Part shown: positions 1 through 64,000 of the stretch, piece by piece
Layout of the letters: each line of letters opens with the position of its first letter
How positions within the stretch are numbered: position 1 is the stretch's first letter
Assembly: GCA_041687695.1 (NCBI GenBank)
Contig: JAWLBL010000021.1
Location: forward strand, 70,325 to 134,324
Direction of reading: 5' to 3'
Source of the DNA: Myxococcota bacterium
Lineage (GTDB): Bacteria > Myxococcota_A > UBA9042 > PHBI01 > JAWLBL01
Length of the DNA stretch: 64,000 nt
The notes under the pieces: model-generated
Told to the model about the DNA's origin: nothing
The model's database searches: none
What the model saw: only the letters and a program-made list of their open reading frames with translations
Position numbers and translations under genes: made by a program

Positions 1-3000
1 ACGGCAACCGCCGCATCTTCGACTGCAAGGGGCTCCTCCTCCGCATCATCGACCCCCGCTTCCACGAGCTCGAGCTCATCTGGACCGGCTCGGTCGACCC
101 CCTGACGCGCACGCGTCGCTTGACGGCCATCATCGACGCCGCGGGCCAGACGACCGCGCTCTCGTGGATCGCGACGTCCGCGGGCGAGCGCATCGCCGGC
201 ATCACGGACCCCTACGGGCGCCAGGTGCGCTACGGGTACGCGGGCGGCGGCGAGCGCCTCGCCTCCGTGACGCTCCTCGCCGGGCCGAAGGGCGCGATCA
301 CGCAGACGCGCAGCTATCGCTACGACGACAGCGGCCGCCTCTCGGCGGTCATCGAAGCCGACGCGACGACCACGGCGCCGACGATGGTGGTCGAGTACGA
401 CTCCGACGGGAAGGTCGTCCGGCAGCGGCTCGGCCGCGACGCGGGCGACGAGGGTGCGGCCACGGGCGCCTACGCCGACGGCCGCGACGGGGCCACCTGG
501 GAGCTCGCCGACACGGAGGACGGGGTCGAGGTCGTCGCGCCCGACGGGGCCGTCCGTGCCTATGTGCTCGAGGCCCTGCCGGATGACGGCCCCAGGGTCA
601 TCGCGTCGGTGACCGTGACGCGTCCGGTGGCCGACGCCGCGACCCTCTCCGGGACCACCAAGCCCGCGCGGGTCGAGAGCGCGCTCGAGACGCGCTACGA
701 GCACGACGCCAACGGCCTCGTCACCGCCATGGAGACGCCGTCGGGGCGCCGGACGGAGATGTCCTGGGACACCCACGGCCACATGGTCGAGCGCCGCGTG
801 TTCCCGATGGGCGGCGGCGCGCCCGAGACGACCGGGTGGACGTACGAGGAGACGAGCGGCGCGCCCCACGCGAGCTTCCACTGCTGGGCGATGACCCAGG
901 AGGTCGATGCCGGCGGCGCCAAGACCACCCAGGGCTACTGGCCCTTCGATCCGGCCCAGCCCGGGCGCCGCTGCGAGACGGCGACGCGCACCCTGCCGCC
1001 GTCCAAGACCATCGACGGCGGGGTCGCGACCTTCGGCGAGCAGTACGACCACGTGGCGGACGGGCGCCTCCGCGGGCTCCTCGCCGAGCGGCGCGTCCAG
1101 GCCGGCGCGACGGTCGTCTCGCGCGTCCAGCGCCTCTGGGAGACGCCCGTCCCTGGCCCCGGCGACGCGGCCGGGGCCAGGAGCGGCAAGCTCCCCGTCG
1201 CCAAGCTCGGCCACCCCTCGGGCGTCACGACCTCCGGCGACCTCCCGGCCGCCGACTCCGGGCTCTGCGAGGGCGCGCTCCCGAGCGAGATCACGACCGA
1301 GATGACCACCGACGACCGCGGCAACGTCGTCGAGGTCCGGGACAGGCGCCTGGTCGCCTGCGACTTCCACTGGGAGTGCGAGGACGGCGCCTGCACGGAC
1401 GGGCAATGCGTCGCGACCATCACCACGGTCTCGACCTTCGATGCCAAGGACCGGCTCATCCGCGAGGTGACGGACCCGGACGGCATCCCCCAGACCGTCG
1501 ACTACACCTACGACGCGCGGGACCGCGTGGTCGCGACGCGGGCCAACATCGACGACGCGTTCAGCTCCTCGGCCGCCTCGCTGGGGTGCTCGGGGTGCTT
1601 CAACGGCGCCGCAGCGGTCACCGAGGCCGTGTACGACCGCATGGGCCGGATCTCGGCCGTCGTCCGCCGCGGCGACGACCAGGACGTCTTCGTGCTGACC
1701 GCCCACGACGGCCTCGGCCGACCGCGCTATCGCCTCTCGCCCGGCGCCGGCGCCGACGCGGCCGCCGTGAGCGCCCTCGTGAACAGCGCGACGTCGGGGA
1801 GCCCCGTCCACGAGCTCCTCGCCGCCCACGACGTCCCCTCGCTCGGCGACGCCAACTTCGAGACCGTGACGCCGGGCGACGACCTCCTGCTCAACCCGAG
1901 ATGGGTCCTCCGGACGCTCACCCACGACGCCGACGGGCACCTCCTGACGGTCGCCGCGACCGACGGCGCGGCCGCCTCGGACTGCGCGCCCTGTGACGCC
2001 TCGCATCACCAGCGGATCGAGCACTACTACGACGTCGACGGGCTCCTCGTCGCGACCGACGAGGGGCGCACCGACCGCGTCGGCCCGGACGGCGGGCGCG
2101 TCGTGGAGCACCTGACCTATGACGCCTCGCAGCGGCTCGTGAAGCGCCGCGTGCTCGACCCCGTCGGCCCGCCGGGGTGCCAGCCGGGTGTCGCCGTCCA
2201 GGAGGTCGCCTTCTCCGACCTCACCGCGCGCGGCTTCCCGCAGCGCATCGAGGTCCGCGGCCACTCGGCCGACGTGACGCTCGATCCGGCCACGGGGGCG
2301 GTGACCGAGGGACCCTGTGACACCGGGCGCCTCCTCGCGCTCGAGACCCGCGAGTACGACGCCCTCGGCCAGACCGTCGCCCAGACCGAGGCGCAGCTCG
2401 ACGGCTTCGGGCCCGAGGCCGACCCCACCGGCGCCCCGACCCGCACCCTCAGGATGGCCTTCGACCACGCCGGTCGCATGGTCGAGAGCTTCATCGAGGG
2501 GCCGGGCGGCGCGCGCCTCGAGCACGAGCGGCGCGTCTTCAGCTACCTCGGCTCGCCCTGCTGGGAGGGGCTGTTCTCGGAAGAGGGCGCGGCGCCGGGG
2601 GTCATCCGATCCACCCGCTTCTTCTATGATCTCGCCGGCCACCTCGCGCGCCGCGAGGAGCACCACCTCCCCGAGGCCGGCCACCAGGCCGTGGCCGTCG
2701 AGACCGGGCTCCGCTTCGATCGCCTCGGCCGCTTGCGCGACACGGTCGACGCGCTCGGTCGCGTCACCAGCCGGATGGTCTACGACACGCTCGGTCGCGT
2801 CCGTGGCTCACGCGACCTCCGCGGCACCTGGCGCGAGCTGCGCTACGACGCCCTCGGCAACACGATCCTGCACAAGGCGCACGCGAGCACGCCGCGGTCG
2901 ACGACGACCACCTGGCGCGGCGCCTACAAGCGGGCCGAGGCCGACGTCGTCGCTGGCCAGAACCGCGCCCTCCGTACGTTCTCGTATGCGCTCTCGGCCG

Positions 3001-6000
3001 ATGTCGTCCGCTCTCGCCCGGGCCCGGCCGACCTCGGCCTCGAGGCGGAGACGCTGCGCAACGAGGCGGGCCAGCCCTGGCGCGAGCGGACCCTCCGCGG
3101 CGCCATCGTCGAGAGCACCGTCGACGCGCTCGGCCACACGGTCGCCATCGTCGCGACGTCGCCCGAGGCCGGGGCGGCGACCCTCCCGAGCGGAGAGCCG
3201 CTCGTCACGACCGCCCGCCGGGAGCTCCGCTACAACGCGCTCTCTCAGCTGCGCCTCGCGCGGAGCTTCGCGGGGGACGACGCGCCCATCGCCACCATCT
3301 GGAGAGGCCACGACGCCCACGACAACCTCCGCTTCGAGGCGCAGTACCGGCACCCCGCGGCGGGAGGCCCGGCCGCTTACGCGCGCGTCGACGCCACCTG
3401 GGACGTGCGCGGGCTCCTCGGCACGCTGACGCAGGACGTCCCGGGCGGCGACCCGGTCGTGCTCACATACGCCCACGACGACGCCGGGCGCCTCCTCGGC
3501 CTCACGAGCGCCGCGGGCGCCAAGGGCATCTTCCGGGACAACCACCTCTCCGAGGTGGCCTACACCTACACGGGCGCGCTCCCCGTCGAGCGCGTCGTCA
3601 CCACGACCTCGACCTATCTCGCCGGCGCGACCACCAGCATCCGCTATCGCTACGACTACGACGAGCTCGGCCAGCGCTACCGCACGGAGATGCTGACCGG
3701 CGACGAGAAGCGGCTCTTCGAGGAGCGCCGCTACTGGCACGGGCCCGACGTCGTCCTGACGCGCGCCGCCTGGTTCAGGGACGGCGAAGAGCAGGGCGAC
3801 CTCGGCGCGGTGATGGACAACCTGGCCATGCAGGGCAAGAGCCACCTCGTCAGCAAGCCCTCGTTCAGCCTCTTCGCGCCCCTGTGGACCTACGACCAGT
3901 ACTTCGCCGACAACCCCGTCGACACCGTCTACACGGCCTCGATGTTCGACGACATGGGGCTCGCGACGCGCACCTTCACCACCATCTACCCGGCCTGGTC
4001 GGGCAAGCCCACGCTGCGCTCGACCTGGCGGACCTACGACGGCGATCGCCTGAAGTCCGAGCAAGCCATCGGCTGGGACCCCATCGACGGCAAGCCGACC
4101 GACGTCACGCACTATGCGCTGTCGTGGGACGGCGAGGGTTTCGCGAAGCCGGGCCTCGACCGCATCCGCCTCGCGACCCACCTCGTGGACAAGTCGGTCA
4201 CGCTCGCCTCGCTGCCTGGCTCGCAGCTCGATGTCGACCTCGGCGCAGGCACCATCGCCGGGGCCGCCGCGGACCGCACCGACACCTATCGCTTCGAGTA
4301 CACGGGGGGCCTCCTGCCGCTCCACGACGGCTGCGTCGGCGCGTCGTGCGATGGCCCCGACGCCGCGCCTCGTCACCGTTACCACTACGACGCGTTCGAC
4401 CAGCTCGTCGCGGTCGGCGCGCGCGAGCCCGACGCATGCCAGGCCCCGGGCCCCCTCGACAACGAGGTCTACCCCGTCGCCTCCGACTACCGCGTCGCCT
4501 GGGACGCCCTCGGCCGCCGCGCCTACGAGCGCTACTCGCTGCCCGCCGGCTGCGCGAGCGCCGCCTCGCAGCTGCAGGGCGAGGTCCCCCGCGGGTTCGT
4601 CTACTTCGACGACCAGCTCGTCGAGGAGCGCTTCGACGTCACCTGGGACACGACGCCCGGGACGGCGCTGTACGTCCATGGCGCCGACGACCTCGCCTTC
4701 AGCGCCATCATGTTCAAGCCGGGCGACCAGGCCCCCCACCAGGCGCACTACCACCCGATGGAGGACAGCGCGGGCATGCTGCTCGGCGTCCGCGACGACA
4801 ACAGCGGTCTCTTCCGAAAGCCCGGAGCCCCGGCGGGGGAGACCGAGATCCTGGAGACCAAGGACCGCGCCTGGTTCCGGAACTACCCGATGGTGCGCAT
4901 CAACCCGGCCGTCAGCTGGCCGCTCCGCCGCATGAGCGACAGCATGGAGACCATCGGCTTCGGCAAGCTCAGCTACGGGCCCGAGCTGGGCTACATCGCC
5001 GATCTCCGATCGAACCCGGAGGCCGACCGACACTTCGCGACCCAGCCGCTCGGCTTCTGGGGCTCGGTCGAGGCGGTCGGCTCATTCATCGTCGGCGCCC
5101 TCATCGCGCCCTTCTTCGACGCCGTCGAGCTGGTCCGGTCCGCCGCCGATCTCATCCGCGGCATCGGCGATGGCGCCTCGTGGAGCTCGCTCCAGCGGCG
5201 CGGCCAACGCTTCGGCAACATCGCCGGACAGATGGCGATGGACGTCGCGATCAGCGCCCTCACGGCGGGGATAGGCGGTGGGGCCGTGCGGGCCGTGCGC
5301 GCCGGCGCCAAGCGGGCGTCCAAGGCGGGGCGCGCGGTGCGGCGCGGGATGCTCGACCGGCAGGCGGTCAGGGATCCCGACGGGTTCCTCCGCAACATGG
5401 GCCTCACCCGGCGCGAGGTCATGGCTTTCCAGATGGCCAACGACGCGCTCGGCGGCGGGTTCGAGATCGCCATCCGCAGCTTCGGCAAGAAGGCCAAGAT
5501 GCGCCGCACCCACGTCGAGAACGGCGTCCTCGCCAAGCCGCTATGGCAAAAGGGCAAGACCTCCTCGAAGGACGCCCTCGTCGCCTGGAGCGACGGTCGC
5601 AAGATCAAGGCGACGGGCGACGTCGACCTCGCCTACGTGCTCAAGGACGGCAAGCCGGTCGGCCGGGACGCGGCCGAGTTCCGCAAGGCGTTCCGGGCGG
5701 CCTATCGGCGCCTCGATGGCCCGAACAACCCCACCATCAAGCACGGGCCGCACCTCGACCTCTCGCTCGTCCGCCCGGGCGAGCCCACGTTCAAGCGCGG
5801 GAGCGGGCTCGTCGAGCTCAAGCTCGATCCCACGAGCAGCCGCTATGACCCCACCGTGGCGCTCGACCCCGAGAAGGTCTTCCAGAGCGACAAGCAGATC
5901 AACGAGCTGCTCGGCCTCATCGGTCCGCCCGGACAGACCTTCTACCTGAGGTTCGACGCGAACGGCGTCCTCACCGCGGGTCAGCACTCGCTGACGGACG

Positions 6001-6086
6001 CGCGCTCGCTCCTCAGGCGCTTCGCGCCGGCGCGCGGCTGGCCGAAGTCGTGGTTCCGAACCACGACCAAAAAGTTCGACGAGTGA
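1..6086 (+). CDS. Rhs/YD-repeat family polymorphic toxin, 5'-truncated by the window edge; C-terminal ~400 aa variable (toxin-like) domain of unknown type
   Basis: The reading frame is open from base 3 (NRRIFDCKGLL...) with no stop upstream of the ATG at 120. Dozens of YD/Rhs repeats are present (RYRYDDSGRL, YTYDARDRV, YDALGN, RYRYDYDELGQRY). The divergent C-terminal tail follows the repeat core. Confidence 0.9.
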   Translation, partial: GNRRIFDCKGLLLRIIDPRFHELELIWTGSVDPLTRTRRLTAIIDAAGQTTALSWIATSAGERIAGITDPYGRQVRYGYAGGGERLASVTLLAGPKGAITQTRSYRYDDSGRLSAVIEADATTTAPTMVVEYDSDGKVVRQRLGRDAGDEGAATGAYADGRDGATWELADTEDGVEVVAPDGAVRAYVLEALPDDGPRVIASVTVTRPVADAATLSGTTKPARVESALETRYEHDANGLVTAMETPSGRRTEMSWDTHGHMVERRVFPMGGGAPETTGWTYEETSGAPHASFHCWAMTQEVDAGGAKTTQGYWPFDPAQPGRRCETATRTLPPSKTIDGGVATFGEQYDHVADGRLRGLLAERRVQAGATVVSRVQRLWETPVPGPGDAAGARSGKLPVAKLGHPSGVTTSGDLPAADSGLCEGALPSEITTEMTTDDRGNVVEVRDRRLVACDFHWECEDGACTDGQCVATITTVSTFDAKDRLIREVTDPDGIPQTVDYTYDARDRVVATRANIDDAFSSSAASLGCSGCFNGAAAVTEAVYDRMGRISAVVRRGDDQDVFVLTAHDGLGRPRYRLSPGAGADAAAVSALVNSATSGSPVHELLAAHDVPSLGDANFETVTPGDDLLLNPRWVLRTLTHDADGHLLTVAATDGAAASDCAPCDASHHQRIEHYYDVDGLLVATDEGRTDRVGPDGGRVVEHLTYDASQRLVKRRVLDPVGPPGCQPGVAVQEVAFSDLTARGFPQRIEVRGHSADVTLDPATGAVTEGPCDTGRLLALETREYDALGQTVAQTEAQLDGFGPEADPTGAPTRTLRMAFDHAGRMVESFIEGPGGARLEHERRVFSYLGSPCWEGLFSEEGAAPGVIRSTRFFYDLAGHLARREEHHLPEAGHQAVAVETGLRFDRLGRLRDTVDALGRVTSRMVYDTLGRVRGSRDLRGTWRELRYDALGNTILHKAHASTPRSTTTTWRGAYKRAEADVVAGQNRALRTFSYALSADVVRSRPGPADLGLEAETLRNEAGQPWRERTLRGAIVESTVDALGHTVAIVATSPEAGAATLPSGEPLVTTARRELRYNALSQLRLARSFAGDDAPIATIWRGHDAHDNLRFEAQYRHPAAGGPAAYARVDATWDVRGLLGTLTQDVPGGDPVVLTYAHDDAGRLLGLTSAAGAKGIFRDNHLSEVAYTYTGALPVERVVTTTSTYLAGATTSIRYRYDYDELGQRYRTEMLTGDEKRLFEERRYWHGPDVVLTRAAWFRDGEEQGDLGAVMDNLAMQGKSHLVSKPSFSLFAPLWTYDQYFADNPVDTVYTASMFDDMGLATRTFTTIYPAWSGKPTLRSTWRTYDGDRLKSEQAIGWDPIDGKPTDVTHYALSWDGEGFAKPGLDRIRLATHLVDKSVTLASLPGSQLDVDLGAGTIAGAAADRTDTYRFEYTGGLLPLHDGCVGASCDGPDAAPRHRYHYDAFDQLVAVGAREPDACQAPGPLDNEVYPVASDYRVAWDALGRRAYERYSLPAGCASAASQLQGEVPRGFVYFDDQLVEERFDVTWDTTPGTALYVHGADDLAFSAIMFKPGDQAPHQAHYHPMEDSAGMLLGVRDDNSGLFRKPGAPAGETEILETKDRAWFRNYPMVRINPAVSWPLRRMSDSMETIGFGKLSYGPELGYIADLRSNPEADRHFATQPLGFWGSVEAVGSFIVGALIAPFFDAVELVRSAADLIRGIGDGASWSSLQRRGQRFGNIAGQMAMDVAISALTAGIGGGAVRAVRAGAKRASKAGRAVRRGMLDRQAVRDPDGFLRNMGLTRREVMAFQMANDALGGGFEIAIRSFGKKAKMRRTHVENGVLAKPLWQKGKTSSKDALVAWSDGRKIKATGDVDLAYVLKDGKPVGRDAAEFRKAFRAAYRRLDGPNNPTIKHGPHLDLSLVRPGEPTFKRGSGLVELKLDPTSSRYDPTVALDPEKVFQSDKQINELLGLIGPPGQTFYLRFDANGVLTAGQHSLTDARSLLRRFAPARGWPKSWFRTTTKKFDE

Positions 6087-6306
6087 GCAGGCGGGGCGGC
6101 GCCTCCAGGACGGCGCCGCTCAGACCCGGCCGTGGTCGTCGCAGTGGTCGCCTTGCGCGCCGGAAGACCTCGCCAGCTCGCACCCCGTCGTGCACCGCTC
6201 GACCGTCGCCGTCCGGTGCGGGCAGGCGTCGTGGGAACGGCACGACAAAGGGATCACCTTTGTCTCGGCCCCTCCTCTAGCGCGGGCGCGTTCACCAAGT
6301 TCAGGC

Positions 6307-6873
6307 ATGACAGACGGCCTCCGTTCGAGCTGGCTGCTGCTCGGCCTGGCGGTCGCCGGTCTGGCCGGCGGCGCGGCGCTGTGGCTCGCCGGCGCGCCCG
6401 GGGCGGCCGACGCGCTGTGGCTGGGCGCGACGGCGGTGGCGTTCGTGCCGCTGGTCGTGCGGGTCACGCGCAGCGTCCTGAGGGGCGAGGCGGGGGTCGA
6501 CCTCATCGCCGTGCTGGTCTGGCCGGCGCGATGCTGCTGGGCGAGTACCTGGCCGGCGCCGTCATCGGGCTGATGCTGGCCAGCGGCCGGCTGCTCGAGC
6601 GGCGCGCCAGCGCGCGGGCCACGCCTCGGGCGACCGGCTCGACAGCGGCACGGTCAACGTCGGCCGCGCGTTCCGGATGCGCGCGACGGCGTCGGCCGCC
6701 GAGAGCACCTACGCCGGCGTCGTCCGGCTGGTCGCGTCGGCCCAGCGCGACAAGGCGCCGGTCGCCCGGCTGGCCGACCGCTACGCTGCGCTGTTCATCC
6801 CGTTCACGCTGGCGGTCGCCGCGGCGGCCTGGGCGCTGTCGGGCGACCCGGTGCGCGCCCTCGCCGCGCTGCG
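6307..6873 (+). pseudogene. Decayed partial duplicate of the 5' region (promoter + N-terminal ~1/3) of the P-type ATPase gene at 12907
   Basis: Near-identical to 12873-13690, including the 35 bp upstream of the ATG (ctctagcgcgggcgcgttcaccaagttcaggcatg). It carries a 1-nt deletion (~6525) and a ~220-bp internal deletion (junction ~6625), so the frame is destroyed. Similarity ends ~6875. Confidence 0.85.
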
Positions 6874-7028
6874 AGCCCGTCCGGCCGAGGTGGTGCAACG
6901 AGTGAAGGTGCGCGCGCGCACCTCGGGACCGCGCGCGCGCAGCGGTGGCGGGTGCGGCGACCGCGCCGCGGCGCCCCGGCGCCCTGGCATGGAACTGGCT
7001 ACTCGACCCGGTCACCGAGGAGGGAGCC

Positions 7029-10000
7029 ATGCAGCGCCAGGAGCACCGAAGCAGTCCAGAGGGAGCGCGCAGCGCGGAGGAGAGGTCGCCGCAGCGCGAG
7101 GCCGGGGACGGCGTGCGGGGGCAGCTGCGGGAGCTGCCGTCCTACGCGGCGCAGCGGGCGGCGCTGGTCCCCGGCGGGCCCATCCACCTGTCGCGGCGCC
7201 CGGGCGGCGCGGACGGCGGGCGGTCGCCAGCGGAGGCCTTCGGCCAGGCGACCAGCGGGCCGGCGCGCGAGCTGCCGCACCGCGGGGCGATGGAGCAGGC
7301 CTTCGGGCGTGACCTCGGCGGAGTGCGGGCCTTCGTCGGCGACCCGCAGGCCAGGGCCGGGCTGTCGGCGCTGGGCGCGTCGGGGGCGGCGTCGGGCGGT
7401 GACGTCGCCTTCGCCGACCCCAGCCCGTCCAGGGAGCTGGTCGCCCACGAGGTGACGCACGTCCTGCAGGGCGGCGGCGGCGTGCAGGCGAAGTCCGAGG
7501 TGGCGCCCGCGGGCGACGCCGCCGAGGTCGAGGCCGACCAGGTCGCCGCGCGGGTGGCCGCGGGGCAGCCGGCGGGCCCCATCGGGGCCGCCGGCGGCGG
7601 GCTGCGGCTGAAGAGGGCCCACCGGACGACGCTGGACGGCGGGAAGGTGCGGGCCGACGACGAGGACAAGACGCCGCTGCAGGTGGGCGAGCGCGATCCG
7701 GCGGACCCGAACGTCAGCGTCTCGACGAACGACCTCGGCGACGGGCGGGTGGTGGTCGGGACCGAGAAGAAGAGCGACGCGACCTTCGGGACCGCCTCGA
7801 CCCGCAGCGTGACGACCGACGACAAGGTGGAGGACCCCGTCGCGACGGGGAAGGCCCTGCTGGCCGAGATGAGGTCGGCCACCAAGGACATCGACGAGCA
7901 CCGGCTGCCCGAGCTCGAGGCGCGGAGAGAGCGGCTCGAGGCGGCGAAGGCGACGCCTGAGGGCTCGGCCGAGGCCAACGGGCCGCGGTTCGACGTGGAC
8001 GCCGAGCTGGCGGCGGTCGAGGAGGAGCGAAAGCGCCTCGTGGCCAAGAAGGAGCGCCTGGCGGCGCGCACGGAGGAGCTCGGCGAGCGCCTCGGCGACG
8101 AGGCGGCGGCGAAGGGTCTCACCGTCGAGGAGCTGAAGGCGATCTCGGCCGAGGTCGGCGGGACGAGCGTCGAGGTGGCCTACCGCAGCGAGGGGTCGCA
8201 GACCTTCGAGGAGGGCAGCGGCTTCGCGGTCGAGCACGACGGCGTGCGCATCGAGGGCGGGTCGCTGGTCTCGAAGACCGACGCCGACGGCAACCAGTCG
8301 GGCGAGGGCAAGCGCTACTCGGGCAAGATCGGGGTCAAGGACGGCAGGGTCGGCGGCGAGCTCGAGCAGAAGGCGGCCGACGGCTCGTCGGTCAAGGGCT
8401 CGTTCCACGCCAACGAGGACGGGGCGGCCGCCGAGGGGACCTGGGCGAAGGCCGACGGCCGCTCGACGACCGTGGGTGCGACGGTGGACAAGGACGGCGG
8501 GTCGGCGAGCTACGCCTCCAAGGGCGCCGATGGGGTGAGCCACGAGCTGGGGGCGCACCACAAGAAGGGCAAGGACGGCGCCGAGGACGAGTGGGGCCTG
8601 ACGGCGGGCCTCGGCAAGGCCGACACCGACGCCGACAAGAAGGCCGCGAAGGACAAGGACAACGTCGACGGCAACCTCGAGGCGACGCTGTCGACGACGC
8701 GCGTCGGCGGCAAGGGCGACCTCACGCTGCCGCGGTGGGGCGACGACGCGCGCAGCTTCACGTTCAGCTGCGGCGGCAGCGTCTACATCGACTGCACGGT
8801 GACGGTCTCTGCCAAGGGACCGCCGCCGAAGTACACGCTGGTGGCCAGGGCGCACGGCAGCATCTCGCCGGGCGGCACGCTCAACGGCGAAGAGGGCGGC
8901 GCCGGGGCGAGCGCGACGGCCAAGGTGACGCTGGCGCTCGACAAGACCATCACGCGGGTCTACGACGGCCCGAAGCTCGAGGCGCAGCTCGCGTGCTACC
9001 GCGAGCTCGAGCTGGCGCCGCCGAGCACGCTCGAGAAGTGGCGGCGGGGGCTGGGGCTGCTGGCGGACGAGGGGGCGCTCACGGAGGTGGGCGACAAGGA
9101 CGAGTCGGGCTCGTCGGCGGGCGTCGAGCTGGGCGCCTCGGGCGACGCCAAGCTGGGCGGCGTCGGGGTCGGGGCCAAGGCGAGCTACGAGGGGCAGCGC
9201 AGCGTCCGGCTGACCGAGGAGAAGATCGGGGCCGACAAGAACCGGATCACGGCGCACATCGCGACGGCGCAGGAGGTCTCGGGCGGGGCCTCGGCGTCCG
9301 TGGTGACGGGCGGCGAGGTCACCTACGAGTACGAGTGGGATGAGGCCGAGACGGTCGAGTTCGAGCTGTCGACCAGGGACCCGAAGACCTACGGGGCGAC
9401 CCTGCAGCGCATCCGCGAGGCGACCACGCGCGAGGAGCTCGACGCGCTGGCGATGGCGCTGGGGAGCACGGGCTGGACCTCGGCCGAGGGGCACAGCGAG
9501 ACCGTCGGCGGCAAGGGCACGTTCGAGCAGGACCTCGGGGGCGGGCAGAAGGTCGGGCTCGACGTCGGTGGCAGCAGCACGGACGCGTTCAAGAGCGAGA
9601 TCAGCCTGAAGGACGGCAAGATCGGCGCGAAGGGGTCGGGCACGCAGACGGACGAGCTCGCCGTGTCGTCGGCCGCCGGGACCGAGATGCTGGGGGTCGA
9701 GAACGTCCACGGCGGCGCGGCGAGCAGCGACGGGAGCGAGGCCTCGCTGGAGCTGTCGAGCAAGACCACCGAGAAGACGCCGGGCCTGGGCAGCGGCAAG
9801 AGCCTGGTCGGCGAGGTGATGGCCAGGTCGTCGATCATCGAAGGCGTCCGGTCCTACCTGACCAAGGAGGAGACGACGCTCTCGGGCACCGGCTACAGGT
9901 CGGCGGATGTCTGGCGCCTCGTCGGCTACGCCAGCCAGAAGGGCGTCTGGAGCGGCGCGGTCGGCGTGGCGCTCCCCGGCCCGCCCGCGCAGAAGGCCTG

Positions 10001-11063
10001 GGAGCAGCTCGGTCGCACGCTGCGGAGCCCCGCCCGGAGCCCCGAGGCCGACCGCCTGCACGCCCGCATCGCGGCCGACCCGCAGCTCGACAACAAGACC
10101 AAGGAGCGCCTCGTCGAGGAGCTGGACCTCGCGTTGTCGATGCGCGCGCTGAACCTCTTCCTCAGCCAGGCCGGCAACGACGGCCAGAGCCTCATCCGCG
10201 CGGTCCTCGAGCGGGCCGGCCAGGGCACCCACCGCGGCGGCGTGAAGAAGGCCGCCGGCTCGAGCTGGTACTGGCCGCCCGAGCTGAAGGAGCTCCAGGG
10301 GCGCTGGACGAAGAGCCAGGCCGAGGTCGCCGGGCTCGAGGGCCAGGCGATGAAGCTGCTCGAGCAGGGCCTCGACGGGCGCGACGAGGGGCTGGCGCTC
10401 ATCACCGGCGCCACGAGCCGCCTCGACGGCGTCCTGCGCGACTTCGAGGCCGCGCGGGGCGAGCACTACGTCGACCACCCGCGCGAGTTCGTCGACATGA
10501 AGACGAAGATGGAGGCGAGCCAGCGGCAGGCGCGGAAGGTGCGCGCCGCCTTCGACCAGGCCGCGGTGGAGGTCGAGGACCGCTCGGTCGAGCCGGGCGA
10601 CGGCCCGCCTGCGGTCTGTGAGGCCACGGCGGAACCCGGGCCCGACTGCAGCGAGGAGCGCGCGGCCGCGCACGCAGAGGACCGCGAGCGCGTGGAGACG
10701 GCGCAGCGCCTCGAGCGGGCGCGCAAGATTCAGCAGATGAGCGCCTACTGCCGGGGCTTCAAGCTGCAGGAGACCAAGCTCCTCGGCGAAGCGCGCGACG
10801 CCTTCTTCCAAAGCGACGCGACGCGCATCCTGACGACCTCGCTCGCGCAGGGCTACGACGAATGGATCGGCCACCTGCTCGCTTATCGCGACGCCTACCG
10901 CGACGCCCAGTGGCCGGTCGAGACCTGGAAGATCAGCGCCGACGCCAAGAGCCGCCGCAACCTCTTCTACGAGCCCGACGTCGACGCCTTCGAGAAGGTC
11001 TGGCGCGACGCCCTCGGCAGCGAGCCGCCGTCGACCCTCGTCTGGCGCCTCCGGTCGTACTGA
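7029..11063 (+). CDS. Large (1344 aa) DUF4157-domain protein; Gly/Ser-rich and coiled-coil C-terminal regions, function unknown (putative effector/toxin)
   Basis: The N-terminus matches the DUF4157 signature (LPHRGAMEQAFGRDLGGVRAFVGD...GGDVAFADPSPSRELVAHEVTHVLQG). The ATG at 7029 is preceded by a GAGGAGGGAG Shine-Dalgarno. The ORF-track start at 6945 lies inside the upstream pseudogene and lacks an RBS. Confidence 0.7.
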   Translation: MQRQEHRSSPEGARSAEERSPQREAGDGVRGQLRELPSYAAQRAALVPGGPIHLSRRPGGADGGRSPAEAFGQATSGPARELPHRGAMEQAFGRDLGGVRAFVGDPQARAGLSALGASGAASGGDVAFADPSPSRELVAHEVTHVLQGGGGVQAKSEVAPAGDAAEVEADQVAARVAAGQPAGPIGAAGGGLRLKRAHRTTLDGGKVRADDEDKTPLQVGERDPADPNVSVSTNDLGDGRVVVGTEKKSDATFGTASTRSVTTDDKVEDPVATGKALLAEMRSATKDIDEHRLPELEARRERLEAAKATPEGSAEANGPRFDVDAELAAVEEERKRLVAKKERLAARTEELGERLGDEAAAKGLTVEELKAISAEVGGTSVEVAYRSEGSQTFEEGSGFAVEHDGVRIEGGSLVSKTDADGNQSGEGKRYSGKIGVKDGRVGGELEQKAADGSSVKGSFHANEDGAAAEGTWAKADGRSTTVGATVDKDGGSASYASKGADGVSHELGAHHKKGKDGAEDEWGLTAGLGKADTDADKKAAKDKDNVDGNLEATLSTTRVGGKGDLTLPRWGDDARSFTFSCGGSVYIDCTVTVSAKGPPPKYTLVARAHGSISPGGTLNGEEGGAGASATAKVTLALDKTITRVYDGPKLEAQLACYRELELAPPSTLEKWRRGLGLLADEGALTEVGDKDESGSSAGVELGASGDAKLGGVGVGAKASYEGQRSVRLTEEKIGADKNRITAHIATAQEVSGGASASVVTGGEVTYEYEWDEAETVEFELSTRDPKTYGATLQRIREATTREELDALAMALGSTGWTSAEGHSETVGGKGTFEQDLGGGQKVGLDVGGSSTDAFKSEISLKDGKIGAKGSGTQTDELAVSSAAGTEMLGVENVHGGAASSDGSEASLELSSKTTEKTPGLGSGKSLVGEVMARSSIIEGVRSYLTKEETTLSGTGYRSADVWRLVGYASQKGVWSGAVGVALPGPPAQKAWEQLGRTLRSPARSPEADRLHARIAADPQLDNKTKERLVEELDLALSMRALNLFLSQAGNDGQSLIRAVLERAGQGTHRGGVKKAAGSSWYWPPELKELQGRWTKSQAEVAGLEGQAMKLLEQGLDGRDEGLALITGATSRLDGVLRDFEAARGEHYVDHPREFVDMKTKMEASQRQARKVRAAFDQAAVEVEDRSVEPGDGPPAVCEATAEPGPDCSEERAAAHAEDRERVETAQRLERARKIQQMSAYCRGFKLQETKLLGEARDAFFQSDATRILTTSLAQGYDEWIGHLLAYRDAYRDAQWPVETWKISADAKSRRNLFYEPDVDAFEKVWRDALGSEPPSTLVWRLRSY

Positions 11064-11211
11064 CCGCTGCGCGCGCGCGGTCCGGCCGTGCGCGCGCGCA
11101 GCGCTTGAACCGCGCGGCCCGTGTGCCGGCGCCGCCCGGGCCCTGGCACGACTTTCGCTTTGTACCGCACCCGAGGCCGCGGGGGCCTCACGTCACTTCG
11201 GGAGAGACCTC

Positions 11212-11610
11212 ATGAGACTGTCACTTCGCCTCGCGATCATCGCCGCGGTGCTCCTCGGCTCGGCCGGCTCGGCCTTCGCCGGCGGCCGCACCCTGCGGGT
11301 CCGCATGTACAACAGCAGCACCGTCCAGAAGTCCGACTGCCGGGTCTTCCTGAAGAACCACGGCTCCAAGAAGATCCGCCTCCACGAGACCTTCACCCAC
11401 ACGGCGCCCAGCGGGACCAAGGTCTACACGACCACGATCCCGACCGGCTGGAACCTGGTCGAGGTGAGCTGCCGGGCCAACGGGCCGCGGGCGAAGGGGA
11501 CCATCGACCTGAATACCGAGTCGCTGAGCCAGCGCTTCATCCACTCGGCCTGCGCGTCGAGTCAGCCGGACACCAAGTGCTCCGTCTACAACTACCAGGG
11601 CAACCCCTGA
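11212..11610 (+). CDS. Small secreted protein (signal peptide), unknown function
   Basis: N-terminal signal peptide MRLSLRLAIIAAVLLGSAGSAFA. Protein-like composition, lower GC than the flanks, GGGAGAG RBS. Confidence 0.55.
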   Translation: MRLSLRLAIIAAVLLGSAGSAFAGGRTLRVRMYNSSTVQKSDCRVFLKNHGSKKIRLHETFTHTAPSGTKVYTTTIPTGWNLVEVSCRANGPRAKGTIDLNTESLSQRFIHSACASSQPDTKCSVYNYQGNP

Positions 11611-11636
11611 GCACGCGCCCCCGGGAGGACAGAGCC

Positions 11637-12680
11637 ATGCAACGCATCGCGCTGATGATGACGGTCGGGCTGATCGGCCTCGCCGCCGGCCCCGCCCACG
11701 CGGCCGACAAGTGCGACGAGATCGCCCTCGGCGACAAGGCCGCCTGCAAGGCCGCCTTCGACAAGGAGTGCGGGTCGATGACCCGCGACGCGGATCGCAT
11801 CGGCTGCGAGCGGCGGCTCGTCGACCGGTTCGACTCCTGCGTCAACGGCGACCTCGACAAGGCCTGCGAGGCGGCCTCCAAGGCCTACTGGGAGACCTGC
11901 CGCAAGCTGGGCACGATGGACGACGGCTGGAAGGAGCGCGTCCTGAACTACCCCGAGGCCCGCGAGGGCATGGAGCAGTTCGCCAAGACCTGGGGCGCGT
12001 GCCTCCAGCAGAGCTCGAGCTGTCAGGTCTCGGACAGCTGGATCAGCTATTGCGGCGACCCCGCGCTTCAAAAGGCCAAGAGCAAGTATGTCGAGGAGCT
12101 CGACTTCGCGCTCCGCACGCTCGAGGACAAGAAGCAGCACATCGCCAACGCCAAGGCGAGCAAGAACTTCGAGCTGGCGATGGGCCTCGTCGACGGGGCT
12201 CTGGACAAGCTGCTGGTCTTCTCCGATCTCGCGCGCTCGGTCCCCTGGGCCGACCACCGCAGGGCCGACCTGATGGCGGCCATCGCCGACCTCGAGGCCT
12301 CGCACCAGGACGCCGTCGCGCAGAACGAGGCGCTCATCGCCTCGCGCGTCTGCCCCGCGGGCGCCAACCACGACGCGGCGCGGGCGAAGGCCATCAGCCC
12401 GGCCGTCGAGGCCTTCTTCCACGACGCGGGCGACACGAAGGTGAAGGTCGAGGTCTTCCGCCTGAACGGGCCGAAGACCACCGCGCGCGACTGGCTGCGC
12501 CGAAGCAACATCGAGCACCAGCCCGCGGTGGTCTGCCTCGAGAAGGTCACCCCGCAGCGCAAGTACTGCCAGGTAGCCCGCGTGACGCTGCGCCGCACGA
12601 AGGTCGACGGGGCCGCCTGGAACCCGTGGCGGGTGGGCGTCGGCGAGGTCGACGAGCTGCTCTGCAAGAACGTCAAGTAG
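11637..12680 (+). CDS. Secreted cysteine-rich protein (signal peptide), unknown function
   Basis: ATG at 11637 after GGGAGGACAGAGCC. Signal peptide MQRIALMMTVGLIGLAAGPAHAADKC. Lys-rich protein-like composition. The upstream part of the 11121 ORF overlaps the previous gene out of frame. Confidence 0.6.
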   Translation: MQRIALMMTVGLIGLAAGPAHAADKCDEIALGDKAACKAAFDKECGSMTRDADRIGCERRLVDRFDSCVNGDLDKACEAASKAYWETCRKLGTMDDGWKERVLNYPEAREGMEQFAKTWGACLQQSSSCQVSDSWISYCGDPALQKAKSKYVEELDFALRTLEDKKQHIANAKASKNFELAMGLVDGALDKLLVFSDLARSVPWADHRRADLMAAIADLEASHQDAVAQNEALIASRVCPAGANHDAARAKAISPAVEAFFHDAGDTKVKVEVFRLNGPKTTARDWLRRSNIEHQPAVVCLEKVTPQRKYCQVARVTLRRTKVDGAAWNPWRVGVGEVDELLCKNVK

Positions 12681-12906
12681 CCCGGCGCAGGCGCTCCCAT
12701 GGCCAGGGTGCGCGCGCCCCCTGGCCAGAGGAGCCCTCGATGAAGCGCTGGGAGCTCGTGCTCGCCCTGACGCCGCGCGCGGCCTGCGCGCCGGGGAACC
12801 CCGACAAAGGCGATGTGGGGACGGCGTTGGAGGCCATGTTGGCCTTTCGCGAAGTGGAAGCGACTCGGCCCCTTCTCTAGCGCGGGCGCGTTCACCAAGT
12901 TCAGGC

Positions 12907-15282
12907 ATGACACACGGCCTCCGTTCGAGCTGGCTGCTGCTCGGCCTGGCGCTCGCCGGCCTCCTCGGCGGCGCGGCGCTGTGGCTCGCCGGCGCGCCCG
13001 GGGCGGCCGACGCGCTGTGGCTGGGCGCGACGGCCGTGGCGTTCGTGCCGCTGCTCGTGCGGGTCACGCGCGCCCTCCTCCGGCGCGAGGCGGGGGTCGA
13101 CCTCATCGCCGTGCTGGCCCTGGCCGGCGCGATGCTGCTGGGCGAGTACCTGGCCGGCGCCGTCATCGGGCTGATGCTGGCCAGCGGCCGGCTGCTCGAG
13201 CGGCGCGCCAGCGCGCGGGCCATGCGCGAGCTCACGGCGCTGCTGGCGCGGGCGCCGAGGGTCGCCCACCGCGTCGAGGGCGAGGCCGTGGTCACGGTCG
13301 ACGTGGACGCCGTCGGTCCGGGCGACCTGCTGCTGGTCAAGGAGGCCGACGTGCTCCCGGTCGACGGCCTGCTCGCCGACGAGCACGCGACCCTCGACGC
13401 GTCGGCGCTGACCGGCGAGGCGCGGCCGGTCGAGCGCGCCTCGGGCGACCGGCTCGACAGCGGCACGGTCAACGTCGGCCGCGCGTTCCGGATGCGCGCG
13501 ACGGCGTCGGCCGCCGAGAGCACCTACGCCGGCGTCGTCCGGCTGGTCGCGTCGGCCCAGCACGACAAGGCGCCGGTCGCCCGGCTGGCCGACCGCTACG
13601 CTGCGCTGTTCATCCCGTTCACGCTGGCGGTGGCCGCGGCGGCCTGGGCCCTGTCCGGCGACCCGGTGCGCGCCCTCGCCGTGCTGGTCGTGGCGACGCC
13701 CTGCCCGCTGCTGCTCGCCGTGCCCATCGCCATCGTCGCCGGGGTCTCCCGGGCCGCCCGCCGCGGCGTCATCGTCAAGGGCGGCGGGGCGCTGGAGCTG
13801 CTGGCGCGGGCCGACCGGGTGTTCCTGGACAAGACGGGGACGCTGACGTCGGGCGCGGCGAGCCTGTCGCGCGTCGCGACGACCGGCGGGTGGACCGACG
13901 AGGCGAGGCTGCTCGCGCTCGCCGGCTCGGTCGAGCAGGTCTCGTCCCACGTGCTCGCCGGGGCGATCGCGCGCGCCGCGCGAGCGCGGGGCCTGGCGCT
14001 GTCCTTCCCGGCCGAGGTGCGCGAGGAGCCGGGCGCGGGCGTCGAGGGGACGGTCGACGGCCGGCGCGTGCGGGTGGGCCGCTACGACTGGGTGACGCGG
14101 GACGCCGAGGCCGACGACGCCGAGGCGGGCTTTCGCCGTCGGGCCACGCGCACGCTGGGGTCGGCGGTGTTCGTGGCCGTCGACGGGGCGCTCGCCGGGG
14201 CGCTGCTCCTCGAGGACCCCATCCGGCTGGAGACGCCGCGCACCCTGCGCGCCCTGCGCCGCGCCGGGGTGCGGCAGATCGACGTGCTGACGGGGGACCA
14301 CCCCGCCGTCGCCGCCTCGGTGGGCGCCGCGCTGGGCCTCGACCGGGTCCACGCGCAGCTGTCGCCCGAGGAGAAGGTGCGGACGGTGGCCGAGGCGCGG
14401 TCGGCCGGGTCCAAGGTCATGGTCGGCGACGGCATCAACGACGCGCCGGCCCTGGCGGCGGCCGACGTGGGGGTCGCCATGGGGGCGCGCGGTGCGACCG
14501 CCTCGTCCGAGGCCGCGGACGTGGTGCTGACGACCGACCGCTTCGACCGGCTGGTCGACGCGATCCTGATGGCGCAGCGGTCGCGCAGCGTGGCCTTGCA
14601 GAGCGTGGCGCTCGGCATGGGGTTGTCGGTGGTCGCGATGGGCGCGGCGGCCTTCGGGCTGCTCGCGCCCGTGGTCGGGGCGTTCCTGCAGGAGGGCATC
14701 GATCTGCTGGCCATCGGCTGGGCGCTGCGGGCCCTGGGGCCGGGCGCGGCCGAGCGGGCGCGCGACCGCAAGCGCCGGGTCCTGAGCCCCGAGGCCGCCG
14801 CGCACCTGGCCGCCGACCACGAGCACCTGGTCCCGACGCTCGAGCGCTTCCGGAACCTGGCCGACCAGCTCGACGCGCTGCCGCGGCGGCAGGTCTGCGA
14901 GGAGCTGCGGTCGTTGAACCGCTTTCTGAAGACCGATCTCCTGGCCCACGAGCGGGCCGACGAGGCCGAGGTCTACCCGGCCCTCGCCGCGCGGCTCGAG
15001 GGCGACGATCCGCTGGGGACCATGAGCCGCACGCACCAGGAGATCTTCCACCTGGCGCGGCTGCTCGATCTGCTGCTCCACGAGCTGCCCGCCGAAGGCC
15101 CCGAGCCCGAGGACCTGCCCGACCTGCGGCGGCTGCTCTATGGCCTCCACGCGGTGCTGCGCCTGCACTTCGCGCAGGAAGAGGAGCTGTACCAGAGCGT
15201 GACCGACGACGGCGGCGGCCGGCGGCGCCCCCGACGCGCCCGCGGCCCGAGCCCCCTCGGCCCGCCCGTCACCAGCCGGTGA
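12907..15282 (+). CDS. P1B-5-type heavy-metal P-type ATPase with C-terminal hemerythrin-like domain
   Basis: DKTGTLT phosphorylation motif, TGEARP actuator motif and MVGDGINDAPALAAADVGVAMG hinge. TM motif TPCPLL (PCP rather than CPC). No N-terminal HMA domain. C-terminal H..HxxxE...H..HFAQEEE hemerythrin-like signature. Confidence 0.9.
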   Translation: MTHGLRSSWLLLGLALAGLLGGAALWLAGAPGAADALWLGATAVAFVPLLVRVTRALLRREAGVDLIAVLALAGAMLLGEYLAGAVIGLMLASGRLLERRASARAMRELTALLARAPRVAHRVEGEAVVTVDVDAVGPGDLLLVKEADVLPVDGLLADEHATLDASALTGEARPVERASGDRLDSGTVNVGRAFRMRATASAAESTYAGVVRLVASAQHDKAPVARLADRYAALFIPFTLAVAAAAWALSGDPVRALAVLVVATPCPLLLAVPIAIVAGVSRAARRGVIVKGGGALELLARADRVFLDKTGTLTSGAASLSRVATTGGWTDEARLLALAGSVEQVSSHVLAGAIARAARARGLALSFPAEVREEPGAGVEGTVDGRRVRVGRYDWVTRDAEADDAEAGFRRRATRTLGSAVFVAVDGALAGALLLEDPIRLETPRTLRALRRAGVRQIDVLTGDHPAVAASVGAALGLDRVHAQLSPEEKVRTVAEARSAGSKVMVGDGINDAPALAAADVGVAMGARGATASSEAADVVLTTDRFDRLVDAILMAQRSRSVALQSVALGMGLSVVAMGAAAFGLLAPVVGAFLQEGIDLLAIGWALRALGPGAAERARDRKRRVLSPEAAAHLAADHEHLVPTLERFRNLADQLDALPRRQVCEELRSLNRFLKTDLLAHERADEAEVYPALAARLEGDDPLGTMSRTHQEIFHLARLLDLLLHELPAEGPEPEDLPDLRRLLYGLHAVLRLHFAQEEELYQSVTDDGGGRRRPRRARGPSPLGPPVTSR

Positions 15283-15361
15283 GTCATGTCGCGCGACCTC
15301 TCGGCGCCGGTGCCGTCCAAGGACGTGTACCTGGTCTTGCAGATCCTCCAGGCGACGACCA

Positions 15362-15793
15362 TCAGACCGGCAACCCGTGTTCGAGCTTCATGAGCAGCTC
15401 CTCCACCTGCTTGGTGCCCAGCTCGGTCACCGCGCGATCCACGGGGCGGGCTCCCTCGAGCCCCGGCTGCTCGCTCGCCAAGAACTCGTGCTCGAGCCCC
15501 GGATCCTCCCAGACCCGCTCGGCCAGCGCCGCGATCCGCGCCACGCGCTCGACCCGCTCGCTCTCGACGTGCGTCAGCCTTCGACGTCGCTCGAGCGTCG
15601 TTGGCGGGACGATCTCGTAGCTGAGCGCCAGGCCGTTCTGCTCGTCACCGGTGACACGCAGCGTGGCCCGTCGTAGCGCCTCGACGGGCAGCCCCTCCTC
15701 GAGCAGCTTTCCGAGCTCCCGGATCGTCCCCACCTCTCGGCCCAGCACCGCGCGACCGCCCAACACCTCAGCGACTGCCCTCACGTCGTACAT
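15362..15793 (-). CDS. Hypothetical protein (143 aa)
   Basis: Protein-like ORF convergent with the ATPase. No motif I can name with confidence. Confidence 0.45.
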   Translation of the reverse strand: MYDVRAVAEVLGGRAVLGREVGTIRELGKLLEEGLPVEALRRATLRVTGDEQNGLALSYEIVPPTTLERRRRLTHVESERVERVARIAALAERVWEDPGLEHEFLASEQPGLEGARPVDRAVTELGTKQVEELLMKLEHGLPV

Positions 15794-15940
15794 CGTCGCC
15801 TCCCGCCACGACCACTTGGACAGATTTTACGTCCAAACGGTCATGCGGGCGACGCTTAGCCTGTGTCGCGCGCGCTGGGGAGCGGGTAGCATGCGGCCAG
15901 GTCATGTGAGAAAGTGAGCGGCGAGCTTGAAGGAGCCATC

Positions 15941-16348
15941 ATGAAGGACGGGTCGGAGAGGAAGCTGAGCGACAACCCCATCCACCTGGGGCTGGGGGCG
16001 ACAGCGGTGCCGCAGCCGCCGTTCACGGGGATGGCGTGGTACGCCGACTACGTCGCTCGGCACGCCAGTGACGGGGCCGAGGGCCGGCTGGTCTCGATGC
16101 ACACCTTCGACGGGCCTTGGGACAGCTGGGAGATGCATCCGAGCGGCGCCGAGGTCGTGTTGTGCACCGCGGGGCGGCTGACGCTGGTGCAACAGATCGA
16201 GGGTGACGAGGTCCGCACGACCCTGGAGGCCGGCGAATATGCCATCAACCCGCCGGGGGTGTGGCACACGGCCGACGCCGACCAGCCCGTCACCGCGGTC
16301 TTCATCACGGCCGGCCTCGGCACCGAGCACCGCCCGCGCCAGCGCTGA
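15941..16348 (+). CDS. Cupin-domain protein
   Basis: ATG at 15941 after GAAGGAG. Cupin motifs (WEMHPSGAEVVLCTAGRLTL ... EYAINPPGVWHTA). Confidence 0.7.
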   Translation: MKDGSERKLSDNPIHLGLGATAVPQPPFTGMAWYADYVARHASDGAEGRLVSMHTFDGPWDSWEMHPSGAEVVLCTAGRLTLVQQIEGDEVRTTLEAGEYAINPPGVWHTADADQPVTAVFITAGLGTEHRPRQR

Positions 16349-16639
16349 CGGAGCCGCCGCACGTCAGGGCGCGCGCGGCTCGCAGCGGAGGTCCACCGTC
16401 GGGCGGCGTCGATGGATGCACTCGAACACCTCTTGCAGCGTTGGCCGCTCGGCCAGCCGGCCGGAAGGACATCCCAGCTCAGGTGCTCATGGACCGGCTC
16501 GCCCAAGCCTCGGGCCTCATGTTGGCCGGTGGTTCCGGGTCCACGGTCGCGCGGACCGTCACGGGTCACAGCCCCAGACGGCGAGGCCCCGGGCCGGGAG
16601 GGCCTCGCCGCTGGCGGGGGTGTTTTTGCCGCTCAGGCG

Positions 16640-17460
16640 ACCGGTTCGGCCACGCCCGGCTCCGCACCGCCACGACACCGCCGCCTCGCCCCCTGGGACC
16701 GCCGGTTTCCAGAGGGTGTCGCAGAAGCCCAACCGGAGTGCTCCACCTTGGTGGAGCCCCCATCCGGCGCAGCTTGCTGCGCCGGGGTTGGCGGCCAGAT
16801 CCCGGCGGCAAGCCGCCGGGGCCGGGGCTCCGGCAAGCCGGAGCACTCCAAGACCGCCTCCGCCGGCATCAACACGACACCCTCTTCCAGCCGGCCTCGC
16901 GCTCGCACCAGCACGACCTCCGACTCTCGGCCCCTGGGACCGCCGATTTCCAGGGGGTGTCGCAGAAGCCCAACCGGAGTGCTCCACCTTGGTGGAGCCC
17001 CCATCCGGCGCAGCTTGCTGCGCCGGGGTTGGCGGCCAGATCCCGGCGGCAAGCCGCCGGGGCCGGGGCTCCGGCAAGCCGGAGCACTCCAAGACCGCCT
17101 CCGCCGGCATCAACACGACACCCTCTTCCAGCCGGCCTCGCGCTCGCACCAGCACGACCTCCGACTCTCGGCCCCTGGGACCGCCGATTTCCAGAGGGTG
17201 TCGCAGAACCCCAACCGGAGTGCTCCACCTTGGTGGAGCCCCCATCCGGCGCAGCTTGCTGCGCCGTGGTTGGCGGCCAGATCCCGGCGGCAAGCCGCCG
17301 GGGCCGGGGCTCCGGCAAGCCGGAGCACTCCAAGGCCGCCTCCGCCGGCATCAGTACGACACCCTCTTCCAGCCGGCCTCACGCTCGCACCAGCACGACC
17401 TCCGACTCTCGGCCCCTGGGACCGCCGGCTTCCAGCCGGCCTCGCGCTCGCACCTGCACG
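16640..17460. repeat. Tandem array (~3.4 copies) of a 241-bp unit, each unit made of four GC-rich inverted repeats with CTTG/CAAG centres
   Basis: Unit starts at 16690, 16931, 17172 and 17413. Core: GGAGTGCTCCACCTTGGTGGAGC..CCGGCGCAGCTTGCTGCGCCGG..CCCGGCGGCAAGCCGCCGGG..GCTCCGGCAAGCCGGAGCACTCC. All ORFs across it are Pro/Arg/Ala-rich in every frame. Confidence 0.9.
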
Positions 17461-17612
17461 ACCTCAGCGTCCTCGCCCTCCCGCGCCGGCTTGGCCGGCG
17501 CTATGGACCGCGCCGGCCATGCCGGCGCTCTCGGATCTGGGGCGCACCACGGCACCGGCATGCCCCCCCTCCTGGGACCCGACTTCGTCGCTCTCCTCGC
17601 GCCGAAGAGCGC

Positions 17613-18935
17613 CTACGCCAAGCGCATGCTGGACAGCAGCACGAACCGAAGCGCGGCCCGCGAACCTCGCATGCAGCGAAGCCGAGCGGCCCAGGTCCGC
17701 CGGCGGACCAGTGCGCCCCGCCTCGGACGCCACCTTGGCCGCCTCACCTTCAGGAACGCCCCCCACAAGACCGCCTGGATGAGGGCCACCCTGCGATGGC
17801 GCTCGCGCGCCGCGAAGAAGCCGGTCCCCCCCGCCCCTACGGACATGAAGGTCCCCATCGCCTCCCGGAATCGGCGGGTCACCTGGCGCCTCTCGTCCCG
17901 AGCCCTCCGCTGCGCGTCCCGCACCCACGCGACCAGGTCGTCGTCCGAGGGCCTCACCACGTCCCGCCCGCCCTCGGCCGCGACGGCGGCCAGCCGCTCG
18001 AACGCATGGAAGCTCTCGTCCCGCGGCCACGGCTCAACGTGCTCGGAATCGACCGCCTCGTACATCCGCAGCACCCGCTCGCAGCTGCGCAGCATCGCCT
18101 TCGTCGACCCCCTCTCCCTCTCGCCCAACCAGGTCAACAGGGCCCCAAGGCGCTCGTCCGCGGGCCCCGTCGCCCCCTTCGCCACGGCCTCCGCCACCTG
18201 CCCCCGGATGAACGCCTCGAAGCTGTCGTGCGGGGACCCGGCCTCGCCCTCCCCTTCGTCGCCTTCCGCCTCGTCCACCTCCGACTCCCACGACTCACCC
18301 GTATCCTCGTCGTCCTCCGGCGCCTCCCCCGCCGCCAGACGCGATCTCGCCTCGCCCTGCACGAACGCCTCGAGCCCCGGCAGCCCCGCCCGCCTCAGCC
18401 GACCCCACACCTCGGGCGACGCCGCCTCCCCGTCCCGGCTCAGCGCCGCCAGGTCGCTCAGGTGCTCCGTCGCCGAATCCAGCAGCCGCAACAGCCGTCC
18501 CGGCTCCTCCCCCCGCGCGCACCGACACAGGAAGTACGTGTAGCTGTGCGTCGCGATCCCCAGCCGCGCCAGGACGTCCAGAGGGTGCGTCCCATCGGCC
18601 AGCCCCTCGGCCAGCCGCACCTCCCGCCCCGCCGCGAGCCACGCCAGGTGCTCACCATGCGCCCGGTCGAGCCTCCCCAGCAGCTCCTCCTCCGAGCCCT
18701 CGGACCGGTCCGACGCCACCCAGTCCCAGACCGCCTGAAGGTACGGCAGCGAGCGCGGCAACCCGAACACCCCCAGCAGCCGCTCCTCGAGATCCAGCAC
18801 CTCCTCGAACCGCTCGCCGTCCTCCCCCGGCCCCCCGGCCGCCTTCAGCGCCTCGGACTCGCGCGCCAGCTCACGCAGCAGCGCCCGAGGGTCCAGCTCA
18901 CGCCCCGCTCCGACCGTTCTCCAGCCCTTCGTCAT
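17613..18935 (-). CDS. Hypothetical acidic protein; C-terminal ~60 aa probably read-through into repeat-adjacent sequence
   Basis: Long ORF with protein-like N-terminal 380 aa (Asp/Glu-rich). The Arg-rich tail is suspect. Confidence 0.45.
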   Translation of the reverse strand: MTKGWRTVGAGRELDPRALLRELARESEALKAAGGPGEDGERFEEVLDLEERLLGVFGLPRSLPYLQAVWDWVASDRSEGSEEELLGRLDRAHGEHLAWLAAGREVRLAEGLADGTHPLDVLARLGIATHSYTYFLCRCARGEEPGRLLRLLDSATEHLSDLAALSRDGEAASPEVWGRLRRAGLPGLEAFVQGEARSRLAAGEAPEDDEDTGESWESEVDEAEGDEGEGEAGSPHDSFEAFIRGQVAEAVAKGATGPADERLGALLTWLGERERGSTKAMLRSCERVLRMYEAVDSEHVEPWPRDESFHAFERLAAVAAEGGRDVVRPSDDDLVAWVRDAQRRARDERRQVTRRFREAMGTFMSVGAGGTGFFAARERHRRVALIQAVLWGAFLKVRRPRWRPRRGALVRRRTWAARLRCMRGSRAALRFVLLSSMRLA

Positions 18936-19414
18936 GCAGCACCTCCTACCCTATGTCGCAGTCAAGCCCCCCTCGCCGCGACCCGCTCGCCTCCCCGATC
19001 CACTCCCCTCGGCCCGCGCCGGCTCGATGGCCTCGCCGTTCACAAGCCCCCCACGCCCTTCCCGGCCGGCGTCCCTCCGTACCTGCCCTCCCGCACCGCC
19101 GGAATCCCAGCCCCGCCGCCCTCCGGCCGCGCCGGTGTCAACCTTCCGGCCGCGTACGCCTTGCACCCCTCGCCACGCCCGAATACAGTCGCCCCAACGC
19201 AGTACCGGAAGGCGGCCATGCTCACGCAAGAAGCCCAAGCACTCCGCTCGCCCGAGCCCCACGGCTCCCAGCGCACCGCGGCGCCCACCGTCTTCGCACG
19301 CGGTCCGGCCCTGCCCGGCCCCGCGCATCCCCCGCGCATCCAATAGCCAACGCACCACCTGGCCGAGGCCGCAGCCGCCAACCCGCACCCACCCCGACGA
19401 CCCAGCGAGCCATC

Positions 19415-20383
19415 ATGACCGCGCCGCAACCACCGACCGAACCGAGCCTGGGCGACTACGTCGTCCACCCGAAGTTCCCCGAGTGGGGCCCGGGCAAGGT
19501 CGCGCTCGTCGAGGGCGGCAACGTGTGGGTCTTCTTCAGGGACTACGCGGGCTCGACACCCGAGGACTCCCGGCGCGCCAAGCGCTTCAAGCTGGCCGAC
19601 CTCCCGCTCGAGCGCGCGGACCTCACGTCCGACGTGGTCCTCGACAACCTCCCGCCCTACGAGCGCAACGGCGGCGTCCTCATGCTGCCGCACCAGCGCC
19701 TGACCCTGGCCGACGCGAAGAAGGTCTTCCTCACCGAGTTCCCCCTCGGCTTCAAAGACGGGACCTACATCGGCGACCTCAGGATCGGCGAGCGCGCCTA
19801 CAAGCTCGCCGCCCACGAGCGCTTCACCGCCTTGCTCGGCGGCGGTCAGCTCGCGCAGCTCCTGGCCAGCGGGCAGGTCGCCGAGGCCGCCTCGCGCGCC
19901 CTGCAAGCGGTCACCAAGCAGCTCAACCTGCTGTCCCCCTACGAGGCCATGGCCTTCAAGGACGCCCTCGCCGACGAGCCCGCGGCCGCCCGCTACCTCC
20001 GCGGCCTCGACGCCCTCCTCCAGGCCCCGACCCTGACCGCCCCAACCTTCGAGGCCTACCTCGCCGGCTTCTTCGCCCTCCCCCAGGTCGGCAACTCACG
20101 CGTCCACTCCTGGCCCGTCTGCAGCGCCCTGCCCTTCATCGCCGCCCCCACCCGCTTCATGTTCCTCAAGCCCGGCGAGACCCAGACCGCCGTCAACCGC
20201 TTCGCCTGGGACATCAAGTACACCCCCCGCCCCAACTACGACACCTACAAGCGCCTCCACTCCTTCGCCGCCTGGCTCCAGACCGAGCTAGCCGACATGG
20301 GCTGCGCGGACTACATCGATGTGCAGTCGTTCATGTTCATCACCTGCGGCAGTAGCCACGAAGGCGCTGTGGCCGCATGTTGA
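19415..20383 (+). CDS. Hypothetical protein with DUF3553-like N-terminus (GDYVVHPKFPEWGPGKV)
   Basis: ATG at 19415 (ORF track 18953, in frame) begins the protein-like region; the N-terminal 154 aa of the longer ORF is Arg/Pro-rich. The overlapping 18934 ORF in another frame is low-complexity. Confidence 0.55.
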   Translation: MTAPQPPTEPSLGDYVVHPKFPEWGPGKVALVEGGNVWVFFRDYAGSTPEDSRRAKRFKLADLPLERADLTSDVVLDNLPPYERNGGVLMLPHQRLTLADAKKVFLTEFPLGFKDGTYIGDLRIGERAYKLAAHERFTALLGGGQLAQLLASGQVAEAASRALQAVTKQLNLLSPYEAMAFKDALADEPAAARYLRGLDALLQAPTLTAPTFEAYLAGFFALPQVGNSRVHSWPVCSALPFIAAPTRFMFLKPGETQTAVNRFAWDIKYTPRPNYDTYKRLHSFAAWLQTELADMGCADYIDVQSFMFITCGSSHEGAVAAC

Positions 20384-20434
20384 GAAACAGTTTATTGTCA
20401 GCGCGGCTGGGCCGGATATTCTGGACCGCCCTAG

Positions 20435-20463
20435 AAAGCGGGAAGTGGCGAGGCCTGACCCTA
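20435..20463 (+). repeat. Left direct repeat (att-like) of the lower-GC island
   Basis: GAAAGCGGGAAGTGGCGAGGCCTGACCCT matches 26394-26423 (GAAAGTGAGAAGTGGCTAGGCCTGACCCCT) in direct orientation. GC content drops immediately downstream. Confidence 0.5.
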
Positions 20464-20660
20464 AGCATACGGACTTCCAGCCGGAGGCGCGGGACGGTCG
20501 AGCGTCGTGTCACGACCCGCGTGGCACGTGCGCTAGCGCCGTTGTCAGTTCACTCCCCGTTGGGCTAGACTATCACCTGATATTAGGACGTCTCTCCTGA
20601 TGCCTCAGCAGCCCGAGGTGCGTGCGATGCCGAGTGACGCCGGCCCCCCCCCCGACATGG

Positions 20661-20849
20661 ATGACCCTCGATGAATTTACTGAGCATCTCAGAGTTAGCC
20701 GTTAGAAGCTCTACAACCTCGCGCAGGGCGGCGAGATCCCCTGCTTCAAGGTCGCCGGTCGAAGAGGTTTCTATCGCCCGAAGATCGACGAATGGATGCT
20801 GGCGCAGGGCCCTGGGTCGGCGACCCCGAAGGGGGAACATCGTGAGTAG
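20661..20849 (+). pseudogene. Excisionase/HTH_17-like DNA-binding ORF interrupted by an in-frame TAG
   Basis: Reads MTLDEFTEHLRVSR*KLYNLAQGGEIPCFKVAGRRGFYRPKIDEWMLAQGP. This is the classic Xis/AlpA-type helix-turn-helix pattern, with an amber codon at 20703-20705 in the recognition-helix region. Confidence 0.6.
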
Positions 20850-20867
20850 ATCGCGCGGGGTAGCAGC

Positions 20868-23800
20868 ATGAGCGTCACAGAACACCTTGAAGGCCTTGCC
20901 GCCGCGATCAACGATGGTCGCCCCCTCGTCGTGCTCATGGGCCAGGATGCGTGGCGGGTCGGCACTCGGCCGGATCCTGCGGTACTCGCAGCGCTCAAGC
21001 GTGCCGAGAGATTGGAAGTGGACTCCGATCCGAGAGGGCTCGTTTCTCTGCTCTCCGTTGAGCCCCTGCCCGAAGACTTCTTTCAATGGCTCGCTGACCA
21101 GTACCTTCGGCAGGTCGAACCTGAGTGGTTTGAGCCCATCGCACGCCTCCCATTAAACGCATTCTTCACGACTAGCGTGGACCCTACACTTTCGAGGGCG
21201 CTTCGCGTTGGGGGCCGTGATGTTGAGGCAGTTCTGAGCAAGTCGGACACCCCCGCGGCGCCGCGCCACCGACGCAATCTCCACTTGAGCTACCTTTTCG
21301 GTCGCGCCGGTGAAATGAACCTCAGTGAGGCGCCGCCGAAGTCGACTCAGGAGTTGCGACGACGAACTGCATTGCACGCGAATGCCCTCCTCGCCCGACT
21401 CGTCGAAACCACCACGTCGCTCGGGGTGCTCGCTATTGACGGGTTGACCTGTGGTAGCGACTGGCTGTCGGCCGAATCGCTGTATGGCGTGCTGTCCGCG
21501 TTCAAGCCCGGCCAAGTCTTCTGGTTCGGGTGGGACTCTTCGCTGAGCACAGGCGACGCGGCCCTGATGGAGGAACTGGCGGCGCCCAATGGCCCCATCA
21601 CTTTCGTGCCCGAGAGGCTCTCTAGCTCTCTCCGCGCGCTCACACTGGCGGGCAGAATTGAGCCGCTTCGCGCGGCGTCCTTGGCGGCGACGAACGCCGT
21701 GACTATCGGCGAATCGCTCCTCGAGATTGAGCCCTCGACGCGACTCAAGACCTCGACGGCCGCTAGTATCGTCGACGACACGTGGCTCGCGCCACTTCCC
21801 GTGCTCGGTGAGGATGAGTTCTTCGAGGAGTTCCGACGATTCCACGGTCAGGTGGAGGAAGCGCGCCGGCTCGTCGAGGGGGTGAGGCGGGGGTTCGCCA
21901 TAGAGCGGGCCTTTGAGAATCGGCTTCGCGATCGAGTCCAGAACGCACTCAAGGACGCACCGCGGCTCAAGGAACCGATTCTGCTTCATGGTCAGTCCGG
22001 AACAGGCAAGAGCATCGCACTCGCGCGCCTCGCGCTCTCCGTTCGGAAGGATCGCCGATATCCGGTGCTAGTTGCCAGCCGCGCATCACGGTTGCCCGCG
22101 GTAGACGAGCTTGACGAGTTCTGTATGCGCGCCGAGGAGGCCGGCGCCGAAGCAACCCTTCTTATCTGTGATGCGAATGCGCAGGCGGCTCGGTATCGGG
22201 ACCTTCTGCGGGGCTTTCGAAGTCGAGGAAGACGAGTCGTTGTGGTCGGTAGCGCGTATCGCCTCATTGACCAGAAGCAGGCTGCGGGAGAAGGAAGGCA
22301 TCTCATCGAGGCGCCCTCGACGCTGGACGACGAAGAAGCTGCGAATCTCACCGCGGTTCTCCGGGAGCACGCCAGCCTCAAGTACACGTCCTCAACATCT
22401 CAATTTCTGCTGCCGGCCGTCTACCGCATTCTGCCGGAGGTGCGCCCTCGATTGGCCGCCGGTCTGGCTCACGAAGCGCGGGTCGCGGAGGATGATCTCA
22501 GGTCACGCGGGACAACCATTCGGCAGGGCAAGCCCCAGCCCGCCGGTGCGCTTGGACAGGCGCTCATAGATGCGGGCTTGATTGAACCGAAAGAACTTCT
22601 CGATCTGCGACTTCAGGAGTTCATGGGAGCCCTGAGCGACGCGGCATCGAAGGCGATCGACTACGTAATGGTGCCAGGGAAGCTGGACTGCCCTGTTCCC
22701 ATCAACCTGCTGATGCGGGCGGTAGGTGGGAGCGAGAGCCTGGTTGATATCGCATCCCTGTTCTCTGGAATCGACCTGTTTCGATGGAGCACAAACGACG
22801 AGGACGATATCTTCATTCACCCTCGCCTTCGAGTCGAAGCAGAGTTGGTCACAGCTCGACGGCTCGGAACGTCGACTGCTGAGGCACAGATAGCGGTTGA
22901 TCTCCTGAAAGCAGCGAACCCCACTACACATGGAAGCTGCGAGCGACGGTTCGTCCTGGACCTTGTTCATCGTCTGGGTCCCGACGGCCCCTACGGACCG
23001 TGCTACGCCGACCACTATCTGGACGTCGCACGCGCGCTTACGGAAATGCGCGAGCGGCGCGGGCTCAGCGACCCGAGCCTCATGCTCCAGGAAGCTCGTC
23101 TCAGACGACGGGTTTTTCGAGATGCCCGGCCGAACGAACGGCACAACCCTGCGACTATCCTGGACGAGGCACGGCAGATCGTCGATCTCGCCCTCGACGA
23201 GTTCGGCGCGGCCCGCTCGCCTGGGTTGCGCCGCGTTTGCTCAATGCTTCGGGTGGAGCGCGCCGCCATCTACGGCTTTCGCGCTGTGCAACAGCTACAG
23301 TCTGGTGCATCCCAAGATGAGACTTGGCAGTACTACGAGGCAGCACGAGACGCTGCTCGCAGTGCCTTGTTCTCTGCGGACGCGTACCACGCGATCGACG
23401 TGAGCCTTTGGATACCGCGCCGACTGCTCGAGGATGGGAACTGGGATTCCGTCCGGAAGGCGGAACTGACCGCCGACATATGGGATGGTCTCGAGCGCGT
23501 CGACGCTGACGATTTGGACGCAGACCAACGTGGCGTCTTCGAGGAGCAACGCTTCAAGGTCTCGAAAGCACTTGGGAGCGACGAGCTTGAATTGGCGGCT
23601 CTCCAGGCACTCGAGTCGATGGGGTCATCCGCGGGGCTGTTCCTGCAAGCGCGAGCGATCGGCGGCGATCTGCGGGGCCGCGGGATGGCGGACGATGGTG
23701 AACGGGAGCGAGCACGACGTGTAGTCGGGTTCCTAACTGAGAAGGGACCGCGGATCCGGGAGGACGCACGATGTCTTCGGTATCTCCTGCGCGCGACCTG

Positions 23801-24299
23801 GATCAGCGCGGCAGGTAGCTACTTGTTCGGAGGGGAACGACTTCCTCTGCCGGGTTCCGAGTCGGACCTCAGAGAGCTTCTGGACATCGTCGACACCCTC
23901 GCCAACATCGAAGGCTCGTTGGGAGACCCGCGAACCGAGTACCTGCGAGCCGTGTTGATGTGGCGGTTGCAGCGGGAGAACGCTGCGCGCGAGGTTTGGC
24001 GCGCCTTGAGCCAAGACACGGCATTCAACGACCCCCGACGCATCGTTCGACACCATGTATGGAGTGAGAGCGAAGGGAAACCGCGAGTCTTCTATGGCCG
24101 AGTCGTGCGCGATGACCTGGAGCGTGGGCGAGCCAAAGTTCAGGTGGACGACATCCGGCAGGAGATAGAGATCCTACAGCGCGACTTCCCTGACCTGGAG
24201 CTGCGGCGGGGCGCCTCGATTCGCGGCGGGTTCTACATCGCCTTCAACTTCATCGGGCCGATTGCGGAGCCACTTATCAGAAGAGGGGGTGGCCGATGA
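20868..24299 (+). CDS. SIR2-like + STAND P-loop NTPase (Avs5-like antiphage defence protein), 1143 aa
   Basis: N-terminus resembles SIR2_2 (GRPLVVLMGQDAW ~ GxLVLFvGAGvS; FFTTSVDPTLSRAL ~ iTTNYDxLLE; NLHLSYLFG ~ KLHGS). Walker A is LLHGQSGTGKSIALARLA and Walker B is ATLLICDANAQ. Long C-terminal helical region. Lower GC than the genome. Confidence 0.6.
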   Translation: MSVTEHLEGLAAAINDGRPLVVLMGQDAWRVGTRPDPAVLAALKRAERLEVDSDPRGLVSLLSVEPLPEDFFQWLADQYLRQVEPEWFEPIARLPLNAFFTTSVDPTLSRALRVGGRDVEAVLSKSDTPAAPRHRRNLHLSYLFGRAGEMNLSEAPPKSTQELRRRTALHANALLARLVETTTSLGVLAIDGLTCGSDWLSAESLYGVLSAFKPGQVFWFGWDSSLSTGDAALMEELAAPNGPITFVPERLSSSLRALTLAGRIEPLRAASLAATNAVTIGESLLEIEPSTRLKTSTAASIVDDTWLAPLPVLGEDEFFEEFRRFHGQVEEARRLVEGVRRGFAIERAFENRLRDRVQNALKDAPRLKEPILLHGQSGTGKSIALARLALSVRKDRRYPVLVASRASRLPAVDELDEFCMRAEEAGAEATLLICDANAQAARYRDLLRGFRSRGRRVVVVGSAYRLIDQKQAAGEGRHLIEAPSTLDDEEAANLTAVLREHASLKYTSSTSQFLLPAVYRILPEVRPRLAAGLAHEARVAEDDLRSRGTTIRQGKPQPAGALGQALIDAGLIEPKELLDLRLQEFMGALSDAASKAIDYVMVPGKLDCPVPINLLMRAVGGSESLVDIASLFSGIDLFRWSTNDEDDIFIHPRLRVEAELVTARRLGTSTAEAQIAVDLLKAANPTTHGSCERRFVLDLVHRLGPDGPYGPCYADHYLDVARALTEMRERRGLSDPSLMLQEARLRRRVFRDARPNERHNPATILDEARQIVDLALDEFGAARSPGLRRVCSMLRVERAAIYGFRAVQQLQSGASQDETWQYYEAARDAARSALFSADAYHAIDVSLWIPRRLLEDGNWDSVRKAELTADIWDGLERVDADDLDADQRGVFEEQRFKVSKALGSDELELAALQALESMGSSAGLFLQARAIGGDLRGRGMADDGERERARRVVGFLTEKGPRIREDARCLRYLLRATWISAAGSYLFGGERLPLPGSESDLRELLDIVDTLANIEGSLGDPRTEYLRAVLMWRLQRENAAREVWRALSQDTAFNDPRRIVRHHVWSESEGKPRVFYGRVVRDDLERGRAKVQVDDIRQEIEILQRDFPDLELRRGASIRGGFYIAFNFIGPIAEPLIRRGGGR

Positions 24300-25513
24300 G
24301 CTTCGAGAGCATTCTACGCTGTCACCAGCGGATCAACGGACTGTCCAGAAGCCTCCTCGGGCGTCCCGCGTTCGACGAGCTTCACGTCGCGCTCCCTGAC
24401 CCAGCGAGTCCCGAACCTGGCTTTATCCGGGCGACCTCGTGGCTTTACTGCCTTTACTTCGAAGCGGGGCGAGTCAGCATAACGTTCTTGCGCCGTCTCG
24501 GAGAGGCCTACTCGTTGATCGACCGCGCTGAGATCGACGAGCACGTTGAGGTCGTGCGGTGCCTTCGAACAGAACTCCACCACAACCTCGGGTTCGTGGA
24601 TTCAGATCAGGCTGCGCGGGCGTCCGCAGAGGGATGGCGTCGGAGGGTCTGCGGCACTGCGATTCCTCGAGACGACGCGCAGTGGAGCAAGTGCTATGTC
24701 GGCTTGATCGAGAAGGCCAACCACTTCCTGAGCGCCATCGATGAGGTCGTTCGACGTATTGAGGCCGACGGCGACAAGGCCGGACAGCACCTTGAAGAGT
24801 GGCTTCGACGTCTCGACCGTAGTTGGCCAGCGGCAGCCTTCGACCCTGTGGTCGATGAGGCGAAATACCACCTTGGCCGCCAGGGCCTCAACACCGTTGA
24901 GTTCAGGCAGCGCCATGTCGACCGGTGGCGCGCCCAACTCGAGCTCATGGAGGATGGGTTCGACTTTGCCGAAGAGGCTACTCGACTTGTCGAGAAGTCG
25001 CTGCTGGACGAAGACAGTTTCGTTCTTCCGATAACGGGCCGCGACATTGTGAACGCTCTGCAGATTGCATCTGGGCCGCGAATTGGGACGCTTCTCGAAC
25101 AGGCGCAACGGAGGTTTGCGGCTCAGCCCTGCACCAGGGAAGAGTTGCTCGCTCACCTGGAACGCAGCCGCCCAGATTCGGATTTCGACAGCCTTGTGGA
25201 CGCGGCGAAGGTACGCTTTGGACGAGACGATCTTAATACAGTCAGGTTTCGGCAGTGTCATGTGGACCACTGGCGCGAGCAGCTCGACCTCATGGAAGAC
25301 GACGTGGACTTCGATGACCAGGCGACGCGCCTAATCGAGAAGACGTTGACAGACGAGGTGCTTCTGCCGATCACGAGTCAGGATGTTTTGGACGAACTGC
25401 GGATCAAGCCTGGCCGCCGGGTAGGAGCACTCCTCGTGGCGGCTCGCAAGCGATTCGAGTCTGCGCCGTGCACCAAGGAGGTGCTGCTGGAGTATCTCGC
25501 TGCGGTCCCCTGA
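24296..25513 (+). CDS. Partner protein co-transcribed with the SIR2-STAND gene; contains an internal tandem duplication of a ~110-aa module
   Basis: Start overlaps the upstream stop (ATGA). Two repeats (...LNTVEFRQRHVDRWRAQLELMEDGFDF...LPITGRDIVNALQIASGPRIGTLLEQAQRRF...REELLAHLE and ...LNTVRFRQCHVDHWREQLDLMEDDVDF...LPITSQDVLDELRIKPGRRVGALLVAARKRF...KEVLLEYL). Confidence 0.6.
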   Translation: MSFESILRCHQRINGLSRSLLGRPAFDELHVALPDPASPEPGFIRATSWLYCLYFEAGRVSITFLRRLGEAYSLIDRAEIDEHVEVVRCLRTELHHNLGFVDSDQAARASAEGWRRRVCGTAIPRDDAQWSKCYVGLIEKANHFLSAIDEVVRRIEADGDKAGQHLEEWLRRLDRSWPAAAFDPVVDEAKYHLGRQGLNTVEFRQRHVDRWRAQLELMEDGFDFAEEATRLVEKSLLDEDSFVLPITGRDIVNALQIASGPRIGTLLEQAQRRFAAQPCTREELLAHLERSRPDSDFDSLVDAAKVRFGRDDLNTVRFRQCHVDHWREQLDLMEDDVDFDDQATRLIEKTLTDEVLLPITSQDVLDELRIKPGRRVGALLVAARKRFESAPCTKEVLLEYLAAVP

Positions 25514-25856
25514 ACCCCAGGGGCCACGTCCGTAAGTATCAGAGGTGTCAGGGTTCCCCATTTCCCACCCGTCGCCACAGACAGGGACCTCGGCGGCCTG
25601 CGGCTTCATAGGTGCGTCGGTGCGTGACGGCGATTGGGCGGGCCCCAGGGGCCACGTCCGTAGAAGTTAAGTTGCTCGCGGATGGGCGACCGAGGCTGCA
25701 GGCGGCGTGTCCCAGGGGTCAAGTCCCAACTTACAAACAACTCGAGTGCAGACGGCTGGTTACGGGTGGCCCATGGTGAAGGAGTATGCAAGTCGCGACT
25801 TGCCCCCTCGCCCCTCTGACCCCTCGCCCCTCAGTTGCGACCATCCGGAGGAAGTG

Positions 25857-26183
25857 ATGCCCTCGCTCAGTGAATATGTAAACGTCTACAACACAGCCCT
25901 TGAGGTGCTTCGTGTCAAGGGATATCGCGTCTGGTTCGACAAGGAGGCCGATATGTACTGTGCTGAGAAGGACGGATGGGATTTCATGGCCGATGGCCCG
26001 ATTTCGCTGCTCGGCCTCGTAGCAATCTATGAACATCAAAACCCTTCAACATACAGAGACTACTGGTGGCGGCAAGAAGGGCCGCTTGAGTTCAACAAAC
26101 TCCCCAGCGAGGCTCCAGATTGCATACCTCTTGGGGTGAAGAGTTCCGAGGGCGGGGCGGGGGCAAAGGGGTCAGACACCTAA
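25857..26183 (+). CDS. Small hypothetical protein (108 aa)
   Basis: GGAGG RBS then ATG at 25857. AT-richer codon usage (island-like). No recognisable domain. Confidence 0.4.
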   Translation: MPSLSEYVNVYNTALEVLRVKGYRVWFDKEADMYCAEKDGWDFMADGPISLLGLVAIYEHQNPSTYRDYWWRQEGPLEFNKLPSEAPDCIPLGVKSSEGGAGAKGSDT

Positions 26184-26355
26184 TTGTACGCTCCTGTTGG
26201 ACAAGGAAGTGGAGGCCGCTTTGCTCCTCGCCCCGATTGGGGTGGGACTCCTCTTCGTCGCCAATGGGGGGTTCGACGACATCGCGCGATGTGCACGGCT
26301 AAAGGACGCCGTTCTGTGGCGTTCGATGTCGCCGCCGGAACGGTAGGCCCAAAGG

Positions 26356-26424
26356 CAGGGGTCAGGCCTAGCCACTTTCCATATCGGTGCTCGGAAAGTG
26401 AGAAGTGGCTAGGCCTGACCCCTG
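26356..26424. repeat. Perfect 22-bp inverted repeat (long hairpin); its right arm is also the island's right direct repeat
   Basis: CAGGGGTCAGGCCTAGCCACTT ... AAGTGGCTAGGCCTGACCCCTG with a ~25-nt loop. Confidence 0.8.
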
Positions 26425-26584
26425 GGGCCTGGTTCAGACAGGGCCTCCGCTGGTACGAGCTCCTGCCAAACATGCCCGAGGATCGTCTGAAGAAACGCAT
26501 GAACGAGTTCGTTGCGGTCATGCGAGAGCACGAGGTATGCAGCGCCGTTCTGGGGGTGCTGTAGGAATGGGGGGATGCCTCAAG

Positions 26585-26990
26585 GCCCAGGGGCCACGTC
26601 CGTAAAAGTTAAGTTGCTCGCGTGACCTCAGGGTCAAGTCCCAACTTGCAAACAACTCGAGTACGGACGGTTGGTTACGGGTGGCCCATGACGAAGAAGA
26701 GATCAGCCAGCTCCCCGTATTGGGCTCTAACAGTGAACCTCCGAAGGGCATGCGCCTCGGGGATCGGGTGAAGTGAACTCCGACGAGGCCCAGGGGCCAC
26801 GTCCGTAAAAGTTAAATTGCTCGCGTGACCTCAGGGTCAAGTCCCAACTTGCAAACAACTCGAGTACGGACGGTTGGTTACGGGTGGCCCATGACGAAGA
26901 AGAGATCAGCCAGCTCCCCGTATTGGGCTCTAACAGTGAACCTCAGAAGGGCATGCACCTCGGGGATCGGGTGAAGTGAACTCCGACGAG
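26585..26990. repeat. 203-bp tandem duplication (x2) containing MITE-like hairpin elements with CAGGGGCCACGTCCGTA termini
   Basis: Unit starts at 26585 and 26788, >95% identical. Related copies at 25515-25560 and 25643-25790, and a complete TIR-bounded copy at 63046-63260. Confidence 0.8.
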
Positions 26991-27108
26991 ATGATTCGAG
27001 GCGGCACGACCGCCGACAACGCATCGCATCGGCCTCGTCGTTCGGCTGTGTTGCTCAACATCTCTCCATTTCCTGGAGCGACGAGAAAGTGACATGTGAT
27101 GAACCGGC

Positions 27109-28476
27109 TCAATCCCCGAAGGCGTGGAGTGCACCGGGAACGTCGGCGAAAGCCCAGCCGTCGGGCAGCTGTTGGTCGGTGCCGCCGGCCCAGCGGATGA
27201 AGCGCGGGCGGGGGCCGTCGCTGTACCAGATGCCGGAGTCGGTCAGAGCATCGGGCCAGAGCGGAAAGTCGACGGCCCCTGGAGCAGGGACGAGGGCTGC
27301 CACCGCTCGGCCCTGGTTGGCGTCGAACACGGTGAGCCCGCGCGAGTCGACGATGATGTGAGAGTCGCCTGACCGGTACTGACGGACACCTGGGCCCTGG
27401 AGGTCGGCCGTCCGGGCAACCACGCGACCTTCATCGAGGTCAACGACGGCGATCCGGGACGGAAGGGCGCCTGGTCCGGTGCGCTCGATGAGCGGCAAGT
27501 AGCGAGGGACGGCCTGTCCCAAAGCCGCTCGATGAGGATAACGCCAGGCGATGCCCCCGAGCGCGTACCTGGTGACCTCGTCCGGGGGGTGGATGTCCAA
27601 TTGCCACATCGGACGACCGCCCGATGAGAGACGAAGCAGCCGGTACGGCCCTCGAATCGGGCCTGCCAGTACGACCAGGTCGGAGCCTCGAGTGCCGCAC
27701 GCGTGAATCCCGTTGGACGAGGGCCATGAGATGTCCTGGGCGGCTTCGCTCGCGAAGGAAGCGAGATGGACGGTGTCATAGTCGGAGAAGATCGGGCGAT
27801 CCTCGACAAGGCAAGCTACAGACCGGCTCTCGGCCGTGCGGAGGTGTCGTCCGGTGTCGCGGTCGAGCCAGACGAGGGTCTCGATGGCGTCGACCAGGAC
27901 ATGGGAGTCGGTCAGGTGCAAGCGGCGAAGCTTGCCGGCGTGTCCGAAGTCGGCCCGCCACGCGACGCCTGTCGACGGTGCGATCCCCAAAACCGCGTCC
28001 GCTTGGGGCACGTGGAGCGCAGCGCCTCGATCGTCGGCGACGAGGCTGTAAGGTCCCGAGGTCCACTGCTCATCCTCGCGCGAGGACCAAAGCGTAGCGC
28101 CGTCTTCGAACGAGACTGCGTGGATGAAGAGGTCGTCGTCGACCGCCGTGACCAGGATGGCGGACTGCAACGTCGGAGCGAGTAGCACCTGCCCGACACT
28201 GACTCGCCAGCTGCCAGGTACGCGCGACCGCCACAAACGCTCTCCCTGCCGCCAGGCCTCGACGAGCGTCTCGCGGTCACTCGGCCGGTCAGTGAGCACG
28301 AAGATCACCTGCCCGTGCGCCACGACGGCACGCGCGGCATCATGGTCGCTGCGAGACCACATGAGGAGACCCATGATCGAGCACACGGCGACCAAAGCGA
28401 TGACGAGTCGGTTTCGGATCAGGGCTGAATCTCCGGGAGTTGGGCCATCGGCAAGCTCATGACTTCGGCCATCCAC
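27109..28476 (-). CDS. Membrane-anchored beta-propeller (PQQ/BamB-like repeat) protein, hypothetical
   Basis: N-terminal TM helix (LVIALVAVCSIMGLLMW). Repeated ...LWS../..VW.. blade-like motifs. Lower GC. Confidence 0.5.
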   Translation of the reverse strand: MDGRSHELADGPTPGDSALIRNRLVIALVAVCSIMGLLMWSRSDHDAARAVVAHGQVIFVLTDRPSDRETLVEAWRQGERLWRSRVPGSWRVSVGQVLLAPTLQSAILVTAVDDDLFIHAVSFEDGATLWSSREDEQWTSGPYSLVADDRGAALHVPQADAVLGIAPSTGVAWRADFGHAGKLRRLHLTDSHVLVDAIETLVWLDRDTGRHLRTAESRSVACLVEDRPIFSDYDTVHLASFASEAAQDISWPSSNGIHACGTRGSDLVVLAGPIRGPYRLLRLSSGGRPMWQLDIHPPDEVTRYALGGIAWRYPHRAALGQAVPRYLPLIERTGPGALPSRIAVVDLDEGRVVARTADLQGPGVRQYRSGDSHIIVDSRGLTVFDANQGRAVAALVPAPGAVDFPLWPDALTDSGIWYSDGPRPRFIRWAGGTDQQLPDGWAFADVPGALHAFGD

Positions 28477-28921
28477 ATCGCCTGAGCCGCGATCGGAACC
28501 ATACCGAAGTCGTCGGGTGCGATTTGCATCCCATACCGTGATCTACCCCGCTCGAGGATCCAACGGCCCTCGGCCGAGTCGCGGTGGTCGATTAGACGGA
28601 TCGAATGAGCGATGACGCTGAGCTTGGCTCAAGCCGCAGGGATCTGCAAGGGTCCAATGGTCGCTAAACGAGTGCGCAGCGCAGGTCGCACCGCCCGATA
28701 CTACGGCTGTCCAGGGACCCCGGTTTCGTCCGCCACCATTCCGGCCTTTACTGAGACGCGGAACCTACACCCGCTGGCCCCGCCGTATGCGACGCGGTCG
28801 TCCCGCTCCTGCCTCGCTGCCGATGCCAGGGCTGCAGTCGTGTCGTGCCGCCGCCCGACGGAGCGTCGCCGAGACAAGCGGGCGATGGATCCATTCCCGA
28901 CGCCGGGCGTCGAACGGCGGC

Positions 28922-29782
28922 ATGCTTCGCCAACACGTCGTCGTCGCCGTTCTCGCCCTGCTCCTGCTCACGCTCGCCTCGCCGGCGGCCGCCGAGATTC
29001 CGGTCCCGGATGCCGCGACGCGTCAGGTCCTGAGGGCCGCCGTGCTGGAGGTCGAGCGGGACCACCCGCGCTACCACGTCGACCTCACGGCCGGGTGGTT
29101 CGTCGTGGCGACGGACGGCTCGCGCGCGGCCCACCAAAAGGCGCGCGGTGTCGTCACCCAGGCCGTGCGCTCGCTGTACCTCGAGTACTTCGAGGCGTCT
29201 CCCACCGCGCCGCTGCCGACGTTCGTCCTGCCCAACGCCGCCGCCTACCGCCGCTTCGTCGTCAGCGTCTACGGCGACGAGGGCCCGGCCCTGGGCAACC
29301 TGGGGTTCTTCGACCCTGGCCGCCGGCTGCTCATCCTGAACCACGGCCCCGGCCCCGGCACGCTCGCCCACGAGCTGGTCCACCCGCTGCTGCGCCACGA
29401 CTTCCCCCAGGCGCCCGCCTGGCTCGACGAGGGCTTCGCCGCCCTGTACGAGCACAAGACCTACCAGGACGGCCGCATGAAGCCCTTCGTCAACTGGCGC
29501 ATGCGGCACCTCCGCGCCCGCGCCCGCGACCTGTCGCTGCACGAGCTCATGACCTCGAGCACGGGCGACGTCTACGGACGCGACAGCGGGCTGTACTACG
29601 CCATGGGCCGCCACTTCCTGATGCACCTGCACCGCCAGGGCCACCTGGCCGCCTTCTACCGCGCCTACCGCGACGACTTCGCCGCGGACCCCACCGGCAT
29701 CACCCAGCTCGAGCGCGTCGTCGGCCAGCCCCTCGCCACCATCGAGGCCGCCTTCTGGACCTGGGTCGAACGCCACCGCTGA
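28922..29782 (+). CDS. Secreted HExxH protein (DUF1570/peptidase-MA-like), putative metallopeptidase
   Basis: Signal peptide MLRQHVVVAVLALLLLTLASPAAA from the ATG at 28922. AHELVHPLL zinc-binding-like motif. Confidence 0.55.
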   Translation: MLRQHVVVAVLALLLLTLASPAAAEIPVPDAATRQVLRAAVLEVERDHPRYHVDLTAGWFVVATDGSRAAHQKARGVVTQAVRSLYLEYFEASPTAPLPTFVLPNAAAYRRFVVSVYGDEGPALGNLGFFDPGRRLLILNHGPGPGTLAHELVHPLLRHDFPQAPAWLDEGFAALYEHKTYQDGRMKPFVNWRMRHLRARARDLSLHELMTSSTGDVYGRDSGLYYAMGRHFLMHLHRQGHLAAFYRAYRDDFAADPTGITQLERVVGQPLATIEAAFWTWVERHR

Positions 29783-29787
29783 AAAGA

Positions 29788-29828
29788 GAAAGGGGCCGGG
29801 TTCACGCGATCTGAACCTGACCCCTTTC
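29788..29828. terminator. Bidirectional stem-loop terminator between convergent genes, followed by a (CTTTCTGC)x4 microsatellite (29824-29855)
   Basis: GAAAGGGGCCGGGTTCA-cgcgatc-TGAACCTGACCCCTTTC (17-bp stem, 2 mismatches) with T-rich flanks. Confidence 0.65.
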
Positions 29829-29864
29829 TGCCTTTCTGCCTTTCTGCCTTTCTGCCTCAGTGCC

Positions 29865-32471
29865 TCAGGCGGCGCTGCGGGCCGCGGCGTCGGCGGGGAC
29901 CGGGGCCGGGGTCGGGTCGTCCTGGGTGACGGGGTACTTGCCGACGAAGCGCATCAGGCGCGTCATGCGCGTGGCGAAGAGCAGGACGGGGAAGGCGAGG
30001 AGGCCGCCGACCGGGATGCCGAGCATGGCGAGGGTGGTGATGTTCTCCCAGTCGATGCGCGGCTCGACGATGTCGAAGGCGACGTAGTGGATGCCGAAGG
30101 CGAAGGCGACGGGGAAGGCGAGGACGGCCAGGCTGGCGAGCGGGGCGAGCTTGAAGAAGCGGCCGTAGCGGCTCAGCGGATGGCCCCAGTGGAAGCGGGC
30201 GCGGAGGACCTTGCGCAGGGTGCCCAGGAGCTGGCTCATGGCCAGGACGAAGACCGCGATGCAGGCGACGAGCAGGAGCATGGCGCCGCCGAGCGAGAGG
30301 TCGAGGACCAGGGCGGAGGCCTCGGCGCCGAGCAGATAGAACAGGGTCTGGAAGAAGTAGCCGAGCAGGAGCTCGACCAGCGGCTCGACGGCCAGGGCGA
30401 TGAAGACGCCGACGACGGGGATGAACAGGAGCATGACCCCGAGGTAGGGGACGATCAGCTTGAACTCGCCCTTGACGGTGTGGATGGCGTCGGCGAAGGC
30501 GTTGGGGTCGTCGCCGCGGGCGGCGCGGGCGGGGGCCGAGACGATGGAGAGGAGGGTCTCCTTCATCGGCAGGAGGTAGAGGAGGACGGCGAGGAGGGCG
30601 AGCAGGATGGGGACGTAGCCCATCACCCAGTCGACCTTCTCGTAGTAGCCCACGGCGCCCTTGAAGGCGGCGGCGTGGGATTTGAGCATGGTGGCGTTCT
30701 TGGCCAGGAACGCCAGCTCGGGCTCCTCGAGCAGGGTGGCCCAGTGCAGGGCGACGTAGGCTACGAAGGCCTCTTGCTCGGCGGGGTCGCCGGTGCCTTT
30801 GACGAGGGCCTGCAGCGGCGTCTTGATGAAGTCGAGGCGCTCCTTGGACAGGTCGGAGAGGAGCTCGACCTGGTGCTCTTTGCCGAGGACGTCGAAGACG
30901 GCGTGGGCGATGCGCATCTTGGGGCTGGTCGTGTCGACGGCGACGGTGCCCTGCACGGTGCGCATGGCGAGGAGGGTGACGCCGAGGGAGGCCAGGGTGA
31001 GGACGAAGGTGAGGGCGGCGAAGCCCGAGGCCTTCCAGAGGAGGGGCTTGCGGTCGGGGTAGCGGCCGCCGAGGCGGAGCGGGGTGAGGAGGATGACGAA
31101 GACGCCGAGGCCGGCGAGGACGGCCAGGATGAGCAGGACGCGGTCGAAGGCGCCGGACTGGGCGGTGAGCTCCTTGTCGCGGAGCTTGGTGACGACCTTC
31201 TCCTTGCCGGCGGTGATCCAGGCGCGGAGCTGCTCCTTGGAGATGTAGACCGGGTTGGCGATGGGGTCGAGGTCGCTGCGCTCGTCGAAGCAGGTCAGGG
31301 TGAGGTCGATCTTCGCGGGGTCGTCGAGGACCTCGGTCTCGGGGTGCAGGCGCTTGCACTCGCGGTCGAGGTTGTCGATGACGCGCAGGGGCAGGCGGAA
31401 GAGGAGCTCGGTGACGCGCTCGGTGAGGGCGGCGACCTGCTCGTCGGTGAGGGGCTTTCCGGCGGCGGTGAGCTCGCTCTGGGCCTCGGTGACGACGCCG
31501 ACGGCGGCCTCCTGGAAGGCGTCGACCATGGTGCCGACCAGGGGGTGCTCGTCGAGGCAGGCGAGGACGGCGTCCATGTCGTCCTGGGGGCAGGCGGCGC
31601 GCAGCTCGGTCAGCGCGGCCATCGGGAGGACCGCGAGGAAGCCGCGGAACTGGACGTAGAAGTCGGGGCCGAAGACGGTCTTGCGCTCCTTCTGGATGGC
31701 GAGGAAGACCTCGACGACGCGGTCGTTGGCGACGACGCAGGAGGCGAGGGCGTCCTCGGGCTCCTCGCAGTCGGGGTGGTCGGCGTCCTTGGCGACGGCG
31801 CAGTCGGCCCAGGCCTCGCCGGCCTTGTCACACAGGGCCATGATGGCGTCGAGCTCGTCGTCGGTGAGGCGCTCGGGGAGCTCGGCGTCCATGTAGCCGA
31901 GCAGCGTCGAGACGAGGGCGCGCGGGTACTCGGTCTCGAGGAGCCGACCGGCGGCGTCGCCGCCGATGCAGTCGAGAACCTGCGCGAGGTCCTCCTGCGG
32001 GCACACGGCCTTGAGGGCGCTGTAGTCCTTGGGGCGGAGGAAGCGGGTGAGGGCCTTGGGCAGGGCGTCGAGGACCTCCTTGGGCAGCAGGGCGAGCGCC
32101 TCCTCGGAGTAGTCGGAGTCGTCGCTGGCGACGGCGTCGTCTCCGTCGGGGGCGTCCAGGGGAGACGGCCGCGGGACGGCCGGACCGACCTCGATGGGCT
32201 CGTCGTCTCCGTCGGCGGCGTCGCCCTCGGCGGCCAAGTCCGCGGGCTCGCCCTCCGCCTGCTCTTCGTCCGCCGGCTCCTCGTCCGCCGGCTCTTCGTC
32301 CGCGGGCTCCTCTTCGGCGGGCTCCTCGTCGCTCTCCAGCTCCGCCTGCTCCTCGGCGGGCTCGTCGCCGCCGTCCTGCGCCGCGGCCGGGGCCGCGACG
32401 AGCGCGACGAAGGCCAGCGAAGCCACCACCCGAACCAACCAGCTCCCGCCATACGATCTACGCAGCGTCAT
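29865..32471 (-). CDS. Large polytopic membrane protein with signal peptide and acidic (PAEE/PADEE-repeat) N-terminal region, unknown function
   Basis: ATG at 32471 (MTLRRSYGGSWLVRVVASLAFVALVAAPAAA). Multiple hydrophobic TM segments in the C-terminal half. The longer 1231-aa ORF overlaps the GntR gene and is Arg-rich upstream, so it was trimmed. Confidence 0.6.
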   Translation of the reverse strand: MTLRRSYGGSWLVRVVASLAFVALVAAPAAAQDGGDEPAEEQAELESDEEPAEEEPADEEPADEEPADEEQAEGEPADLAAEGDAADGDDEPIEVGPAVPRPSPLDAPDGDDAVASDDSDYSEEALALLPKEVLDALPKALTRFLRPKDYSALKAVCPQEDLAQVLDCIGGDAAGRLLETEYPRALVSTLLGYMDAELPERLTDDELDAIMALCDKAGEAWADCAVAKDADHPDCEEPEDALASCVVANDRVVEVFLAIQKERKTVFGPDFYVQFRGFLAVLPMAALTELRAACPQDDMDAVLACLDEHPLVGTMVDAFQEAAVGVVTEAQSELTAAGKPLTDEQVAALTERVTELLFRLPLRVIDNLDRECKRLHPETEVLDDPAKIDLTLTCFDERSDLDPIANPVYISKEQLRAWITAGKEKVVTKLRDKELTAQSGAFDRVLLILAVLAGLGVFVILLTPLRLGGRYPDRKPLLWKASGFAALTFVLTLASLGVTLLAMRTVQGTVAVDTTSPKMRIAHAVFDVLGKEHQVELLSDLSKERLDFIKTPLQALVKGTGDPAEQEAFVAYVALHWATLLEEPELAFLAKNATMLKSHAAAFKGAVGYYEKVDWVMGYVPILLALLAVLLYLLPMKETLLSIVSAPARAARGDDPNAFADAIHTVKGEFKLIVPYLGVMLLFIPVVGVFIALAVEPLVELLLGYFFQTLFYLLGAEASALVLDLSLGGAMLLLVACIAVFVLAMSQLLGTLRKVLRARFHWGHPLSRYGRFFKLAPLASLAVLAFPVAFAFGIHYVAFDIVEPRIDWENITTLAMLGIPVGGLLAFPVLLFATRMTRLMRFVGKYPVTQDDPTPAPVPADAAARSAA

Positions 32472-32683
32472 GCGCAGCTCCTGGTGGCTGACGAAGCGCG
32501 CCGTCAGCCGGTCACGACCCCCTCGGGTCGCTGCCCCCTCGCGCCCCGAGTCCCCCTCGGAGCGGCGCGGACACTCCCACCTTCCCGAGTGGGTCGCAAG
32601 GGGGGCCGGGCACATCACGCGACCGGGCGGGCGGCCGGGGCCGGAGGCTGCGACGAGCGCGGGCTCGCCGGCCGCGCTGGCGC

Positions 32684-33409
32684 TCAGCCGCCGCGGGTGG
32701 CGCGGGCGGCGGCCAGCAGGTTCGGGGTCGCGTAGCGGTGGAAGACCTGGACCAGGGCCACGGCGGCGTCGGCGTCGCGGGCGCGCAGGTGCTGGACCAG
32801 CAGGATCATGCCCTGCAGGTGGGGCTTGCGCGAGGCGCGCATCACCCGGAAGGCGGCCTCGAGGTCGGTCAGGACCAGCTCGTTCCAGGCGGCCATCTTG
32901 ACGAAGACCGGGTTGTGGGTGGCCTCGGCGACGGCGAAGGTCAGCTGGGTGACCAGGCGGTCGTAGGTTTCCGGCTCGTCCAGCGCCTGAGCCAGCTGAT
33001 CCAGCAGCGCGTCCATGACGGCCAGATCGGCGTCGGTGCGGCGCTCGGCGGCGAGGCGGGTCATCTGCAGGTCGAGGGCGCTGCGGACCTCGAGCACCGA
33101 GGCGAGCACGTCGGCGTCGACGCGTTCGGGGTCGTCGGGGTCGGGGCGCAGCATCGCCTTGAGCACCTCGGGGCTGAGCGAGCGCGCCGGATCGCGCACC
33201 ACCGTGCCGCGGCGCCGGATCGGGCGGACCAGGCCGTGCACCTCGAGCAGCTTGACCGCCTCTCGGACGACGCCGCGGTTGACGCCGTAGCGCTCGGCCA
33301 GCTCGTCTTCGCGGGGCAGGAGCGAACCCACGGCGAAACGCCCGGCGACGATCTGGCTCAGGAGATCGTTGGCGACGAGATCGGCCTTGCGGGGGGCGAC
33401 GGGGCTCAT
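32684..33409 (-). CDS. GntR-family transcriptional regulator (FadR/FCD C-terminal domain)
   Basis: N-terminal winged-HTH ([27 protein letters not shown]) and a helical FCD-like C-terminus. Divergent from the DUF4157 gene, 95-bp intergenic gap. Confidence 0.8.
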
Positions 33410-33504
33410 GGCGCGCGCATCGTAGGGCGACGGACTTCTCAGGCCAAGGCGACCGTGATAGATACGACCTATTCACACACGCACGGGTTTTGGGGAGGTC
33501 GGCC

Positions 33505-36500
33505 ATGAGCCACGAGCGGGACGCCCAGGCGCAGCCGGAAGACCGCGCGATCGCGCGCACGCCTTCGAACGCGAACGCTCAGTCGACGGAGCCCTCGCGC
33601 GGCGCGGCGCTCAAGCCCGCGCTGCGGCAGCTGGGCGCGGCGGGGGGCTACCAGGCCCAGGCGGCCTTCCTGGCGCCTGGCGCGGTGCAGGCCGACGGCG
33701 GCGCGGTGCAGGGCGGCCAGGACGCGCAGGCCATCGCCCAGGCCGGCGTCCGCGGCGGCGGCGGCGCCCTGCCCCACGCGGGGGCCATCCAGGCCTCCTT
33801 CGGTCGCTTCGACGTCGGCGGGGTGCGGGCGCACGTGGGCGGCGCGGCGGCCGACGCCTCCAAGCAGCTGGGCGCCAACGCCTACGCCACGGGCGACGCG
33901 GTCGGGTTCGCCGGCGCGCCCAGCCTGCACACGGCGGCCCACGAGGCGGCCCACGTGGTGCAGCAGCGCGCGGGCGTGCAGCTCGAGGGCGGCGTCGGCG
34001 CCGAGGGGGACGCCTACGAGCGGCACGCCGACGCGGTGGCCGATCGGGTCGTGGCCGGAGCGTCGGCCGAGGAGCTGCTGGCCAGCGGCCCGGGCGGTGG
34101 CGGCGCGGGGCCGGCGGTACAGCGCGAGGCGGCGCCGGGGGCGGGGCCGGTCGTCGGGACCGTCTACACGCTGGACGGCGACTGCCAGTGGCGCTTCGAG
34201 GCCGACGGCGGCTGGACCTTCCTCCGCGACGGCAAGGCGGTGCAGACGTTCCGGCCGGGCAGCGAGACCTGCGCCACCGTCGGCGCGCAGTACGAGAAGA
34301 AGCACGGCGGCGTGGTCCCCGCGGCGGCGCCGGCGCAGGCGCCCGAGGCTTCGGCCGGGAGCGAGGCGCCCGCGGCTTCGGCCGGGAGCGAGGCGCCCGC
34401 GGCGGCCGAGGCGGGCAGCGAGGCGGCGCCGGTGGCGACGCCGCCGGGCGGGGTCATCGAGCACGCGCGCTGTGTGGACGCCAACGCCTACCTGCGCGAG
34501 GGGCCGCCCAGCGGGGCGCGGGACGCGCAGCGCCGCAACGTCCCGCAGGGGCGCTACGTCACCTGGCTGGGGACGGCGCGGACCAAGGCCGGAGAGCTGG
34601 CGCACGTCCTGTACCGCGAGGGGGGCGAGGTCATCGACGGCTGGTCGGGCACCGGCAACTTCGCCGGGCGCGGGCCGCTGCCGGCCGAGGAGTGGGCGCG
34701 GCTGTCCAAGGCCGAGGCGCCGCCGCTGACCACGGCCGAGATCACGGCGCGGGTCCAGGCGCCGGACGCGGCCGAGCAGGAAGACGACGCGCAGATCCGG
34801 GCCGACCGCGACGCGCGGCGGGCGGCGGGCGAGACCGGCGGCGGCGTCGGGGCGCTGTCGGCGACGCCGGCGGGCTTTCTGACGGTGGGCGCGGACGCGG
34901 GCCGCGTGACCGTGCACGAGGGGCCCAGCGGCGGCGCGCGGGTGGGCGAGGTGGCCGCCGGGGACCACGTGGCGATGACCGGGTCGCGGCAAGAGGTGGG
35001 CGGCGCGACCTGGGTCGAGGTGGACCTGGGTGATGGCGTGCTCGGGTGGCTGGACGCGGCGGCGACCAACGCGGCCGAGGTGCTGGGCGAGGTGGCGGCG
35101 GCGGCCGAGGCCGAGGCGGCGCGCGAGACGGCGCGGCAGGAGGCCGAGCTGTATTCGGAGATCGTCGCGCCCGAGCCCGAGCAGGTCGCGGCGGCGCCGG
35201 CCGGGCTGAAGGCCCGGGCGCACCTGGTGGTGGCGGGCGACGGGACGGCGCCGGTGTACGACGGGCTGCTGTCGGAGCGGACGCTGGGGCAGCTGCCGGC
35301 GGCGGCGGGCGAGGCGCGGCACTGGGAGCTGGTGGCCGAGATCGGGCCGGGCGACGGCGAGCGGCGCGAGGTGCTGTTCGGGGGGCGGCCCGGGTTCGTG
35401 GCGCGGGCGGCGCTGCGCGAGGCGACGCCGGTCGACGTGATGATGAACGCGCAGGTGCTGGCCGAGGACGAGGTCCCAGCGGCGCGGGCGGCGCTGGCGG
35501 CGATGACCGACGAGCCGGCGCGGCGCGAGGCCTACATGCTGCGGCTGCAGGCGATGGCGCCGGGGCTCGGGCGCGAGGACCAGGCGAGCTTCTCGCACGG
35601 CGGGCGCGGGGCGCCGATGAACCAGCTGGCGGCGTGCCTGGCCTTCCTGGGCGTGCCGAACCCGTACCCGGACCAGCCGTTCGCGGACGCGCTGGAGCTG
35701 GTGCGGCTCGAACGGGGGCTGTCGCCGGCGATGGACGTGGCCGGGTGGGCGGCGCTGGTGACGCAGCTGGGGGTCGGGTGCCAGGCGCTGGGCGACGCCA
35801 GCCCGGCGGCGCTGAAGGGGCACCTGGCGGCGGGCGCGTCGGTGATGCTGACCGTCGGCGGCGGGGCGTGGGTGCGGGTGCGCGGGGTCGGCGAGGACGG
35901 GGCGGTGCAGGTCGACGGGCTCGGCGGCGGGACGTCGGTGGCGCCGGCGGGGGCGCTGGCCGGTGCCCAGGGGTGCGTGTTCGCGGTGCCGACCGAGGCG
36001 GCGCTGGACCCGACGCTGCTGGAGACCGACGTGGCGCTGGACGCGGCGACGGCGAGCGCCGGGTACGACGAGATGTACGCGGCGACCAGCGCGGCCGAGA
36101 GCGACTGGTACGAGAAGAAGCGCGGGGACGCGGAGCTGGCGGGGCACGTGCCGGAGGCGGGGTCGCCGCTGGCGTTCGCGGGGGCGCCAGCGGACAAGAT
36201 CGAGCAGGCGTTCGAGCGGGTGATGGGGCCGCCGGGGGCGGACGTGCGGGCGGGGTTCGCGCGGGGCGCAGGGTTCTTGGGGCCGCTGTTCGCGGTGGCC
36301 GAGCCGGCCGAGGCGCTGGTCGAGGGGCGGCAGGCGGCGCGCGAGCGGCTGCGCGGGTGGCTGCGTGACGCGGTGGCGAAGGCGGTCGAGGGGCCGGGCG
36401 GGGTGGCCGAGGCCGGGGCGGCGGTGCAGTGGCTGGAGGCGAGCGGGGCGATCGGCGGCGAGCCGGTGGTGACCGAGGCGACGCGGGACGTGCTGCGGGC

Positions 36501-38157
36501 GGCGCTGGTGCCGATGAAGGGCGAGGGGGAGGAGGCGGCGGCCGAGGGGCCGGTGGAGCTGCCGACGCAGACGCGGGCGCAGCTGGAGCAGCGGCTGGCG
36601 GGGGTGGACCTGAAGGCGGTGCTGGCGGTGCCGGTCGAGGCGGTCTACTCGGGCGAGCACCTGGGGGCGATGCGGCAGGCGCTGGAGCAGCCCGAGGTGA
36701 AGGCGCTGTGGGCGGCGGCGGGGGCGGCGTACGCGGCGCGGATGAAGGTGGTCGACCAGCAGGCGAACACCGGGGTGGTGGCGTCGTTCTGGTCGGCGCT
36801 GGGCTACGACGCGGGGACGACCCAGGTCGAGGGGTACGGCGAGCTGCCGGCGGCGCTGCGGTCGTCGGACGCGCTGACGCAGGCGTGGAACATCAAGCGG
36901 CTGGCGGACGAGGCGCGGTGGGGCGAGGTGTCGGCGGCGTGCGACGCGCTGTTCGTGGGGCTCGAGGGGGCCATCGGGCACGAGCGCGGGGCGGGCGCGG
37001 GGCACGACGCGAGCGCGGCGCTGGCCGAGTTCAAGGGGGCCGAGACGTTCGCGCCGGGCGGCGAGGGGAGCCGGGTGCGGACGCTGGACTTCGCGCAGCT
37101 GAAGTACGAGCAGGAGCTGGGGCAGACGGAGAACGTGGCGGCGCAGGTGGCTCGGGGCGTCGAGCCTGGGGACATCCAGGGCACGCAGTACAAGTGGTCC
37201 GACGAGGCGGCGGCGGCGCAGATCGCGGGCGACAAAGACGCCTACCAGTTCTGGTGCTCGGGCTTTTCGATCTGGACGCTGGCGTCGGCCGGCTACGACC
37301 TGACCAAGGAGATCAAGGGCAAGGACGGCAAGGTCCACGGCTACCTGGAGGCGGGCAAGAAGACGCCCAAGGCGCTGACGATGCAGGGGCTGGTCGACGG
37401 GTGGAACGAGATGGTGGGCGCGATGAGCCTCATCACGGACCCGCGCGACGGGGTGATCAACGAGCACACCGGGCAGCCGCACGTGGCGCCGCCGAAGGGC
37501 AAGCCGCTGACCGAGATCGACGGGGTGGTGGTGCGCATCGAGCACACCGAGGTGACGGTCAGTGGCAAGAAGCAGAAGACGGCGACCAGCGGGCACGTGG
37601 ACCAGCGCAACTACGTGCAGGGCGAGGAGATCGACCCGACGCAGGACAGCGACGCGGTCAAGGGGGCCGTCGCGGCGTTCGTGGCGACCGGCGTCGGCTA
37701 CGAGGTGCCGTTCGACGAGCAGAAGCCGGGCGACTTCGGGCAGTACCGCGCCTGGGAGGCGGCGCCCGAGCTGCCCGGCGGCGGCTACACGGGCAAGGGG
37801 CACGCCTACCAGGTCTACTCGGTCACGGCGGTCGGCACGGCGAACTTCGGCAAGCCCGGCAAGGGCAGCCCCGAGCTGGTGACGCCCGGCAAGGACCTGG
37901 GCGACGGCTGGCAGGAGGGCGCCGTGTTCGAGATCACGATGCACACCGACCCGGCGCTGGTGCGCGACACCACGTTCAAGAGCCGCAAGGTCATCGACTC
38001 GAACACCGGCGGCGGCAAGGGCGGCGACGCGGGCGTGTACGTCCGCGAGAGCAAGACCACCGCGGCCGTCGAGAAGGGCACGACGCGTCACTACACCGGG
38101 CGCCTGTACGAGAGCCCCTGGGCGAACCGGGCGACCGCGGCGGCCAAAGACGAGTAG
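33505..38157 (+). CDS. Giant (1550 aa) DUF4157-domain protein with SH3b-like and C-terminal NlpC/P60- or CHAP-like (CSGF) region; putative polymorphic toxin/peptidoglycan-hydrolase effector
   Basis: DUF4157 signature ([18 protein letters not shown]...[25 protein letters not shown]). ATG at 33505 after GGAGG. ...[18 protein letters not shown]3b-like segment. ...[20 protein letters not shown] Cys-peptidase-like motif near the C-terminus. Confidence 0.7.
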
Positions 38158-38246
38158 GCGGCCTGCTCGGGGCTTGACCGCCCCACACCCCGTGAGACCT
38201 TCCGAGGGGCCGGCCCGTCCTGGGCCGCGCTCACGAGGGACGCGAC

Positions 38247-39275
38247 TTGACGACTCCCGGCCGCACGGCGCCCAGCATCTGGTGGTTCGCGCTGGGCTAC
38301 TTCCTCTGCTACGTGCCCTACGGCGCGCTGACCAAGGCCCTGACCGCCGGCGCCCTGCCCGGCCAGCCCCCGGTCACGGGTCTGTCCATCCTGCCGCTGT
38401 CGGTCGCCACCTCGGCCGTCGCGATGGTCGCCTTCCTGACCCTGGCCGGCTGGTGGCGCGACGCCGCCCAGTGGCGCCTCGGGCCCTGGTCGCTGCCCCG
38501 CCCGACCCGCTGGACCTTCCTCGCCGGCCTCGCCACCGCCGCCATCGTCGTCACCACCACCCTGGCCTACACCTTCGACGGCGTCAGCATCGTCTTCGTG
38601 ATGCTGCTCATGCGCGGCGGCGTCCTGGTCATCGCCCCCGTCGTCGACGCCCTCACCGGCCGCCGCGTCCGCTGGACCTCCTGGACCGCCCTCGCCCTCA
38701 GCCTCGCCGCCCTCGCCGTCACCGTCTCGGACACCAGCGACTACCGCATGACCGCCCTGTGCGCCGCCGACGTCGCCCTGTACCTGCTGGCCTACCTGGT
38801 CCGCCTGCGCCTGATGACCCGCCTCGCCAAGTCCGACGACCCGGCCGTCACCCGCCGCTACTTCGTCGAGGAGCAGATGGTCGCCACCCCCGCCCTCCTC
38901 CTCGCCCTGGCCCTCCTCGCCGCCTTCGCCCCCGGCCCCCTCGGCGCCCAGCTGAGCGCCGGCTTCACCCCCGACTGGCCCGCCAGCACCCTCGCCCTCG
39001 TCGCCCTCATCGGCGCCTTCTCCCAGGGCACCGGCCTGTTCGGCGGCCTCGTCCTGCTCGACCCGCGCGAGAACACCTTCTGCGTCCCGGTCAACCGCGC
39101 CTCCAGCATCCTCGCCGGCCTCGCCGCCAGCGGCCTCCTCGCCGCCTGGCTCTCCATGCGCCCGCCCGGCCTCGAGGAGGGCCTCGGCGCCGCCCTCGTC
39201 CTCGCCGCCATCGCCGTCCTCAGCGCCCCCGCCCTCGCCGCCCGCTGGCGCCGCGCCCCCGCCCCGGCGTCGTGA
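38247..39275 (+). CDS. Polytopic inner-membrane protein (~10 TM), unknown function
   Basis: Strongly hydrophobic, TTG/GTG-type start. Immediately downstream of the DUF4157 effector-like gene. Confidence 0.55.
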   Translation: MTTPGRTAPSIWWFALGYFLCYVPYGALTKALTAGALPGQPPVTGLSILPLSVATSAVAMVAFLTLAGWWRDAAQWRLGPWSLPRPTRWTFLAGLATAAIVVTTTLAYTFDGVSIVFVMLLMRGGVLVIAPVVDALTGRRVRWTSWTALALSLAALAVTVSDTSDYRMTALCAADVALYLLAYLVRLRLMTRLAKSDDPAVTRRYFVEEQMVATPALLLALALLAAFAPGPLGAQLSAGFTPDWPASTLALVALIGAFSQGTGLFGGLVLLDPRENTFCVPVNRASSILAGLAASGLLAAWLSMRPPGLEEGLGAALVLAAIAVLSAPALAARWRRAPAPAS

Positions 39276-39278
39276 CCT

Positions 39279-40220
39279 CTACCGCGCCGCCTGCAGCCCC
39301 AGCCGCCCCATCAGGTCGAACAGCACGCCCTCGCGCAGCGCCGCCGCCGCCGGGACCAGCAGCTCGATGCCCAGCGCCTCGAACAGCACCCGCAGGATCG
39401 CCAGCCCCCCCGCCAGCACCCCCGCCCGCTCGGCCTTCAACCCCGGCAGCGCCAGCGCGTCCACGTGCCCGGCACCCACGACCGCCTGCCGCAGCCGCCC
39501 CAGCCCCGCCGGCGTGATGCCCGCCTCGCCCCACCCGGTCGCCCGCAGGACCTCGCCCACGGCCTTGATGGTCCCCGACGCGCCCACGCACCGCTCCCAG
39601 CCCAGCGCGCGATAGCGCCCGGCCAGCTCGCCCAGCTCGGCCCGCGCCGCGCCCTCGGCCCGCCGCATGGCGTCCTCGCTGAGGACCCCGCCCGGGAAGT
39701 GCCGCAGGGTGTGGCTGACGCAGCCCATCGGCAGGCTCGCCTCGACCAGCGCGTCGTACCCCTCGCCCAGCACCACCTCGGTCGACCCGCCGCCGATGTC
39801 GACCACCAGGCGCCGCCCCGGCTCGCCGTCCAGCGAGCGCGCGACGCCCAGGTAGATGAGGCGCGCCTCCTCACGCCCGCTGATGACCTCGACCCGGTGC
39901 CCCAGGGCCGCGCTCGCGGCCTGGGCGAAGGCCGCGCCGTCGGCGGCGTGGCGCAGGGTCGCCGTCCCGACGGCGCGCACGTGCTGGGGGCACGCCTCGG
40001 CCAGCCGCTGCCCGAACGCCTGCAGCGTCGCCAGCGCCCGCGCCTGCGCCTCGGGCCGGAGGCAGCGCGCCTCGTCCAGCCCCGCCGCCAGCTGCACCTG
40101 GTCGCGCATGCGGTCGACCACCGCCAGCTCGCCCGCGACCACGCGCGCGATGATGAGGTGGAAGCTGTTGGACCCGAGGTCCACGGCGGCCACCGTGTCC
40201 GGCTGCGTCTCGTCGGCCAT
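39279..40220 (-). CDS. ppx: Ppx/GppA-family exopolyphosphatase/guanosine pentaphosphate phosphohydrolase (N-terminal actin-like ATPase domains)
   Basis: MADETQPDTVAAVDLGSNSFHLIIARV...VVDIGGGSTEVVLG motifs. ATG at 40220. The longer ORF upstream is Arg-rich. Confidence 0.85.
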   Translation of the reverse strand: MADETQPDTVAAVDLGSNSFHLIIARVVAGELAVVDRMRDQVQLAAGLDEARCLRPEAQARALATLQAFGQRLAEACPQHVRAVGTATLRHAADGAAFAQAASAALGHRVEVISGREEARLIYLGVARSLDGEPGRRLVVDIGGGSTEVVLGEGYDALVEASLPMGCVSHTLRHFPGGVLSEDAMRRAEGAARAELGELAGRYRALGWERCVGASGTIKAVGEVLRATGWGEAGITPAGLGRLRQAVVGAGHVDALALPGLKAERAGVLAGGLAILRVLFEALGIELLVPAAAALREGVLFDLMGRLGLQAAR

Positions 40221-40295
40221 CGCGCTTTCCTCGTAGCCGCCGGCTCGCCCCGGCTCTATGGTTGCGCCGCTGAATTCATTTCCTAGTAGTCGCTC

Positions 40296-41126
40296 ATGGC
40301 CACTTACGCAATCGGAGACGTCCAGGGCTGCTTCCGCTCGCTCGAGCGCCTGCTGGCCACCCTGCCCCTCGACGAGCGCCGCGACCGCCTGTGGTTGGCG
40401 GGCGATCTCGTCAACCGCGGCCGGGGCTCGCTGGAGGTCCTGCGTTGGGCCGAGGCACAGGGCGATCGCGTGACGGCCGTGCTCGGCAACCACGACCTGC
40501 ACCTGCTCGCGGTCGACGCGGGGGTGCGGCACGCCAAGGCCGGCGACACGCTCGGGCCCCTGCTGCGGGCGCCGGACCGGCCGCGGCTCTTGGACTGGCT
40601 GCGCCGACAGCCGCTGCTGCACCGCGAGGGCGCGACCGTGATGGTCCACGCGGGCCTGCTGCCCGAGTGGACGCTGGACCAGGCCGAAGCCCTCGCGCGC
40701 GAGGTCGAGGCCGAGCTGCGCGGGCCCACGCCGGGCGAGGCGCTGCGCCGGCTGTGCGCCGGGTCCTTCGACCGCTGGCCCGCCGACCCGGTCGACGCCA
40801 CGACGCGGACGGCCGCCACCGTGGCGGTGATGACGCGCCTGCGCACGCTGCACACGGACGGCGCGTGGTGCCGCTTCACCGGCCCGCCGGCCGAGGCCCC
40901 CGACGGCTGCGTCCCGTGGTTCGACCTGCCGCACCGCCGCGGCGACGACGCGCTGGTCGTCTTCGGCCACTGGTCCGCCCTGGGTGTCCACCAGGGCCCC
41001 GGCGCCATCGGCCTCGACACCGGCTGCGTCTGGGGCCGCCAGCTGACCGCCGTCCGCCTCGACGACCGCGCCGTGTTCCAGGTCGACTGCGCCCCCGACG
41101 ACCGCGCCCCCGACGGCCGAGGATGA
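40296..41126 (+). CDS. apaH: Bis(5'-nucleosyl)-tetraphosphatase, symmetrical (ApaH)
   Basis: MATYAIGDVQGCFRSLERLL...LWLAGDLVNRGRGSLEVLR...VLGNHDLHLLA metallophosphatase motifs. Confidence 0.9.
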   Translation: MATYAIGDVQGCFRSLERLLATLPLDERRDRLWLAGDLVNRGRGSLEVLRWAEAQGDRVTAVLGNHDLHLLAVDAGVRHAKAGDTLGPLLRAPDRPRLLDWLRRQPLLHREGATVMVHAGLLPEWTLDQAEALAREVEAELRGPTPGEALRRLCAGSFDRWPADPVDATTRTAATVAVMTRLRTLHTDGAWCRFTGPPAEAPDGCVPWFDLPHRRGDDALVVFGHWSALGVHQGPGAIGLDTGCVWGRQLTAVRLDDRAVFQVDCAPDDRAPDGRG

Positions 41127-41132
41127 CCCGCT

Positions 41133-42158
41133 TCAGGACGCCGTCGCGCGCTCGCGGGTGGCCGCCTCGTACTGCTCGACGATCTCGGCCACCGTCATCA
41201 CCCGGTCGATGCCCTCGACGCTCTTGCCGGCCTGGAAGTAGTCCTTGTAGCTGGTCCCCTTCAGCGCCGCGCGCTTGAAGTGCCAGATGGACTGCAGCCC
41301 GTACAGCGTGCGCATCCAGTGCTTGGTGCGCCGGTTCTTCAGCAGCATCCGCGCCACGAAGCCGGCCTTGGTCCCCATCTTCTCGATGAAGGGGGTCTTG
41401 ATGACGGCGCAGGGCACGCCCGAGATCTTGTCGGTCAGCACGATGTCCTGCTCGCGGGCGCGCAGGATGGCCTGCTTGTAGTCCTCGTGGACCTTGCACT
41501 CGGCCGAGGCGATGAAGCGCGTGCCCATCTGCACGCCCGCGTACCCCAGCGCCAGCGCGTCGGCGTACTCGCCCGGCGACCCGACGCCCCCGGCGCACAC
41601 CAGCGGCACCCCCAGGTCGCCCAGCTCGTCCATCAGCTGCCGCGGCGACTTGCGCCCGGCGTGCCCGCCCGCGCGGCTGTTGACGCAGATGAGCCCGTCG
41701 ACCCGCTCGTCCAGCGCCCGCTGCGCCCACTTGCGCTCGGTCACGTCGTGGTAGACCACGCCGCCCGCCGCGTGGACCTTGTCGACCACCCACCGCGGGT
41801 TGCCCAGCGCCGTCACGAAGAAGCGCGCGCCCTCCTCGAGCGCCTCGTCCACGTAGCGCCGCATGCGGTCCTCGTAGATCTTCGAGCTCTTCTCGACGAT
41901 GACGTTGATGCCGTAGGGCTTGTCCGTCAGCCGCCGGATGAGCCGCAGCCCCGCGCGGAACTCGTGGCCGTGCACGTACACCAGCGACAGCGGCTGCACG
42001 ATGCCCATCGCGCCGGCCTCGCTCGCCGCGGCGACCAGCTCGGGGTTGCTGCACGGGTACATGGCCCCGCACAGGATGGGGACGCGGATGCCCGCGTGGC
42101 GGGTCAGGGCGGTCTCGATGGTCACTTCCGGCCTCCGGGTCTGCGAACCGGCGGCCAC
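41133..42158 (-). CDS. Nitronate monooxygenase / 2-nitropropane dioxygenase family (NMO, FabK-like TIM-barrel flavoprotein)
   Basis: IRVPILCGAMY...GAMGIV...VCAGGVGSP...GYAGVQMGTRFIASAE motifs. The start may instead be the internal GTG (VTIETAL), which has a GGAGG RBS. Confidence 0.8.
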   Translation of the reverse strand: MAAGSQTRRPEVTIETALTRHAGIRVPILCGAMYPCSNPELVAAASEAGAMGIVQPLSLVYVHGHEFRAGLRLIRRLTDKPYGINVIVEKSSKIYEDRMRRYVDEALEEGARFFVTALGNPRWVVDKVHAAGGVVYHDVTERKWAQRALDERVDGLICVNSRAGGHAGRKSPRQLMDELGDLGVPLVCAGGVGSPGEYADALALGYAGVQMGTRFIASAECKVHEDYKQAILRAREQDIVLTDKISGVPCAVIKTPFIEKMGTKAGFVARMLLKNRRTKHWMRTLYGLQSIWHFKRAALKGTSYKDYFQAGKSVEGIDRVMTVAEIVEQYEAATRERATAS

Positions 42159-42168
42159 GCTAAGCCCT

Positions 42169-43410
42169 TCAGGCCGTGCGGTCCAGCCCGCCGCTCGCCC
42201 CGGCGAGCCGCGGCGCCAGCGCGACGTCCACCGCGGCCTCCGCCGTGACCTGGTCCTCGTCCGCGTCGCTGCTCAGCGTCTGCCACGCGATCTCGAGCAG
42301 CTCGTCCACCCGGTGCAGGCACGTGTGCCGCTCGAGGATCACCTCGAGCCCCGACACCGCCAGCGACCGCGCCAGGTCCGAGTCGGTCAGCACCGCCTCG
42401 AGCAGCCGCTTCATCTCGGCGCCGTCCTTGGCCAGCAGGTAGTCGCGCCCGGCCATGAACAGCCCGTCCGCGTCCGTCCACGGCGACGTCACCAGCGGCA
42501 CCCCGCACGCCATCGCCTCGAACACCCGCGACGACACCACCCCCGGCAGCTCACCCGCGAACGGCGCCCGCGGCAGATGCAACGCCGCCGCATACCGCGC
42601 CAGCATCGCCGGCACCCGATAGTTCGGCAGCCAATCCCCGAACCGCACGCCGGCCTGGCGCAGCGACTCGGTCGCCGCCGCCGGATAGCCGACCCCGTAC
42701 ACCGTCGCCCGCAGCTGCAGCCGCCGCACCGGCTCGATGAGGAAGGTCGCCATCTCTCCCGCGCGCTCGCCCCGCGCCCAGTTGCCGACGAACACCAGGT
42801 CCAGCGTGTCCTCCTCGCGCGCGTGCGGCCGGAACATCCGCGTGTCCGCCGCCGGGTGCCACGCCCACGCGCTGTCCACCCAGCCCTGGTCGGTCCACAC
42901 CTCGCCCACGCTGCGCGCCGCGGCCAGCACCCCGTCGAAGCCGCCCCAGTCGACGGCGCCGATGGCCTCGGGCTCGCTGACGCACCGGTGCGTGGTCGCG
43001 TGCACGAACAGCCGCGTCTCGGGGTGACGCGCCCGGTGCGCCCCCAGCCGCTTGAGCAGCGACGGATGGGTCGTCTCGTGCGCCACCACCACGTCGATGC
43101 CCTCGAGCGCCCGCTCGAGGTCCAGCCAACCCAGCTCGTAGCGGTGGCTGTTCAACCCGCGATAGGCCACGCGGAAGCGTTCGACCTCCGCCTCTCCGTA
43201 GTCCTCGAGGACGCGGATCATCCCTGGCGCGTCGCATGGCTCGTAGACCGTGACGACGTGCCCGCGCGCGAGTAACTCGGTGACCACGCCGCGCAGGAAG
43301 TGGGCGCAGGGGTTGTCCCAGTCGCTCTCGAGCGACGGGTGGAAGAACGCGAAGGACAGGCGTCGGGGCCGGTGCGACTTGCCGCTGTCGAGGGGGCGAT
43401 GGGCGACCAC
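42169..43410 (-). CDS. Glycosyltransferase (GT1/GT4-like, CgeB-like fold)
   Basis: GTG at 43410 after AAAGGA. FVGNW... and E-x7-E-like RVFEAMACGVPLVTS motifs. The upstream 250 aa of the ORF is Arg-rich. Confidence 0.65.
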   Translation of the reverse strand: MVAHRPLDSGKSHRPRRLSFAFFHPSLESDWDNPCAHFLRGVVTELLARGHVVTVYEPCDAPGMIRVLEDYGEAEVERFRVAYRGLNSHRYELGWLDLERALEGIDVVVAHETTHPSLLKRLGAHRARHPETRLFVHATTHRCVSEPEAIGAVDWGGFDGVLAAARSVGEVWTDQGWVDSAWAWHPAADTRMFRPHAREEDTLDLVFVGNWARGERAGEMATFLIEPVRRLQLRATVYGVGYPAAATESLRQAGVRFGDWLPNYRVPAMLARYAAALHLPRAPFAGELPGVVSSRVFEAMACGVPLVTSPWTDADGLFMAGRDYLLAKDGAEMKRLLEAVLTDSDLARSLAVSGLEVILERHTCLHRVDELLEIAWQTLSSDADEDQVTAEAAVDVALAPRLAGASGGLDRTA

Positions 43411-43828
43411 GGGCGATCCTTTGTCGCGGCCGACGGCCCGCGGGGGCGGCCGGCGTGTGCGAAGGCAACGGGGGGCGTTGGCCGAACGGGCAGCGGACGC
43501 GCGGCCTGGGGGCCCGCCGACGCGCGACCGCGGGGGCGCAGGTCGGGGGTCGGGGGTGCCTCGGGGGGCCGTCTCGGTGTCGCTGCGGGGCGTCGGGTCG
43601 AGGCGATCCCGGACGGATCGCCGGTGTCGGCTGGATGAAGCGACCGTAGGCTTCCGATCCCACAGGGTCAACGGATTGGCCCCACAGGTCGCCCCCGTTC
43701 GCCGCGGCCAAACTCGCAACCCACGGGTATCCCGCCGGTTCTCCCGCTGACGCCCCGACGCGTCGCCCTCACCGGGCCCTGTGGCATGATCCGAAGACCC
43801 CCAAGCCCTGCCGCCCCCGGAGGCCCCC

Positions 43829-44803
43829 GTGACCCTCGACCCCGAGGCGCACCAGGTGGTCACCCGCGAGGACCACCAGGCCGCCCTGGCCCGCGCGGCC
43901 GCCCTGGCGCCCAGCCCCGCCGAAGGCCTGTTCGGCCCCGGCTCGCTCACCTGGCGCGTCAACCGCGAAGGCCTGCTCTTCCTCGCCGGCGGCCGCGCCG
44001 CCCTGCTCCAGACCGCCCACCCCTTCGTCGCCCAGGCCATCGCCGACCACTCCCGCACCAAGCAGGACCTGCGCGGCCGCTTCCAACGCACCTTCGACCA
44101 CGTCTTCCACATGGTCTTCGGCGACCTCGACCACGCCCTGCGCTCGGCCCGCCGCGTCCACGCGGTCCACGCCCACATCCGCGGCGCCCTCCCCGACGCC
44201 GTCGGCGCCTGGCCCCGCGGCCAGCCCTACCAGGCCAACGACCCCGCCTCCCTCCTGTGGGTCTTCGCCACCCTCGTCGACACCAGCGTCCTGGTCCACG
44301 ACCTCCTCATCCGCCCCCTCACCCTGGCCGACAAGCACGCCCTGTACGCGGAAGGCAAGCGCTTCGCCCTCCTCTTCGGCCTGGGCGAGCGCCACCTCCC
44401 GCCCGACTGGCCCGCCTTCCAGCGCTACTGGACCGCCATGATCCACTCGGACCGCCTCGCCGTCGGCCCCGCCGCCGCCGACATCCGCCGCTTCCTCCTC
44501 GCCCCGCCCCGCCCCGCCGTCGCCGCCGTCTGGCGCTGGTACCGCGTCATCACCGCCGGCCTGCTCCCGCCCCGCCTGCGCGCCGCCTACGGCTTCCGCT
44601 GGGGCCGCCGCCACCGCGCCCTCTTCCACGCCTCCCTGCGCTCCGTCCGCGCCTCCTGGGCCCGCCTGCCCGCCCGCCTGCGCCACCTGCCCGCCTACGC
44701 CGCCGCCCAGCGCCGCGTCACCGGCGGCGACCCCGGCCCCGACGTCTTCGAGCGCACCCTCGAGCGCGTCGTCCTGGCCGCCCTCCAGCAGCGCACCGCC
44801 TGA
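43829..44803 (+). CDS. DUF2236 (MpaB/rubber-oxygenase-like) family oxygenase
   Basis: GPGSLTWRVNREGLLFLAGGRAALLQTAHPFVAQAIADHS signature. GTG start after GGAGG. Confidence 0.7.
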   Translation: MTLDPEAHQVVTREDHQAALARAAALAPSPAEGLFGPGSLTWRVNREGLLFLAGGRAALLQTAHPFVAQAIADHSRTKQDLRGRFQRTFDHVFHMVFGDLDHALRSARRVHAVHAHIRGALPDAVGAWPRGQPYQANDPASLLWVFATLVDTSVLVHDLLIRPLTLADKHALYAEGKRFALLFGLGERHLPPDWPAFQRYWTAMIHSDRLAVGPAAADIRRFLLAPPRPAVAAVWRWYRVITAGLLPPRLRAAYGFRWGRRHRALFHASLRSVRASWARLPARLRHLPAYAAAQRRVTGGDPGPDVFERTLERVVLAALQQRTA

Positions 44804-44997
44804 GCACGCCCGCCGCAACCACTCGAATTCACTCACCTTGCCCACGCCGCGCGCGACCATACGGTTCCCCTGCGGCTGGCTGGCCCCGCCAACGCGTCCA
44901 TCAGGTCGCCCGGGGCGCCGGCCGCCCGCCCGCGCGCCCGACGTGGCGAGCCCCGCGCCGGGAACCGCGCGACCACAGACCGTCCAGGGAGGCCGTG

Positions 44998-45462
44998 ATG
45001 GCGACGACGATCGGCAAGGAAAAGGATGTCATCGAGCTGCTGTGCAACCTCATCGAGCTCGACTACGACGCGATCGAGGCCTACCAGGCGTCGATCGAGC
45101 GCCTGAAGGACCCCGAGGCCAAGCGGCGCATGCGCGAGTTCATGGGCGACCACGAGCGCCACACGCAGGACCTCAGCCGCTGCGTGCGCGAGCTGGGCGG
45201 ACAGCCGCCCAAGCGCGGTGACATCAAGCGCGTGCTCACCAAGGGCAAGGTCGTGCTCGGCAGCCTCGGCAGCGACCGCGGCATCCTCATGGCGATGAAG
45301 ACCAACGAGAAGGACACCAACAAGGCCTACGAGCGCGCCACCTCGCGGACCGACGTCCCGCGGAACGTCCGCGAGATCCTCCTGCGCAACTACGAGGACG
45401 AGCGCAAGCACCTGCGCTGGATCGAGGAGTGGCTGGCCCGCGGTCAGCAGGCCCACGCCTAG
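44998..45462 (+). CDS. Ferritin-like four-helix-bundle protein (DUF2383/PA2169 family)
   Basis: ATG at 44998 after GGGAGG. IELDYDAIEAYQASIERL...NYEDERKHLRWIEEWL pattern. The rest of the 558-aa ORF upstream is Pro/Arg-rich. Confidence 0.65.
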   Translation: MATTIGKEKDVIELLCNLIELDYDAIEAYQASIERLKDPEAKRRMREFMGDHERHTQDLSRCVRELGGQPPKRGDIKRVLTKGKVVLGSLGSDRGILMAMKTNEKDTNKAYERATSRTDVPRNVREILLRNYEDERKHLRWIEEWLARGQQAHA

Positions 45463-45548
45463 ACCCGCGCCCAGCGCCCGAGACGAACGAGGCCTCGGGG
45501 GGTCCGCCCCCGAGGCCTCTCGCGCTCCAGCCCGCGACGCGCGCCGGC

Positions 45549-48077
45549 TCAGAAGCAGTAGCTGCCGCCGCCGAAGTCCGGGAAGCAGCTGTAGCCCGTC
45601 GGACAGGGCACACTGTCGGAGCAGGTGACGGTGCACTGCGTGGTGCCGCCGAAGAGGTTGCTCTTGCAGACCAGCCCCTCGGCGCACTCGGCGTCGGCCG
45701 TGCAGGCCTGCCCCATCCCGCCGTCGCCGGCGTCGACGCACGCGCCGGCCTCGCACGCCGTGCCGGCCCCGCAGGTCCCGCACGAGCCGCCGCAGCCGTC
45801 GCCCCCGCAGGTCTTGTCCGTGCAATCGGGCGTGCAGTCGGCCTCGCAGGTCCCCTCGACGCACTCGGCGCCGAACGAGCACAGCCCGCACACCTCACCG
45901 CACCCGTCGTCCCCGCACCCGCCCGCCTCGCAGCTGGGCGCGCAGCCGACCACGAACTGGATGTCGTCCACCAGGACGTGCGTGTCGTACACGCTGTCGC
46001 CCACGTCGCCCACCGCGAACGACAGCGTCACGGTCGCCGCGCCGTTGTCCACCAGCGCCCCCAGCGGCGCATAGCCCACCTGCCAGTCGGACTTGTAGAC
46101 GCCCCCCGCCGACTGGTCGAAGCCCAGCTCGGTCTTGACCAGCGGCACCGCGTGCTCACCGCAGGTCGAGCACTCGGCCGTCTTCGGGCACAGCTGGTTG
46201 ATGGTGCGCTCGAAGGCCACCGTCGGCTGGCCACCGACCGCCAGGGCCACCCGGAAGTAGTCCTGGTAGGTGCTCCCGCACCACTCCAGGAACTCGGCCG
46301 AGTACACCCGCCACAAAAACCGCACCGCGGTCGCCCCCTTGGGGACGCAGGTCTGGATGGCCACCTTGGCCTCGGCCGTGCCCTCCGACGACAGGTCCAG
46401 CAGGTACGCGCCCTCGGCCGGACCGTCCCCGTGGAACGACTTCACCACCTTCGACTGCCCCGTCACCTGCCAGCCCGCCAGGTTGCCCGACTCGAAGCCG
46501 AACGCCAGACACTCCGGCGCGAAGTCACACGCCAGGCAACCACTGCCGCACTGGCCCGCCACGGTGCACGATACGCCCGCGTCGCAGGTCCCGCAGGTCC
46601 CGCCGCACCCGTCCGGCCCGCACTGCTTGCCGCCGCACTGCGGCGTGCAGGTCGCCGAGCACGTCCCTTGCGGCGAGCAGAACTGCCCGACCTGGCACGT
46701 CCCGCAGCTCCCGCCGCACCCGTTGGGCCCACACTGCTTGCCGTCGCACTGGGGCGTACACTGAGTCACGCACTGCCCCTCCGATGTGCAGACCTCACCC
46801 AGCCCGCACGTCCCGCAGCTGCCGCCGCACCCGTCCGCGCCGCACTCGCGCCCCTCGCAGCTGACGCACGGGCTCACGCACTGCTGCGTCACCCCGCACA
46901 CCTCGCCCAGCCCGCACGTCCCGCAGCTGCCGCCGCACCCGTCGCCGCCGCACGCCTTTCCGTCGCACGCCGGCGCGCAGCACGTCCCGTCCAGATCACA
47001 CGCCTCGCCCAGACCGCACTTGCCGCAGCTGCCGCCGCACCCGTCGGACCCGCACTCCTTGTCGCCGCACTGCGGATAGCAGATCCACCCGCAGGCCTGC
47101 GGATACGTCCCGTCCGGGCTGCCGCCCCCGTCCGTCCCGCACGCATACCCGCCCTGCGCCTCGTCCCAGCCGCACGGCCCGTCCTCGCCGCACGCGGTCG
47201 CCTCGACCACGCCGCCCTCGCACGTCCACAGCGTCCCGCCGTCGCAGCACCCGACCTTGGTCACCTGCGCGCACGTCGGCTTGCCCACGCACAGCCCCGC
47301 GTCCACGCACACCGCGCCCGCGCCGCACGTCCCGCACGACCCGCCGCACCCGTCGTCGCCGCACTCGCGCCCGTCGCACTGCGGCTCGCACTTCCAGGGG
47401 CAGTCCAGCGGCGCCAGCCCGTCCGGGCTCGCCTGCCCGTCGGTCCCGCACGCGTACCCGCCCTCGTCGGCGCTCCACCCGCAGCTCGCCGCGGCGCCGC
47501 AGTCCTCGCTGGTCACCTGCCCGCCCGAGCACGTCCACAGGACCGCCCCGTCGCAGCACCCGATCTTGGTCACCTGCGCGCAGGTCGGCGTCTCGACGCA
47601 CTTGCCGGCCGCGTCGCAGCTCTTCCCCGCGCCGCACGCCCCGCACGACCCGCCGCACCCGTCGCTGCCGCACTGCTTGCCGCCGCACTGCGGCAAGCAC
47701 ACGGTGTCCGGCCCCACGTCCCCCGGCCCGACGTCGCCCGGCACATCCGCCGCGCCGTCCGGGTCGCCGCCCTCGTCGCCGGGCACGTCCGCCACGGCGT
47801 CGACGGCCACGTCCAGGTGCGCGTCCTCGCCGACGTCGGCCACGGCGTCCGGCGTCTCGGCGTCCTCGCCCGCGTCGCCGCCGGGCTGCTTGGTGTCGCC
47901 CTCGCCCTCGTCGGGCTGGTCCGCGTCGCCCCCAGCGGCGTCCACCTCGCCCGGCGCCTCGGAGTCGATGGGCACGATGGTCCCCGACCCGTTGCCGCCC
48001 GGGCCCAGGCACCCGCCCAACACCAGCGCCGCCACCGCGCACGCCAACCCGCCGACGAACCCGCTCCGCGTCACCAT
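45549..48077 (-). CDS. Secreted lipoprotein built of Myxococcus-type cysteine-rich repeats (C..CGxDGCGGSCGxC)
   Basis: ATG at 48077 after GGGGAGGG. Lipobox LVLGGC. More than 15 repeats of CxxxCGxDGCGGSCGTCxxGxxC. Confidence 0.8.
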   Translation of the reverse strand: MVTRSGFVGGLACAVAALVLGGCLGPGGNGSGTIVPIDSEAPGEVDAAGGDADQPDEGEGDTKQPGGDAGEDAETPDAVADVGEDAHLDVAVDAVADVPGDEGGDPDGAADVPGDVGPGDVGPDTVCLPQCGGKQCGSDGCGGSCGACGAGKSCDAAGKCVETPTCAQVTKIGCCDGAVLWTCSGGQVTSEDCGAAASCGWSADEGGYACGTDGQASPDGLAPLDCPWKCEPQCDGRECGDDGCGGSCGTCGAGAVCVDAGLCVGKPTCAQVTKVGCCDGGTLWTCEGGVVEATACGEDGPCGWDEAQGGYACGTDGGGSPDGTYPQACGWICYPQCGDKECGSDGCGGSCGKCGLGEACDLDGTCCAPACDGKACGGDGCGGSCGTCGLGEVCGVTQQCVSPCVSCEGRECGADGCGGSCGTCGLGEVCTSEGQCVTQCTPQCDGKQCGPNGCGGSCGTCQVGQFCSPQGTCSATCTPQCGGKQCGPDGCGGTCGTCDAGVSCTVAGQCGSGCLACDFAPECLAFGFESGNLAGWQVTGQSKVVKSFHGDGPAEGAYLLDLSSEGTAEAKVAIQTCVPKGATAVRFLWRVYSAEFLEWCGSTYQDYFRVALAVGGQPTVAFERTINQLCPKTAECSTCGEHAVPLVKTELGFDQSAGGVYKSDWQVGYAPLGALVDNGAATVTLSFAVGDVGDSVYDTHVLVDDIQFVVGCAPSCEAGGCGDDGCGEVCGLCSFGAECVEGTCEADCTPDCTDKTCGGDGCGGSCGTCGAGTACEAGACVDAGDGGMGQACTADAECAEGLVCKSNLFGGTTQCTVTCSDSVPCPTGYSCFPDFGGGSYCF

Positions 48078-48237
48078 CGCGCCCTCCCCTGGACCGCTAG
48101 ACGGCGCGAACGCTACCCCCGCCCGCCCGCTCGCGTCCACCCCCGCCGAGCGCCGCCCCCGCCCCGCCTTGCCCGCCGCGCCCCCGGCGCCTACCCTCCG
48201 CGCCCCGGCCCCCGGCCGCGTCCCCGCAGGAGCCCCG

Positions 48238-48639
48238 ATGACCGACCGCCCCGACCTCCCGACGATGTACGAGCGCCTCGGCGGCGAGCCCGCCGTCCGC
48301 GCCCTGGTCGACCGCTTCTACGATCTCATGGACACCCTCCCCGAGGTGGCCGTCCTGCGCGCCATGCACCCGGACGACCTCGCCAGCTCGCGCGACAAGC
48401 TGCACTGGTTCCTGGTCGGCTACACGGGCGGCCCGCCGCTTTACCACCAGAAGATCGGCCACCCCATGCTGCGCGCCCGCCACATGCCCTTCGCCATCGA
48501 CGACGCCGCCCGCGACCAGTGGATGCTCTGCATGGACCGCGCGCTGGCCGAGACCGCCCTCGACGACGAGCTGCGCGGCCTGCTCTCCCGCGCCCTGCGC
48601 CGCGTCGCCGACCACATGCGCAACCAGGCGCCGGCCTGA
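48238..48639 (+). CDS. Group II truncated haemoglobin (2/2 Hb, GlbO-like)
   Basis: MYERLGGEPAVRALVDRFYDLM...HWFLVGYTGGPPLYHQKIGHPMLRARHMPFAID motifs. AGGAG RBS. Confidence 0.8.
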   Translation: MTDRPDLPTMYERLGGEPAVRALVDRFYDLMDTLPEVAVLRAMHPDDLASSRDKLHWFLVGYTGGPPLYHQKIGHPMLRARHMPFAIDDAARDQWMLCMDRALAETALDDELRGLLSRALRRVADHMRNQAPA

Positions 48640-48749
48640 CGTCCCCGACCGACTCGCCGGCCTGCCGCACCGGCTGACCCGACCGACCCGCCGGCCTGCC
48701 GTACCGAACGGGATTTCCCGGGGCGCCGGCCCGTGTTACAGCGCTCGCC

Positions 48750-49367
48750 GTGACCTACGTACGCCCCATTACCGCCCGCTACCTCGACCCGGTCGACCTG
48801 GTCTGGACCACCACCGCCAAGCGCCTGGGCCTGACGCTGCGCCGCGACCCGACCATCTACTCGATGACGGACGGCACCGGCCTGCTCGCCCTGGGCCCCC
48901 GCTCGGACCTCGACGAGGACGACTGCGTGGCCCAGATGATCCTCCACGAGCTGTGCCACTGGATCGTCAACGGCCTCGAGTCGTTCTCCGAGCGCGACTG
49001 GGGCTTCCCGCTGGATCTAGAGGTCTGCTGGCGCGAGCACGCCTGTCTGCGCCTGCAGGCCTGGCTCTCGGACCGCTACGGCCTGCGCGCGATGTTCGGC
49101 CCCACGGGCTTCCACCGCCCCTACTGGGACCGCCTGCCCGCCGACGTGCTCGAGCCCCTCGACGACTCGGAGTGGGAGGCCAAGGTCGTCGCCCACACGG
49201 CCGTCTGCATCGAGCGCGCGCAAGGCGACCCCTGGTTCGCCCCCCTCGACGCCGCCTTCCGCGCCACCCGCGCCATCGCCGAGACCCTGCAGCCCTTCAT
49301 GCCCGACTACGCCACCGAGCACGACGGCGACACCCTCCCCAGCCTCTGGGACCTCGCCCGCGACTGA
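48750..49367 (+). CDS. Hypothetical HExxH-motif protein
   Basis: MILHELCHWIVNGLE motif. GTG start. Protein-like composition. Confidence 0.5.
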   Translation: MTYVRPITARYLDPVDLVWTTTAKRLGLTLRRDPTIYSMTDGTGLLALGPRSDLDEDDCVAQMILHELCHWIVNGLESFSERDWGFPLDLEVCWREHACLRLQAWLSDRYGLRAMFGPTGFHRPYWDRLPADVLEPLDDSEWEAKVVAHTAVCIERAQGDPWFAPLDAAFRATRAIAETLQPFMPDYATEHDGDTLPSLWDLARD

Positions 49368-49404
49368 GCGACGCTGGCCGCGTTCGCCCATCAGATCGCC
49401 CGCT

Positions 49405-49660
49405 TCCAGAGACTGCAGCAGAAGGCCACTCGGAGTGCTCCACCTTGGTGGAGCCCCCATCCGGCGCAGCTTGCTGCGCCGGGTGGGCGGCCAGATCCCG
49501 GCGGCAAGCCGCCGGGGCCGGGGCTCCGGCAAGCCGGAGCACTCCAAGGCCGCCTCCGCCGGCGGCGATACGACACCCTCTCCCAGCCGGCCAGACCCTG
49601 CGACCCACCCAGCAGCCGCCGTTCCTGGGACCGCCGGCTTCCAGCCGGCCCGGCCCGTCG
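49405..49660. repeat. Dispersed single copy of the 241-bp hairpin-cluster unit found at 16640-17460
   Basis: Contains the same four inverted repeats (GGAGTGCTCCACCTTGGTGGAGC..CCGGCGCAGCTTGCTGCGCCGG..CCCGGCGGCAAGCCGCCGGG..GCTCCGGCAAGCCGGAGCACTCC) and the GGGACCGCCGGCTTCCAGCCGG tail. Confidence 0.85.
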
Positions 49661-49676
49661 CCCCTCTCCACGTCGG

Positions 49677-51650
49677 CTACTTCCCTGCCTCCTTGGCGCG
49701 CTCGGCGGCCAGCGCCTCGCAGCCTTCGGCGTTGCCGGCGTCACAGGCCAGCTGTAGGAGCCGCAGCCGGTCGGCCTTCTGGTAGGGCTTGGTCTTCTTG
49801 GCCCGCCCGAGGCACGCCGCGCCGTCGCCGGCCGCGCACGCCTCCTCCTGGTCGAGCAGCGCCGTCACCTCGGGCGCCCGCTTGCTCCACCCGCAGCTCT
49901 GCGCGCCCTTGGTGCGGGCGCACGCCTCGGCCGCGATCTCCAGCCCTCGTCGCCCCTCGCGCAGCGCCGGGTCCTTGCCCTCGACCAGCCAGCGCACCAA
50001 CGCCCCGCAGTCCGCGTCGCGCCCCTGCTGGCAGCCCTCCTCCAGCATCGCCCGCCCACGCGCCACGTCCGGCGGTCCGTGCTTGCCGTCCAGCAACCAC
50101 CCCGCCAGGTAGCGGCACGCGTCCAGGTGCCCCAGGTCGCACCCGCGGGCCATCGCCGCCCGCGCCTTGCCGCCGTCGGCCGCCTCCCCTCGCTCGGGGC
50201 CCGACCACCAGTCGGCCACCCACACGCAAGCCTCGCCCAGCCCCAGCTGGCAGGCGCGCTCGTAGGCGAGCCCCGGGTTGTCGCGCCACGACGCGCCCAA
50301 CTGCTCGGGAAAGCGCTGGTAGAAGCGGTTGGCCAACCGTCCGGCCTCGAAGCAGCTCTGCGCGTCGCCCTTGTCGCACTTGCCGGCCAGCGCGGCGGCG
50401 GCCTTGAGCCCCTCGTGCCGGAAGCGGCCCTCGCAGGCCGGACTCATCCCGTAGCCGTCGTCGGCGTCCAGGTTCGGACACAGCTTCACGTACATCGCCG
50501 CCGCGCCGCGCAGGTCCGGCTTGCCCCCCGCGCCCCGCTCCAGCGCCCCCGCCAGGCGCTCACACGCCTCGCCCTGCTTGGCCTTGCACAGCTTTCCGAG
50601 CTGCGCCATCCCCGCCTTGGGATCGGCCGGTCCGCCCCGCCCATCGATCAGGTCCTCGGCCAGCTCCACGCACGCGTAGGTCGACCCCAGCACGCAGGCC
50701 CGCTCGGTCAGTCCCCGGGCCCTCGGTCCCGCGTCCTCCACCGCCTCCTTGCCCCCATGGCGCAGCAGGAACGCGCCCTGCGAACAGCACGACGGCTCGC
50801 CCAGCTCGCACCCCAGCGCGTACCACCTCAGCTTGCCCTGCACGTCCTCCTTCGGCGTCTTGGCGCCCGCCCGCAGGCAATGCCCCGGGTTGAGCCCGGC
50901 CTGGCACAGCAGCCCTCGGAACCTCGCCTCGCGCGGCTCGTCCTTGGCGACCGCCGCGTCCAGCGCCAGCTTCTCGCAGGTCTCGGCGTGCCCCAGCTCG
51001 CAGCCCCGCTCGCGCAGCGCCTGGGCCTTGGTGACGTCCTTGGCCCAGCCCCAGTTGCCACGCCCTATCTTCAACGCCTCGCCGTACTCACCGCAGGCCG
51101 CGGCGTTGCCCGCCTCGCACGCCTGCTCCAGCCGCTTGCGCGCCTCGGCCGGGTCCGCGGCCCCGCCCGTGCCCTTGGCGACGGCCCACGCCAGCGCCAC
51201 GCACGACGCCTCGTGACCGGCGTCACACCCCGCCCGGAACAGCTTGGCGGCGCGCTCGGGGTCCTTGGCGACGCCCCCGACACCCAGCTCCAGCAGCCGC
51301 CCCAGCCGCACGCACCCGGCCTGCTCCCCGGCCTTGCACGCCTTTTCGAACAGCGACGCGGCCCGCGTGAAGCGGTCCGCCTCATGGCCCCTCTCGATGC
51401 GCCGCCCCAGCGTCACGCACGCTGGCGCGTGCTTGCCCGAGCACGCCCGCTCCAGCGCCGCGAGGTACTCCTCCTCGGTGGCGTCGAACACGGCCAGCCG
51501 CTCGCAGCTGGCCCCGTCCCGCTTGCCGCACTTGCGCTTGCAGTCCTCGACCCCGTCGCACGGCAGCTTCGGCCCCGCCGCCGCGACCCCACCACCCAGC
51601 ACCACGCCCACGGCGACCAGCGCCGCCGCCACCCACGATGTGCCCTTCAT
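49677..51650 (-). CDS. Secreted Sel1-like repeat (SLR/TPR-like) protein
   Basis: Signal peptide MKGTSWVAAALVAVGVVLGG. More than 12 repeats of A..Lf.kAC.aG...gC..LG.ll..G.G...D...A with paired Cys. Confidence 0.75.
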   Translation of the reverse strand: MKGTSWVAAALVAVGVVLGGGVAAAGPKLPCDGVEDCKRKCGKRDGASCERLAVFDATEEEYLAALERACSGKHAPACVTLGRRIERGHEADRFTRAASLFEKACKAGEQAGCVRLGRLLELGVGGVAKDPERAAKLFRAGCDAGHEASCVALAWAVAKGTGGAADPAEARKRLEQACEAGNAAACGEYGEALKIGRGNWGWAKDVTKAQALRERGCELGHAETCEKLALDAAVAKDEPREARFRGLLCQAGLNPGHCLRAGAKTPKEDVQGKLRWYALGCELGEPSCCSQGAFLLRHGGKEAVEDAGPRARGLTERACVLGSTYACVELAEDLIDGRGGPADPKAGMAQLGKLCKAKQGEACERLAGALERGAGGKPDLRGAAAMYVKLCPNLDADDGYGMSPACEGRFRHEGLKAAAALAGKCDKGDAQSCFEAGRLANRFYQRFPEQLGASWRDNPGLAYERACQLGLGEACVWVADWWSGPERGEAADGGKARAAMARGCDLGHLDACRYLAGWLLDGKHGPPDVARGRAMLEEGCQQGRDADCGALVRWLVEGKDPALREGRRGLEIAAEACARTKGAQSCGWSKRAPEVTALLDQEEACAAGDGAACLGRAKKTKPYQKADRLRLLQLACDAGNAEGCEALAAERAKEAGK

Positions 51651-51789
51651 GGTCCCCCCAAGGTTCCGAGACCGCTTCCATATCGCAGCCCTGCCTCCTT
51701 TGAAAGGGCCCCCCCGTCAGTCGTTCGGACGGTCGCGACCGCCCCCTCAGCCGCAGGCGACGCCCGCTTCCCGTCTCCCCAGCTCACTT

Positions 51790-52270
51790 CGCGCCGCCCC
51801 CGCCCCCGATCGCCCTCCCTCACCGCCCGATCGCCCCCCACAAACGCCGCTCGCCCTGCCGCAGCCCGCGATCGCCGCGCCGCAGCCCTCGATCGCCGTC
51901 CCCCACCCCCACATCGCGCTTCCCCACCGGCGTTTCGCGTTCCGCCACCCCGCTCCGCCCGCCCCCGCCCCCGATCGCCCTGCCGCAGCCCCCGATCGCC
52001 TCCCCAAAACCCCGATCGCCCCGCCGCAGCCCTCGATCGCCGCTCTCCACGCCCTCGTCGCGTTTCCCCAGCGGCGCTTCGCGTTTCCCCAATGGAGTTC
52101 GCGTCTCCCCACCCCGCTCCGCGCTGCCCCAGCCCCCGATCGACGTCGTGCCCCCTCCGATCGCCTCCCGCAGGCCTCGATCGCCCTTCCCGCCCCCCGG
52201 ATCGCGTTTCCCCACTCGCGTTCCGTGTTTCCCCACCCGCCTCGCGCCCTTCCCCAGCCCCGTACACGCT
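51790..52270. repeat. Degenerate tandem array (~3 x ~150 bp) studded with ~12 CGATCGCC motifs in a divergent intergenic region
   Basis: Recurring CCCCGATCGCC(C/G) every 18-25 bp. Unit repeats near 51780, 51950 and 52090. Confidence 0.75.
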
Positions 52271-52384
52271 CGCCATCCCGCGACGCTCCGGCCTGCCGCA
52301 CCGCAGGAGCCGACCCGGGGGCCAGTTGCGCTCCCCCCCTCGCATGGTACCGTCGGGCCCTGCCCACAACCCGGAGGTGCCCCC

Positions 52385-53320
52385 GTGCACGCGTTCCTCT
52401 CGTCGCATCCGCTGTCCGTCGACCCGCTGGCGCTCCTGCAAGAGGGCCACTCCCTCGAGACGGCCGAGCTCGACGCCGTCTGCGCCTGGGCCGACGCCGT
52501 CTTCCGCGGCCTGCCGCCCGACACGCCGCTGCACCGCCCGAGCGGTCCGCTCACGGTGCTGCGCGGGCTGACCACCAGCCTGACGACCCTCGCGGCGTCC
52601 GAGGCGCCGGCCCTGCGCGCGCAGTACACCGACTACGAGGACGCCGAGCACGTCGTCCCGGCGGCGGTCTTCCTCGCCCTCGAGCTGGTCATCCGCGTCC
52701 GCGAGACGGCCGAGCATCCCCTCGCCTCGGACGAGCAGGCCAAGGCCATCGGCAAGGCGCGCGGCTGGACCCAGGTCACGGACGTGACGGCCGACCTCCT
52801 GACCCAGGAGTCGCGCCTGGTGGAGCACGGCGCCGTGGTCCTGCGTCGCGTCCCCGACCTCCGCGCCCGCTGGCTCGCCGACGACGCGCGCCGCACCTAC
52901 GACGACACCATGGGCGACCTGCAGCGCCGCCTCGACTTCATCGCCGACCCGGCTTTCGCCCTCCACTTCGCCCGGGCCCAGGCCAAGACGACCGCGCTGG
53001 TCACGGACACCCGCGGCCTCATGACCGACGCCAACCGCTTCCGCCAGTCCCGCGAGCAGCGCCTCGAACACGCGGTCGCCATGACCCGCCGCCGCAACGT
53101 CCTGTTCACCCTCCTCGCCGCCGGCATCACGAACCTGCAAGAGATCCTGACCGCCTCCCTGGCCGACCAGCCCGACAAGCTCGCCCGCGTCGAGGGCCGC
53201 TACTGGTGGAACCTGGTCCGCTACGGCCGCCCCGCCGGCACCACCTCCTCCCCGGACCCGTCCGACGCGCCCGAGCCCACCGACGCTCCGGCCCCCACCG
53301 ACGAGCCGGCCCCCGCCTGA
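52385..53320 (+). CDS. Hypothetical protein with Pro/Thr/Asp-rich C-terminal tail
   Basis: GTG at 52385 after GGAGG. Helical protein-like sequence. Confidence 0.45.
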   Translation: MHAFLSSHPLSVDPLALLQEGHSLETAELDAVCAWADAVFRGLPPDTPLHRPSGPLTVLRGLTTSLTTLAASEAPALRAQYTDYEDAEHVVPAAVFLALELVIRVRETAEHPLASDEQAKAIGKARGWTQVTDVTADLLTQESRLVEHGAVVLRRVPDLRARWLADDARRTYDDTMGDLQRRLDFIADPAFALHFARAQAKTTALVTDTRGLMTDANRFRQSREQRLEHAVAMTRRRNVLFTLLAAGITNLQEILTASLADQPDKLARVEGRYWWNLVRYGRPAGTTSSPDPSDAPEPTDAPAPTDEPAPA

Positions 53321-53636
53321 CCTTAGAGCCCGGTACGACGCCCCTGCGCGACCGGCGTCACCCCTAACCGGGGCCGCCGGCCGCGCGTTCACCGCCTCGC
53401 CCCCAATCTCTGACCCGTGCGCGGTTGGACACGCTAGCACCGGGCCCCTCTCGCCGAGAGCGTGGCTCGCCGTGGTGGCCACGCCGGTCGTGGACATGAC
53501 CGACGAATCCGGATGGACGGCCACGGCATTCGCCTCCATGATGGCCCTGGTTTGGCGGAGCCGACCTTCCAAGGTCGAGAGCGCTGGGACTTGGGAAGCT
53601 GACGTGTCGTCAACGTGCTTGACCAGGAGGGTTCGA

Positions 53637-54146
53637 ATGGGATCGCTCGAGCGCACGTCAGTGGCAATGACCTGGATGCTTGCCCTTGCCGCGTACATCT
53701 CCGTCGCGTCGTGCTCGGACCCGAGCAGTCGAGCCAGCGCCGATGCCGCGGTACCCGACTCAGGTACGCTCGACGCTCCCGACCTTCCAGAAGACGGCGA
53801 CACCGTCGTGAAGGACATCCTCGAAACGACCGATGCCGACGCGGCAGAATCACAGGATGGAAGCGACGTATTCGCATCGGACATCGACGTCGAACATGAT
53901 CTGTCTGACATCGGGACGGACGAGGGTGGCAGTACGGATGTGGGGCCTGAATGCGATGGCAGCCCCAAGGAAGGGTGCCCCTGTGATAAGGCGACCGACG
54001 AGCCCTGCTGCCTCTACCAGTCCGTGGGGCTGACGTGCGAGAAGGTCATCAACCCTCCTGCCTACTACTGGGTCACCCTCTACGATTGCGGTTGCGACCC
54101 TGGGCCATGGTGTGAGGGCTACACGCTCTTCCCACTCTGCAAGTAA
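53637..54146 (+). CDS. Small acidic Cys-rich lipoprotein
   Basis: ATG at 53637 after GGAGGG. Lipobox ISVASC. Asp-rich, then a Cys-rich C-terminus. Confidence 0.55.
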   Translation: MGSLERTSVAMTWMLALAAYISVASCSDPSSRASADAAVPDSGTLDAPDLPEDGDTVVKDILETTDADAAESQDGSDVFASDIDVEHDLSDIGTDEGGSTDVGPECDGSPKEGCPCDKATDEPCCLYQSVGLTCEKVINPPAYYWVTLYDCGCDPGPWCEGYTLFPLCK

Positions 54147-54149
54147 AGG

Positions 54150-54230
54150 GGTCGTAGGTGTCCGGGTTCATCACTTTTCGGTATCTTGCCCGTCGCCCGT
54201 CGGGAAGATGAAAAGTGATGAACCCTGACT
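54150..54230. repeat. Copy A of a ~75-bp hairpin repeat (TTCATCACTTTTC...CCCGTCGCCCGTCGGGAA...GAAAAGTGATGAACCCTGAC); copies B at 57025-57100 and C at 57611-57680
   Basis: 13-bp perfect inverted arms flank the CCCGTCGCCCGTCGGGAA core. Copy B overlaps the start codon of the 56300..57043 gene (MNPD...). Confidence 0.7.
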
Positions 54231-54257
54231 CCCAACTCTTCACGACTGGTGCCAGGA

Positions 54258-54809
54258 TCAGTTGTCGAGGCGTTCGAGCTCGCGGCGACCGTCGGCGAGC
54301 GAAGGGAGGCCGAGCGCGTCGGGAGGGCAGGCGGCGAATCGCCGGGCGGCCAGCCGTATCACGCGGGCTTCCGCGCGGCGCTCATAGGCGTTCTTCAATG
54401 GGGCATCCTCGCGCACGCCGTCGACATCGTCGAGCCAGAGGAGCCACGTCTCGATGCTCCAGGTGGGGCATGGCGTGGCGATCCGCTCGCTCGGCTTTCG
54501 GGGCGAGAGGCCGGCTTCAGCGAGCGCCGCGTCATTCTCGGCTTTCCGCCGCTTCACTCCCGCGGAATCGCCGTCACGGGTCGCGACGAGGGCCGACTTC
54601 TTGTAGCTCGTGCTTCGCTGTTTGCGGACCTCGCCGACGTATCGAGCGAGCACCCACTGCTCGGCCGAGCCGGCCGCGGACGGGGCCGTCACATAGGTGA
54701 GGTTTCTGAAGCCGAGCTCGGTGAGCACGTAGCGCATGAACTGCTCGGTCCGGAGATCCTCGCTGACGACGACCACGGGAATCTTGGAACGGCTGGCCTT
54801 CCTACTCAT
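54258..54809 (-). CDS. Small TOPRIM-like (DUF4276/RloB-like) protein, partner of the upstream ATPase
   Basis: MSRKASRSKIPVVVVSEDLRTEQFMRYVL (E..D TOPRIM motif 1) and ...VATRDGDS (DxD-like). The start overlaps the ATPase stop (ATGAGTAG). The N-terminal 179 aa of the ORF track is an S/T-rich out-of-frame overlap and was trimmed. Confidence 0.55.
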   Translation of the reverse strand: MSRKASRSKIPVVVVSEDLRTEQFMRYVLTELGFRNLTYVTAPSAAGSAEQWVLARYVGEVRKQRSTSYKKSALVATRDGDSAGVKRRKAENDAALAEAGLSPRKPSERIATPCPTWSIETWLLWLDDVDGVREDAPLKNAYERRAEARVIRLAARRFAACPPDALGLPSLADGRRELERLDN

Positions 54810-55911
54810 CGAGGAGCCGCCGGGCGATGGCCTCGGAGGGCGCGACAGGGTCGTCGGAGGGGAGCGCGAGCCGTTCGACGATGACATGGGCGCCTTGGGG
54901 CCGCGTGAAGCGCCAGACGTCGTGGGGGGCGAGGTAGTCGATGACTCCGGGGTGGTGGGAGACCACGAAGGCTTGTCCGCGGGCGCTGAGGGCGTCGACG
55001 ACGCGGACGAGCCACGGCTGGATCTCGGGGAGCCCGACGAAGTTGTCGGGCTCGTCGAGGAGCAGCGTGTGCGTCTGGAAGAGCTGCGCTGCGAGGAGGG
55101 TGTAGAGGACGACGAGGACGCGCTGACCGTCGGAGAGCTCCCCGAAGTGGAGATCAATCGGCGGGGCGGCGCGGCCTGGCTCGAAGGTGGCGACCAGGTG
55201 ACGAGAACGTCCCCCGGGTGCGGCGATGAGCTTGAGTCGCTTGAAGCCCTGGAGGATGTCGCGCAGGTGGGAGTTGAGGTCCTCGAGCACCTCGGGCTGA
55301 CTCTGGACGATGTGCCGGTACCAGGACGCGAAGTTGTCGCCGTCATGGCTCAGCGACGGTTCCTCCTCTTCGGACTCGTCGGCCATGTCCGAGGGGTCGA
55401 GCTTGAGGAGCCACGTCGTGGAGAGGAACGCCTTGAACTCTGTGATGCGAGCCGTCTCCGGGCGGGCATCGATGAGCGCGAGGAAGGAGATCGATCCCGC
55501 GACCGGGAAGCGAGCCGACTCGGCGCCAGCGTCATCGTGGAGCCGCACATGCCCGTCTGCATACTCGTAGAGCGTCAGGCCGTTCCACGTGAGCCGCTCG
55601 GACGCGATCCGGGCGCCACGCGATGTCGGGTCATGCGCCACGACCAAGGCGTAGGCGTAGTTCCCGCCAGCTCCGCCGAGCTCGAGTCCGAAGCTCTGCT
55701 CGCGTCGCGTCTGCCAGCGTGTGAGCGTGGCCTCGGGGAAGGCGTCGTCGACCGGCTGCTGGTCGATGATGAGGTCGCGGAGGGTCGCCATGACCTCGAA
55801 GAGCGTCGTCTTGCCCGAGCCGTTGTCGCCGAGGAGGAGGTTGAGCCGGCCCGGGCGGAGCTCGAAGTTCACGAAGCAGCGGTAGTTGTCGACGTAGAGG
55901 CGCGTGAGCAT
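54802..55911 (-). CDS. ABC-type/AAA_21-family ATPase (RecF/OLD-like), putative defence-system ATPase
   Basis: ATG at 55911. MLTRLYVDNYRCFVNFELR..LNLLLGDNGSGKTTLFE (Walker A), ELSDGQRVLVVL (signature), LLLDEPDNFV (Walker B) and VSHHPG (H-loop). Confidence 0.7.
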   Translation of the reverse strand: MLTRLYVDNYRCFVNFELRPGRLNLLLGDNGSGKTTLFEVMATLRDLIIDQQPVDDAFPEATLTRWQTRREQSFGLELGGAGGNYAYALVVAHDPTSRGARIASERLTWNGLTLYEYADGHVRLHDDAGAESARFPVAGSISFLALIDARPETARITEFKAFLSTTWLLKLDPSDMADESEEEEPSLSHDGDNFASWYRHIVQSQPEVLEDLNSHLRDILQGFKRLKLIAAPGGRSRHLVATFEPGRAAPPIDLHFGELSDGQRVLVVLYTLLAAQLFQTHTLLLDEPDNFVGLPEIQPWLVRVVDALSARGQAFVVSHHPGVIDYLAPHDVWRFTRPQGAHVIVERLALPSDDPVAPSEAIARRLLDE

Positions 55912-56187
55912 GCGGGTTCCGGTGCGGGGCCGGGGCGCCGACGGACCTGGGAGGGCCGCGCAGCGGTCCGGGCTGACGACGAGGTGCATACCTCACGCGA
56001 CGCGGGGAGCCAACCCGGGCGCTCCGGCCCCGTTCAGGATCGACGTCCCCGCCACCGCCGGTTCGTGGGACCTCACGACGTGGTGTCCGCGGGCCTTCAG
56101 CCTCGACGTTCACCCGTCCTCAGGCTTCGCAGGGTTGACGAGGCGGGCCAGACGGAGGGGCCCGGGTCGACGGGGTGGCGGGGAGGA

Positions 56188-56313
56188 GGACGTTACCGCG
56201 GAAACGTGACCCTGGGTCGGCAGGCCGGCGGGGCGGAGGAGGACGTTACCGCGGTAACGTGTCGCTGGCGTCGGCAGGCCGGCGGGTCTGTGGAGCACGT
56301 TACCGGGGAACCG
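56188..56313. repeat. Two and a half tandem copies of the GGACGTTACCGCGG(A/T)AACGTG...GTCGGCAGGCCGGCGGG intergenic repeat family
   Basis: Contains the perfect palindrome GTTACCGCGGTAAC. Full ~105-bp family members at 61032-61125, 61193-61300, 63304-63358 and 63359-63465. Confidence 0.8.
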
Positions 56314-57043
56314 CCTCGCGCAGGGACTCGAGCGCGCGTGAGAGCTCGGAGTCGGGCTCGTTCGGGTCTCGGGCGCGGAGGAGCAGGGCCTTGGCTTCGG
56401 TCGTTCGGCCGAGCTTGGCGAGCATGCGACACCGCGCGAGGAGCCAATGGCCGGTCGCCCGGAGCTCGTCGGGTGCGCAGGTCTCGAGCTCCTTGGGGAG
56501 CCATGTGTCCGTGAGCGCGAGGGCTTCCGACCAGCGACTCGTCTGAGCGAGCCACTCGAAGAGGAGCTCGTCGACGGCAAGACGATCCCAGGCGCGCAGC
56601 TTGGGGAACGGATGGATCACCGCGCCACGCGGGAAGGCGTCGCGCGCTGCTGCCGAGACGCGCTGCAGGAAGGCGATGGCGTCGCCCGGGGAGCCCTCGA
56701 GCCAGAGCTGCCGGGCGTGATGCTTGATGGCCGGCCAGCCGCTGGGCTTGCGTCGATCGCGCAGCAAGAGGAGCGGCAGCCAAAGGATGGACGTCGCCAC
56801 CACCAGCGTCAGACCGGACACGGCGAGGAAGAAGGAACCCAGCACCCACAGGCGACTCAGCCCTCGCTCGCGGACCCATGCGGCGCGTTCGACGCGCCAG
56901 ATCGATGTGAACGCCTCGACCAACACGCGAAGTGCGTCGGCCAGGGTGTGCCTGGGTTTCGGGTCCATCTCGGAGCCGCTCATTGGCCAAGCAAGCCCCT
57001 CGGGCCACGCGGAGTCAAGTGGGTCGTAGTTGTCGGGGTTCAT
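56300..57043 (-). CDS. Hypothetical membrane protein (TM segment + helical C-terminal domain)
   Basis: ATG at 57043 (MNPDNYDPLDSAWPEGLAWP...). TM helix LWVLGSFFLAVSGLTLVVATSILWLPLLLL. Confidence 0.55.
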   Translation of the reverse strand: MNPDNYDPLDSAWPEGLAWPMSGSEMDPKPRHTLADALRVLVEAFTSIWRVERAAWVRERGLSRLWVLGSFFLAVSGLTLVVATSILWLPLLLLRDRRKPSGWPAIKHHARQLWLEGSPGDAIAFLQRVSAAARDAFPRGAVIHPFPKLRAWDRLAVDELLFEWLAQTSRWSEALALTDTWLPKELETCAPDELRATGHWLLARCRMLAKLGRTTEAKALLLRARDPNEPDSELSRALESLREAVPR

Positions 57044-57170
57044 CACTTCCCACCTTCTCGCCCGTCGCCCGTCGGGAAAACGGAAAGTGACTGGCACCTA
57101 CCTCTCTGCGGAAGCGTCCGAGGCCTCTGGCCGCCTTCCGGATAGCGGAGCCCCTGTGTAGACTGGCCTC

Positions 57171-57575
57171 ATGAGGGCTTCCAACACCACCCCGAATCCG
57201 CGCCAGGCAGCCCTGGTCTTCGGCCTGACTGGCGCCGTGACCGCCGCCATAATCTTGATGACCCGCGGCGACCCGGCCGGGCTCATCGCCGCCTTGGCCG
57301 CCGTCTCGGGACTGGGCGCCTGGGTGACGGCCCTGCTGTGCTGGCGTCTGGTCAGCAAGAGGGCAGGCGGCCCGACCCGGCTGAGCGGCTTCGTCGCCGG
57401 GCTGCTGGTGGGCGTCCTGTCGCACCTGCCCGCGATGATGGGATTCGCCGCCGTTCTGGGCGGGCCGGCAGAGGCTCTGAAGGGCGTCGTCCTCAGCCTG
57501 TTCAGCGTCATCACGTTCGGATGGCTGACCGGCCTCGTCGGAGGGGCGGTGGGAGCCCTCCTGGTCCGGCCGTAG
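57171..57575 (+). CDS. Small integral membrane protein (4 TM)
   Basis: Hydrophobic protein-like ORF. Confidence 0.5.
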   Translation: MRASNTTPNPRQAALVFGLTGAVTAAIILMTRGDPAGLIAALAAVSGLGAWVTALLCWRLVSKRAGGPTRLSGFVAGLLVGVLSHLPAMMGFAAVLGGPAEALKGVVLSLFSVITFGWLTGLVGGAVGALLVRP

Positions 57576-57692
57576 CAGGCCAGGGGTCAGGCCCCAACTG
57601 GCTGGCCCAGGTGTCAGAGTTCATCGCTTGTCACTTTCTGGCCCGTCCAGAAAGTGGAAAACGATGACCCTGACATCGCGCCTTCCTGAGCG

Positions 57693-58484
57693 TCACTCCA
57701 GGGGCGTGAGCTCGGCGCCAGCCTCGGTCAGGCGCAGGCGGTATCGCTGCAGTGGCGCGTCCTGGGGCGTTTGGGTCGAGCAACCCGCCGGTAGTGGGCA
57801 GGTCGTCTCGAGTTGGATGCTGCCGTCGAGGCACGGTGTGGCCGACAGCGCGTGGCCGCGGAAGCCCACCTCGGTCCTCAGCAGCTCCTGCGGACCCGCC
57901 GACGCGGTGTAGCGCACGAACAGCTGGGTGGGGACGCCTTCGGCCGACCCACGCACGAGGAAGTGCTCTCCCCCGAGGGGTTGCACGCTGGCGATGCGGC
58001 CGAGCGCGGCGTGCAGACAGGGCGCCTGGTCGGCCAGGACGCGGCCCGCCGTGTCATAGATGCGACATCGCTGCCCGCCGCACGTCAGGCCGTGCTGCTG
58101 GACGAGGAGACGGTGCCCGTCGAGGGCGACCGCGACCACGTCGACGCCCTTGGCGCAGTGGTCCCGGTCCGCTTCGCCGGAGAAGTCGAGCCACAAGGGC
58201 ACCTCGAGCGGCGCCTCGAGCCCGCCTCCCTCGATCCTGGCGAGCGGCTCGCCCAGCGTTTCTGGCATGCGCTGCCCGACTATCTCAGGTGGCTCGATGG
58301 GCGCCAGCGGCTCACAGCGCGCGGCTCGCTGCGCGGCGGGCGGGGTCACCGGCTCGGTGGCGCGACAGCCCGCCGACGCCAGGACGGCGGCGCCGACGAC
58401 CAATGCCAGCGAGAGGAGGAGCCGGGGAGAGGGGCCGGATCGAGAGCGGCGGCCGCGGCGCGCCTGCTGGGTGGACGGACTCAT
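57693..58484 (-). CDS. Lipoprotein, unknown function
   Basis: ATG at 58484 overlapping the upstream stop (ATGA). Signal peptide + lipobox LLLSLALVVGAAVLASAGC. Confidence 0.6.
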   Translation of the reverse strand: MSPSTQQARRGRRSRSGPSPRLLLSLALVVGAAVLASAGCRATEPVTPPAAQRAARCEPLAPIEPPEIVGQRMPETLGEPLARIEGGGLEAPLEVPLWLDFSGEADRDHCAKGVDVVAVALDGHRLLVQQHGLTCGGQRCRIYDTAGRVLADQAPCLHAALGRIASVQPLGGEHFLVRGSAEGVPTQLFVRYTASAGPQELLRTEVGFRGHALSATPCLDGSIQLETTCPLPAGCSTQTPQDAPLQRYRLRLTEAGAELTPLE

Positions 58485-60981
58485 GGCGACTTCCTCGGCG
58501 GGGGGTGCGCGGCGGGTGACAGGACGAATAGACCGGCCGTCGCGTCGGGGCTCGGAGGGTGCGGGCGGGCGCTGACGGCCAGGCGGCGCGCGTCGAGGGC
58601 CAGGGCGAGCCCGGCGCGGGTGTCGCTCGGGACCTCGAGGCGCCCGAGCAGCTGGGGCGGCCGCTCGGCCGGGAGTTCGAAGAGGAAGAGCGGGTGGTCC
58701 CGGACGAGCTGGTCCGGGCGCGGGGGACGGAGGGAGGCGCGCACGACCGCGTGGTGGCCCGAGGCGGCGAGCTGGACGCCGAACGCCTGGTGGGGACGGG
58801 CGTCGTCCGGGGCCGTCAGGGTCGCGGCGAGGGCCCATGACGGCGCCGAGTAGGCGTAGACGGCGCCGCGCGTCTCGAGCGCATGGCGGTGCCCGGGCAG
58901 GGCGCTGGGGTCGCCGACGAGGAGGTGGCCGCCCGAGAAGGCGAGCGCGAGCCCGAAGTCCTCGCCTTCACGCGGGGCGTCGTGGGTCTGGGGGCGCGGC
59001 GGGTGGAGGGTCGCGTCGAGGTGCCAGGTGGCCGGGCCCGACCGGCGATGGACGAGGACATGGCCGATGGGGACCGAGGCCTGCTTCCAGGCGACCGGGG
59101 TGTCGGAGGACGCGCCGACGGCGAGGTGGGTCGCGGTGGCGGCGAGGCCGCGTAGGCGTTGCGTCCCGGGTGGCAGGGGCACGGGCCGCGCCGGGGCGAA
59201 GCCGGTGGGGGAGCCGGGGGCGCGCTCGAAGAGGACGAGGTGCGGGTCGTCGCCGACGGCGCTGGAGGCGAGCCGGACGGCCAGGAACTCGGCCTCCAGG
59301 GCGAGCTCGAGGTGCGTCGCGCGGCGGGCGGGGGCGCCGAGATCGAGCGGGGCGAGCTGGCGCCACGCGCCGTCGGGGGCGCGCTCGAAGGCCACGACGC
59401 GAGGCGCGGGGTCGCCCGGGGAGCCGTGGGAGGCGAGGACGACGAGGTCGGTGGCGAGGGCGACGGCGCGGCCGAGGTGGGGCTCGGAGGCGGCGAGGTG
59501 CGCGGCGTGGGTCCAGGCGCCGCTGGGAGCCTGGCGGTAGAGGTGGGCGCCGCCGGGGTCGGGCTCGCCGACGAGCAGGAGGTCGCCGCGCAGGGCCACG
59601 GGTCCCGGCTGGCCGGAGGGGAGCGGCGCGAGGTCGAGCGGCGCGAAGGAGGCGGGGAGCGGGGTGTCGGGGTCGCGGGCGACGAGGGCGGCGGGGTCGA
59701 GCGCGGTGAGCGGGTGCCAGGCGGCGGCGCCGGCGGGCGTGAAGAGGTGCAGGCGCGGCGGGGCGGGGGCGCCGTCGCGGGTGACGAGGGGGGCGATGGC
59801 CGCGAGGACGCCGGAGCCGGTGAGGGCGAGGGCGGCTGGGGCCTCGAGGTCGGGGAGCGGGGCGGACGTGAGGCGGGTGTAGTCGGCGGCGCCGGGGGCG
59901 AGCAGGTGGACGGCGTGGGCGCTGGCGACGGCGACGCGGCCGGAGCCCGGGTCGGGGGCGAGGAGGCGCCCGTGGAGGCGGTCGCCGGCGGCGGGCGGGG
60001 TGAGGGTCTGGGAGAGGGAGAGGGCGCCGGACGGGGCGCGGGTGTAGGCGAAGACGGCGCCGGCCGGGTCGAAGAGGGGGGCGCCGACGAGCAGGCGGTC
60101 GGGCGAGGGCAGCGCGAGGGCGTGTCCGAAGCCGTCGGCCTCGTCGACGCCGGCGGGGAGCGGGGAGCGGAGGGTCTGGCGGAGGGTCCAGGCGGGGGGG
60201 CCGGCCGCGGCGGGGGCGAGCTGGTAGACGAAGACCGCGCCGCTGAGGGCGGCGCCGGGGGCGCCGACGTAGAGCGTGTCGCCCGAGAGGGCGAGGGCGG
60301 TGCCGAAGCGGTGGGTGCGGCCTGGGGTGGGCGGGGCGGCGAGGTCGGTGTCGTGGATCCAGGTGCCGTGCGGGCGGTGCCACAGGCGGACCGCGTCGAC
60401 GGGGGCGCCGGCGGGTCCCGGGAGGCGGACGCGGGCGGCGAGGCGGTGGCCGTCGGTGGCGAGGGCTTGGCCGAGCCAGCGCTCGTGGGGTGCGCCGTCG
60501 AAGCGCGGGCCGGAGCGCCACTGGCCGGCGTCGTCGGGGGCGTACAGGGTGATGGTGCCGCGCTGGTCGAGGTCTTCGGGGGCGGCGACGGCGAGGAGGG
60601 CGGGGGCGAGGGCGACGGTGGCGCCGAAGCCGGCGTGGGCGGCGGGGTCGATGGGGTGGACCGGGGCGGCGGCGGTGGGGGAGGCGGAGGAGTCGGGCCG
60701 AGGCGGTAGGCGAAGGCGGCGCCGCGGTGGGGGCGCGCCGGGGTGCCTTGGAAGGGGGCGCCGAGGACGAGCGCGTCACCGGCCGCGGCGAGCGGGGCGC
60801 CGTTCTGGGCCGGGGCGACGTCGTCGAAGGGGAGGAGGCGGGGCTCTGCGAGGTCGTGGGAGGCCTCGGGGCGGGCGACGGATGACGCGTCGGGGGCGGA
60901 CGCACGGCGCTCACCACAGGCGAGGGCGGCCGCGGCGCAGGCGAGCGCGAGGGCGAGCGGCCAGGCGTTGGTGCGGGGCAT
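58481..60981 (-). pseudogene. FG-GAP/beta-propeller repeat protein with signal peptide; apparent 1-nt frameshift near 60695 (pseudogene or sequencing error in a C/G run)
   Basis: N-terminal 100 aa in frame A (MPRTNAWPLALALACAAAALAC...GAAFAYRLGP). The remainder (...IDPAAHAGFGATVALAP...GDTLYVGAPGAALSGAVFVYQL...GAVFAYTRAPSG... to the stop) is open and protein-like in the -1 frame from ~60690 down to 58481. The frame switches inside CCCCACCGCCGCCGCCCCGG. Confidence 0.6.
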
Positions 60982-61197
60982 GGGGGCCTCGTCGGGATCG
61001 GCGCTCGAGGTTGGCAAGCCGATGGGCGATGGCGACGTTACCGCGGAAACGTGTCGCCGGGGTCGGCAGGCCGGCGGGTCGGTGATTGAGGTTGTCGTGG
61101 AGTTGGGGGCGCCGCGAGCGGCGCGATCCAGCGAGCCCCCGCGAGCGGGGGCACTCCATGGGGGCTGGCGGCAGGGGCGGTGGGACGGAGGCGGACG

Positions 61198-63009
61198 TTA
61201 CCGCGGAAACGTGTCGCTGGCGTCGGCAGCCTGGCGGGTCGGTGATTCAGGCTGTCGTGGGCTGGGGGCGCCTCGGATCAACGCCGCTTGCGGACGCGGT
61301 GGCGAGCTCGGCCGCGAGCGCGTCACGGGTCGCCGCGACCCGCTCGAGCCGCGTCGCATAGGGCGCGACCGGGGCGGGGCTTCGAGCGGGACGGCGGGTG
61401 GGGCAGCGTCTGGCGCGGCGGTCGAGGCTCGGTGCAGGCCAGGAGCAAGGCGGACGCGATGAGCAGGGGGATGGGCGGGTGCATGGGCCTGCGATGGAGC
61501 AACCTCGGTGCCAGACTGCGGCGACGCTGGGACAGGCGCGGCTGCAGCGTGCAGCGCCGGAGCCGCGGCATGGCGCGTGTCGGAGGTGACACGGAGCGTG
61601 TCCCCAGGCCCGGCCGGCTGGGAGCCGGCGAGCCCACCCGGACGCAAGGTTCGGGGGCGGACCGGCCGGCTGGAAGCCTTTCGATCCCAGGCCCGGACGC
61701 AAGGTTCGGCGGAGGTGCGGCCGGCTGGAAGCCGGCGAGCCCAGGGGGAATTGGGGCGGCCTGGAGTGCCCTCGCTAGCGAGGGCTCGTCGGATCGCGCC
61801 GCTCGCGGCGCCCTCACGATGAAGTCGCACGTTCGGCCGGCTGGAAGCCGGCGATCCCAGGCCCGGACGCAAGGTTCGGCGGAGGTGCGGCCGGCTGGAA
61901 GCCGGCGATCCCAGACAGCAGACGCCGGGGAACGGCGGCGGCTCGGCGGAGGCTGCGAGGGCCCAGGTGGCGCGCACGCGCACGAGGTCGCAAGGGTCGG
62001 CGAGCGCGGCGCTGAAGGCCACGAGCTCGGCCGGCGGCGGGGTTCCGAGCCGGACGAGACCGAGGAGGCCGTGAAAGCGAAGAGCGGACAGGCCCGTGGC
62101 TTCGACGGCAGCGCGAAGGAACGGCCTCTCCGAGGGCTGCGGCGCGTCGGACACGAGCCGCGCGATCTCGATGATCTCGTCGAGGCGGGCGCCGCGCGCG
62201 AGGTGACGCCGGGCCTCCTCGACCATGGCGGCGCGATCGGTCTCGAGGCGATTCATCGGGAAGTCGCGCGCCAGGTCGACGAGGTGGGGCGGCAGGTGGC
62301 TGTCGAAGCTCTCGGGGTCGTAGGTACGCCAGTCACGGAGGTGCTCGGCCAGGTCCCGGAGTCCGTCTCGTCCAACCAGCCAAGCGCGGCGCCTATCGAA
62401 GGCGTCGTCGATGATGGCGCGACCTCCGAGCGATTCGAGCTCCGCCTCGAGGCGCCGCGCGAAGGCGGCCGGGCCGAGGTGGACGAGCAGGTCGGCGGCC
62501 GGCGCCAGGAGGCGATCGCGCGCGTCCTCGGCAAGCGCCGGGTGAGTGCGGAAGAGGCGGTCGAGCGCGTCGGGTCGCAGCTCGGCGAGGGCGAAGCGCC
62601 TCTCCCAGTCCTCGAGGCGGTCCCAGACTTCGGCGAGCAGCGGTAGCGAGGCTGGCCGGTCCAGAGTCCGGGTGACGATCTCGGTCTCGCGATCGACGTC
62701 ATCACCTGGGTCCGTCGTCGGTGAGGCCTTCACAGCGAGGCGGTCGTGGCGGATCCAGGCTTCGTAGAGGGGCTCGAAGTACCCGTCCGGCGGCTCGTAG
62801 GTGATGCAGAGGTCGTACAGAAGGGCCTGTCGCTCGTCGGCGTGGAAGCTCGCGATCAGCTCGAAGGCGAGGCGACGTTCGTCGGGACCGCGACACAAGG
62901 CGAGGAGATCCAGCAGGCTGGCGAGCGGGGCGCCGTGCGCCTCATCGGGGCCCCACCGGTCTCCTCGCGCGATCTTCCGTTCCCGAGCGGCCGCCGAGGC
63001 GGCGACCAA
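61198..63009 (-). CDS. Hypothetical helical protein; C-terminal ~250 aa is translated from the hairpin-repeat field (61590-61930) and is doubtful
   Basis: N-terminal 350 aa protein-like. No in-frame stop before 61198. Confidence 0.4.
   Translation of the reverse strand: MVAASAAARERKIARGDRWGPDEAHGAPLASLLDLLALCRGPDERRLAFELIASFHADERQALLYDLCITYEPPDGYFEPLYEAWIRHDRLAVKASPTTDPGDDVDRETEIVTRTLDRPASLPLLAEVWDRLEDWERRFALAELRPDALDRLFRTHPALAEDARDRLLAPAADLLVHLGPAAFARRLEAELESLGGRAIIDDAFDRRRAWLVGRDGLRDLAEHLRDWRTYDPESFDSHLPPHLVDLARDFPMNRLETDRAAMVEEARRHLARGARLDEIIEIARLVSDAPQPSERPFLRAAVEATGLSALRFHGLLGLVRLGTPPPAELVAFSAALADPCDLVRVRATWALAASAEPPPFPGVCCLGSPASSRPHLRRTLRPGLGSPASSRPNVRLHREGAASGAIRRALASEGTPGRPNSPWARRLPAGRTSAEPCVRAWDRKASSRPVRPRTLRPGGLAGSQPAGPGDTLRVTSDTRHAAAPALHAAAAPVPASPQSGTEVAPSQAHAPAHPPAHRVRLAPGLHRASTAAPDAAPPAVPLEAPPRSRPMRRGSSGSRRPVTRSRPSSPPRPQAALIRGAPSPRQPESPTRQAADASDTFPR
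61590..61930. repeat. Cluster of inverted-orientation fragments of the hairpin-repeat family (CCGGCTGGAAGCCGGCG..CCCGGACGCAAGGTTCGGCGG x4-5; GAGTGCCCTCGCTAGCGAGGGCTC)
   Basis: Reverse complement of the GGGACCGCCGGCTTCCAGCCGG tail motif of the 241-bp unit. Confidence 0.7.
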
Positions 63010-63045
63010 CTCGCGGAGGTCCCGCTCGGGAACTGGAAGGTCGAA

Positions 63046-63260
63046 CCTCAGGGGCCACGTCCGTAAGAGTGAAATTGCTCCGGGGAGGACGACCCTCGGC
63101 GGGGGTGACCGGCAGGCGCTTGCTGGTCAGGCTCGGGTCATGGCGAGGCCACTTCGGATCAGGGAGCCCGGGCTGGTGCACCCCATCGCGAAGGGTGGAG
63201 AAGCGCTTCGAGCGCCGCATCCGGGGAGCAAGTTGACCCTTGCGGACGTGGCCCCTGAGG
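63046..63260. mobile_element. MITE-like element (~215 bp) bounded by 22-bp terminal inverted repeats CCTCAGGGGCCACGTCCGTAAG / CTTGCGGACGTGGCCCCTGAGG
   Basis: TIRs with 1 mismatch. Internal secondary inverted repeat (AATTGCTCCGG...CCGGGGAGCAAGTT). Same terminus as the island repeats at 25515, 25643, 26585 and 26788. Confidence 0.7.
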
Positions 63261-63443
63261 TCAGGGGGCCTGTGAGATCCGGGTTGGCGGGCCGGCGGGT
63301 CGCAGGACGTTACCGCGGAAACGTGACGCTGGGATCGTTAGGCCGGCGGGTCGGTCGAGGACGTTACCGCGGTAACGTGACGCTGGGGTCGGCAGGCCGG
63401 CGGGTCGGTGTTTGAGGCTGTCGAGGCCTGGGGGCGCCGCGGG

Positions 63444-64000
63444 TCAGCGCCGTTTGCGGGTCAGGACGGTCACGATGGGGGCCGAGGTGAGCCAGCGCTC
63501 GGTCAGGGTGGGGTCGGCCGAGAGGTGGCCGACGACCCGGTAGCGGGAGGCGCCCAGGATGGGCGAGCGGCGGGCGTCCTCGGAGACGACGCCCTGGCCG
63601 GGAGCGTAGGAGGCGTGGAGGAAGCGGGTGCCGCCGGGGCGGGCGACGAGGAAGCCGACGTGGTTGTCGAGGCCGACGACGAACAGGCCCGCGCCCATCG
63701 CCTCGACCGCGTCGACGAAGCGGTCGAGGGGGGCGTTGCTGAAGCGGCGGACGTGGGTCCCGCCGGTGAGGCTGAGGATGATGTGCTCGGAGGCCTGCTG
63801 CGCCAGGCGCACGCGCTCGACCTGCAGGCCGGCGTCGAGCAGGAGGGTGGAGACGAAGTAGCCGCAGGCGATCTTGCCCTCGCCCGGCGTGCGGGTCGTG
63901 CCGTGGAAGGCCCAGGGCGTGCCGTACCAGGCGGGCGCGAGCTGGTCGGCGACGGCGCTGGTGATGGCCTCACCGGCGCGGGCCAGGACGGCGGCACGGC
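63444..64000 (-). CDS. 3' part of a gene running off the window end; possible NlpC/P60- or CHAP-like cysteine peptidase
   Basis: Frame open to base 64000. ...YGTPWAFHGTTRTPGEGKIACGYFVSTLLLDAG resembles the xWGG..G.DCSGfV active-site region. Confidence 0.4.
   Translation of the reverse strand, partial: RAAVLARAGEAITSAVADQLAPAWYGTPWAFHGTTRTPGEGKIACGYFVSTLLLDAGLQVERVRLAQQASEHIILSLTGGTHVRRFSNAPLDRFVDAVEAMGAGLFVVGLDNHVGFLVARPGGTRFLHASYAPGQGVVSEDARRSPILGASRYRVVGHLSADPTLTERWLTSAPIVTVLTRKRR

Follow-up and report, generated by a model that had tools for sequence, protein, structure and literature searches.

Integrative elements such as phage 21 and e14 in icd, and the islands found in tRNA genes, carry a replacement end for the gene that they enter, and use an integrase and a short att core. 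Tandem duplications reshaped by deletion ('remodelling') are known from Salmonella and E. coli amplification studies, and palindromes are hot spots of breakage and deletion. When a circle bearing a gene fragment recombined with the E. coli chromosome, single crossovers gave duplications of 109–950 bp around the insert, and these were far commoner than true homology-facilitated illegitimate recombination (HFIR) (PMC3240628). For the Rhs, CDI and T6SS arrays, anchor-homology recombination is the proposed route of toxin-module gain, and modules displaced by HFIR leave orphan fragments; the anchor and the stranded fragment both belong to the toxin gene, with a conserved 5' core and orphaned 3' tips that come with immunity genes (PMC5361080).

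The locus described here lies in a 64-kb window (the whole stretch of DNA analysed) and combines features of all four (Table 1). Local alignment and a repeat finder (families D2, D3 and D5) identified copy A as a direct, degraded copy of part of an intact P1B-5-type ATPase gene, 6.6 kb upstream of that gene and separated from it by a toxin-type cluster. The repeat consists of a 43-bp leader and codons 1–260 of the ATPase. The two copies are identical at 587 of 608 bases (96.5%) over three collinear blocks, and the upstream one lacks base 13118 (1 nt) and a 214-bp segment. In a tblastn comparison of the ATPase with the whole window only these pieces matched, in three different frames, and no second trace of sequence past codon 260 was found anywhere in it.

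Table 1. Features of the ATPase duplication and its surroundings (positions in the 64-kb window).
Feature	Position	Strand	Remarks
Giant Rhs/YD-repeat gene, 3' part	1–6086	+	Pfam RHS_repeat, E=2.5e-16; C-terminal tip of unknown family
Perfect 8-5-8 palindrome GACAAAGGgatcaCCTTTGTC	6244–6264		Last base is first base of copy A (1 nt overlap)
Copy A	6264–6871	+	Leader plus codons 1–105 and 178–260; truncated, frame-shifted pseudogene fragment
88-aa ORF in copy A	6307–6573	+	70 residues of the ATPase N-terminus, then 18 read out of frame
(GC)5 hairpin	6910–6940		Between copy A and DUF4157 gene; −28.4 kcal/mol
Candidate sigma54-like −24/−12 box TGGCATGGAACTGGCT	6985–7000	+	29 bp upstream of DUF4157 ATG
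DUF4157/eCIS_core gene, 1344 aa	7029–11063	+	Pfam PF13699, E=2.3e-11
(GC)n hairpin	11069–11099		Starts 6 bp past DUF4157 stop; −34.4 kcal/mol, z=−3.0
Candidate sigma54-like box TGGCACGACTTTCGCT	11144–11159	+	53 bp upstream of 132-aa gene; 1 mismatch
132-aa protein gene	11212–11610	+	Signal-peptide-like N-terminus (…SAFA/GG)
347-aa Cys-rich protein gene	11637–12680	+	Signal-peptide-like N-terminus (…AHA/AD)
Strong hairpin after 347-aa gene	12693–12734		3' arm carries orf46 GAGGAG Shine-Dalgarno
orf46, 46 aa, intact	12740–12880	+	Last 5 codons and stop inside copy B; spans B-side junction
Copy B	12864–13686	+	Intact counterpart of A: leader plus codons 1–260 of functional ATPase
Heavy-metal ATPase, P1B-5-type, 791 aa	12907–15282	+	C-terminal hemerythrin domain; Pfam, TIGR01525
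Segment missing from copy A	13223–13436	+	214 bp; codons 106–177, including actuator TGE motif at 169
Block 1	6264–6517 and 12864–13117		239/254 identical, 94.1%
Block 2	6518–6621 and 13119–13222		103/104 identical
Block 3	6622–6871 and 13437–13686		245/250 identical, 98%

The initial annotation had reported that the ATPase 5' end is partly duplicated, in direct orientation, around the DUF4157 cluster, with leader and start codon reading MTDGLRSSWLLLG against MTHGLRSSWLLLG, and our alignment confirms both. Its measurements needed small corrections: the copies, placed at 6268–6873 and 12868–13690, were 2–4 nt off; the duplicated leader is 43 rather than 35 bp; the larger deletion, next to the 1-nt one, is 214 rather than '~220' bp; the DUF4157 ATG lies 157 rather than 155 bp past the end of the similarity; and the palindrome, indeed perfect, begins at 6244 and not at 6243. 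Its list of bracketed genes (DUF4157 and two small genes) stands, and has to be extended by orf46 and three strong hairpins. The Rhs, eCIS_core/DUF4157 and E1-E2 ATPase/HAD/hemerythrin assignments are all backed by Pfam.

The left joint of copy A abuts the palindrome, whose sequence is unique in the window (0/100 shuffles) and would fold as RNA at −16.4 kcal/mol (z=−3.1). We considered it as an ATPase operator and rejected this, as the motif is absent upstream of 14 homologous ATPase genes. Neither A-side joint lies at repeated sequence by BLAST, and the microhomology at the junctions (0–1 nt) is uninformative. Beyond 6871 the right flank has no convincing similarity to the ATPase (11 of 300 shuffles reached the score of a heavily gapped alignment). 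A remnant of orf46 to the left of copy A (GGGAAC..CGACAAAGG) was not established, with p from 0.008 to 0.2 depending on parameters and with competing alignments. The B-side junction (12863/12864) falls inside orf46; the stop codon of this ORF, a TAG that copy A has as well, follows 17 nt further on. This ORF has coding-like periodicity (GC1/2/3 = 0.70/0.51/0.85) and a Shine-Dalgarno sequence, and is annotated as a gene in a sister genome.

The ATPase downstream is a complete pump gene. It scores 504.6 bits against TIGR01525 (cut-off 346), and Pfam finds the core E1-E2 (PF00122) and HAD (PF00702) domains and no N-terminal HMA domain. Its motifs are TGE169, TPCP264, DKTGT308, GDGIND507, QX4GX3SX3M565 and QEGID595. 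The P1B-5 transmembrane signature is TPCP / QX4GX3SX3M / PX5QEX2DX5N (PMC3573892, Table 1); the first two motifs are present (the second as QSVALGMGLSVVAM), and of the third only QEGID, as the proline precedes QE by 6 residues instead of 5 and there is no N. Residues 632–762 match a hemerythrin-like domain (PF01814; 45.4 bits, cut-off 25.3), as found at the C-terminus of some P1B-5 members (PMC9388753). Copy A, by contrast, has no continuous ATPase frame: it reads in three frames and is without TGE, TPCP and DKTGT. Judged from its sequence it is dead as a pump, and it is probably functionless overall; if it arose truncated, it would never have encoded one, since it breaks off 4 codons short of the TPCP metal site. 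The 88-aa gene call of the sister assembly represents a pseudogene fragment, and the true pump is the gene at 12907–15282, a point of value for annotation.

A second assembly, GCA_041690335.1, carries the locus at about 99% identity with the same structure and the same deletions; the two genomes differ by about 0.4–0.9% overall. The arrangement is therefore not an assembly artefact, and the event predates the split of the two strains. An artefact (a strain-variant bubble or a chimeric metagenome join) is extremely improbable even though both genomes are probably metagenome-assembled and repeats are classic misassembly sites, since two assemblies ~1% apart share the structure, the copies differ by indels and 21 substitutions, and the position of the A-side joints away from repeats is unlike repeat-induced misjoins. 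The locus is a recombination mosaic between the two strains: the Rhs gene, copy A and the 5' part of the DUF4157 gene lie in one 8.5 kb block with only 3 inter-strain differences, none of them in copy A, so the three are co-inherited. Searches of GTDB representatives, JGI metagenomes and a 5.8-billion-protein set, together with exact-protein look-ups, turned up neither an empty site nor a donor, although this absence is weak evidence. ATPase-based scans of GTDB genomes and JGI metagenomes gave nothing above 62% identity; in the protein database the ATPase matched only itself, a single cluster mate at 99.6% and, next in line, relatives at 70% whose gene neighbourhoods are unrelated, and exact look-ups of the 88-aa ORF and orf46 returned the sister genome only. 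The comparison with relatives suggested initially thus yielded no cluster-less genome, the only other carrier having the identical arrangement; this sister genome has the fragment too, and not an intact second paralogue. Because no genome with an empty site or the ancestral order was found, we infer rather than observe the direction of the event.

Against this background the four known systems each match in part. As in Campbell-type integration, direct copies of part of a chromosomal gene, one truncated and one intact, flank other DNA, and the 0.8 kb repeat falls within the experimental range of 109–950 bp (PMC3240628). Unlike in Campbell-type integration, no vector, replicon or circle is known and the bracketed DNA holds no recombinase or transfer genes; the junction on the side of the intact gene lies inside an apparently native ORF, and no empty site was found that would polarise the event. 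Duplication–deletion remodelling shares the partial second gene copy a few kb away, the arbitrary end points and the joint beside a palindrome, whereas its intermediate with two full units is not seen here and the copies have diverged unevenly, with an unusually high share of G<->C changes. The toxin-type cluster adjoining an Rhs gene, with a stranded gene fragment as footprint, recalls toxin-module displacement in Rhs/CDI/T6SS arrays (PMC5361080), but the duplicated gene here is an unrelated metal pump, represented by its 5' end, and there is no orphan tip/immunity pair. Like elements of the phage 21/e14 type, the locus keeps the target intact by a second end copy and leaves the displaced end across the insert; unlike them, it has no integrase, att site or tRNA, and its repeat is 0.8 kb long (608/823 bp). 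The duplication is real, but it is an ordinary scar left by an ancient rearrangement and not a new kind of element. The duplication bears on no long-standing question. It does provide, from a high-GC lineage that is poorly sampled, a clean natural case of gene-fragment duplication around a polymorphic-toxin-type cluster, and with population data the locus could show how such a cluster is gained, lost or fixed without dedicated mobility genes.

Our preferred reading, to which we would give about an even chance, is that the upstream copy is an inert rearrangement scar that most likely arose in place. The ancestral order would have been Rhs – DUF4157 cluster – orf46 – ATPase, and a segmental duplication would have put the ATPase leader and first 780 bp beside the palindrome downstream of the Rhs gene. 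This could have happened by tandem duplication of a unit of about 6.8 kb (the cluster plus the ATPase 5' end) and a subsequent deletion removing the first cluster copy, or by a one-step templated insertion at a break near the palindrome. Copy A would afterwards have lost 1 nt and 214 bp. The toxin-type cluster would not have been inserted at all, and would lie between the copies only because the duplicated piece came to rest beyond it. The adjacency of orf46 and the ATPase looks native and the A-side joints look novel, because the B-side junction lies within an intact ORF and at 75% GC a given codon is seldom a stop (about 1.4% by our own estimate). The position of the left joint beside a perfect palindrome and the co-inheritance of the Rhs gene, copy A and the 5' part of the DUF4157 gene also speak for this reading. 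Nothing marks the cluster as foreign, as its genes all have native-like GC3 (0.95–0.97). It counts against this reading that a perfect 0.8-kb direct repeat would initially have been prone to RecA-mediated loss, so that its retention requires selection for the cluster. The present repeats make the 6-kb cluster deletable through homologous recombination.

Insertion of the cluster by homologous recombination is a possible but less likely origin. A circular or linear molecule with the DUF4157 cluster and an ATPase 5' fragment would have recombined with the resident ATPase gene, through either one Campbell-type crossover or HFIR, leaving copy A as the displaced resident 5' end and copy B wholly or partly as the incoming allele. 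The same architecture has been made experimentally in E. coli (PMC3240628), and toxin-module gain through anchor homology offers a precedent (PMC5361080); that the locus is an inter-strain mosaic fits as well. The differences between the copies also bear on this. The 21 substitutions are unevenly spread, with 15 in the first 254 bp and 6 in the rest (p=0.006), and 13 of the 21 (62%) are G<->C transversions, against 27% among inter-strain differences (p=0.004), with C in copy B and G in copy A at 12 of these 13. Both lineages have changed: copy A keeps V50 and S56, inferred to be ancestral from outgroups, where the functional gene has V50L and S56A. Thus, of the 'decayed' copy described in the initial annotation, the two indels are plain to see, but the substitutions lack AT enrichment in the dead copy and fall on both lineages. 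Such 3.5% divergence looks unlike simple post-duplication decay, and allelic divergence between a resident and an incoming allele fits at least as well. Copy B is C-richer than copy A, and the Rhs gene and the two small cluster genes favour codons ending in C, which the 3' part of the ATPase and the window's other genes do not; as a donor signature this codon usage was rejected, the numbers being too few and the hint not significant.

On the other side, insertion requires at least 3 events (a rearrangement ending at −43, a circle with an illegitimate joint 13686/6872, and the crossover), compared with 1–2 for the in-situ route. Common descent would also have to give the resident flank the final 17 nt of orf46 and no further sequence in common. 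The native-like GC3 of the cluster, the lack of a recombinase domain in any bracketed gene by Pfam, and the failure to find a donor or an empty site likewise count against it. Between the two origins first proposed, cassette insertion and duplication followed by decay, parsimony therefore slightly favours the second: in-situ duplication and deletion have a small advantage over the entry of a cassette-bearing circle by a single crossover.

It is very unlikely that copy A is what remains of a complete second ATPase paralogue that later lost its 3' two-thirds by replacement or deletion. In its favour, copy A begins at the leader position of copy B and keeps outgroup-like residues, and the ratio of 8 synonymous to 9 non-synonymous codon differences suggests some past purifying selection. 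However, the window has no other ATPase trace past codon 260, the flank after 6871 has no convincing similarity to the ATPase, and the sister genome carries the fragment and not an intact paralogue. This would in effect be a slower version of the in-place scar.

We also regard it as quite unlikely that the 0.8-kb ATPase 5' repeat acts as a recombinase-free mobility handle for the toxin cluster. If it did, RecA recombination between the two copies would release a 6.6-kb circle with the DUF4157 cluster and one repeat, which could re-enter any ATPase-bearing strain by a single crossover, with a housekeeping-type gene as attachment site. With a crossover to the left of the 1-nt deletion the resulting hybrid pump would again be intact, and with one to its right the pump would be inactivated, so that gain and loss of the cluster would be tied to metal-pump status.

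Retention of the fragment for any function, whether as promoter or leader, as an 88-aa two-helix membrane peptide or as a homology arm for loop-out and re-integration, is highly improbable. The start codon and 70 codons are open, the ORF is annotated in the sister assembly, copy A has zero inter-strain differences, and the direct repeats (254 bp at 94% identity, 354 bp at 98%) are long and similar enough for RecA to act on. The zero differences are uninformative, though, because the whole 8.5-kb block is nearly identical, and the frameshifts and the 214-bp deletion look like neutral loss. The proposal of a duplicated promoter did not hold up either: only 43 bp before the ATG are shared, with no detectable sigma70-like site and no RNA element. 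Rfam gave no family at the gathering threshold (one sub-threshold terC match was on the wrong strand), and the window contains no tRNA. Even at the intact gene there is little room for a promoter, since the gap between orf46 and the ATPase ATG is only 26 bp. Nor did we find support for the suggestion that the duplicated leader drives the DUF4157 gene, which is separated from copy A by a (GC)n hairpin of −28 kcal/mol and has a sigma54-like box of its own. The two sigma54-like candidates are suggestive by position alone; across the window such sites are not enriched (7 matches vs 6.97 expected). The 15-nt core of the second is invariant between strains, and the surrounding 148-bp spacer has 5 differences.

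The bracketed cluster itself begins with a DUF4157 protein whose domain scores 44 bits (cut-off 22) and carries HEVTH (HExxH) at residue 140, with no signal peptide. In eCIS-associated DUF4157 toxins the DUF4157 domain, with its HExxH, stands at the N-terminus, and a long linker connects it to an effector domain at the C-terminus (PMC8213781). Here homologues are limited to the ~100-aa N-terminal domain; the C-terminal 1200 aa are an orphan, with no recognisable toxin domain or homologue by Pfam, NCBIfam or homologue search. An eCIS-associated toxin would be expected in or beside a phage-tail-like eCIS operon; no sheath, tube or baseplate family was present among the scanned large ORFs of the window. 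The 132-aa protein has a weak, below-cut-off Pfam match to SpaA_4 (prealbumin-like), and the 347-aa protein none in Pfam or NCBIfam. The neighbouring Rhs protein is 3432 aa long in the sister genome. Its C-terminal tip has no PDB or NCBIfam match, a match to SitA5 was rejected as far sub-threshold, no immunity-sized ORF follows the stop codon, and BLAST found no Rhs-derived repeats in the spacers. Of the three hairpins, that after the 347-aa gene is strong (−33.2 kcal/mol, z=−4.2, 0/200 shuffles). Those flanking the DUF4157 gene are inverted partners of each other (I1: 38-nt arms, 92% complementary) and are the only two such (GC) hairpins in the 64 kb.

Comparison of the regions on either side of the gene cluster (the DUF4157 gene and the genes for a 132-aa and a 347-aa protein) revealed a partial duplication of the ATPase gene that brackets it. 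The similarity, which the initial annotation had proposed with coordinates and sizes correct to a few bases, is visible by eye (6100-7200 versus 12700-13800) and was confirmed by local alignment. Local alignment and a repeat finder resolved the degraded upstream copy (copy A) and its intact downstream counterpart (copy B) into three collinear blocks, which together are identical at 587 of 608 positions (96.5%) in a window of ~73% G+C. Copy A lacks base 13118 and the 214 bp at 13223-13436. It retains a 43 bp leader, an ATG at 6307 and two stretches of the ATPase coding sequence, codons 1-105 and codons 178-260, and reading it requires all three frames in turn. Because the TGE motif falls in the 214-bp gap and TPCP lies four codons beyond its end, copy A cannot encode a pump. 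Its 88-aa ORF is a pseudogene.

Features of the duplicated locus, in window positions (A, degraded upstream copy; B, intact counterpart)
Feature	Position	Description
Giant Rhs gene	end at 6086	
Palindrome	6244-6264	unique in window; overlaps first base of repeat
A/B block 1	6264-6517 / 12864-13117	239/254 identical
A/B block 2	6518-6621 / 13119-13222	103/104 identical
A/B block 3	6622-6871 / 13437-13686	245/250 identical
(GC)5 hairpin	6910-6940	-28 kcal/mol; between copy A and DUF4157 gene
Sigma54-like -24/-12 box	6985-7000	29 bp upstream of DUF4157 ATG
DUF4157 gene	7029-11063	1344 aa; sole domain N-terminal eCIS_core/DUF4157; HEVTH at residue 140
Sigma54-like box, better match	11144-11159	53 bp upstream of 132-aa gene
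132-aa and 347-aa proteins	after DUF4157 gene	signal-peptide-like N-termini; match no known family
orf46	12740-12880	46 aa
ATPase gene	last of locus	intact, 791 aa, heavy-metal P-type; C-terminal hemerythrin domain

Gene identities were assigned with Pfam and NCBIfam. Compared with a published table of P1B-5 motifs (PMC3573892), the ATPase carries TGE169, TPCP264, DKTGT308, GDGIND507 and QX4GX3SX3M at 565, and its third P1B-5 motif is partial (QEGID595). P1B-5 pumps bearing hemerythrin have been reviewed (PMC9388753), and this motif set together with the hemerythrin domain makes ‘P1B-5-type’ a fair label. DUF4157 marks eCIS-associated and polymorphic toxins, where it is usually N-terminal with a long linker (PMC8213781). 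The C-terminal 1200 residues of the protein studied here are orphan, and the ORFs scanned in the window included no eCIS genes. A second, unrelated giant DUF4157/eCIS_core protein (1624 aa, 33283-38157) is followed by a 359-aa ORF of no known family (33283-39275 together); the two giants share only the 126-aa DUF4157 region, at 48% identity, which is a polymorphic-toxin architecture. The window holds in total two DUF4157 clusters and one Rhs gene. The C-terminal tip of the Rhs protein (~350 aa; gene at 120-6086) cannot be assigned to any family, and the stretch after the gene (6087-6243) lacks an ORF of immunity-gene size. Its codon usage (CTC:CTG 126:33, GTC:GTG 108:33) is the opposite of that of most window genes (e.g. 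9:90 and 8:51), which suggests a different origin of the Rhs gene. Directly downstream of the ATPase lies an Xre/MbcA/ParS-type antitoxin gene (15362-15793, minus strand); no neighbouring ORF is an obvious partner toxin.

The 90% cluster of the ATPase has one further member, 788/791 identical, on contig JAWLHM010000028.1 of GCA_041690335.1. Gene order, ATPase fragment and both deletions are all as in the window, and copy A is identical base for base between the two genomes, as is copy B. Since two distinct genomes have the same structure, it is no assembly artefact, and it is older than their split. Compared over 1-20221, the strains differ at three positions in 1-8503 and at none in 12138-13686; divergence reaches ~1% in the 3' part of the ATPase gene and 5% at 18951-20221. 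No gene has diverged more between them than the Xre antitoxin gene (2.5%). The locus is a recombination mosaic, and the uneven divergence suggests recent recombination, or else a sweep, in the Rhs-DUF4157 block. No relative with an empty site was found in GTDB species representatives, JGI metagenomes or a set of 5.8 billion proteins: the ATPase scan of the first two returned nothing above 62% identity, and the next relatives in the protein set are 70% identical and lie in unrelated neighbourhoods. Exact look-ups of the 88-aa ORF and of orf46, a small ORF running across the left end of copy B, returned only this second genome.

The duplication has three junctions, 6263|6264, 6871|6872 and 12863|12864, the last of which falls within orf46. 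A GAGGAG Shine-Dalgarno sequence precedes this ORF, whose GC periodicity (0.70/0.51/0.85) is of the coding type and whose stop, a TAG also present in copy A, comes 17 nt into the repeat. At 75% G+C, a random joint would rarely be followed by a stop within six codons, so the adjacency of orf46 and the ATPase gene looks native; judged from the sequence, the two junctions of copy A look like the novel joints. The ancestral order would have been Rhs - cluster - orf46 - ATPase, with the 5' segment of the ATPase gene copied to the opposite end of the cluster, either by tandem duplication of 6872-13686 with subsequent loss of the first copy of the cluster, or by one-step templated insertion next to the palindrome. 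Such an in-situ origin would require one or two events. Alternatively, a cluster-bearing molecule may have been inserted by single-crossover or anchor-homology recombination. In experiments, single-crossover insertion gives exactly such an architecture, with duplications of 109-950 bp (PMC3240628), and anchor-homology recombination is the favoured model of toxin-module turnover (PMC5361080). Insertion would require at least three events here, and a resident flank having just the last 17 nt of orf46 in common. The cluster genes all have a native-like GC3 (0.95-0.97) and encode no recombinase; on these grounds we hold in-situ duplication with roughly even confidence and regard insertion as possible but somewhat doubtful.

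The main evidence against in-situ duplication is the substitution pattern between the copies. The 21 substitutions are unevenly distributed, with 15 in the first 254 bp and six in the other 354 bp (p=0.006), and 13 of them (62%) are G<->C transversions, compared with 25/91 (27%) between strains (p=0.004). At 12 of these 13 sites, G in copy A corresponds to C in copy B. Codon differences comprise ~8 synonymous and ~9 non-synonymous changes. When polarised against 24 homologues of 61-70% identity, changes fell on both lineages (L16V, L57V, R60G and V259A derived in copy A; V50L, S56A and probably position 20 in copy B), and the dead copy A showed no AT enrichment. As this is unlike simple decay, the decay of copy A is evident in its indels only. 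Compatible processes would be allelic divergence, a gene conversion that later affected the 3' part, or an exchange by recombination between one copy and the allele of a different strain.

Partial gene duplication and single-crossover integration are known outcomes that this arrangement resembles, and copy A adds one more example to a familiar class of rearrangement scar. We consider it very improbable that the repeat is a recombinase-free handle by which the toxin-type cluster loops out and re-integrates at the pump gene. A site-specific island was ruled out by the lack of an integrase, att core or tRNA, and an Rhs orphan-tip array by the stranded fragment, which does not derive from Rhs. Of use are the corrected boundaries, the recognition of the 88-aa ORF as a pseudogene, the structure common to two strains and the substitution skew.

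The proposal that the promoter was duplicated as well found no support: upstream of the ATG the copies have just 43 bp in common, with no sigma70-type promoter there or anywhere in 5900-13100 (consensus scan) and no leader RNA element (Rfam). Just 26 bp separate the stop of orf46 from the ATPase start, so the ATPase promoter is probably beyond the repeat, at a more upstream position. The (GC)5 hairpin that separates copy A from the DUF4157 gene is the inverted partner of another immediately 3' of the DUF4157 stop, these being the only two (GC)n hairpins of this kind in 64 kb. The pair (6909-6946 and 11063-11100) has 38-nt arms that are 92% complementary, the direct match being poorer (78%). 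They may act as terminators, belong to a REP-like element family, or mark both ends of a smaller DUF4157-only unit. Across the window, the sigma54-like pattern occurs no more often than expected (7 vs 6.97). The core of the second box is unchanged between strains, and its spacer has five differences. Given these boxes and the invariant second core, the cluster plausibly has promoters of its own, and transcription from the duplicated leader into the DUF4157 gene, also suggested initially, appears neither needed nor supported. A very stable hairpin between the 347-aa gene and orf46 (12693-12739, -33 kcal/mol, z=-4.2) is predicted to sequester the orf46 Shine-Dalgarno sequence in its 3' arm; the other strand has a sub-threshold terC-RNA match (19 bits vs 39.9).

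The window contains several other repeats. A 241-bp tandem repeat downstream of a cupin gene (16685-17435, 3.1 copies, 97% identity) has a related copy ~32 kb off (49394-49650, 86-92% identity) and overlaps long ORFs whose coding value is doubtful. A 203-bp tandem duplication (26583-26990, two copies, 98% identity) falls in a stretch with an unusually raised AT content, where no ORF has high GC at third positions. At 46583-47060 and 51768-52235 there are arrays of 108-111-bp repeats (74-79% identity) and of C-rich repeats of 21/41/144/165 bp, which may encode repetitive Cys/Pro-rich proteins. Finally, of three short arrays with a period of 54-55 bp (56182-56310, 61606-61744 and 63286-63409), two have GACGTTACCGCGGAAACGTGAC as a common core, possibly the sign of a dispersed family of intergenic repeats.

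Follow-up and report, generated by a model that had tools for sequence, protein, structure and literature searches.

Two giant DUF4157-headed proteins of a Myxococcota bacterium as candidate orphan cargo toxins of the eCIS type

The window, that is the whole 64-kb stretch of DNA that was analysed, encodes two giant proteins with a DUF4157 head (protein 1 and protein 2). The features discussed below are as follows:

3..6086, + strand: RHS-repeat protein, C-terminal 2028 aa (PF05593, E=3.7e-17), directly upstream of protein 1
6307..6573, + strand: 88-aa ORF, located after the RHS gene and before protein 1, a gene call in the ortholog locus L086
7029..11063, + strand: protein 1, 1344 aa, DUF4157-headed (GC3 0.97, PF13699 match)
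7029..7280, + strand: protein 1 N-terminal region, aa 1-84, of disorder-type composition, with YAAQRAALVP at nt 7143-7172
7236..7625, + strand: protein 1 DUF4157 head (Pfam core nt 7281-7481; HEVTH at 7446-7460)
9126..11060, + strand: protein 1 C-terminal module, ~640 aa, collinear with the family members P0021 and P0029
11212..11610, + strand: 132-aa protein (GC3 0.95) with a signal-peptide-like N-terminus, MRLSLRLAIIAAVLLGSAGSAFA
11637..12680, + strand: 347-aa Cys-rich protein (GC3 0.97) with a signal-peptide-like N-terminus
32684..33409, - strand: GntR/FCD regulator (PF00392, 1.6e-16; PF07729, 8.9e-15)
33505..38157, + strand: protein 2, 1550 aa, DUF4157-headed (GC3 0.96, PF13699 match)
33505..33729, + strand: protein 2 N-terminal region, of disorder-type composition, with a 10-residue motif at nt 33649-33678
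33730..34137, + strand: protein 2 DUF4157 head (Pfam core nt 33790-33975; HEAAH at 33940-33954)
34903..35058, + strand: possible SH3b-like segment of protein 2, aa 467-518 (SH3_3, sub-threshold)
37186..38154, + strand: protein 2 C-terminal domain, aa 1228-1550, a putative NlpC/P60/CHAP-like papain-fold hydrolase with large insertions
37255-37257 (Cys1251), from 37726 (PGD motif) and 37801-37803 (His1433), + strand: catalytic-type sites of protein 2
38247..39275, + strand: 342-aa multi-pass membrane protein (by hydropathy), conserved in the ortholog locus L001

Both giant reading frames, proposed in an earlier note on this DNA, are real, as indicated by their GC3 (0.96-0.97) and good Shine-Dalgarno sequences. 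Over the 1114 residues queried, protein 1 is identical to an NCBI protein of 1344 aa, a recorded 1550-aa protein clusters at >=90% with the protein 2 ortholog, and the recorded proteins of exactly these two lengths come from one 170,531-nt NCBI contig. Protein 1 has an ortholog in equal gene order in GCA_041690335.1 (L086), and the ortholog of protein 2 (P0001, in L001) is 98% identical.

The RHS-repeat ortholog is a protein of 3432 aa with TSP_3 and RHS repeats. The 88-aa ORF that follows the RHS gene, a possible candidate for its immunity gene, has no family match. Downstream of protein 1, the two small proteins described earlier as secreted do carry the expected type of N-terminus and are also gene calls in L086; neither has a family match. 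The GntR regulator is divergent from protein 2 across a 95-bp gap, as had been pointed out, and this arrangement is kept in L001. The membrane protein on the other side of protein 2, previously credited with 10 transmembrane segments, displays ~8-10 hydrophobic segments in a simple hydropathy scan, matches no Pfam or NCBIfam family and is unrelated to the gene adjoining another member of the protein 2 C-terminal-domain family. An immunity gene is not recognisable 3' of either giant protein, the downstream genes having neither a family match nor recurrence with the toxin domains.

The DUF4157 assignment was substantiated by an HMM check, which returned one significant match to PF13699 (DUF4157, since renamed eCIS_core, PVC-metallopeptidase; gathering cut-off 22 bits) in each protein, with the HExxH motif intact: aa 85-151 in protein 1 (E=2.3e-11, 44.1 bits) and aa 96-157 in protein 2 (E=1.3e-9, 38.5 bits). 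A head-family HMM built from alignment A6 scores protein 1 at 120.8 bits and protein 2 at 199 bits. Head identity across the family averages 64% in this alignment (59-68% between protein 2 and 21 homologues), with the H, E, H and a downstream E invariant; protein 1 keeps all four. The heads are Zn-metallopeptidase-like in sequence, with putative catalysis.

Ahead of these domains, the N-terminal region of protein 1 is composed of 80% disorder-promoting and 13% hydrophobic residues, and the first 85 aa of protein 2 contain 75% disorder-promoting residues, both by composition count. Neither a signal peptide nor a hydrophobic stretch was found in either N-terminus. The YAAQRAALVP motif of protein 1 is common to protein 2 and to the family members P0004 and P0012, and both window proteins lack the N-terminal 'PGKxTLT' motif seen in the majority of relatives.

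At the other end, the protein 1 module matches the C-termini of the DUF4157 proteins P0021 and P0029 to the last residue at 21-24% identity, and has no Pfam, NCBIfam or PDB match. The C-terminus of protein 2 has a predicted papain-like alpha+beta fold with a putative Cys/His catalytic dyad, in agreement with the NlpC/P60- or CHAP-type motif suggested for it earlier. As in CwlO, a Cys lies at a helix start within 'xCSGF' and 'PGD' stands ahead of a Gly-His strand, the order of these elements being the same; Cys1251 and His1433 are invariant across 35 aligned sequences of the domain family. Protein 2 gave no significant hydrolase-family match in Pfam (NlpC/P60 PF00877 and CHAP PF05257 included), its best PDB profile match being CwlO at a non-significant E=0.26, and one of 92 relatives of the domain matches NLPC_P60 (E 5.7e-5). 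The papain-like core is shared with NlpC/P60 (C40) and CHAP (C51) enzymes, including the type VI secretion (T6SS) amidases Tae3 and Tse1, whereas the domain, at 323 aa, is ~2.5 times larger and has big insertions. It is joined to other N-termini in ~110 proteins, the behaviour of what appears to be a mobile toxin module. The SH3b-like region also proposed for protein 2 stays below threshold: only aa 467-518 matches SH3_3 (PF08239), at 21.8 bits against a gathering cut-off of 27, and two further segments that resemble SH3 by eye have no SH3_3 match. Precomputed SH3_3 annotation is present on some shorter family members.

The two proteins are part of a large, multi-copy family that occurs chiefly in Haliangiales/Kofleriaceae-like Myxococcota. 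At least 924 proteins of 850-2700 aa, most of them from Kofleriaceae, Haliangiales and Myxococcales MAGs, are related to the head of protein 2, and lengths of 1000-2700 aa are common within the DUF4157-headed family. These 924 homologues have only the head in common (query aa ~50-230), and their many C-terminal enzyme or toxin domains in Pfam are unrelated (among them lipase, M23, VanY, OmpA, Zeta toxin, AHH, UCH, kinase and annexin); a conserved N-terminal region followed by C-terminal domains that vary among homologues is the pattern of a polymorphic toxin. Members with two or three DUF4157 domains exist; in two of these members, annotated lipase or OmpA-like domains lie between the DUF4157 domains or behind them. 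Several copies of the family occur per genome, scattered amid housekeeping genes.

The window contains no contractile injection system (CIS) genes, as the earlier note had stated; this was examined by Pfam scans of the ORFs judged plausible and by phmmer searches of Afp1-16 against the six frames, which detected no sheath, tube, baseplate, DUF4255 or Afp15 gene. The ortholog loci of proteins 1 and 2 are likewise without genes of an extracellular contractile injection system (eCIS). Nor are the homologues consistently located inside eCIS loci: a sheath operon adjoins a family member in two of 89 related loci (L060 and L091, ~3 kb from the sheath/tube genes), an Afp15/Pvc15-like loader ATPase does so in seven, and the other 80 have neither. 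Alignments of the seven ATPases to Afp15 have E values from 1e-62 to 1e-70 and cover both AAA domains in most cases, and nearly the full length in L030. A rough estimate puts chance linkage at ~0.3 loci lying within 5 kb of one eCIS operon, compared with the two sheath-linked loci observed, to which the seven ATPase pairs are added.

The organization of both proteins is known from other systems. DUF4157 is included in a published list of trafficking domains that are standard in polymorphic toxins, shows a very high odds ratio for association with eCIS (Geller 2021), and occurs N-terminally with a C-terminal toxin across linkers of 'occasionally more than 1000 aa' (Geller 2021). The eCIS-associated toxins known as EATs (Geller 2021; Danov 2024; e.g. 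EAT14 and MXAN_4488, the 1696-aa DUF4157 protein that opens the M. xanthus eCIS locus) share this plan; they are, however, defined by eCIS proximity (88% of the published EATs lie within 10 genes of an eCIS operon, partly by definition), whereas CIS genes are absent from the vicinity of the window genes and of ~90% of their relatives. EAT10 is a predicted peptidoglycan hydrolase, the sources being silent on its carrying DUF4157. Cgo1 and Cgo2 of Algoriphagus machipongonensis follow the three-part plan that the window proteins show by sequence: a disordered N-terminal region (of disorder-type composition in the window proteins), a DUF4157 domain and a large variable C-terminal domain. Cgo2 (1228 aa) is an experimentally loaded AlgoCIS cargo that enters the tube lumen and requires its N-terminal region for loading, DUF4157 being dispensable. 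The Cgo genes lie inside a CIS cluster and the window genes outside any; loading sequences at the N-terminus are particular to each system and show no relationship, and the C-terminal domains are unrelated too. Rhs, CdiA, MafB and LXG polymorphic toxins similarly place interchangeable C-terminal toxins behind a conserved N-terminal trafficking region; unlike in these systems, a cognate immunity gene was not recognised immediately downstream of the window proteins. The earlier interpretation therefore stands for the DUF4157 heads, the papain-like C-terminus and the missing CIS genes, and falls in presenting the proteins as a distinct class, since large DUF4157-headed toxins have already been described (Geller 2021; Cgo2; MXAN_4488); the window proteins would be new members of that known class. 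Nor did any support emerge for the immunity and regulatory roles suggested for the neighbouring genes.

We consider it somewhat more probable than the contrary that proteins 1 and 2 are DUF4157-type polymorphic toxins serving as dispersed cargo of the eCIS type. Delivery route, target, substrate and toxicity, which we infer for both, would then be as follows. The N-terminus of ~85 aa, presumably unstructured and lacking a Sec/Tat signal, would act as a loading sequence for an Afp15/Pvc15-type AAA+ ATPase, and the DUF4157 head would have an accessory role in processing, refolding or holding the toxin inactive, loading having proceeded without it in the one system tested. The long, family-variable body would carry the effector domain at its end: in protein 1 the ~640-aa module common to two other family members, and in protein 2 a putative, divergent NlpC/P60/CHAP-like cysteine hydrolase that most likely cuts peptide stems or amide bonds in the peptidoglycan of a prey or competitor bacterium. 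Export would use an eCIS presumably encoded elsewhere in the genome, so that the window genes would be 'orphan' cargo genes. The architecture, which matches that of the AlgoCIS cargos and the published EATs, the modularity of the family, the module-like spread of the protein 2 C-terminal domain, the occasional linkage of family members to sheath genes or Afp15-like ATPases and the RHS toxin gene immediately upstream of protein 1 speak for this reading. Against it speak the lack of any CIS or Afp15-like gene in 64 kb and in 80 of the 89 loci, the uselessness of a peptidoglycan hydrolase injected into a cytoplasm (the published DUF4157 candidate cargo BDI_2459 showed activity only as a fusion with a periplasmic translocation tag), the absence of a recognised immunity gene and the missing 'PGKxTLT' motif.

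That the proteins are enzymes of predation or competition which leave the cell without any contractile system (when the producer lyses, in outer-membrane vesicles or along some unknown pathway), with self-processing by DUF4157 freeing the downstream enzyme domains in this lineage, is unlikely, yet has several observations in its favour. The scarcity of CIS-related neighbours (~90% of the 89 loci), the scattered copies amid housekeeping genes, the polyprotein-like members with two or three DUF4157 domains and a C-terminal repertoire rich in extracellular lytic enzymes all speak for it, as do the dispensability of DUF4157 for AlgoCIS loading and the eCIS-negative score of Haliangium genomes in Geller's table (0/2). 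The proteins, however, carry neither a signal peptide nor a known alternative export signal, the sheath linkage exceeds the rough chance estimate and is joined by the ATPase pairs, and protease activity has been demonstrated for no DUF4157 domain, the toxicity of Cgo1 being independent of its HExxH motif.

It is improbable that the two proteins are T6SS effectors whose DUF4157 head helps to load them onto a VgrG/PAAR spike, either as an adaptor or by processing, even though delivery into a neighbour's periplasm would bring an NlpC/P60-like amidase to the right compartment. The scanned window ORFs include no VgrG, PAAR, Hcp or TssB/C family and no MIX/FIX marker; among 85 loci, no T6SS gene family recurs as a neighbour, and homologues of Afp8, Afp9 and Afp10 were found neither there nor in the window. 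The neighbour that does recur is the eCIS-specific Afp15-like ATPase, and proteins that measure 1300-1550 aa and begin with a presumably disordered region fit the plan of eCIS cargo. That the proteins are no toxins at all, belonging instead to the producer's cell envelope or development (for instance a GntR-regulated peptidoglycan remodelling enzyme with DUF4157), is very improbable. In its favour, a pair of related genomes keeps the order GntR, protein 2, membrane protein, Ppx/GppA amid housekeeping genes, no immunity gene is recognised and NlpC/P60 enzymes are usually housekeeping autolysins, but this synteny says little between 98%-identical genomes, neither protein has a signal peptide, leaving the hydrolase domain of protein 2 without an evident route to its own periplasm, C-terminal domain shuffling (nucleases, Zeta toxin) is typical of conflict proteins, and an RHS toxin adjoins protein 1.

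If the proteins are orphan eCIS-type cargo, the DUF4157-headed toxins gain two members from the window, and the protein 2 C-terminal family (~112 representative sequences, no Pfam model) could become a new toxin domain; current models are left standing by these findings. Most family genes of predatory-type myxobacteria are located far from injection-system genes, so that surveys restricted to the surroundings of eCIS operons probably undercount the arsenal. A broader and quite unlikely proposal is that Haliangiales/Kofleriaceae-like Myxococcota have uncoupled DUF4157 heads from the eCIS operon. Giant orphan toxins scattered by the dozen, including poly-effectors with two or three DUF4157 domains, would then form, together with stand-alone pairs of an Afp15-like ATPase and a DUF4157 protein, a distributed predation arsenal that would be loaded in trans onto one distant CIS or be self-processed and exported independently of it, with DUF4157 as the releasing protease. 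The recurrence of such pairs without structural genes hints at satellite cargo-loading modules, and the function of DUF4157 becomes somewhat more approachable because the multi-DUF4157 proteins would lend themselves to a test of self-cleavage.

Two genes of the window encode large proteins that begin with a DUF4157 domain:

7029-11063 (+), protein 1, 1344 aa
33505-38157 (+), protein 2, 1550 aa

Both genes are strongly coding (GC3 of 0.96-0.97 by a codon-position GC filter), in a window with a G+C content of about 73% and a lower-GC island at 20-28 kb, and both start with ATG behind a good Shine-Dalgarno sequence. A database protein of exactly 1344 aa is identical to protein 1 across the 1114 residues queried, another of exactly 1550 aa clusters at 90% or more with the ortholog of protein 2, and the two entries share one 170,531-nt NCBI contig; assembly GCA_041690335.1 carries orthologs that are about 98% identical, in the same gene order as the window. 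Each protein displays a single significant Pfam match, above the gathering score, to PF13699 (formerly DUF4157, now 'eCIS_core'), at residues 85-151 of protein 1 (E = 2.3e-11) and 96-157 of protein 2 (E = 1.3e-9). Together with the HExxH motif and the invariant downstream Glu, which are kept in both, these matches exclude a chance similarity and bear out the earlier note, which had described two DUF4157-headed proteins.

DUF4157, earlier called 'PVC-metallopeptidase', is a core domain associated with extracellular contractile injection systems (eCIS; Geller et al. 2021), is present in 36% of eCIS-associated toxins (Danov et al. 2024), and is counted among the trafficking domains of polymorphic toxins (Nachmias et al.). 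According to a 2026 preprint, the AlgoCIS cargos Cgo1 and Cgo2 (the latter of 1228 aa) are built in three parts, a disordered loading sequence at the N-terminus, then DUF4157, then a C-terminal domain that varies; their loading requires the N-terminal region, DUF4157 being dispensable. Proteins 1 and 2 match this plan, their N-termini being of the disordered type by composition: the first ~85 residues are 75-80% disorder-promoting and lack a hydrophobic signal. Common to both N-termini is the motif [FY]xxQxAxLxP (window 7143-7172 and 33649-33678), also present in the homologues P0004 and P0012. In a comparison of the N-termini of P0002-P0070 and P0128-P0166, a second motif, PGKxTLT(S/E)xL, stands ahead of DUF4157 in many relatives, and also heads many proteins that have no Pfam-detectable DUF4157 and end in the C-terminal domain of protein 2. 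The two motifs may be two kinds of export or loading signal.

At E≤1e-3, a search with protein 2 returned 924 proteins. The top 120 are 850-2700 aa long and, wherever a source is named, derive from Kofleriaceae or Myxococcales MAGs. BLAST coverage indicates that only query residues ~50-230 are common to protein 2 and its relatives; this head has a mean column identity of 64% (59-68% to protein 2), and the head of protein 1 is a divergent member of the family, at 42%. What follows the head differs from one relative to the next and comprises Pfam domains unrelated to each other, among them lipase/phospholipase, M23 peptidase, VanY, PG_binding_1, OmpA, Zeta toxin, AHH nuclease, UCH, protein kinase, annexin and APH. 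Species-representative genomes add at least 299 copies; the top 80 of these come almost all from Kofleriaceae, Haliangiales, Nannocystaceae, Polyangia and unclassified Myxococcales MAGs, a group to which the organism of the window probably belongs, and two to three copies per genome are frequent even among them. The complete chromosome OW818691.1 has three family members or more. About a quarter of the 97 DUF4157 ORFs in the fetched genomic loci (L-numbers) exceed 1000 aa, therefore size alone is no distinguishing mark of proteins 1 and 2. A DUF4157 head with a variable C-terminus is, moreover, an architecture already in the literature, and the proposed "distinct class of very large" DUF4157 effectors is not upheld. 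Some relatives contain two or three complete DUF4157 domains:

Family members with several DUF4157 domains
P0002
L002: 9680-14803, lipase or OmpA-like domains annotated between or after the DUF4157 domains
L003: 9956-13846, likewise
L004: 9776-14110
L040: 5879-10588
L081: 8033-12853
L084: 7673-11131

These members resemble poly-effector proteins, and DUF4157 could be the protease that processes them between domains.

The genomic context of the family was sampled in 85 loci with flanks of at most 10 kb, and in four IMG/VR loci. When the 909 called ORFs were clustered, the recurrent neighbours were large paralogous Myxococcota families (Ser/Thr kinases, sensor kinases and Cys-rich repeat proteins) and, as the single specific family, an ATPase of 640-720 aa composed of WHD and AAA domains. 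In seven loci it aligns with the loader ATPase Afp15 (E of 1e-62 to 1e-70); most alignments span both AAA domains, and that of L030 is near full length.

Afp15/Pvc15-like double-AAA ATPase genes
L016: 4750-7362
L030: 7643-9754
L031: 7827-9839
L034: 3-1364
L051: 7554-9575
L084: 5407-7602
L085: 7272-9533

In L030, L031, L051 and L085 the ATPase gene immediately precedes a short DUF4157 gene of the same orientation, and in the others it is adjacent to a DUF4157 gene; in most of the seven loci the adjoining DUF4157 gene is short (326-583 aa). No sheath, tube or baseplate gene was detected in the flanks (up to 10 kb) of these seven loci, and the 75 ORFs scanned in eight candidate ATPase loci had no CIS structural family represented more than once. 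Such pairs may be satellite loader-plus-cargo modules. Sheath and tube genes stand beside a family member in two loci only, where the DUF4157 gene is located ~3 kb from the 5' end of the eCIS operon:

L060 (Myxococcales MAG): 2-5096 (-), family-type DUF4157 gene; 8369-9811 (+), eCIS side
L091 (IMG/VR): 6959-9451 (+), family-type DUF4157 gene; 12341-13936 (+), eCIS side

In L060 a putative DUF4255-like gene comes first in the operon, ahead of the sheath and tube genes. The same position is occupied in the Myxococcus xanthus eCIS locus by MXAN_4488, a 5091-nt DUF4157 gene that is the first of that locus (Geller et al. 2021, supplement). By our own rough estimate, which assumes one eCIS operon in a 10-Mb genome and a distance of up to 5 kb, ~0.3 such loci would be expected by chance, against the two observed, to which the seven ATPase pairs are added. 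As to co-occurrence with eCIS loci in related genomes, which the earlier note proposed to test, linkage exceeds the rough chance estimate, but about 90% of the copies, both window genes included, are dispersed. A scan of viral contigs returned nothing with a single-protein query and, with an alignment query, the four IMG/VR loci, one of them adjoining a sheath gene. None of 80 metagenomic eCIS loci collected with the L060/L091 sheath had a family-type DUF4157 or Afp15-like gene within 10 kb of the sheath gene. This result is judged uninformative, because eCIS operons are 20 kb or longer, with cargo genes and Afp15 normally at their distal 3' end, and because short contigs predominated. The window itself contains no sheath, tube, baseplate, spike, DUF4255 or Afp15-type gene according to Pfam on plausible ORFs and to phmmer searches of all six frames with the Serratia entomophila pADAP proteins Afp1-16; for sheath, tube and baseplate genes this had been stated from the sequence.

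The last 323 residues of protein 2 have no Pfam, NCBIfam or PDB sequence match; PDB sequence searches with this C-terminus and with the whole of protein 1 gave nothing, and their profile versions gave sub-threshold matches only. An exhaustive profile search identified 112 representative proteins with the domain, which is C-terminal in nearly all and is carried on 400-800-aa proteins with other N-termini; among 92 relatives scanned, five have DUF4157, one LysM and one an NLPC_P60 match (5.7e-5). Alignment positions C24, P181-G182-D183, Q186, G205-H206 and a few more are invariant across 35 diverse members, C24 and H206 being Cys1251 and His1433 of protein 2. The AlphaFold2 model of the domain is confident (pLDDT 84.7, pTM 0.87), its quality hinging on the depth of the alignment (pLDDT 36 with four sequences), and in it a helix begins at the invariant Cys, while the Gly-His lies on a strand that follows the PGD motif. 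NlpC/P60 enzymes have their elements in the same order, as is also seen in a sub-threshold profile alignment to CwlO. Because of the invariant Cys and His, the model and this order, the earlier assignment to an NlpC/P60, CHAP or Tae-like enzyme is accepted at the level of the predicted fold and a putative catalytic dyad, but the domain is not recognised by the family HMMs, is ~2.5 times larger than a canonical NlpC/P60/CHAP domain, and yielded no candidate for a third catalytic residue. The SH3b-like segment comes down to one sub-threshold match; three SH3b repeats are rejected, the other segments scoring nothing. The ~1000 residues between head and C-terminal domain are Ala/Gly-rich, and no recognisable domain was found in them. 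For the body of protein 1 (residues 231-1344), a word-based homology search retrieved the protein itself only, and Pfam, NCBIfam and PDB showed no relationship. Over the final ~640 residues, to the terminal Tyr, protein 1 is collinear with the C-termini of P0021 and P0029, two likewise DUF4157-headed proteins, at 21-24% identity.

We favour reading proteins 1 and 2 as polymorphic toxins of the eCIS type from a myxobacterium, encoded as orphans and loaded in trans; the cargo enzyme of protein 2 would be a cysteine hydrolase directed at peptidoglycan, and protein 1 would bring another effector. Our confidence is moderate, because a peptidoglycan hydrolase needs delivery to the periplasm, not the cytoplasm, and no immunity gene was recognised for either protein. 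BDI_2459, a published DUF4157 candidate cargo, is active only with a periplasmic tag. The dispersal of most copies speaks for a CIS-independent release, with DUF4157 as a self-processing protease, and the eCIS linkage against it; we consider such release unlikely. Delivery through a T6SS, for a family whose observed linkage is with eCIS operons and Afp15-like ATPases, appears distinctly improbable. Housekeeping genes do follow protein 2, and a non-toxin, housekeeping role for the two proteins themselves, whose relatives include Zeta toxin and AHH nuclease carriers, is very unlikely. Modestly new are the unannotated family of NlpC/P60-like putative toxin domains, the dispersed expansion in this lineage, the proteins with several DUF4157 domains and the Afp15-like and DUF4157 gene pairs that stand alone.

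Neighbours of the two genes
3-6086 (+), C-terminal 2028 aa of an RHS-repeat protein, upstream of protein 1 (3432 aa with TSP_3 repeats in the ortholog)
6307-6573 (+), 88-aa ORF between the RHS gene and protein 1
11212-11610 and 11637-12680, 3' of protein 1, a 132-aa and then a 347-aa protein, both with signal-peptide-like N-termini
12907-15282 (+), P-type (E1-E2) ATPase fused to a C-terminal hemerythrin domain
15362-15793 (-), Xre/MbcA/ParS-type antitoxin (PF09722), flanked by this fusion and a cupin protein
20868-24299, nSTAND NTPase5-type protein, 1143 aa
24296-25513, 405-aa protein with an internal duplication
Divergent from protein 2 (gap of 95 bp), GntR/FCD regulator
38247-39275, 3' of protein 2, multi-pass membrane protein of 342 aa; behind it Ppx/GppA, a metallophosphoesterase and further housekeeping genes

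The RHS gene, the C-terminal tip of which has no Pfam domain, and the protein 1 gene form a small island of toxin-type genes. NCBIfam has no match for protein 1, protein 2 or the adjoining small ORFs. The membrane protein behind protein 2 was rejected as a recurrent immunity partner, since it does not resemble the gene next to another protein of the C-terminal domain family. No RES/MbcT-type toxin gene is recognisable beside the PF09722 antitoxin; the ATPase-hemerythrin fusion next to it is unusual and is kept in the ortholog locus. The lower-GC island (~20000-28000; 61-64% versus ~73% G+C) contains the nSTAND and 405-aa proteins, and the fact that the ortholog contig of GCA_041690335.1 stops close to its start suggests a variable or mobile defence-type insertion.

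Follow-up and report, generated by a model that had tools for sequence, protein, structure and literature searches.

A stretch of 64,000 nucleotides (the window, 64 kb, with a G+C content of ~73%) carries a tandem array of a 241-bp composite repeat and, some 32 kb further on, a solo copy of the same element. Both are probably built around a REPIN-type repeat of the GGAG-tagged, CTTG-centred REP class that is situated within another palindrome, recombination having multiplied it into the tandem array. The feature is of a known kind and is present here as an uncatalogued sequence variant; for annotation, this means that the array is to be treated as selfish or structural repeat DNA, and not as a gene or a new class of RNA. 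The evidence comes from the anatomy of the repeat, from its gene context and its state in a sister strain, and from related units in other genomes, where they bracket genes for REP-associated tyrosine transposases (RAYTs).

The array, the solo copy and the palindromic module

The array was first described in a sequence-only reading of this DNA as a 241-bp tandem repeat, and Tandem Repeats Finder returns the same period, with 3.1 copies and 97% matches over 16685-17435; ungapped and blastn comparisons of the unit with the window give a homology block from 16663 to ~17478. The units are 92-97% identical throughout, the DNA between elements included, and follow the layout (module half, insert, module half, 58-nt spacer) three times before an empty unit. 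A dispersed copy had been placed near 49405, and a homologous segment does lie at ~49386-49650, where 49386-49592 aligns at 89% over 208 nt (alignment, blastn) and flank homology runs on to 49650. Relative to the array, the core of this solo copy is ~98% identical and its flanks ~84%, and the cores of all window copies are mutually 97-100% identical. A CRISPR array was rejected in the earlier reading and is rejected here, since it is the entire unit, inter-element DNA included, that recurs every 241 bp, as opposed to repeats of 24-48 bp with unique spacers of similar size. The features of the two loci and of a related repeat further downstream are as follows, the name REPIN being used in its putative sense.

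16663..17478, + strand: putative tandem REPIN cluster of three full 241-bp units (flank, REPIN, flank) and a terminal element-free unit (Tandem Repeats Finder, blastn, alignment)
16711..16721, + strand: outer inverted-repeat arm AGAGGGTGTCG, 11 bp, with its partner CGACACCCTCT at 16875-16885
16735..16849, + strand: putative REPIN core of unit 1, consisting of the tagged REP GGAGT-GCTCCAC-CTTG-GTGGAGC, its inverted tagged counterpart GCTCCGG-CAAG-CCGGAGC-ACTCC and, between them, inner hairpins at 16764-16785 and 16801-16820
16976..17090, + strand: putative REPIN core of unit 2
17217..17331, + strand: putative REPIN core of unit 3
17415..17441, + strand: intact unoccupied module CCTGGGACCGCCGGCTTCCAGCCGGCC with 0 mismatches, closing the array (blastn)
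49432..49545, + strand: putative REPIN core of the solo copy, with a 1-nt deletion in the central spacer
49624..49650, + strand: intact 27-bp module immediately downstream of the solo copy (blastn)
61612..61915, - strand: four module copies (61612, 61719, 61835, 61889) in a 55-nt tandem, the REPIN core being absent

Each unit contains the hairpins GCTCCAC-CTTG-GTGGAGC, CCGGCGCAG-CTTG-CTGCGCCGG, CCCGGCGG-CAAG-CCGCCGGG and GCTCCGG-CAAG-CCGGAGC, all four enclosed by GGAGTGCTCC...GGAGCACTCC, and the nested four-stem arrangement proposed earlier recurs in all four copies (16 hairpins). A scan of the window for perfect tetraloop hairpins with a CTTG or CAAG centre and a stem of 6 bp or more finds these 16 hairpins and no others, against 0.23 +/- 0.5 expected from Markov shuffles, and the 23-mer GGAGTGCTCCACCTTGGTGGAGC of hairpin 1 occurs four times where 0 are expected. 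The unit as a whole is a composite palindrome whose left half is an inverted duplicate of its right half (self-reverse-complement alignment score 96, compared with 18 +/- 16 for shuffles). When both are given on a single strand, the left half reads GGAGTGCTCC-AC-CTTG-GT-GGAGC-CCCC...CCGGCG(CAG)CTTG and the right half GGAGTGCTCC-GG-CTTG-CC-GGAGC-CCCC...CCGGCG(G)CTTG; the differences between the two core halves are paired changes, each small hairpin being preserved. The 116-nt core, taken as a free strand, folds most stably as one long hairpin rather than as four, both with RNA parameters (-91.0 vs -63.3 kcal/mol) and with DNA parameters (-53.2 vs -38.7).

A REP hairpin is recognized by a basal stem of 7-20 nt that is paired throughout, by 2-5 nt in the loop and by G or C at three or more of the first four basal stem bases (PMC6006769), and both outer hairpins have perfect 7-bp stems, 4-nt loops and a basal GCTC. 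As in REPINs and BIMEs, the tags point outward, here across a 69-nt spacer, and the minimum-energy fold is a single long hairpin. The outer hairpins match the form GGAGTGC-N5-CTTG-N5'-GC exactly, giving eight units in the window at two loci, both intergenic. The guide departs from the expected form: REP guides should read GT[AG]G and lie on the 5' side of the hairpin, 0-2 nt from its foot (Quentin et al. 2018; Di Nocera et al. 2013), and that of the window units is GGAG, 1 nt 5' of the foot, a non-canonical form that counts against the REPIN reading. Degenerate guides on record comprise GYAG, GYRG, GTRG, GTMG and GTGG, with GGAG not among them (PMC3733652), and in classes 2.6 and 3 REP-like sequences with feet other than GT[AG]G are admitted (PMC6006769). 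The window motif is absent from the supplements of the Di Nocera et al. 2013 survey, whose R. baltica families differ from it, and a literature search with the motif string returned unrelated primer matches only. Also counting against the REPIN reading, the homology between the solo copy and the array reaches 22-35 nt past the tags, an extension that the copies of relatives do not show.

The elements of the array and the sequences at 61.6-61.9 kb share a second repeat. The latter had been taken for inverted fragments of the same family, but they match only unit positions 28-50 and 222-234 (blastn) and show no match to the four-hairpin core at positions 73-187; they are copies of a second, associated repeat family and not fragments of the element. 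This family is a 27-bp module with the consensus CCTGGGAyCGCCGGCTTCCAGCCGGCC, which contains the hairpin GCCGGC-TTCCA-GCCGGC, and comparison of the occupied units with the unoccupied module places the whole insert in the module loop, at TTCCAG. In unit 1 this hexamer stands at 16707-16712, ahead of the left arm of the outer inverted repeat, and again at 16885-16890.

Such a direct repeat could be a target-site duplication, and Y1 enzymes make none, which counts against the REPIN reading. The corresponding alternative is a conventional MITE, derived by deletion from an insertion sequence (IS) with the termini AGAGGGTGTCG/CGACACCCTCT, mobilized by a DDE transposase and duplicating the 6-bp TTCCAG within the 27-bp module. 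It accounts for the direct TTCCAG that bounds the outer 11-bp inverted repeat in each of the three array units and for the unoccupied modules with a single TTCCAG at 17415-17441 and 49624-49650. The evidence amounts to one or two independent insertion events, however, and in the solo copy the left arm is degenerate (AGAGACTGCAG) and the right repeat reads TCCCAG. Furthermore, neither an IS nor a DDE transposase with such ends is present in the window, and no target-site duplication is found in the 10-nt flanks of 74 doublets from relatives, where direct identity (2.5/10) is that of chance. The look of a duplication would also arise from an IS200/IS605-type right end similar in sequence to its target. 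We consider a MITE origin improbable.

Coding status, gene context and the sister strain

Both element loci are convergent intergenic regions according to the GC content at third codon positions (GC3) of the flanking genes, which are listed here with a terminator-like site.

15941..16348, + strand: cupin gene with its 3' end towards the array (GC3 0.93, Pfam Cupin_2; a 135-aa gene in the sister strain)
16603..16629, + strand: intrinsic-terminator-like hairpin and T-run of the cupin gene, ahead of the array
17613..18935, - strand: orphan 440-aa gene with its 3' end towards the array (GC3 0.92; present in the two sister assemblies only)
48750..49367, + strand: 205-aa gene with its 3' end towards the solo copy
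49677..51716, - strand: Sel1-repeat gene with its 3' end towards the solo copy

No rRNA or tRNA genes lie in the window. Nor does the 64 kb hold any transposase, HUH or Y1 gene, RAYTs included, an absence that counts against the REPIN reading.

The array is non-coding, in keeping with the earlier remark that no gene model explains it, and the 456-aa CDS annotated over it in the sister assembly is spurious. In its favour, the ORF at 16412-17782 (+) is open, the NCBI pipeline called it in the sister assembly, and all three plus-strand frames are open over the array. At a GC content of 73%, however, chance alone is expected to give long open frames. Because 241 is not divisible by 3, the three units are read in different frames and would yield unrelated peptides, and GC by codon position is flat across the array (0.72/0.75/0.72), compared with ~0.7/0.5/0.93 in the neighbouring genes. 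There is thus next to no chance that the CDS is real and encodes a repeat protein. Nor is the array likely to serve as terminator of the cupin gene, which is followed by a terminator of its own before the array is reached.

The sister assembly GCA_041690335.1 (JAWLHM010000061, JAWLHM010000028) is 98.6-98.7% identical to the window over 33 kb, and has the same 3.1 units in the array. All 12 inter-strain differences within the array fall in unit 2, and each variant is also found in another unit; by this pattern, the array units are homogenized by gene conversion. The solo copy is identical in the sister strain and occupies the same site, which cannot be read as a sign of constraint because the divergence between the strains is mosaic, 43% of 320-nt windows being free of differences. 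Insertion polymorphism was found at neither site, in a pair of strains too close to reveal mobility; the lack of any sign of recent movement relative to the sister strain nevertheless counts against the REPIN reading. Outside this pair, the best-matching Ppx homologues belong to mixed phyla, at 49-61% identity; NCBIfam gives no lineage-specific match, and no paper citing the assembly came up.

These observations bear on a further possibility, that the copies are fossils: immobile REPIN relics whose RAYT has been lost from the lineage, persisting and amplifying by tandem duplication and gene conversion only. Consistent with it are the same occupancy of both sites in two strains with no presence/absence polymorphism, the evolution of the array by gene conversion, the occurrence of just two loci and no RAYT in 64 kb, and the lack of the window-specific variant in a metagenome collection (see below). 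Also weighed here is an uncompensated G>T at 17267, which disrupts the basal pair of inner hairpin 2 in unit 3. On the other side, neither the REP hairpins nor the tags show any damage or difference among the 8 units, whereas the flanks and spacers vary; and the strains, ~98.7% identical, are not divergent enough for mobility to show, while their mosaic divergence prevents a judgement of conservation. We regard the fossil reading as unlikely, although it deserves some weight, and prefer a REPIN that may still be mobilizable.

The GGAGTGC/CTTG unit and its RAYTs in other genomes

A scan with the pattern GGAGTGCTCCNNCTTGNNGGAGC, covering one genome per species, finds the GGAGTGC/CTTG unit in at least 102 loci of other genomes, mostly metagenome-assembled genomes (MAGs) of Planctomycetota and Verrucomicrobiota. 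Among the matches listed there are also Acidobacteriota, Ignavibacteria and WOR-3, and one of these, a WOR-3 contig of 38% GC, has a stem identical to that of the window. The general unit is GGAGTGC-N5-CTTG-N5'-GC. The window-specific variant (the outer hairpin followed by CCCC, with or without the inner hairpin) gave 0 matches in the metagenome collection, which counts against the REPIN reading.

Covariation had been proposed as a check on the stems, and the outer hairpin bears it out through the copies of other genomes only. Among the matches listed, 27 distinct units show double-sided compensatory changes in 5 of 5 variable stem pairs; stem cells are paired in 89.9% of cases against 70.5% in shuffles, and the covariation score reaches 0.556 where shuffles give 0.196, a level attained by 0 of 500 of them, and register-shift controls collapse. 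GGAG is invariant in these 27 units, as the collecting pattern itself demanded. Also among the matches listed, the loop-closing position is G.A in 93 of 166 units; the other stem positions are ~97% Watson-Crick, and G.T pairs are equally rare on the two strands (4 vs 4). The window copies are uninformative in this respect, because their cores are nearly identical and the sole stem change, at 17267, is uncompensated.

The organization of the units in relatives is likewise that of REPINs. Among the matches listed, 74 doublets have their tags outward, 11 have them inward and 9 are direct; the spacers of relatives' doublets are mostly 60-150 nt, a range that includes the 69 nt of the window, and the flanks of 74 doublets share only a short inverted extension, CTTT...AAAG. 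Tandem arrays of doublets occur at four loci (L001, 227 bp x1.9; L010, 94 bp x3.6; L069, 159 bp x2; L105, 97 bp x2). The clusters listed are extragenic in 109 of 117 cases, with 20 in convergent, 45 in co-directional and 8 in divergent contexts.

CUUG is a known stable RNA tetraloop, and the sequence-only reading had accordingly suggested that either strand could form RNA hairpins. In its general form, this alternative takes the repeats for a structured non-coding or cis-acting RNA whose CUUG hairpins, once transcribed, would be a small RNA or would influence stability or termination. The stem covariation would fit an RNA too, the folding z-scores of the element are -4.3 and -3.4, and the position of both sites between the ends of convergent genes would allow hairpins in 3' UTRs to protect mRNAs; moreover, REPs have been reported to influence mRNA stability and termination (PMC6006769), so a side effect at the RNA level is possible. 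Several results speak against an RNA function nonetheless. Rfam gives 0 matches in the window at gathering score and only sub-threshold miRNA-like noise at relaxed thresholds, and in 18 relatives' loci its only matches are to tRNAs and an FMN riboswitch, distant from the elements. A promoter-like site was searched for at the array and not found, and the cupin transcript would end before reaching it. The element has dyad symmetry and is present in either orientation among relatives, the strand symmetry of the G.T pairs favours neither strand, and the ground state of the free strand is one long hairpin and not a series of tetraloop hairpins. Lastly, the unit brackets RAYT genes in relatives. An RNA is thus quite improbable as the primary nature of the repeats, and the REPIN reading is retained.

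In the relatives, the unit is linked to RAYTs. A tblastn search of their loci with E. coli RayT gave, among the matches listed, two genes (L094 and L053), each bracketed by inverted units with tags towards the gene. Three additional homologues, retrieved independently (L104, L105, L106), are bracketed likewise by GGAGTGCGGCGACT(T/G)GTCGCCGC units, so that GGAGTGC/CTTG units bracket 5 of the 5 RAYT genes examined. The L094 protein matches the full profile of NCBIfam NF047646 (REP-associated tyrosine transposase) with E = 3.6e-21 and 75.6 bits, against a cut-off of 80, and the Pfam Y1_Tnp matches are 18.5 and 21.7 bits, below the threshold of 23; such scores, slightly short of the curated cut-offs, count against the REPIN reading. 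The best PDB match of the L094 protein is TnpA-REP (4er8), and the protein has an HUH motif (HYHFV) and a Y motif (YVHHNAV). A strict HUH + YxxNP regular expression, applied to six-frame ORFs of relatives' loci, found no match, because the motif of this clade is YVHxNAV. At E <= 1e-5, the family of the L094 RAYT comprises 5,357 proteins, among them one that its source names RAYT, and the best 120 homologues come from moderately GC-rich genomes only, with no very GC-rich source genome among them. The 19 fixed bases that the window unit shares with these units suggest a tie between the element and a mainly planctomycete RAYT clade. The earlier reading had named a transposon terminal sequence as the finding that would speak against it, and the outcome is close to that: the units are probably REP/RAYT hairpin-with-guide sites.

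A proposed mechanism and the known systems

From the above, we read the element as two inverted REPs, tags outward and 69 nt apart, each a 7-bp GC-rich, CTTG-centred hairpin behind a GGAG-T guide at 1 nt. In this lineage the spacer has a second, untagged CTTG/CAAG hairpin pair, each half thus comprising a tagged REP, CCCC and an inner hairpin, and the whole element closes into one long imperfect hairpin. It is housed in the loop of the separate 27-bp palindromic module, and the 241-bp composite (module half, REPIN, module half, 58-nt spacer) was probably reiterated by unequal recombination, with gene conversion homogenizing the units. As a non-autonomous element, in the manner of other REPINs, it would depend on a RAYT (an HUH/Y1 enzyme and relative of the IS200/IS605 TnpA) that reads the hairpin and its 5' guide on single-stranded DNA, cuts and rejoins the DNA without target-site duplications, and is presumably encoded once elsewhere in the genome. 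The presence of such a RAYT in this genome, the mobility of the window copies and a host role, for example in mRNA 3'-end protection or protein binding, are all plausible extensions of this model.

On a larger scale, we propose tentatively that GGAGTGC-N5-CTTG-N5'-GC defines an uncatalogued REP/RAYT system with a GGAG guide and approximately the same 19 fixed bases across phyla. It would span Planctomycetota, Verrucomicrobiota, Acidobacteriota, WOR-3 and this 73%-GC lineage, in which the element would have gained the second hairpin pair and would target the loop of another palindrome; these parts are put forward jointly and with the same reserve. If true, the system would imply either an unusually constrained code of RAYT-DNA recognition or the repeated horizontal spread of RAYT and REPs together. 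The REP class is very widespread (at least 102 loci) and the linked RAYT family has more than 5,000 proteins, and the GGAG guide and the conservation across phyla are unusual, making the system suitable for studies of how HUH/Y1 enzymes read guide and hairpin and of the transfer of REP-RAYT pairs between phyla. These findings do not overturn the current understanding.

The closest parallels are the REPINs of P. fluorescens SBW25 and the REP/BIME elements of E. coli. The REPs of SBW25 are GCTTGC-centred palindromes behind short tags, its REPINs are inverted doublets that form long hairpins with compensatory changes, and it contains tandem clusters of flank-REPIN-flank units as well as REPINs inserted into other REPINs or repeats (Bertels and Rainey, PMC3116915); tandem reiteration of dimers along with the DNA at their flanks, and REP dimers inside small GC-rich palindromes, have also been described (PMC3733652). 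The window units have the CTTG centre in common with the GI-GIII REPs of SBW25 (GGGGGCTTGCCCCC, GGGAGCTTGCTCCC). They further resemble these elements in the GC-rich hairpin behind a 5' guide, the inverted doublets with guides outward and the long hairpin, in being extragenic, rare at divergent promoter regions, clustered in tandem as flank-REPIN-flank and inserted in or beside repeats, and in the bracketing of a single-copy Y1/HUH gene by the unit, here in relatives (PMC3116915, PMC3733652, PMC6006769). They differ in the guide, GGAG instead of GT[AG]G, and in the extra untagged inner CTTG/CAAG hairpin pair of the spacer; and whereas REPs are usually species-specific (PMC6006769), the 19 fixed bases are common to several phyla.

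Among the transposases, subclass 2.8 of TnpA-Y1, with an HYH variant of HUH, W[YH] and YIHYNP, has been reported from Cyanobacteria and has relatives in other phyla (Quentin et al. 2018, PMC6006769). The unit-bracketed RAYTs resemble it, by motif alone, in having NHYHF, WH and YVHHNAV; they often carry a Pro/Ala-rich N-terminal extension, and some read through a REP (PMC6006769). Subclass 2.8 has been reported with GT[AG]G REPs, in contrast to the GGAG and the mainly planctomycete distribution seen here. With MITEs such as Correia, ERIC and RUP, the window element shares its small size and its non-coding, palindromic, multicopy and intergenic nature, but MITEs have IS-type termini, target-site duplications and DDE transposases, and the present units have Y1 linkage and no duplication in the 74 copies from relatives. 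For the insertion site, the best analogue is GTAG-23 of Thermomicrobium roseum, which lies in CCGSSCC(n3-4)GGSSCGG (Di Nocera et al. 2013, PMC3733652): there, as here, a doublet occupies the loop of a short palindrome, and the window palindrome GCCGGC-TTCCA-GCCGGC also occurs unoccupied, although the sequence of the palindrome and the REP family differ between the two cases and the window has two occupied sites.

Surroundings of the 241-bp array

As publicly annotated, the sister assembly (GCA_041690335.1) has a 456-aa hypothetical protein extending across the whole tandem array (positions 2441-3811 of sister locus L108, equivalent to window 16412-17782); on composition and frame analysis, this coding sequence is spurious. 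Two more GC-rich hairpins with a common stem lie in the stretch that separates the array from the 440-aa gene's stop codon, and they explain the weak miRNA-like noise in the Rfam results at that spot:

17484-17530, hairpins GCGCCGGC-TTG-GCCGGCGC and GCGCCGGC-CAT-GCCGGCGC

Strain divergence and a low-GC island

Over window 29269-50220, the divergence between the two strains (window versus sister locus L107) is strongly mosaic, ranging from zero differences over approximately 39-44 kb and 48-50 kb to a maximum of 55 differences per kb at 31-32 kb, a pattern that suggests recent recombination between lineages. At 20200-29200 the GC content is 58-66%, as against approximately 73%, and this low-GC island contains the following features, one of which has copies elsewhere in the window:

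20868-24299, nSTAND NTPase gene
26583-26990, 203-bp tandem repeat, two units
25636, 26578 and 26781, copies of the GGGGCCACGTCCGTAAAAGTTAA repeat family, with an additional copy at 63039 and an inverted partner at 63220

Because the sister-strain contig stops at window position ~20221, the edge of the island, the island may be strain-variable or a breaker of assemblies.

Other repeats and duplications

The stretch 60776-63443 is dense in repeats. The minus-strand ORF at 61201-63126 has coding-type GC confined to its first ~900 nt, while GC by codon position is flat in the 3' part, which contains the 27-bp palindromic modules; either the gene therefore stops short of the modules or its 3' end has been invaded by them. 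Two further elements fall wholly or partly in this region:

61104-61158 paired with 61762-61816, 55-nt inverted repeat
56162-56341, 61007-61293 and 63279-63459, third repeat family, with palindrome GACGTTACCGCGGWAACGTGAC, as 54-nt tandems adjoining GGCAGGCCGGCGGG motifs

A large minus-strand ORF (45549-48140) is composed of 108-111-nt repeats in which Cys, Gly and Asp codons are abundant, and has no match in Pfam or NCBIfam. A duplication of ~800 bp (6264-6871 and 12864-13686; 94-99% identity, 6.6 kb apart) sits where two large genes start or a short distance upstream:

6906-11063, eCIS_core-domain gene
12813-15282, ORF

RAYT genes in relatives

The reading frames of REP-associated tyrosine transposases (RAYTs) in relatives read through the flanking REP units (locus L053, 6158-6982; locus L094, 2679-3413; proteins P0035 and P0083), producing C-termini ending in FGSAPA and N-terminal "EPPHSK" segments, so that the RAYT proteins as called bear REP-encoded tails. 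On one metagenomic contig (L106, 1007-4991), the RAYT gene, together with the units that flank it, has a HerA/DUF87 ATPase gene on one side and two Cas6 genes on the other.

Follow-up and report, generated by a model that had tools for sequence, protein, structure and literature searches.

What kind of system occupies the low-GC tract of this myxococcal contig, and where does it begin and end? The window analysed here is a whole stretch of 64,000 nucleotides (Myxococcota bacterium, assembly GCA_041687695.1, contig JAWLBL010000021.1, positions 70,325 to 134,324), and all coordinates refer to it. The original prediction placed in this tract a defence island delimited by ~29-bp direct repeats and carrying an Avs5-like SIR2-STAND gene with a translationally coupled partner. 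The analysis described below leads to a narrower unit: positions 20841-25513 probably constitute a self-contained, horizontally transferred two-gene NLR-like (STAND) conflict operon, in which the first gene would serve as sensor-switch and the second as effector or effector-adaptor.

Composition and unit of transfer

GC content is 0.57-0.68 at ~20.3-28.7 kb versus 0.70-0.80 outside, and GC3 is 0.69-0.70 in the STAND and partner genes versus 0.92-0.95 in the flanking genes. The GC trough and the foreign composition that had been proposed for this region are both borne out. A Nannocystis MAG and a Logan contig both carry, at 93% nucleotide identity, the cassette at 20480..25521 (plus strand), which comprises a leader, an HTH_17 gene and the STAND and partner genes. 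A third relative has only 20841-25513 in common (85%), that is, just the STAND and partner genes. Homology with the three relatives stops at 25513-25521, ~870 nt before the second copy of the putative boundary repeat, and the 25.5-26.4 kb segment has no counterpart in the relatives compared. The genomic contexts of the module differ among these three close relatives. Within the shared leader lies a tentative sigma-70-like promoter match (TTGTCA-18-TAGACT, 20542..20571, plus strand), such sites being no more numerous than expected by chance.

No tRNA gene suited to act as an integration site emerged from a tRNA scan, and the ORFs scanned between 20.4 and 28.6 kb contained no integrase, transposase or recombinase domain; in the Nannocystis MAG, a tyrosine integrase lies 3.7 kb from the cassette. 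Searches of plasmid and phage collections did not recover the module. The native flank protein has no relative in the metagenome scan, its best homologue in a homology search being 58% identical, and exact look-ups found neither this protein nor the window STAND protein on record. The two-gene operon moves horizontally, and its ends do not coincide with the repeats.

Repeats around the cassette

The repeat on which the proposed island boundaries were based does exist. It lies at 20435-20463 and 26394-26423, with the core AAGTGGCKAGGCCTGACCC, and the window contains three copies where 0.04 would be expected by chance. The first copy (20435..20463, plus strand) is a solo half-copy of a palindromic repeat (GAAAGCGGGAAGTGGCGAGGCCTGACCCT), located in the gap that separates the native flank gene, whose stop is at 20383, from the shared cassette beginning at 20480. 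The third copy, at 26356-26377 on the minus strand, pairs with the copy at 26403-26424; together they make up a perfect palindrome (26356..26424) of 22-bp arms around a 25-nt loop, and its right arm is the second 'direct repeat' of the original prediction. Because of this pairing, the 26.4-kb copy is a hairpin element rather than a simple direct repeat. Rfam searches of 19-30 kb returned only spurious miRNA-like matches, on the palindrome. The Nannocystis relative lacks the repeats.

Other repeats are abundant rightward of the cassette. A ~35-nt motif (CAGGGGCCACGTCCGTAA..TTGCTC) occurs in four direct copies at 25516, 25644, 26586 and 26789, the first of which (25516..25552, plus strand) begins 3 nt past the partner stop codon; the motif recurs as an inverted pair at 63047/63241. 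A tandem duplication with a 203-nt unit and 99% identity spans 26583..26988 (plus strand) and is not common to the relatives.

The Xis-like HTH ORF noted within the tract corresponds to an HTH_17 (AlpA/excisionase-type) gene at 20661..20849 (plus strand). An in-frame TAG at 20703-20705 breaks the reading frame, making it a pseudogene in the window; relatives have it intact, among them the Nannocystis relative (PF12728, E 3.4e-15). The gene accompanies the pair in the Nannocystis-type cassette alone, being absent beside it in other loci. It was accordingly rejected as a component of the system, being confined to that cassette and broken in the window.

The STAND protein

The first gene of the pair (20868..24299, plus strand) encodes 1143 residues arranged as a degenerate SIR2 fold (1-300), an nSTAND5 P-loop NTPase (340-500), a helical region (500-1030) and a conserved beta-rich C-terminal domain (~1040-1143) ending in AFNFIGPIA. 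The AF2 model of the SIR2-fold N-domain (20868..21770, plus strand) has a pLDDT of 83 and a pTM of 0.80. A fold search with this domain gave 72 PDB matches at E<=1e-3, and all 50 of those listed are defence SIR2 proteins: ThsA is the best match (E 2e-7), followed by KomC, SIR2-HerA, DSR2 and Avs5, with EfAvs5 9jap and AVAST5 9nc9 included. The matches to ThsA, DSR2, SIR2-HerA and KomC range from E 2e-7 to 1e-4 at TM ~0.5. No SIR2 HMM matched the window protein, so the SIR2 assignment rests on fold; SIR2_2 (PF13289) matches one of 38 family members. The SIR2_2-like plus STAND architecture originally proposed thus holds for the fold and for an nSTAND5 NTPase with Walker A and B motifs, but not for a SIR2 profile match.

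The residues expected of an active SIR2 enzyme are replaced throughout the family. Where GAGxS is expected, the window protein reads G25-Q26-D-A-W, and GQDAW is found across 114 relatives. In place of TTNxD it has F100-T101-T-S103-V-D105, confirming the Ser noted earlier at the usual Asn position (FTTSVD). This position is occupied by Ser, Ala, Thr or Gly among relatives (motif F-T-[ST]-S-x-D), with Asn in 0/114, and the YTTNYD of KomC aligns to FTSSID. The HG motif is replaced by Y-L-F144-G, with Phe at the His position in all 114 relatives. The pocket itself is strongly conserved (Q26, T101, D105, R133, F144, D191, D198 and W199). Read from these alignments, the domain is of SIR2 type and lacks the usual NAD-hydrolysis residues family-wide, and its pocket may have a non-canonical catalytic or ligand-binding role.

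The NTPase core (21885..22367, plus strand) carries the Walker A motif GQSGTGKS at residues 375-382 and a Walker B of the form hhhC-D435-A-N437; G375, G380, K381, S382 and D435 are invariant. An NTPase profile match, the evidence by which the original assignment could be judged, was obtained: the window protein scores 39.2 bits with Pfam nSTAND5 (PF25199), above the gathering cut-off of 34. PF25199 matches 38/38 members, and nSTAND3 (PF20720) matches 5/38 at E 0.018 or worse. Literature searches found no paper on nSTAND5 or PF25199. Profile searches against PDB sequences gave only weak P-loop matches for the full STAND protein and no match for the beta-rich C-terminal domain.

The partner protein

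The second gene (24296..25513, plus strand) encodes 405 residues, and its start codon overlaps the STAND stop codon (ATGA); the two ORFs, their lengths and their overlap are as originally described. The partner consists of an all-alpha domain (1-178) followed by two modules (179-292 and 293-405) resembling the tail of CCA-adding enzymes. Sequence and structure both match the tail module to the CCA-adding enzyme tail PF13735 (tRNA_NucTran2_2). Most relatives have one such module and ~295 residues, the duplication being found in the window's clade. PolyA_pol and NTP_transf gave no match, that is, no nucleotidyltransferase head domain was found.

The all-alpha domain, represented by 551 cluster representatives at 50% identity, bears an active-site-like signature of E56 and R91-T-x3-H96-N, which in the window reads R91-T-E-L-H-H96. 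E56, R91 and H96 are each kept in 129/130 cluster representatives (~99%). The pair R91...H96 conforms to the Rx4-6H motif of HEPN RNases; neither HMM nor fold comparison matched the domain to HEPN. The likeness is at the motif level only and consists of a near-invariant R-x4-H, a polar residue after Arg, Asn after His, an invariant upstream Glu and an all-alpha setting.

No known toxin domain occurs in the common form. Rare relatives are fused to TIR_2 or PNP_UDP_1, and these fused partners still follow an nSTAND5 gene with the same degenerate SIR2 domain. The TIR and PNP additions therefore mark the partner as the effector subunit, and we infer that it is a putative effector or effector-adaptor.

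Conservation and genomic context

The module is present in 66 species-representative genomes with a patchy distribution that covers more than 10 bacterial phyla and one Methanosarcinaceae archaeon. The partner lies directly downstream of the STAND gene in 65/65 assessable loci, bearing out the idea of a dedicated, coupled partner. The 4-nt overlap is seen in 39 of 62 loci, and in all 62 the genes are within 44 nt of each other. Clustering of 1191 neighbouring ORFs across the 66 loci recovered only the STAND and partner genes as recurring, and a conserved third gene was rejected on this basis.

In relatives, the module is found near type I restriction-modification genes, MazE, PemK, PIN, GmrSD and methyltransferases, as well as PLD-helicase, SLFN_AlbA_2, transposases and an integrase (neighbour genes in high-GC loci were taken from precomputed gene calls). 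Of the original defence-island proposal, the foreign composition and the defence-island contexts in relatives stand, but the 29-nt repeats do not bound the cassette. The module can be regarded as a candidate defence system.

Relation to known systems

To our knowledge, the effector sits in cis in nearly every bacterial Avs protein characterised. The window family resembles Avs5 in its N-terminal SIR2 fold, STAND NTPase, long C-terminal region and similar overall size, and also in its patchy distribution and association with defence islands. The N-terminal Sir2 effector (PF13289) of Avs5 contains GAGXS and TTNXD motifs with an essential Asn, and Avs5 tolerates Asn at the position of the catalytic His (PMC12931631); in PaAvs5, N110A abolishes immunity. 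The window family has neither motif, and 114/114 relatives lack the catalytic Asn. Its NTPase is PF25199 nSTAND5, in contrast to the PF20720 nSTAND3 of Avs5, and its second gene is obligatory, whereas Avs5 is a single-gene system. PADLOC v2 (2023), run on 38 STAND and 42 partner members, matched neither an AVAST model nor any other system to either protein, the STAND members giving only marginal P-loop matches to mad8 and RtcR; NCBIfam likewise had no match for either protein. The Avs5-like label is contradicted by these differences. The module appears to be a variant, so far undescribed, among the antiviral STAND systems of bacteria, and its effector, unlike that of Avs5, is probably supplied in trans.

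ThsA, DSR2, SIR2-HerA and KomC provide the best structural matches to the N-domain, but these are active NADases with Asn and His (or Asn), both of which the window family lacks. A different precedent is offered by SAMD9/SAMD9L and bacterial Avs9/Avs6, in which a variant SIR2-like domain adjoins a STAND-like NTPase without serving as effector; that role falls to another module, either AlbA_2, which cleaves tRNA-Phe in SAMD9, or PNP (PMC5445408, PMC12680541). The window family is similar in placing TIR, PNP and a tRNA-enzyme-like module outside the SIR2-STAND core, but its extra module forms a polypeptide of its own instead of being fused N-terminally, and no AlbA_2 domain is present. The SAMD9/Avs9 core is a variant SIR2-P-loop-TPR-OB arrangement; the order in the window protein is SIR2-like domain, NTPase, helical region and beta-rich C-terminal domain. 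The partner also differs from class II CCA-adding enzymes: it has no nucleotidyltransferase head, neck or body, and its tail module, which occurs in two copies in the window's clade, is linked to a helical domain that is unrelated.

Alternative explanations

In a more specific reading, the family would be a 'split' prokaryotic counterpart of SAMD9/Avs9-type immune NTPases, with a catalytically dead SIR2 platform and an obligate trans partner that cuts or modifies tRNA. The partner may then dock on tRNA through its CCA-enzyme-like tail and use a previously unrecognised Glu/Arg/His active site. This reading is doubtful; if true, it would define a new tRNA-targeting effector family and a SIR2 fold that has turned from NADase into scaffold or ligand sensor. 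A genuine Avs5-type system, with an active NADase built on non-canonical residues and a partner acting as regulator, sensor or chaperone, is unlikely. The fold matches to 9jap and 9nc9, the retention of D105 and D191 in a strongly conserved pocket and the acceptance of Asn for the catalytic His in Avs5 (PMC12931631) are consistent with it, but the family-wide loss of the Asn essential in PaAvs5 and the GQDAW sequence where GAGXS is expected argue otherwise. The same direction is indicated by the scarcity of SIR2_2 and nSTAND3 matches beside uniform nSTAND5 assignment, by the silence of the PADLOC AVAST models, and by the attachment of bona fide effector domains (TIR, PNP) to the partner, not the STAND protein.

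Two further explanations concern the extent of the element and its function, and both are very unlikely. Under one, 20435-26424 (or the tract to 28.6 kb) is a single integrative island with attL/attR direct repeats at its ends, excised with the help of an Xis-like gene. The non-random repeat, the copy exactly between native flank gene and foreign DNA, the GC trough over 20.3-28.7 kb and the integrase near the Nannocystis cassette would fit such an island. The attL/attR reading is unsupported, however, because the second repeat copy is a palindrome arm and no integrase was found among the ORFs scanned in 20.4-28.6 kb (nor any transposase domain); it is further opposed by the end of shared DNA at 25513-25521, the unshared 25.5-26.4 kb segment, the lack of the repeats in the Nannocystis relative, the stop codon in the HTH_17 gene and the patchwork of other repeats in the right flank. 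Under the other explanation, the pair is a non-immune signalling or RNA-metabolism module, for example a STAND-controlled factor for tRNA repair or tRNA turnover. A partner tail homologous to that of a tRNA-maturation enzyme, a common form devoid of known toxin domains and the lack of a PADLOC match would all be compatible with this idea, yet the missing nucleotidyltransferase head domain tells against it, as do foreign composition, a sporadic distribution shaped by horizontal transfer, insertion in contexts rich in restriction-modification, toxin-antitoxin and transposon genes, and TIR and PNP fusions typical of conflict systems.

Proposed mechanism and significance

The preferred reading remains a transferred two-gene conflict operon, and 20841-25513 is most likely an anti-phage system of the abortive-infection type. 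The first gene product would be the sensor-switch, made up of the SIR2-fold platform, the nSTAND5 NTPase, the helical region and the beta-rich C-terminal domain. A trigger would bind the C-terminal part of the STAND protein and drive NTP-dependent oligomerisation, and the oligomer would assemble and activate the partner through the non-catalytic SIR2-like platform. The partner would then act on RNA, probably tRNA, arresting translation; in rare relatives, its TIR or PNP domain would add depletion of NAD or nucleotides.

The family is unusual in that it is widespread and has lost the NADase residues from a SIR2 fold family-wide, yet the fold remains under strong constraint. It is equally unusual in its obligate, translationally coupled partner, which combines an uncharacterised active-site-like motif with a module derived from a tRNA enzyme. 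If validated, the system would add a new type of effector and show how effectors borne by their own subunit can be exchanged (base form, TIR fusion and PNP fusion). The unexplained 'variant SIR2' domain of human SAMD9/SAMD9L would also gain a tractable model in bacteria.

A strictly paired two-gene unit

Between ~20.3 and 28.7 kb of the window, GC content falls from 0.70-0.80 to 0.57-0.68, as anticipated by the original prediction. This trough carries the gene for a STAND protein of 1143 aa (20868-24299, plus strand) and that for its partner of 405 aa (24296-25513, plus strand), two ORFs that do share the proposed ATGA start/stop overlap. Their GC3 is 0.69-0.70, against 0.92-0.95 in the flanking genes at 19415-20383 and 28787-29782. 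The former is native-looking (GC3 0.95) and encodes a DUF3553-containing protein with homologues scattered over phyla, the best one in the database sharing just 58% identity; the window genome appears to be without a close sequenced relative at this locus. Upstream of the pair, a long ORF region contains 205-nt direct repeats with internal inverted repeats (17000-17480; 241 nt apart, 95% identity), and GC is exceptionally high, at ~0.80, over 33500-36000.

Homology searches returned 232 STAND protein relatives and 119 partner relatives, with many matches from the two lists on contigs of equal size. When a single genome was scanned for each species, 66 loci emerged, distributed among Myxococcota, Acidobacteriota, Chlorobiota, Gamma- and Alphaproteobacteria, Chloroflexota, Latescibacterota, Spirochaetia, Gemmatimonadota, Cyanobacteria, Desulfobacterota, Hydrogenedentes, Binatia and one Methanosarcinaceae archaeon. 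The partner lies immediately downstream of the STAND gene in 62 of these loci by tblastn and in three more by profile HMM; the last is a 1.6-kb contig ending inside the STAND gene. The two genes overlap by 4 nt in 39/62 loci and are never more than 44 nt apart. Conservation of the partner beside STAND homologues, the key expectation, is strongly confirmed. Clustering of 1191 neighbouring ORFs revealed no third conserved gene. At one locus on a Mb-scale contig (L069), the gene following the STAND gene is called as 97 aa only (14040-14333), and this partner may be frameshifted or decayed.

The STAND protein is not Avs5

Residues 340-473 of the STAND protein match nSTAND_NTPase5 (PF25199) in Pfam with 39.2 bits (gathering score, 34), and the same family is matched by all 38 aligned relatives. 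Walker A (G375...G380-K381-S382) and the Walker B residue D435 are invariant in the alignment. Walker B (residues 434-437; window 22170-22180) reads hhhC-D-A-N, N437 also being invariant, and lacks the second acidic residue usual for STAND NTPases, a hint that NTP hydrolysis may be slow or regulated.

SIR2 HMMs gave no match in the window protein, and SIR2_2 was matched by only one of the 38 relatives. Despite this, the predicted SIR2 fold proved right: when residues 1-335 were modelled with AlphaFold2 (pLDDT 83, pTM 0.80) and the model was compared with the PDB by Foldseek, the top of the list consisted exclusively of defence sirtuins, namely ThsA (E 2e-7), KomC, SIR2-HerA, DSR2, EfAvs5 and AVAST5 (probability 1.00, TM ~0.5). 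Profile alignment sets YTTNYD of KomC opposite FTSSID. Across 114 relatives the Asn position is occupied by Ser (88), Ala (11), Thr (9) or Gly (3) and never by Asn, the His of the HG motif is Phe in 114/114, and G-Q-D-A-W stands in place of GAGxS. In these residues, the chemistry of the domain departs from that of active sirtuins. The substituted pocket residues are near-invariant (Q26, T101, R133, F144, D191/G192, D198/W199), and selection appears to maintain the domain for a role other than canonical NAD hydrolysis.

The gene had been read as Avs5-like. PaAvs5 conserves the GAGXS and TTNXD motifs, loses immunity upon the N110A substitution, and carries an nSTAND3 NTPase (PMC12931631), whereas the window family has GQDAW, a replaced Asn and nSTAND5. 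PADLOC found no AVAST match for the window protein or any of the 38 relatives. Together, these differences place the protein outside Avs5.

The partner protein

The partner usually measures ~295 aa and reaches 405 aa in the window's clade via a duplicated C-terminal module; the copies span residues 179-292 and 293-405, a duplication common only to homologues P0121-P0123. This module shares homology with the tail of class II CCA-adding enzymes: PF13735 is matched by 37/42 partner members (best E 1.7e-6), and the profile matches the C-terminus of human TRNT1 (E 6.6e-4). In the model, residues 1-178 are all-alpha (pLDDT 87). Searched exhaustively with HMMER, this N-terminal domain has 551 representatives down to a cut-off of E 1e-3, and in 130 of the best-matching ones E56, R91 and H96 are ~99% conserved. 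Their pattern, R-T-x3-H-N, is an Rx4H motif, as in HEPN RNases. HEPN HMM and fold searches returned no match, so it is the motif that suggests a putative RNase.

Three representatives bear extra C-terminal domains, TIR_2 in P0428 and P0438 and PNP_UDP_1 in P0421; fused homologues of this kind lie at 8001-9875 of locus L070 and 3849-5708 of locus L072. P0428 and P0421, the two whose loci were looked up, directly follow an nSTAND5 gene that keeps the same degenerate SIR2 domain. The appending of classical conflict effectors marks the partner as an effector or effector-carrying subunit.

Horizontal transfer and flanking repeats

The pair moves horizontally in defence contexts. The window shares only 20480-25521 with a Nannocystis MAG and likewise with a Logan contig (93% identity) and only 20841-25513, exactly the two genes, with a third relative (85%); flanks differ in all compared relatives. 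Neighbours in relatives include a type I restriction-modification system with MazE; PemK; PIN toxins with transposases; SLFN_AlbA_2; an REase with a DUF4011 helicase; and GmrSD with an N6_N4 methyltransferase, an AAA_15/21 ATPase and a PLD-DUF3427 helicase. The Nannocystis MAG has a tyrosine integrase, a C5 methyltransferase and HATPase_c_3 there. Such restriction-modification, toxin and transposase neighbourhoods are the signature of defence-island cargo. Searches of plasmid and phage collections returned no copy of the pair.

The repeats proposed as attL/attR are real: GAAAGCGGGAAGTGGCGAGGCCTGACCCT stands at both 20435 and 26394, and its core, AAGTGGCKAGGCCTGACCC, has three copies in the window vs 0.04 expected by chance. 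The third copy lies at 26356-26377 on the minus strand and forms a perfect 22-bp pairing with that at 26403-26424; the 26.4-kb element is thus a palindrome, and the 20.4-kb copy a solo half-site. The att interpretation is unsupported, since the shared DNA stops 3-8 nt past the partner stop codon, ~870 nt short of the second repeat, the repeats are absent from the Nannocystis relative, and the ORFs scanned in the low-GC stretch of the window (20.4-28.6 kb) gave no recombinase domain. A tRNA scan found no tRNA gene in the window. The supposed Xis-like ORF is indeed an HTH_17 gene of AlpA/excisionase type (20661-20849), but it is broken by an in-frame TAG (20703-20705). Its Nannocystis orthologue is intact (L001 9788-9979; PF12728, E 3.4e-15), and no HTH_17 gene was found beside the pair in the other loci.

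The right flank (25.5-27.0 kb) is a mosaic made up of further repeats. A ~35-nt motif, CAGGGGCCACGTCCGTAARAGTNAANTTGCTC, occurs in four direct copies just downstream of the partner gene (25516, 25644, 26586 and 26789, plus strand) and as one MITE-like inverted pair (63047, plus; 63241, minus) around ~150 nt (63.0-63.3 kb). The motif could be a mobile repeat dispersed in the genome. A tandem duplication at 26583-26988 (203-nt unit, 99% identity, no Rfam match) carries the motif in each copy, and each copy closes with a 27-codon ORF (MTKKRSASSPYWALTVNLRRACASGIG). The unit's first ~150 nt recur in diverged form as a third copy at 25639-25784, ahead of ORF 25773-26183.

Proposed mechanism and closest parallels

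We propose that the C-terminal part of the STAND protein would sense a trigger and that NTP would drive its oligomerisation. In this model the SIR2-like domain would provide a platform or ligand site without catalysing a reaction, and RNA or tRNA would be the target of the partner. In concept, the family comes closest to SAMD9 and Avs9/Avs6, whose NTPase has a variant SIR2 domain at its side and whose effector is a different module, AlbA_2 tRNase or PNP (PMC5445408, PMC12680541). Their effector module lies within the protein, whereas in the window family it appears to be a separate polypeptide. This STAND system is not Avs5 and is probably not bounded by att repeats. The pair is a real and widespread variant of STAND-type conflict systems that consists of two genes and has apparently not been described before.
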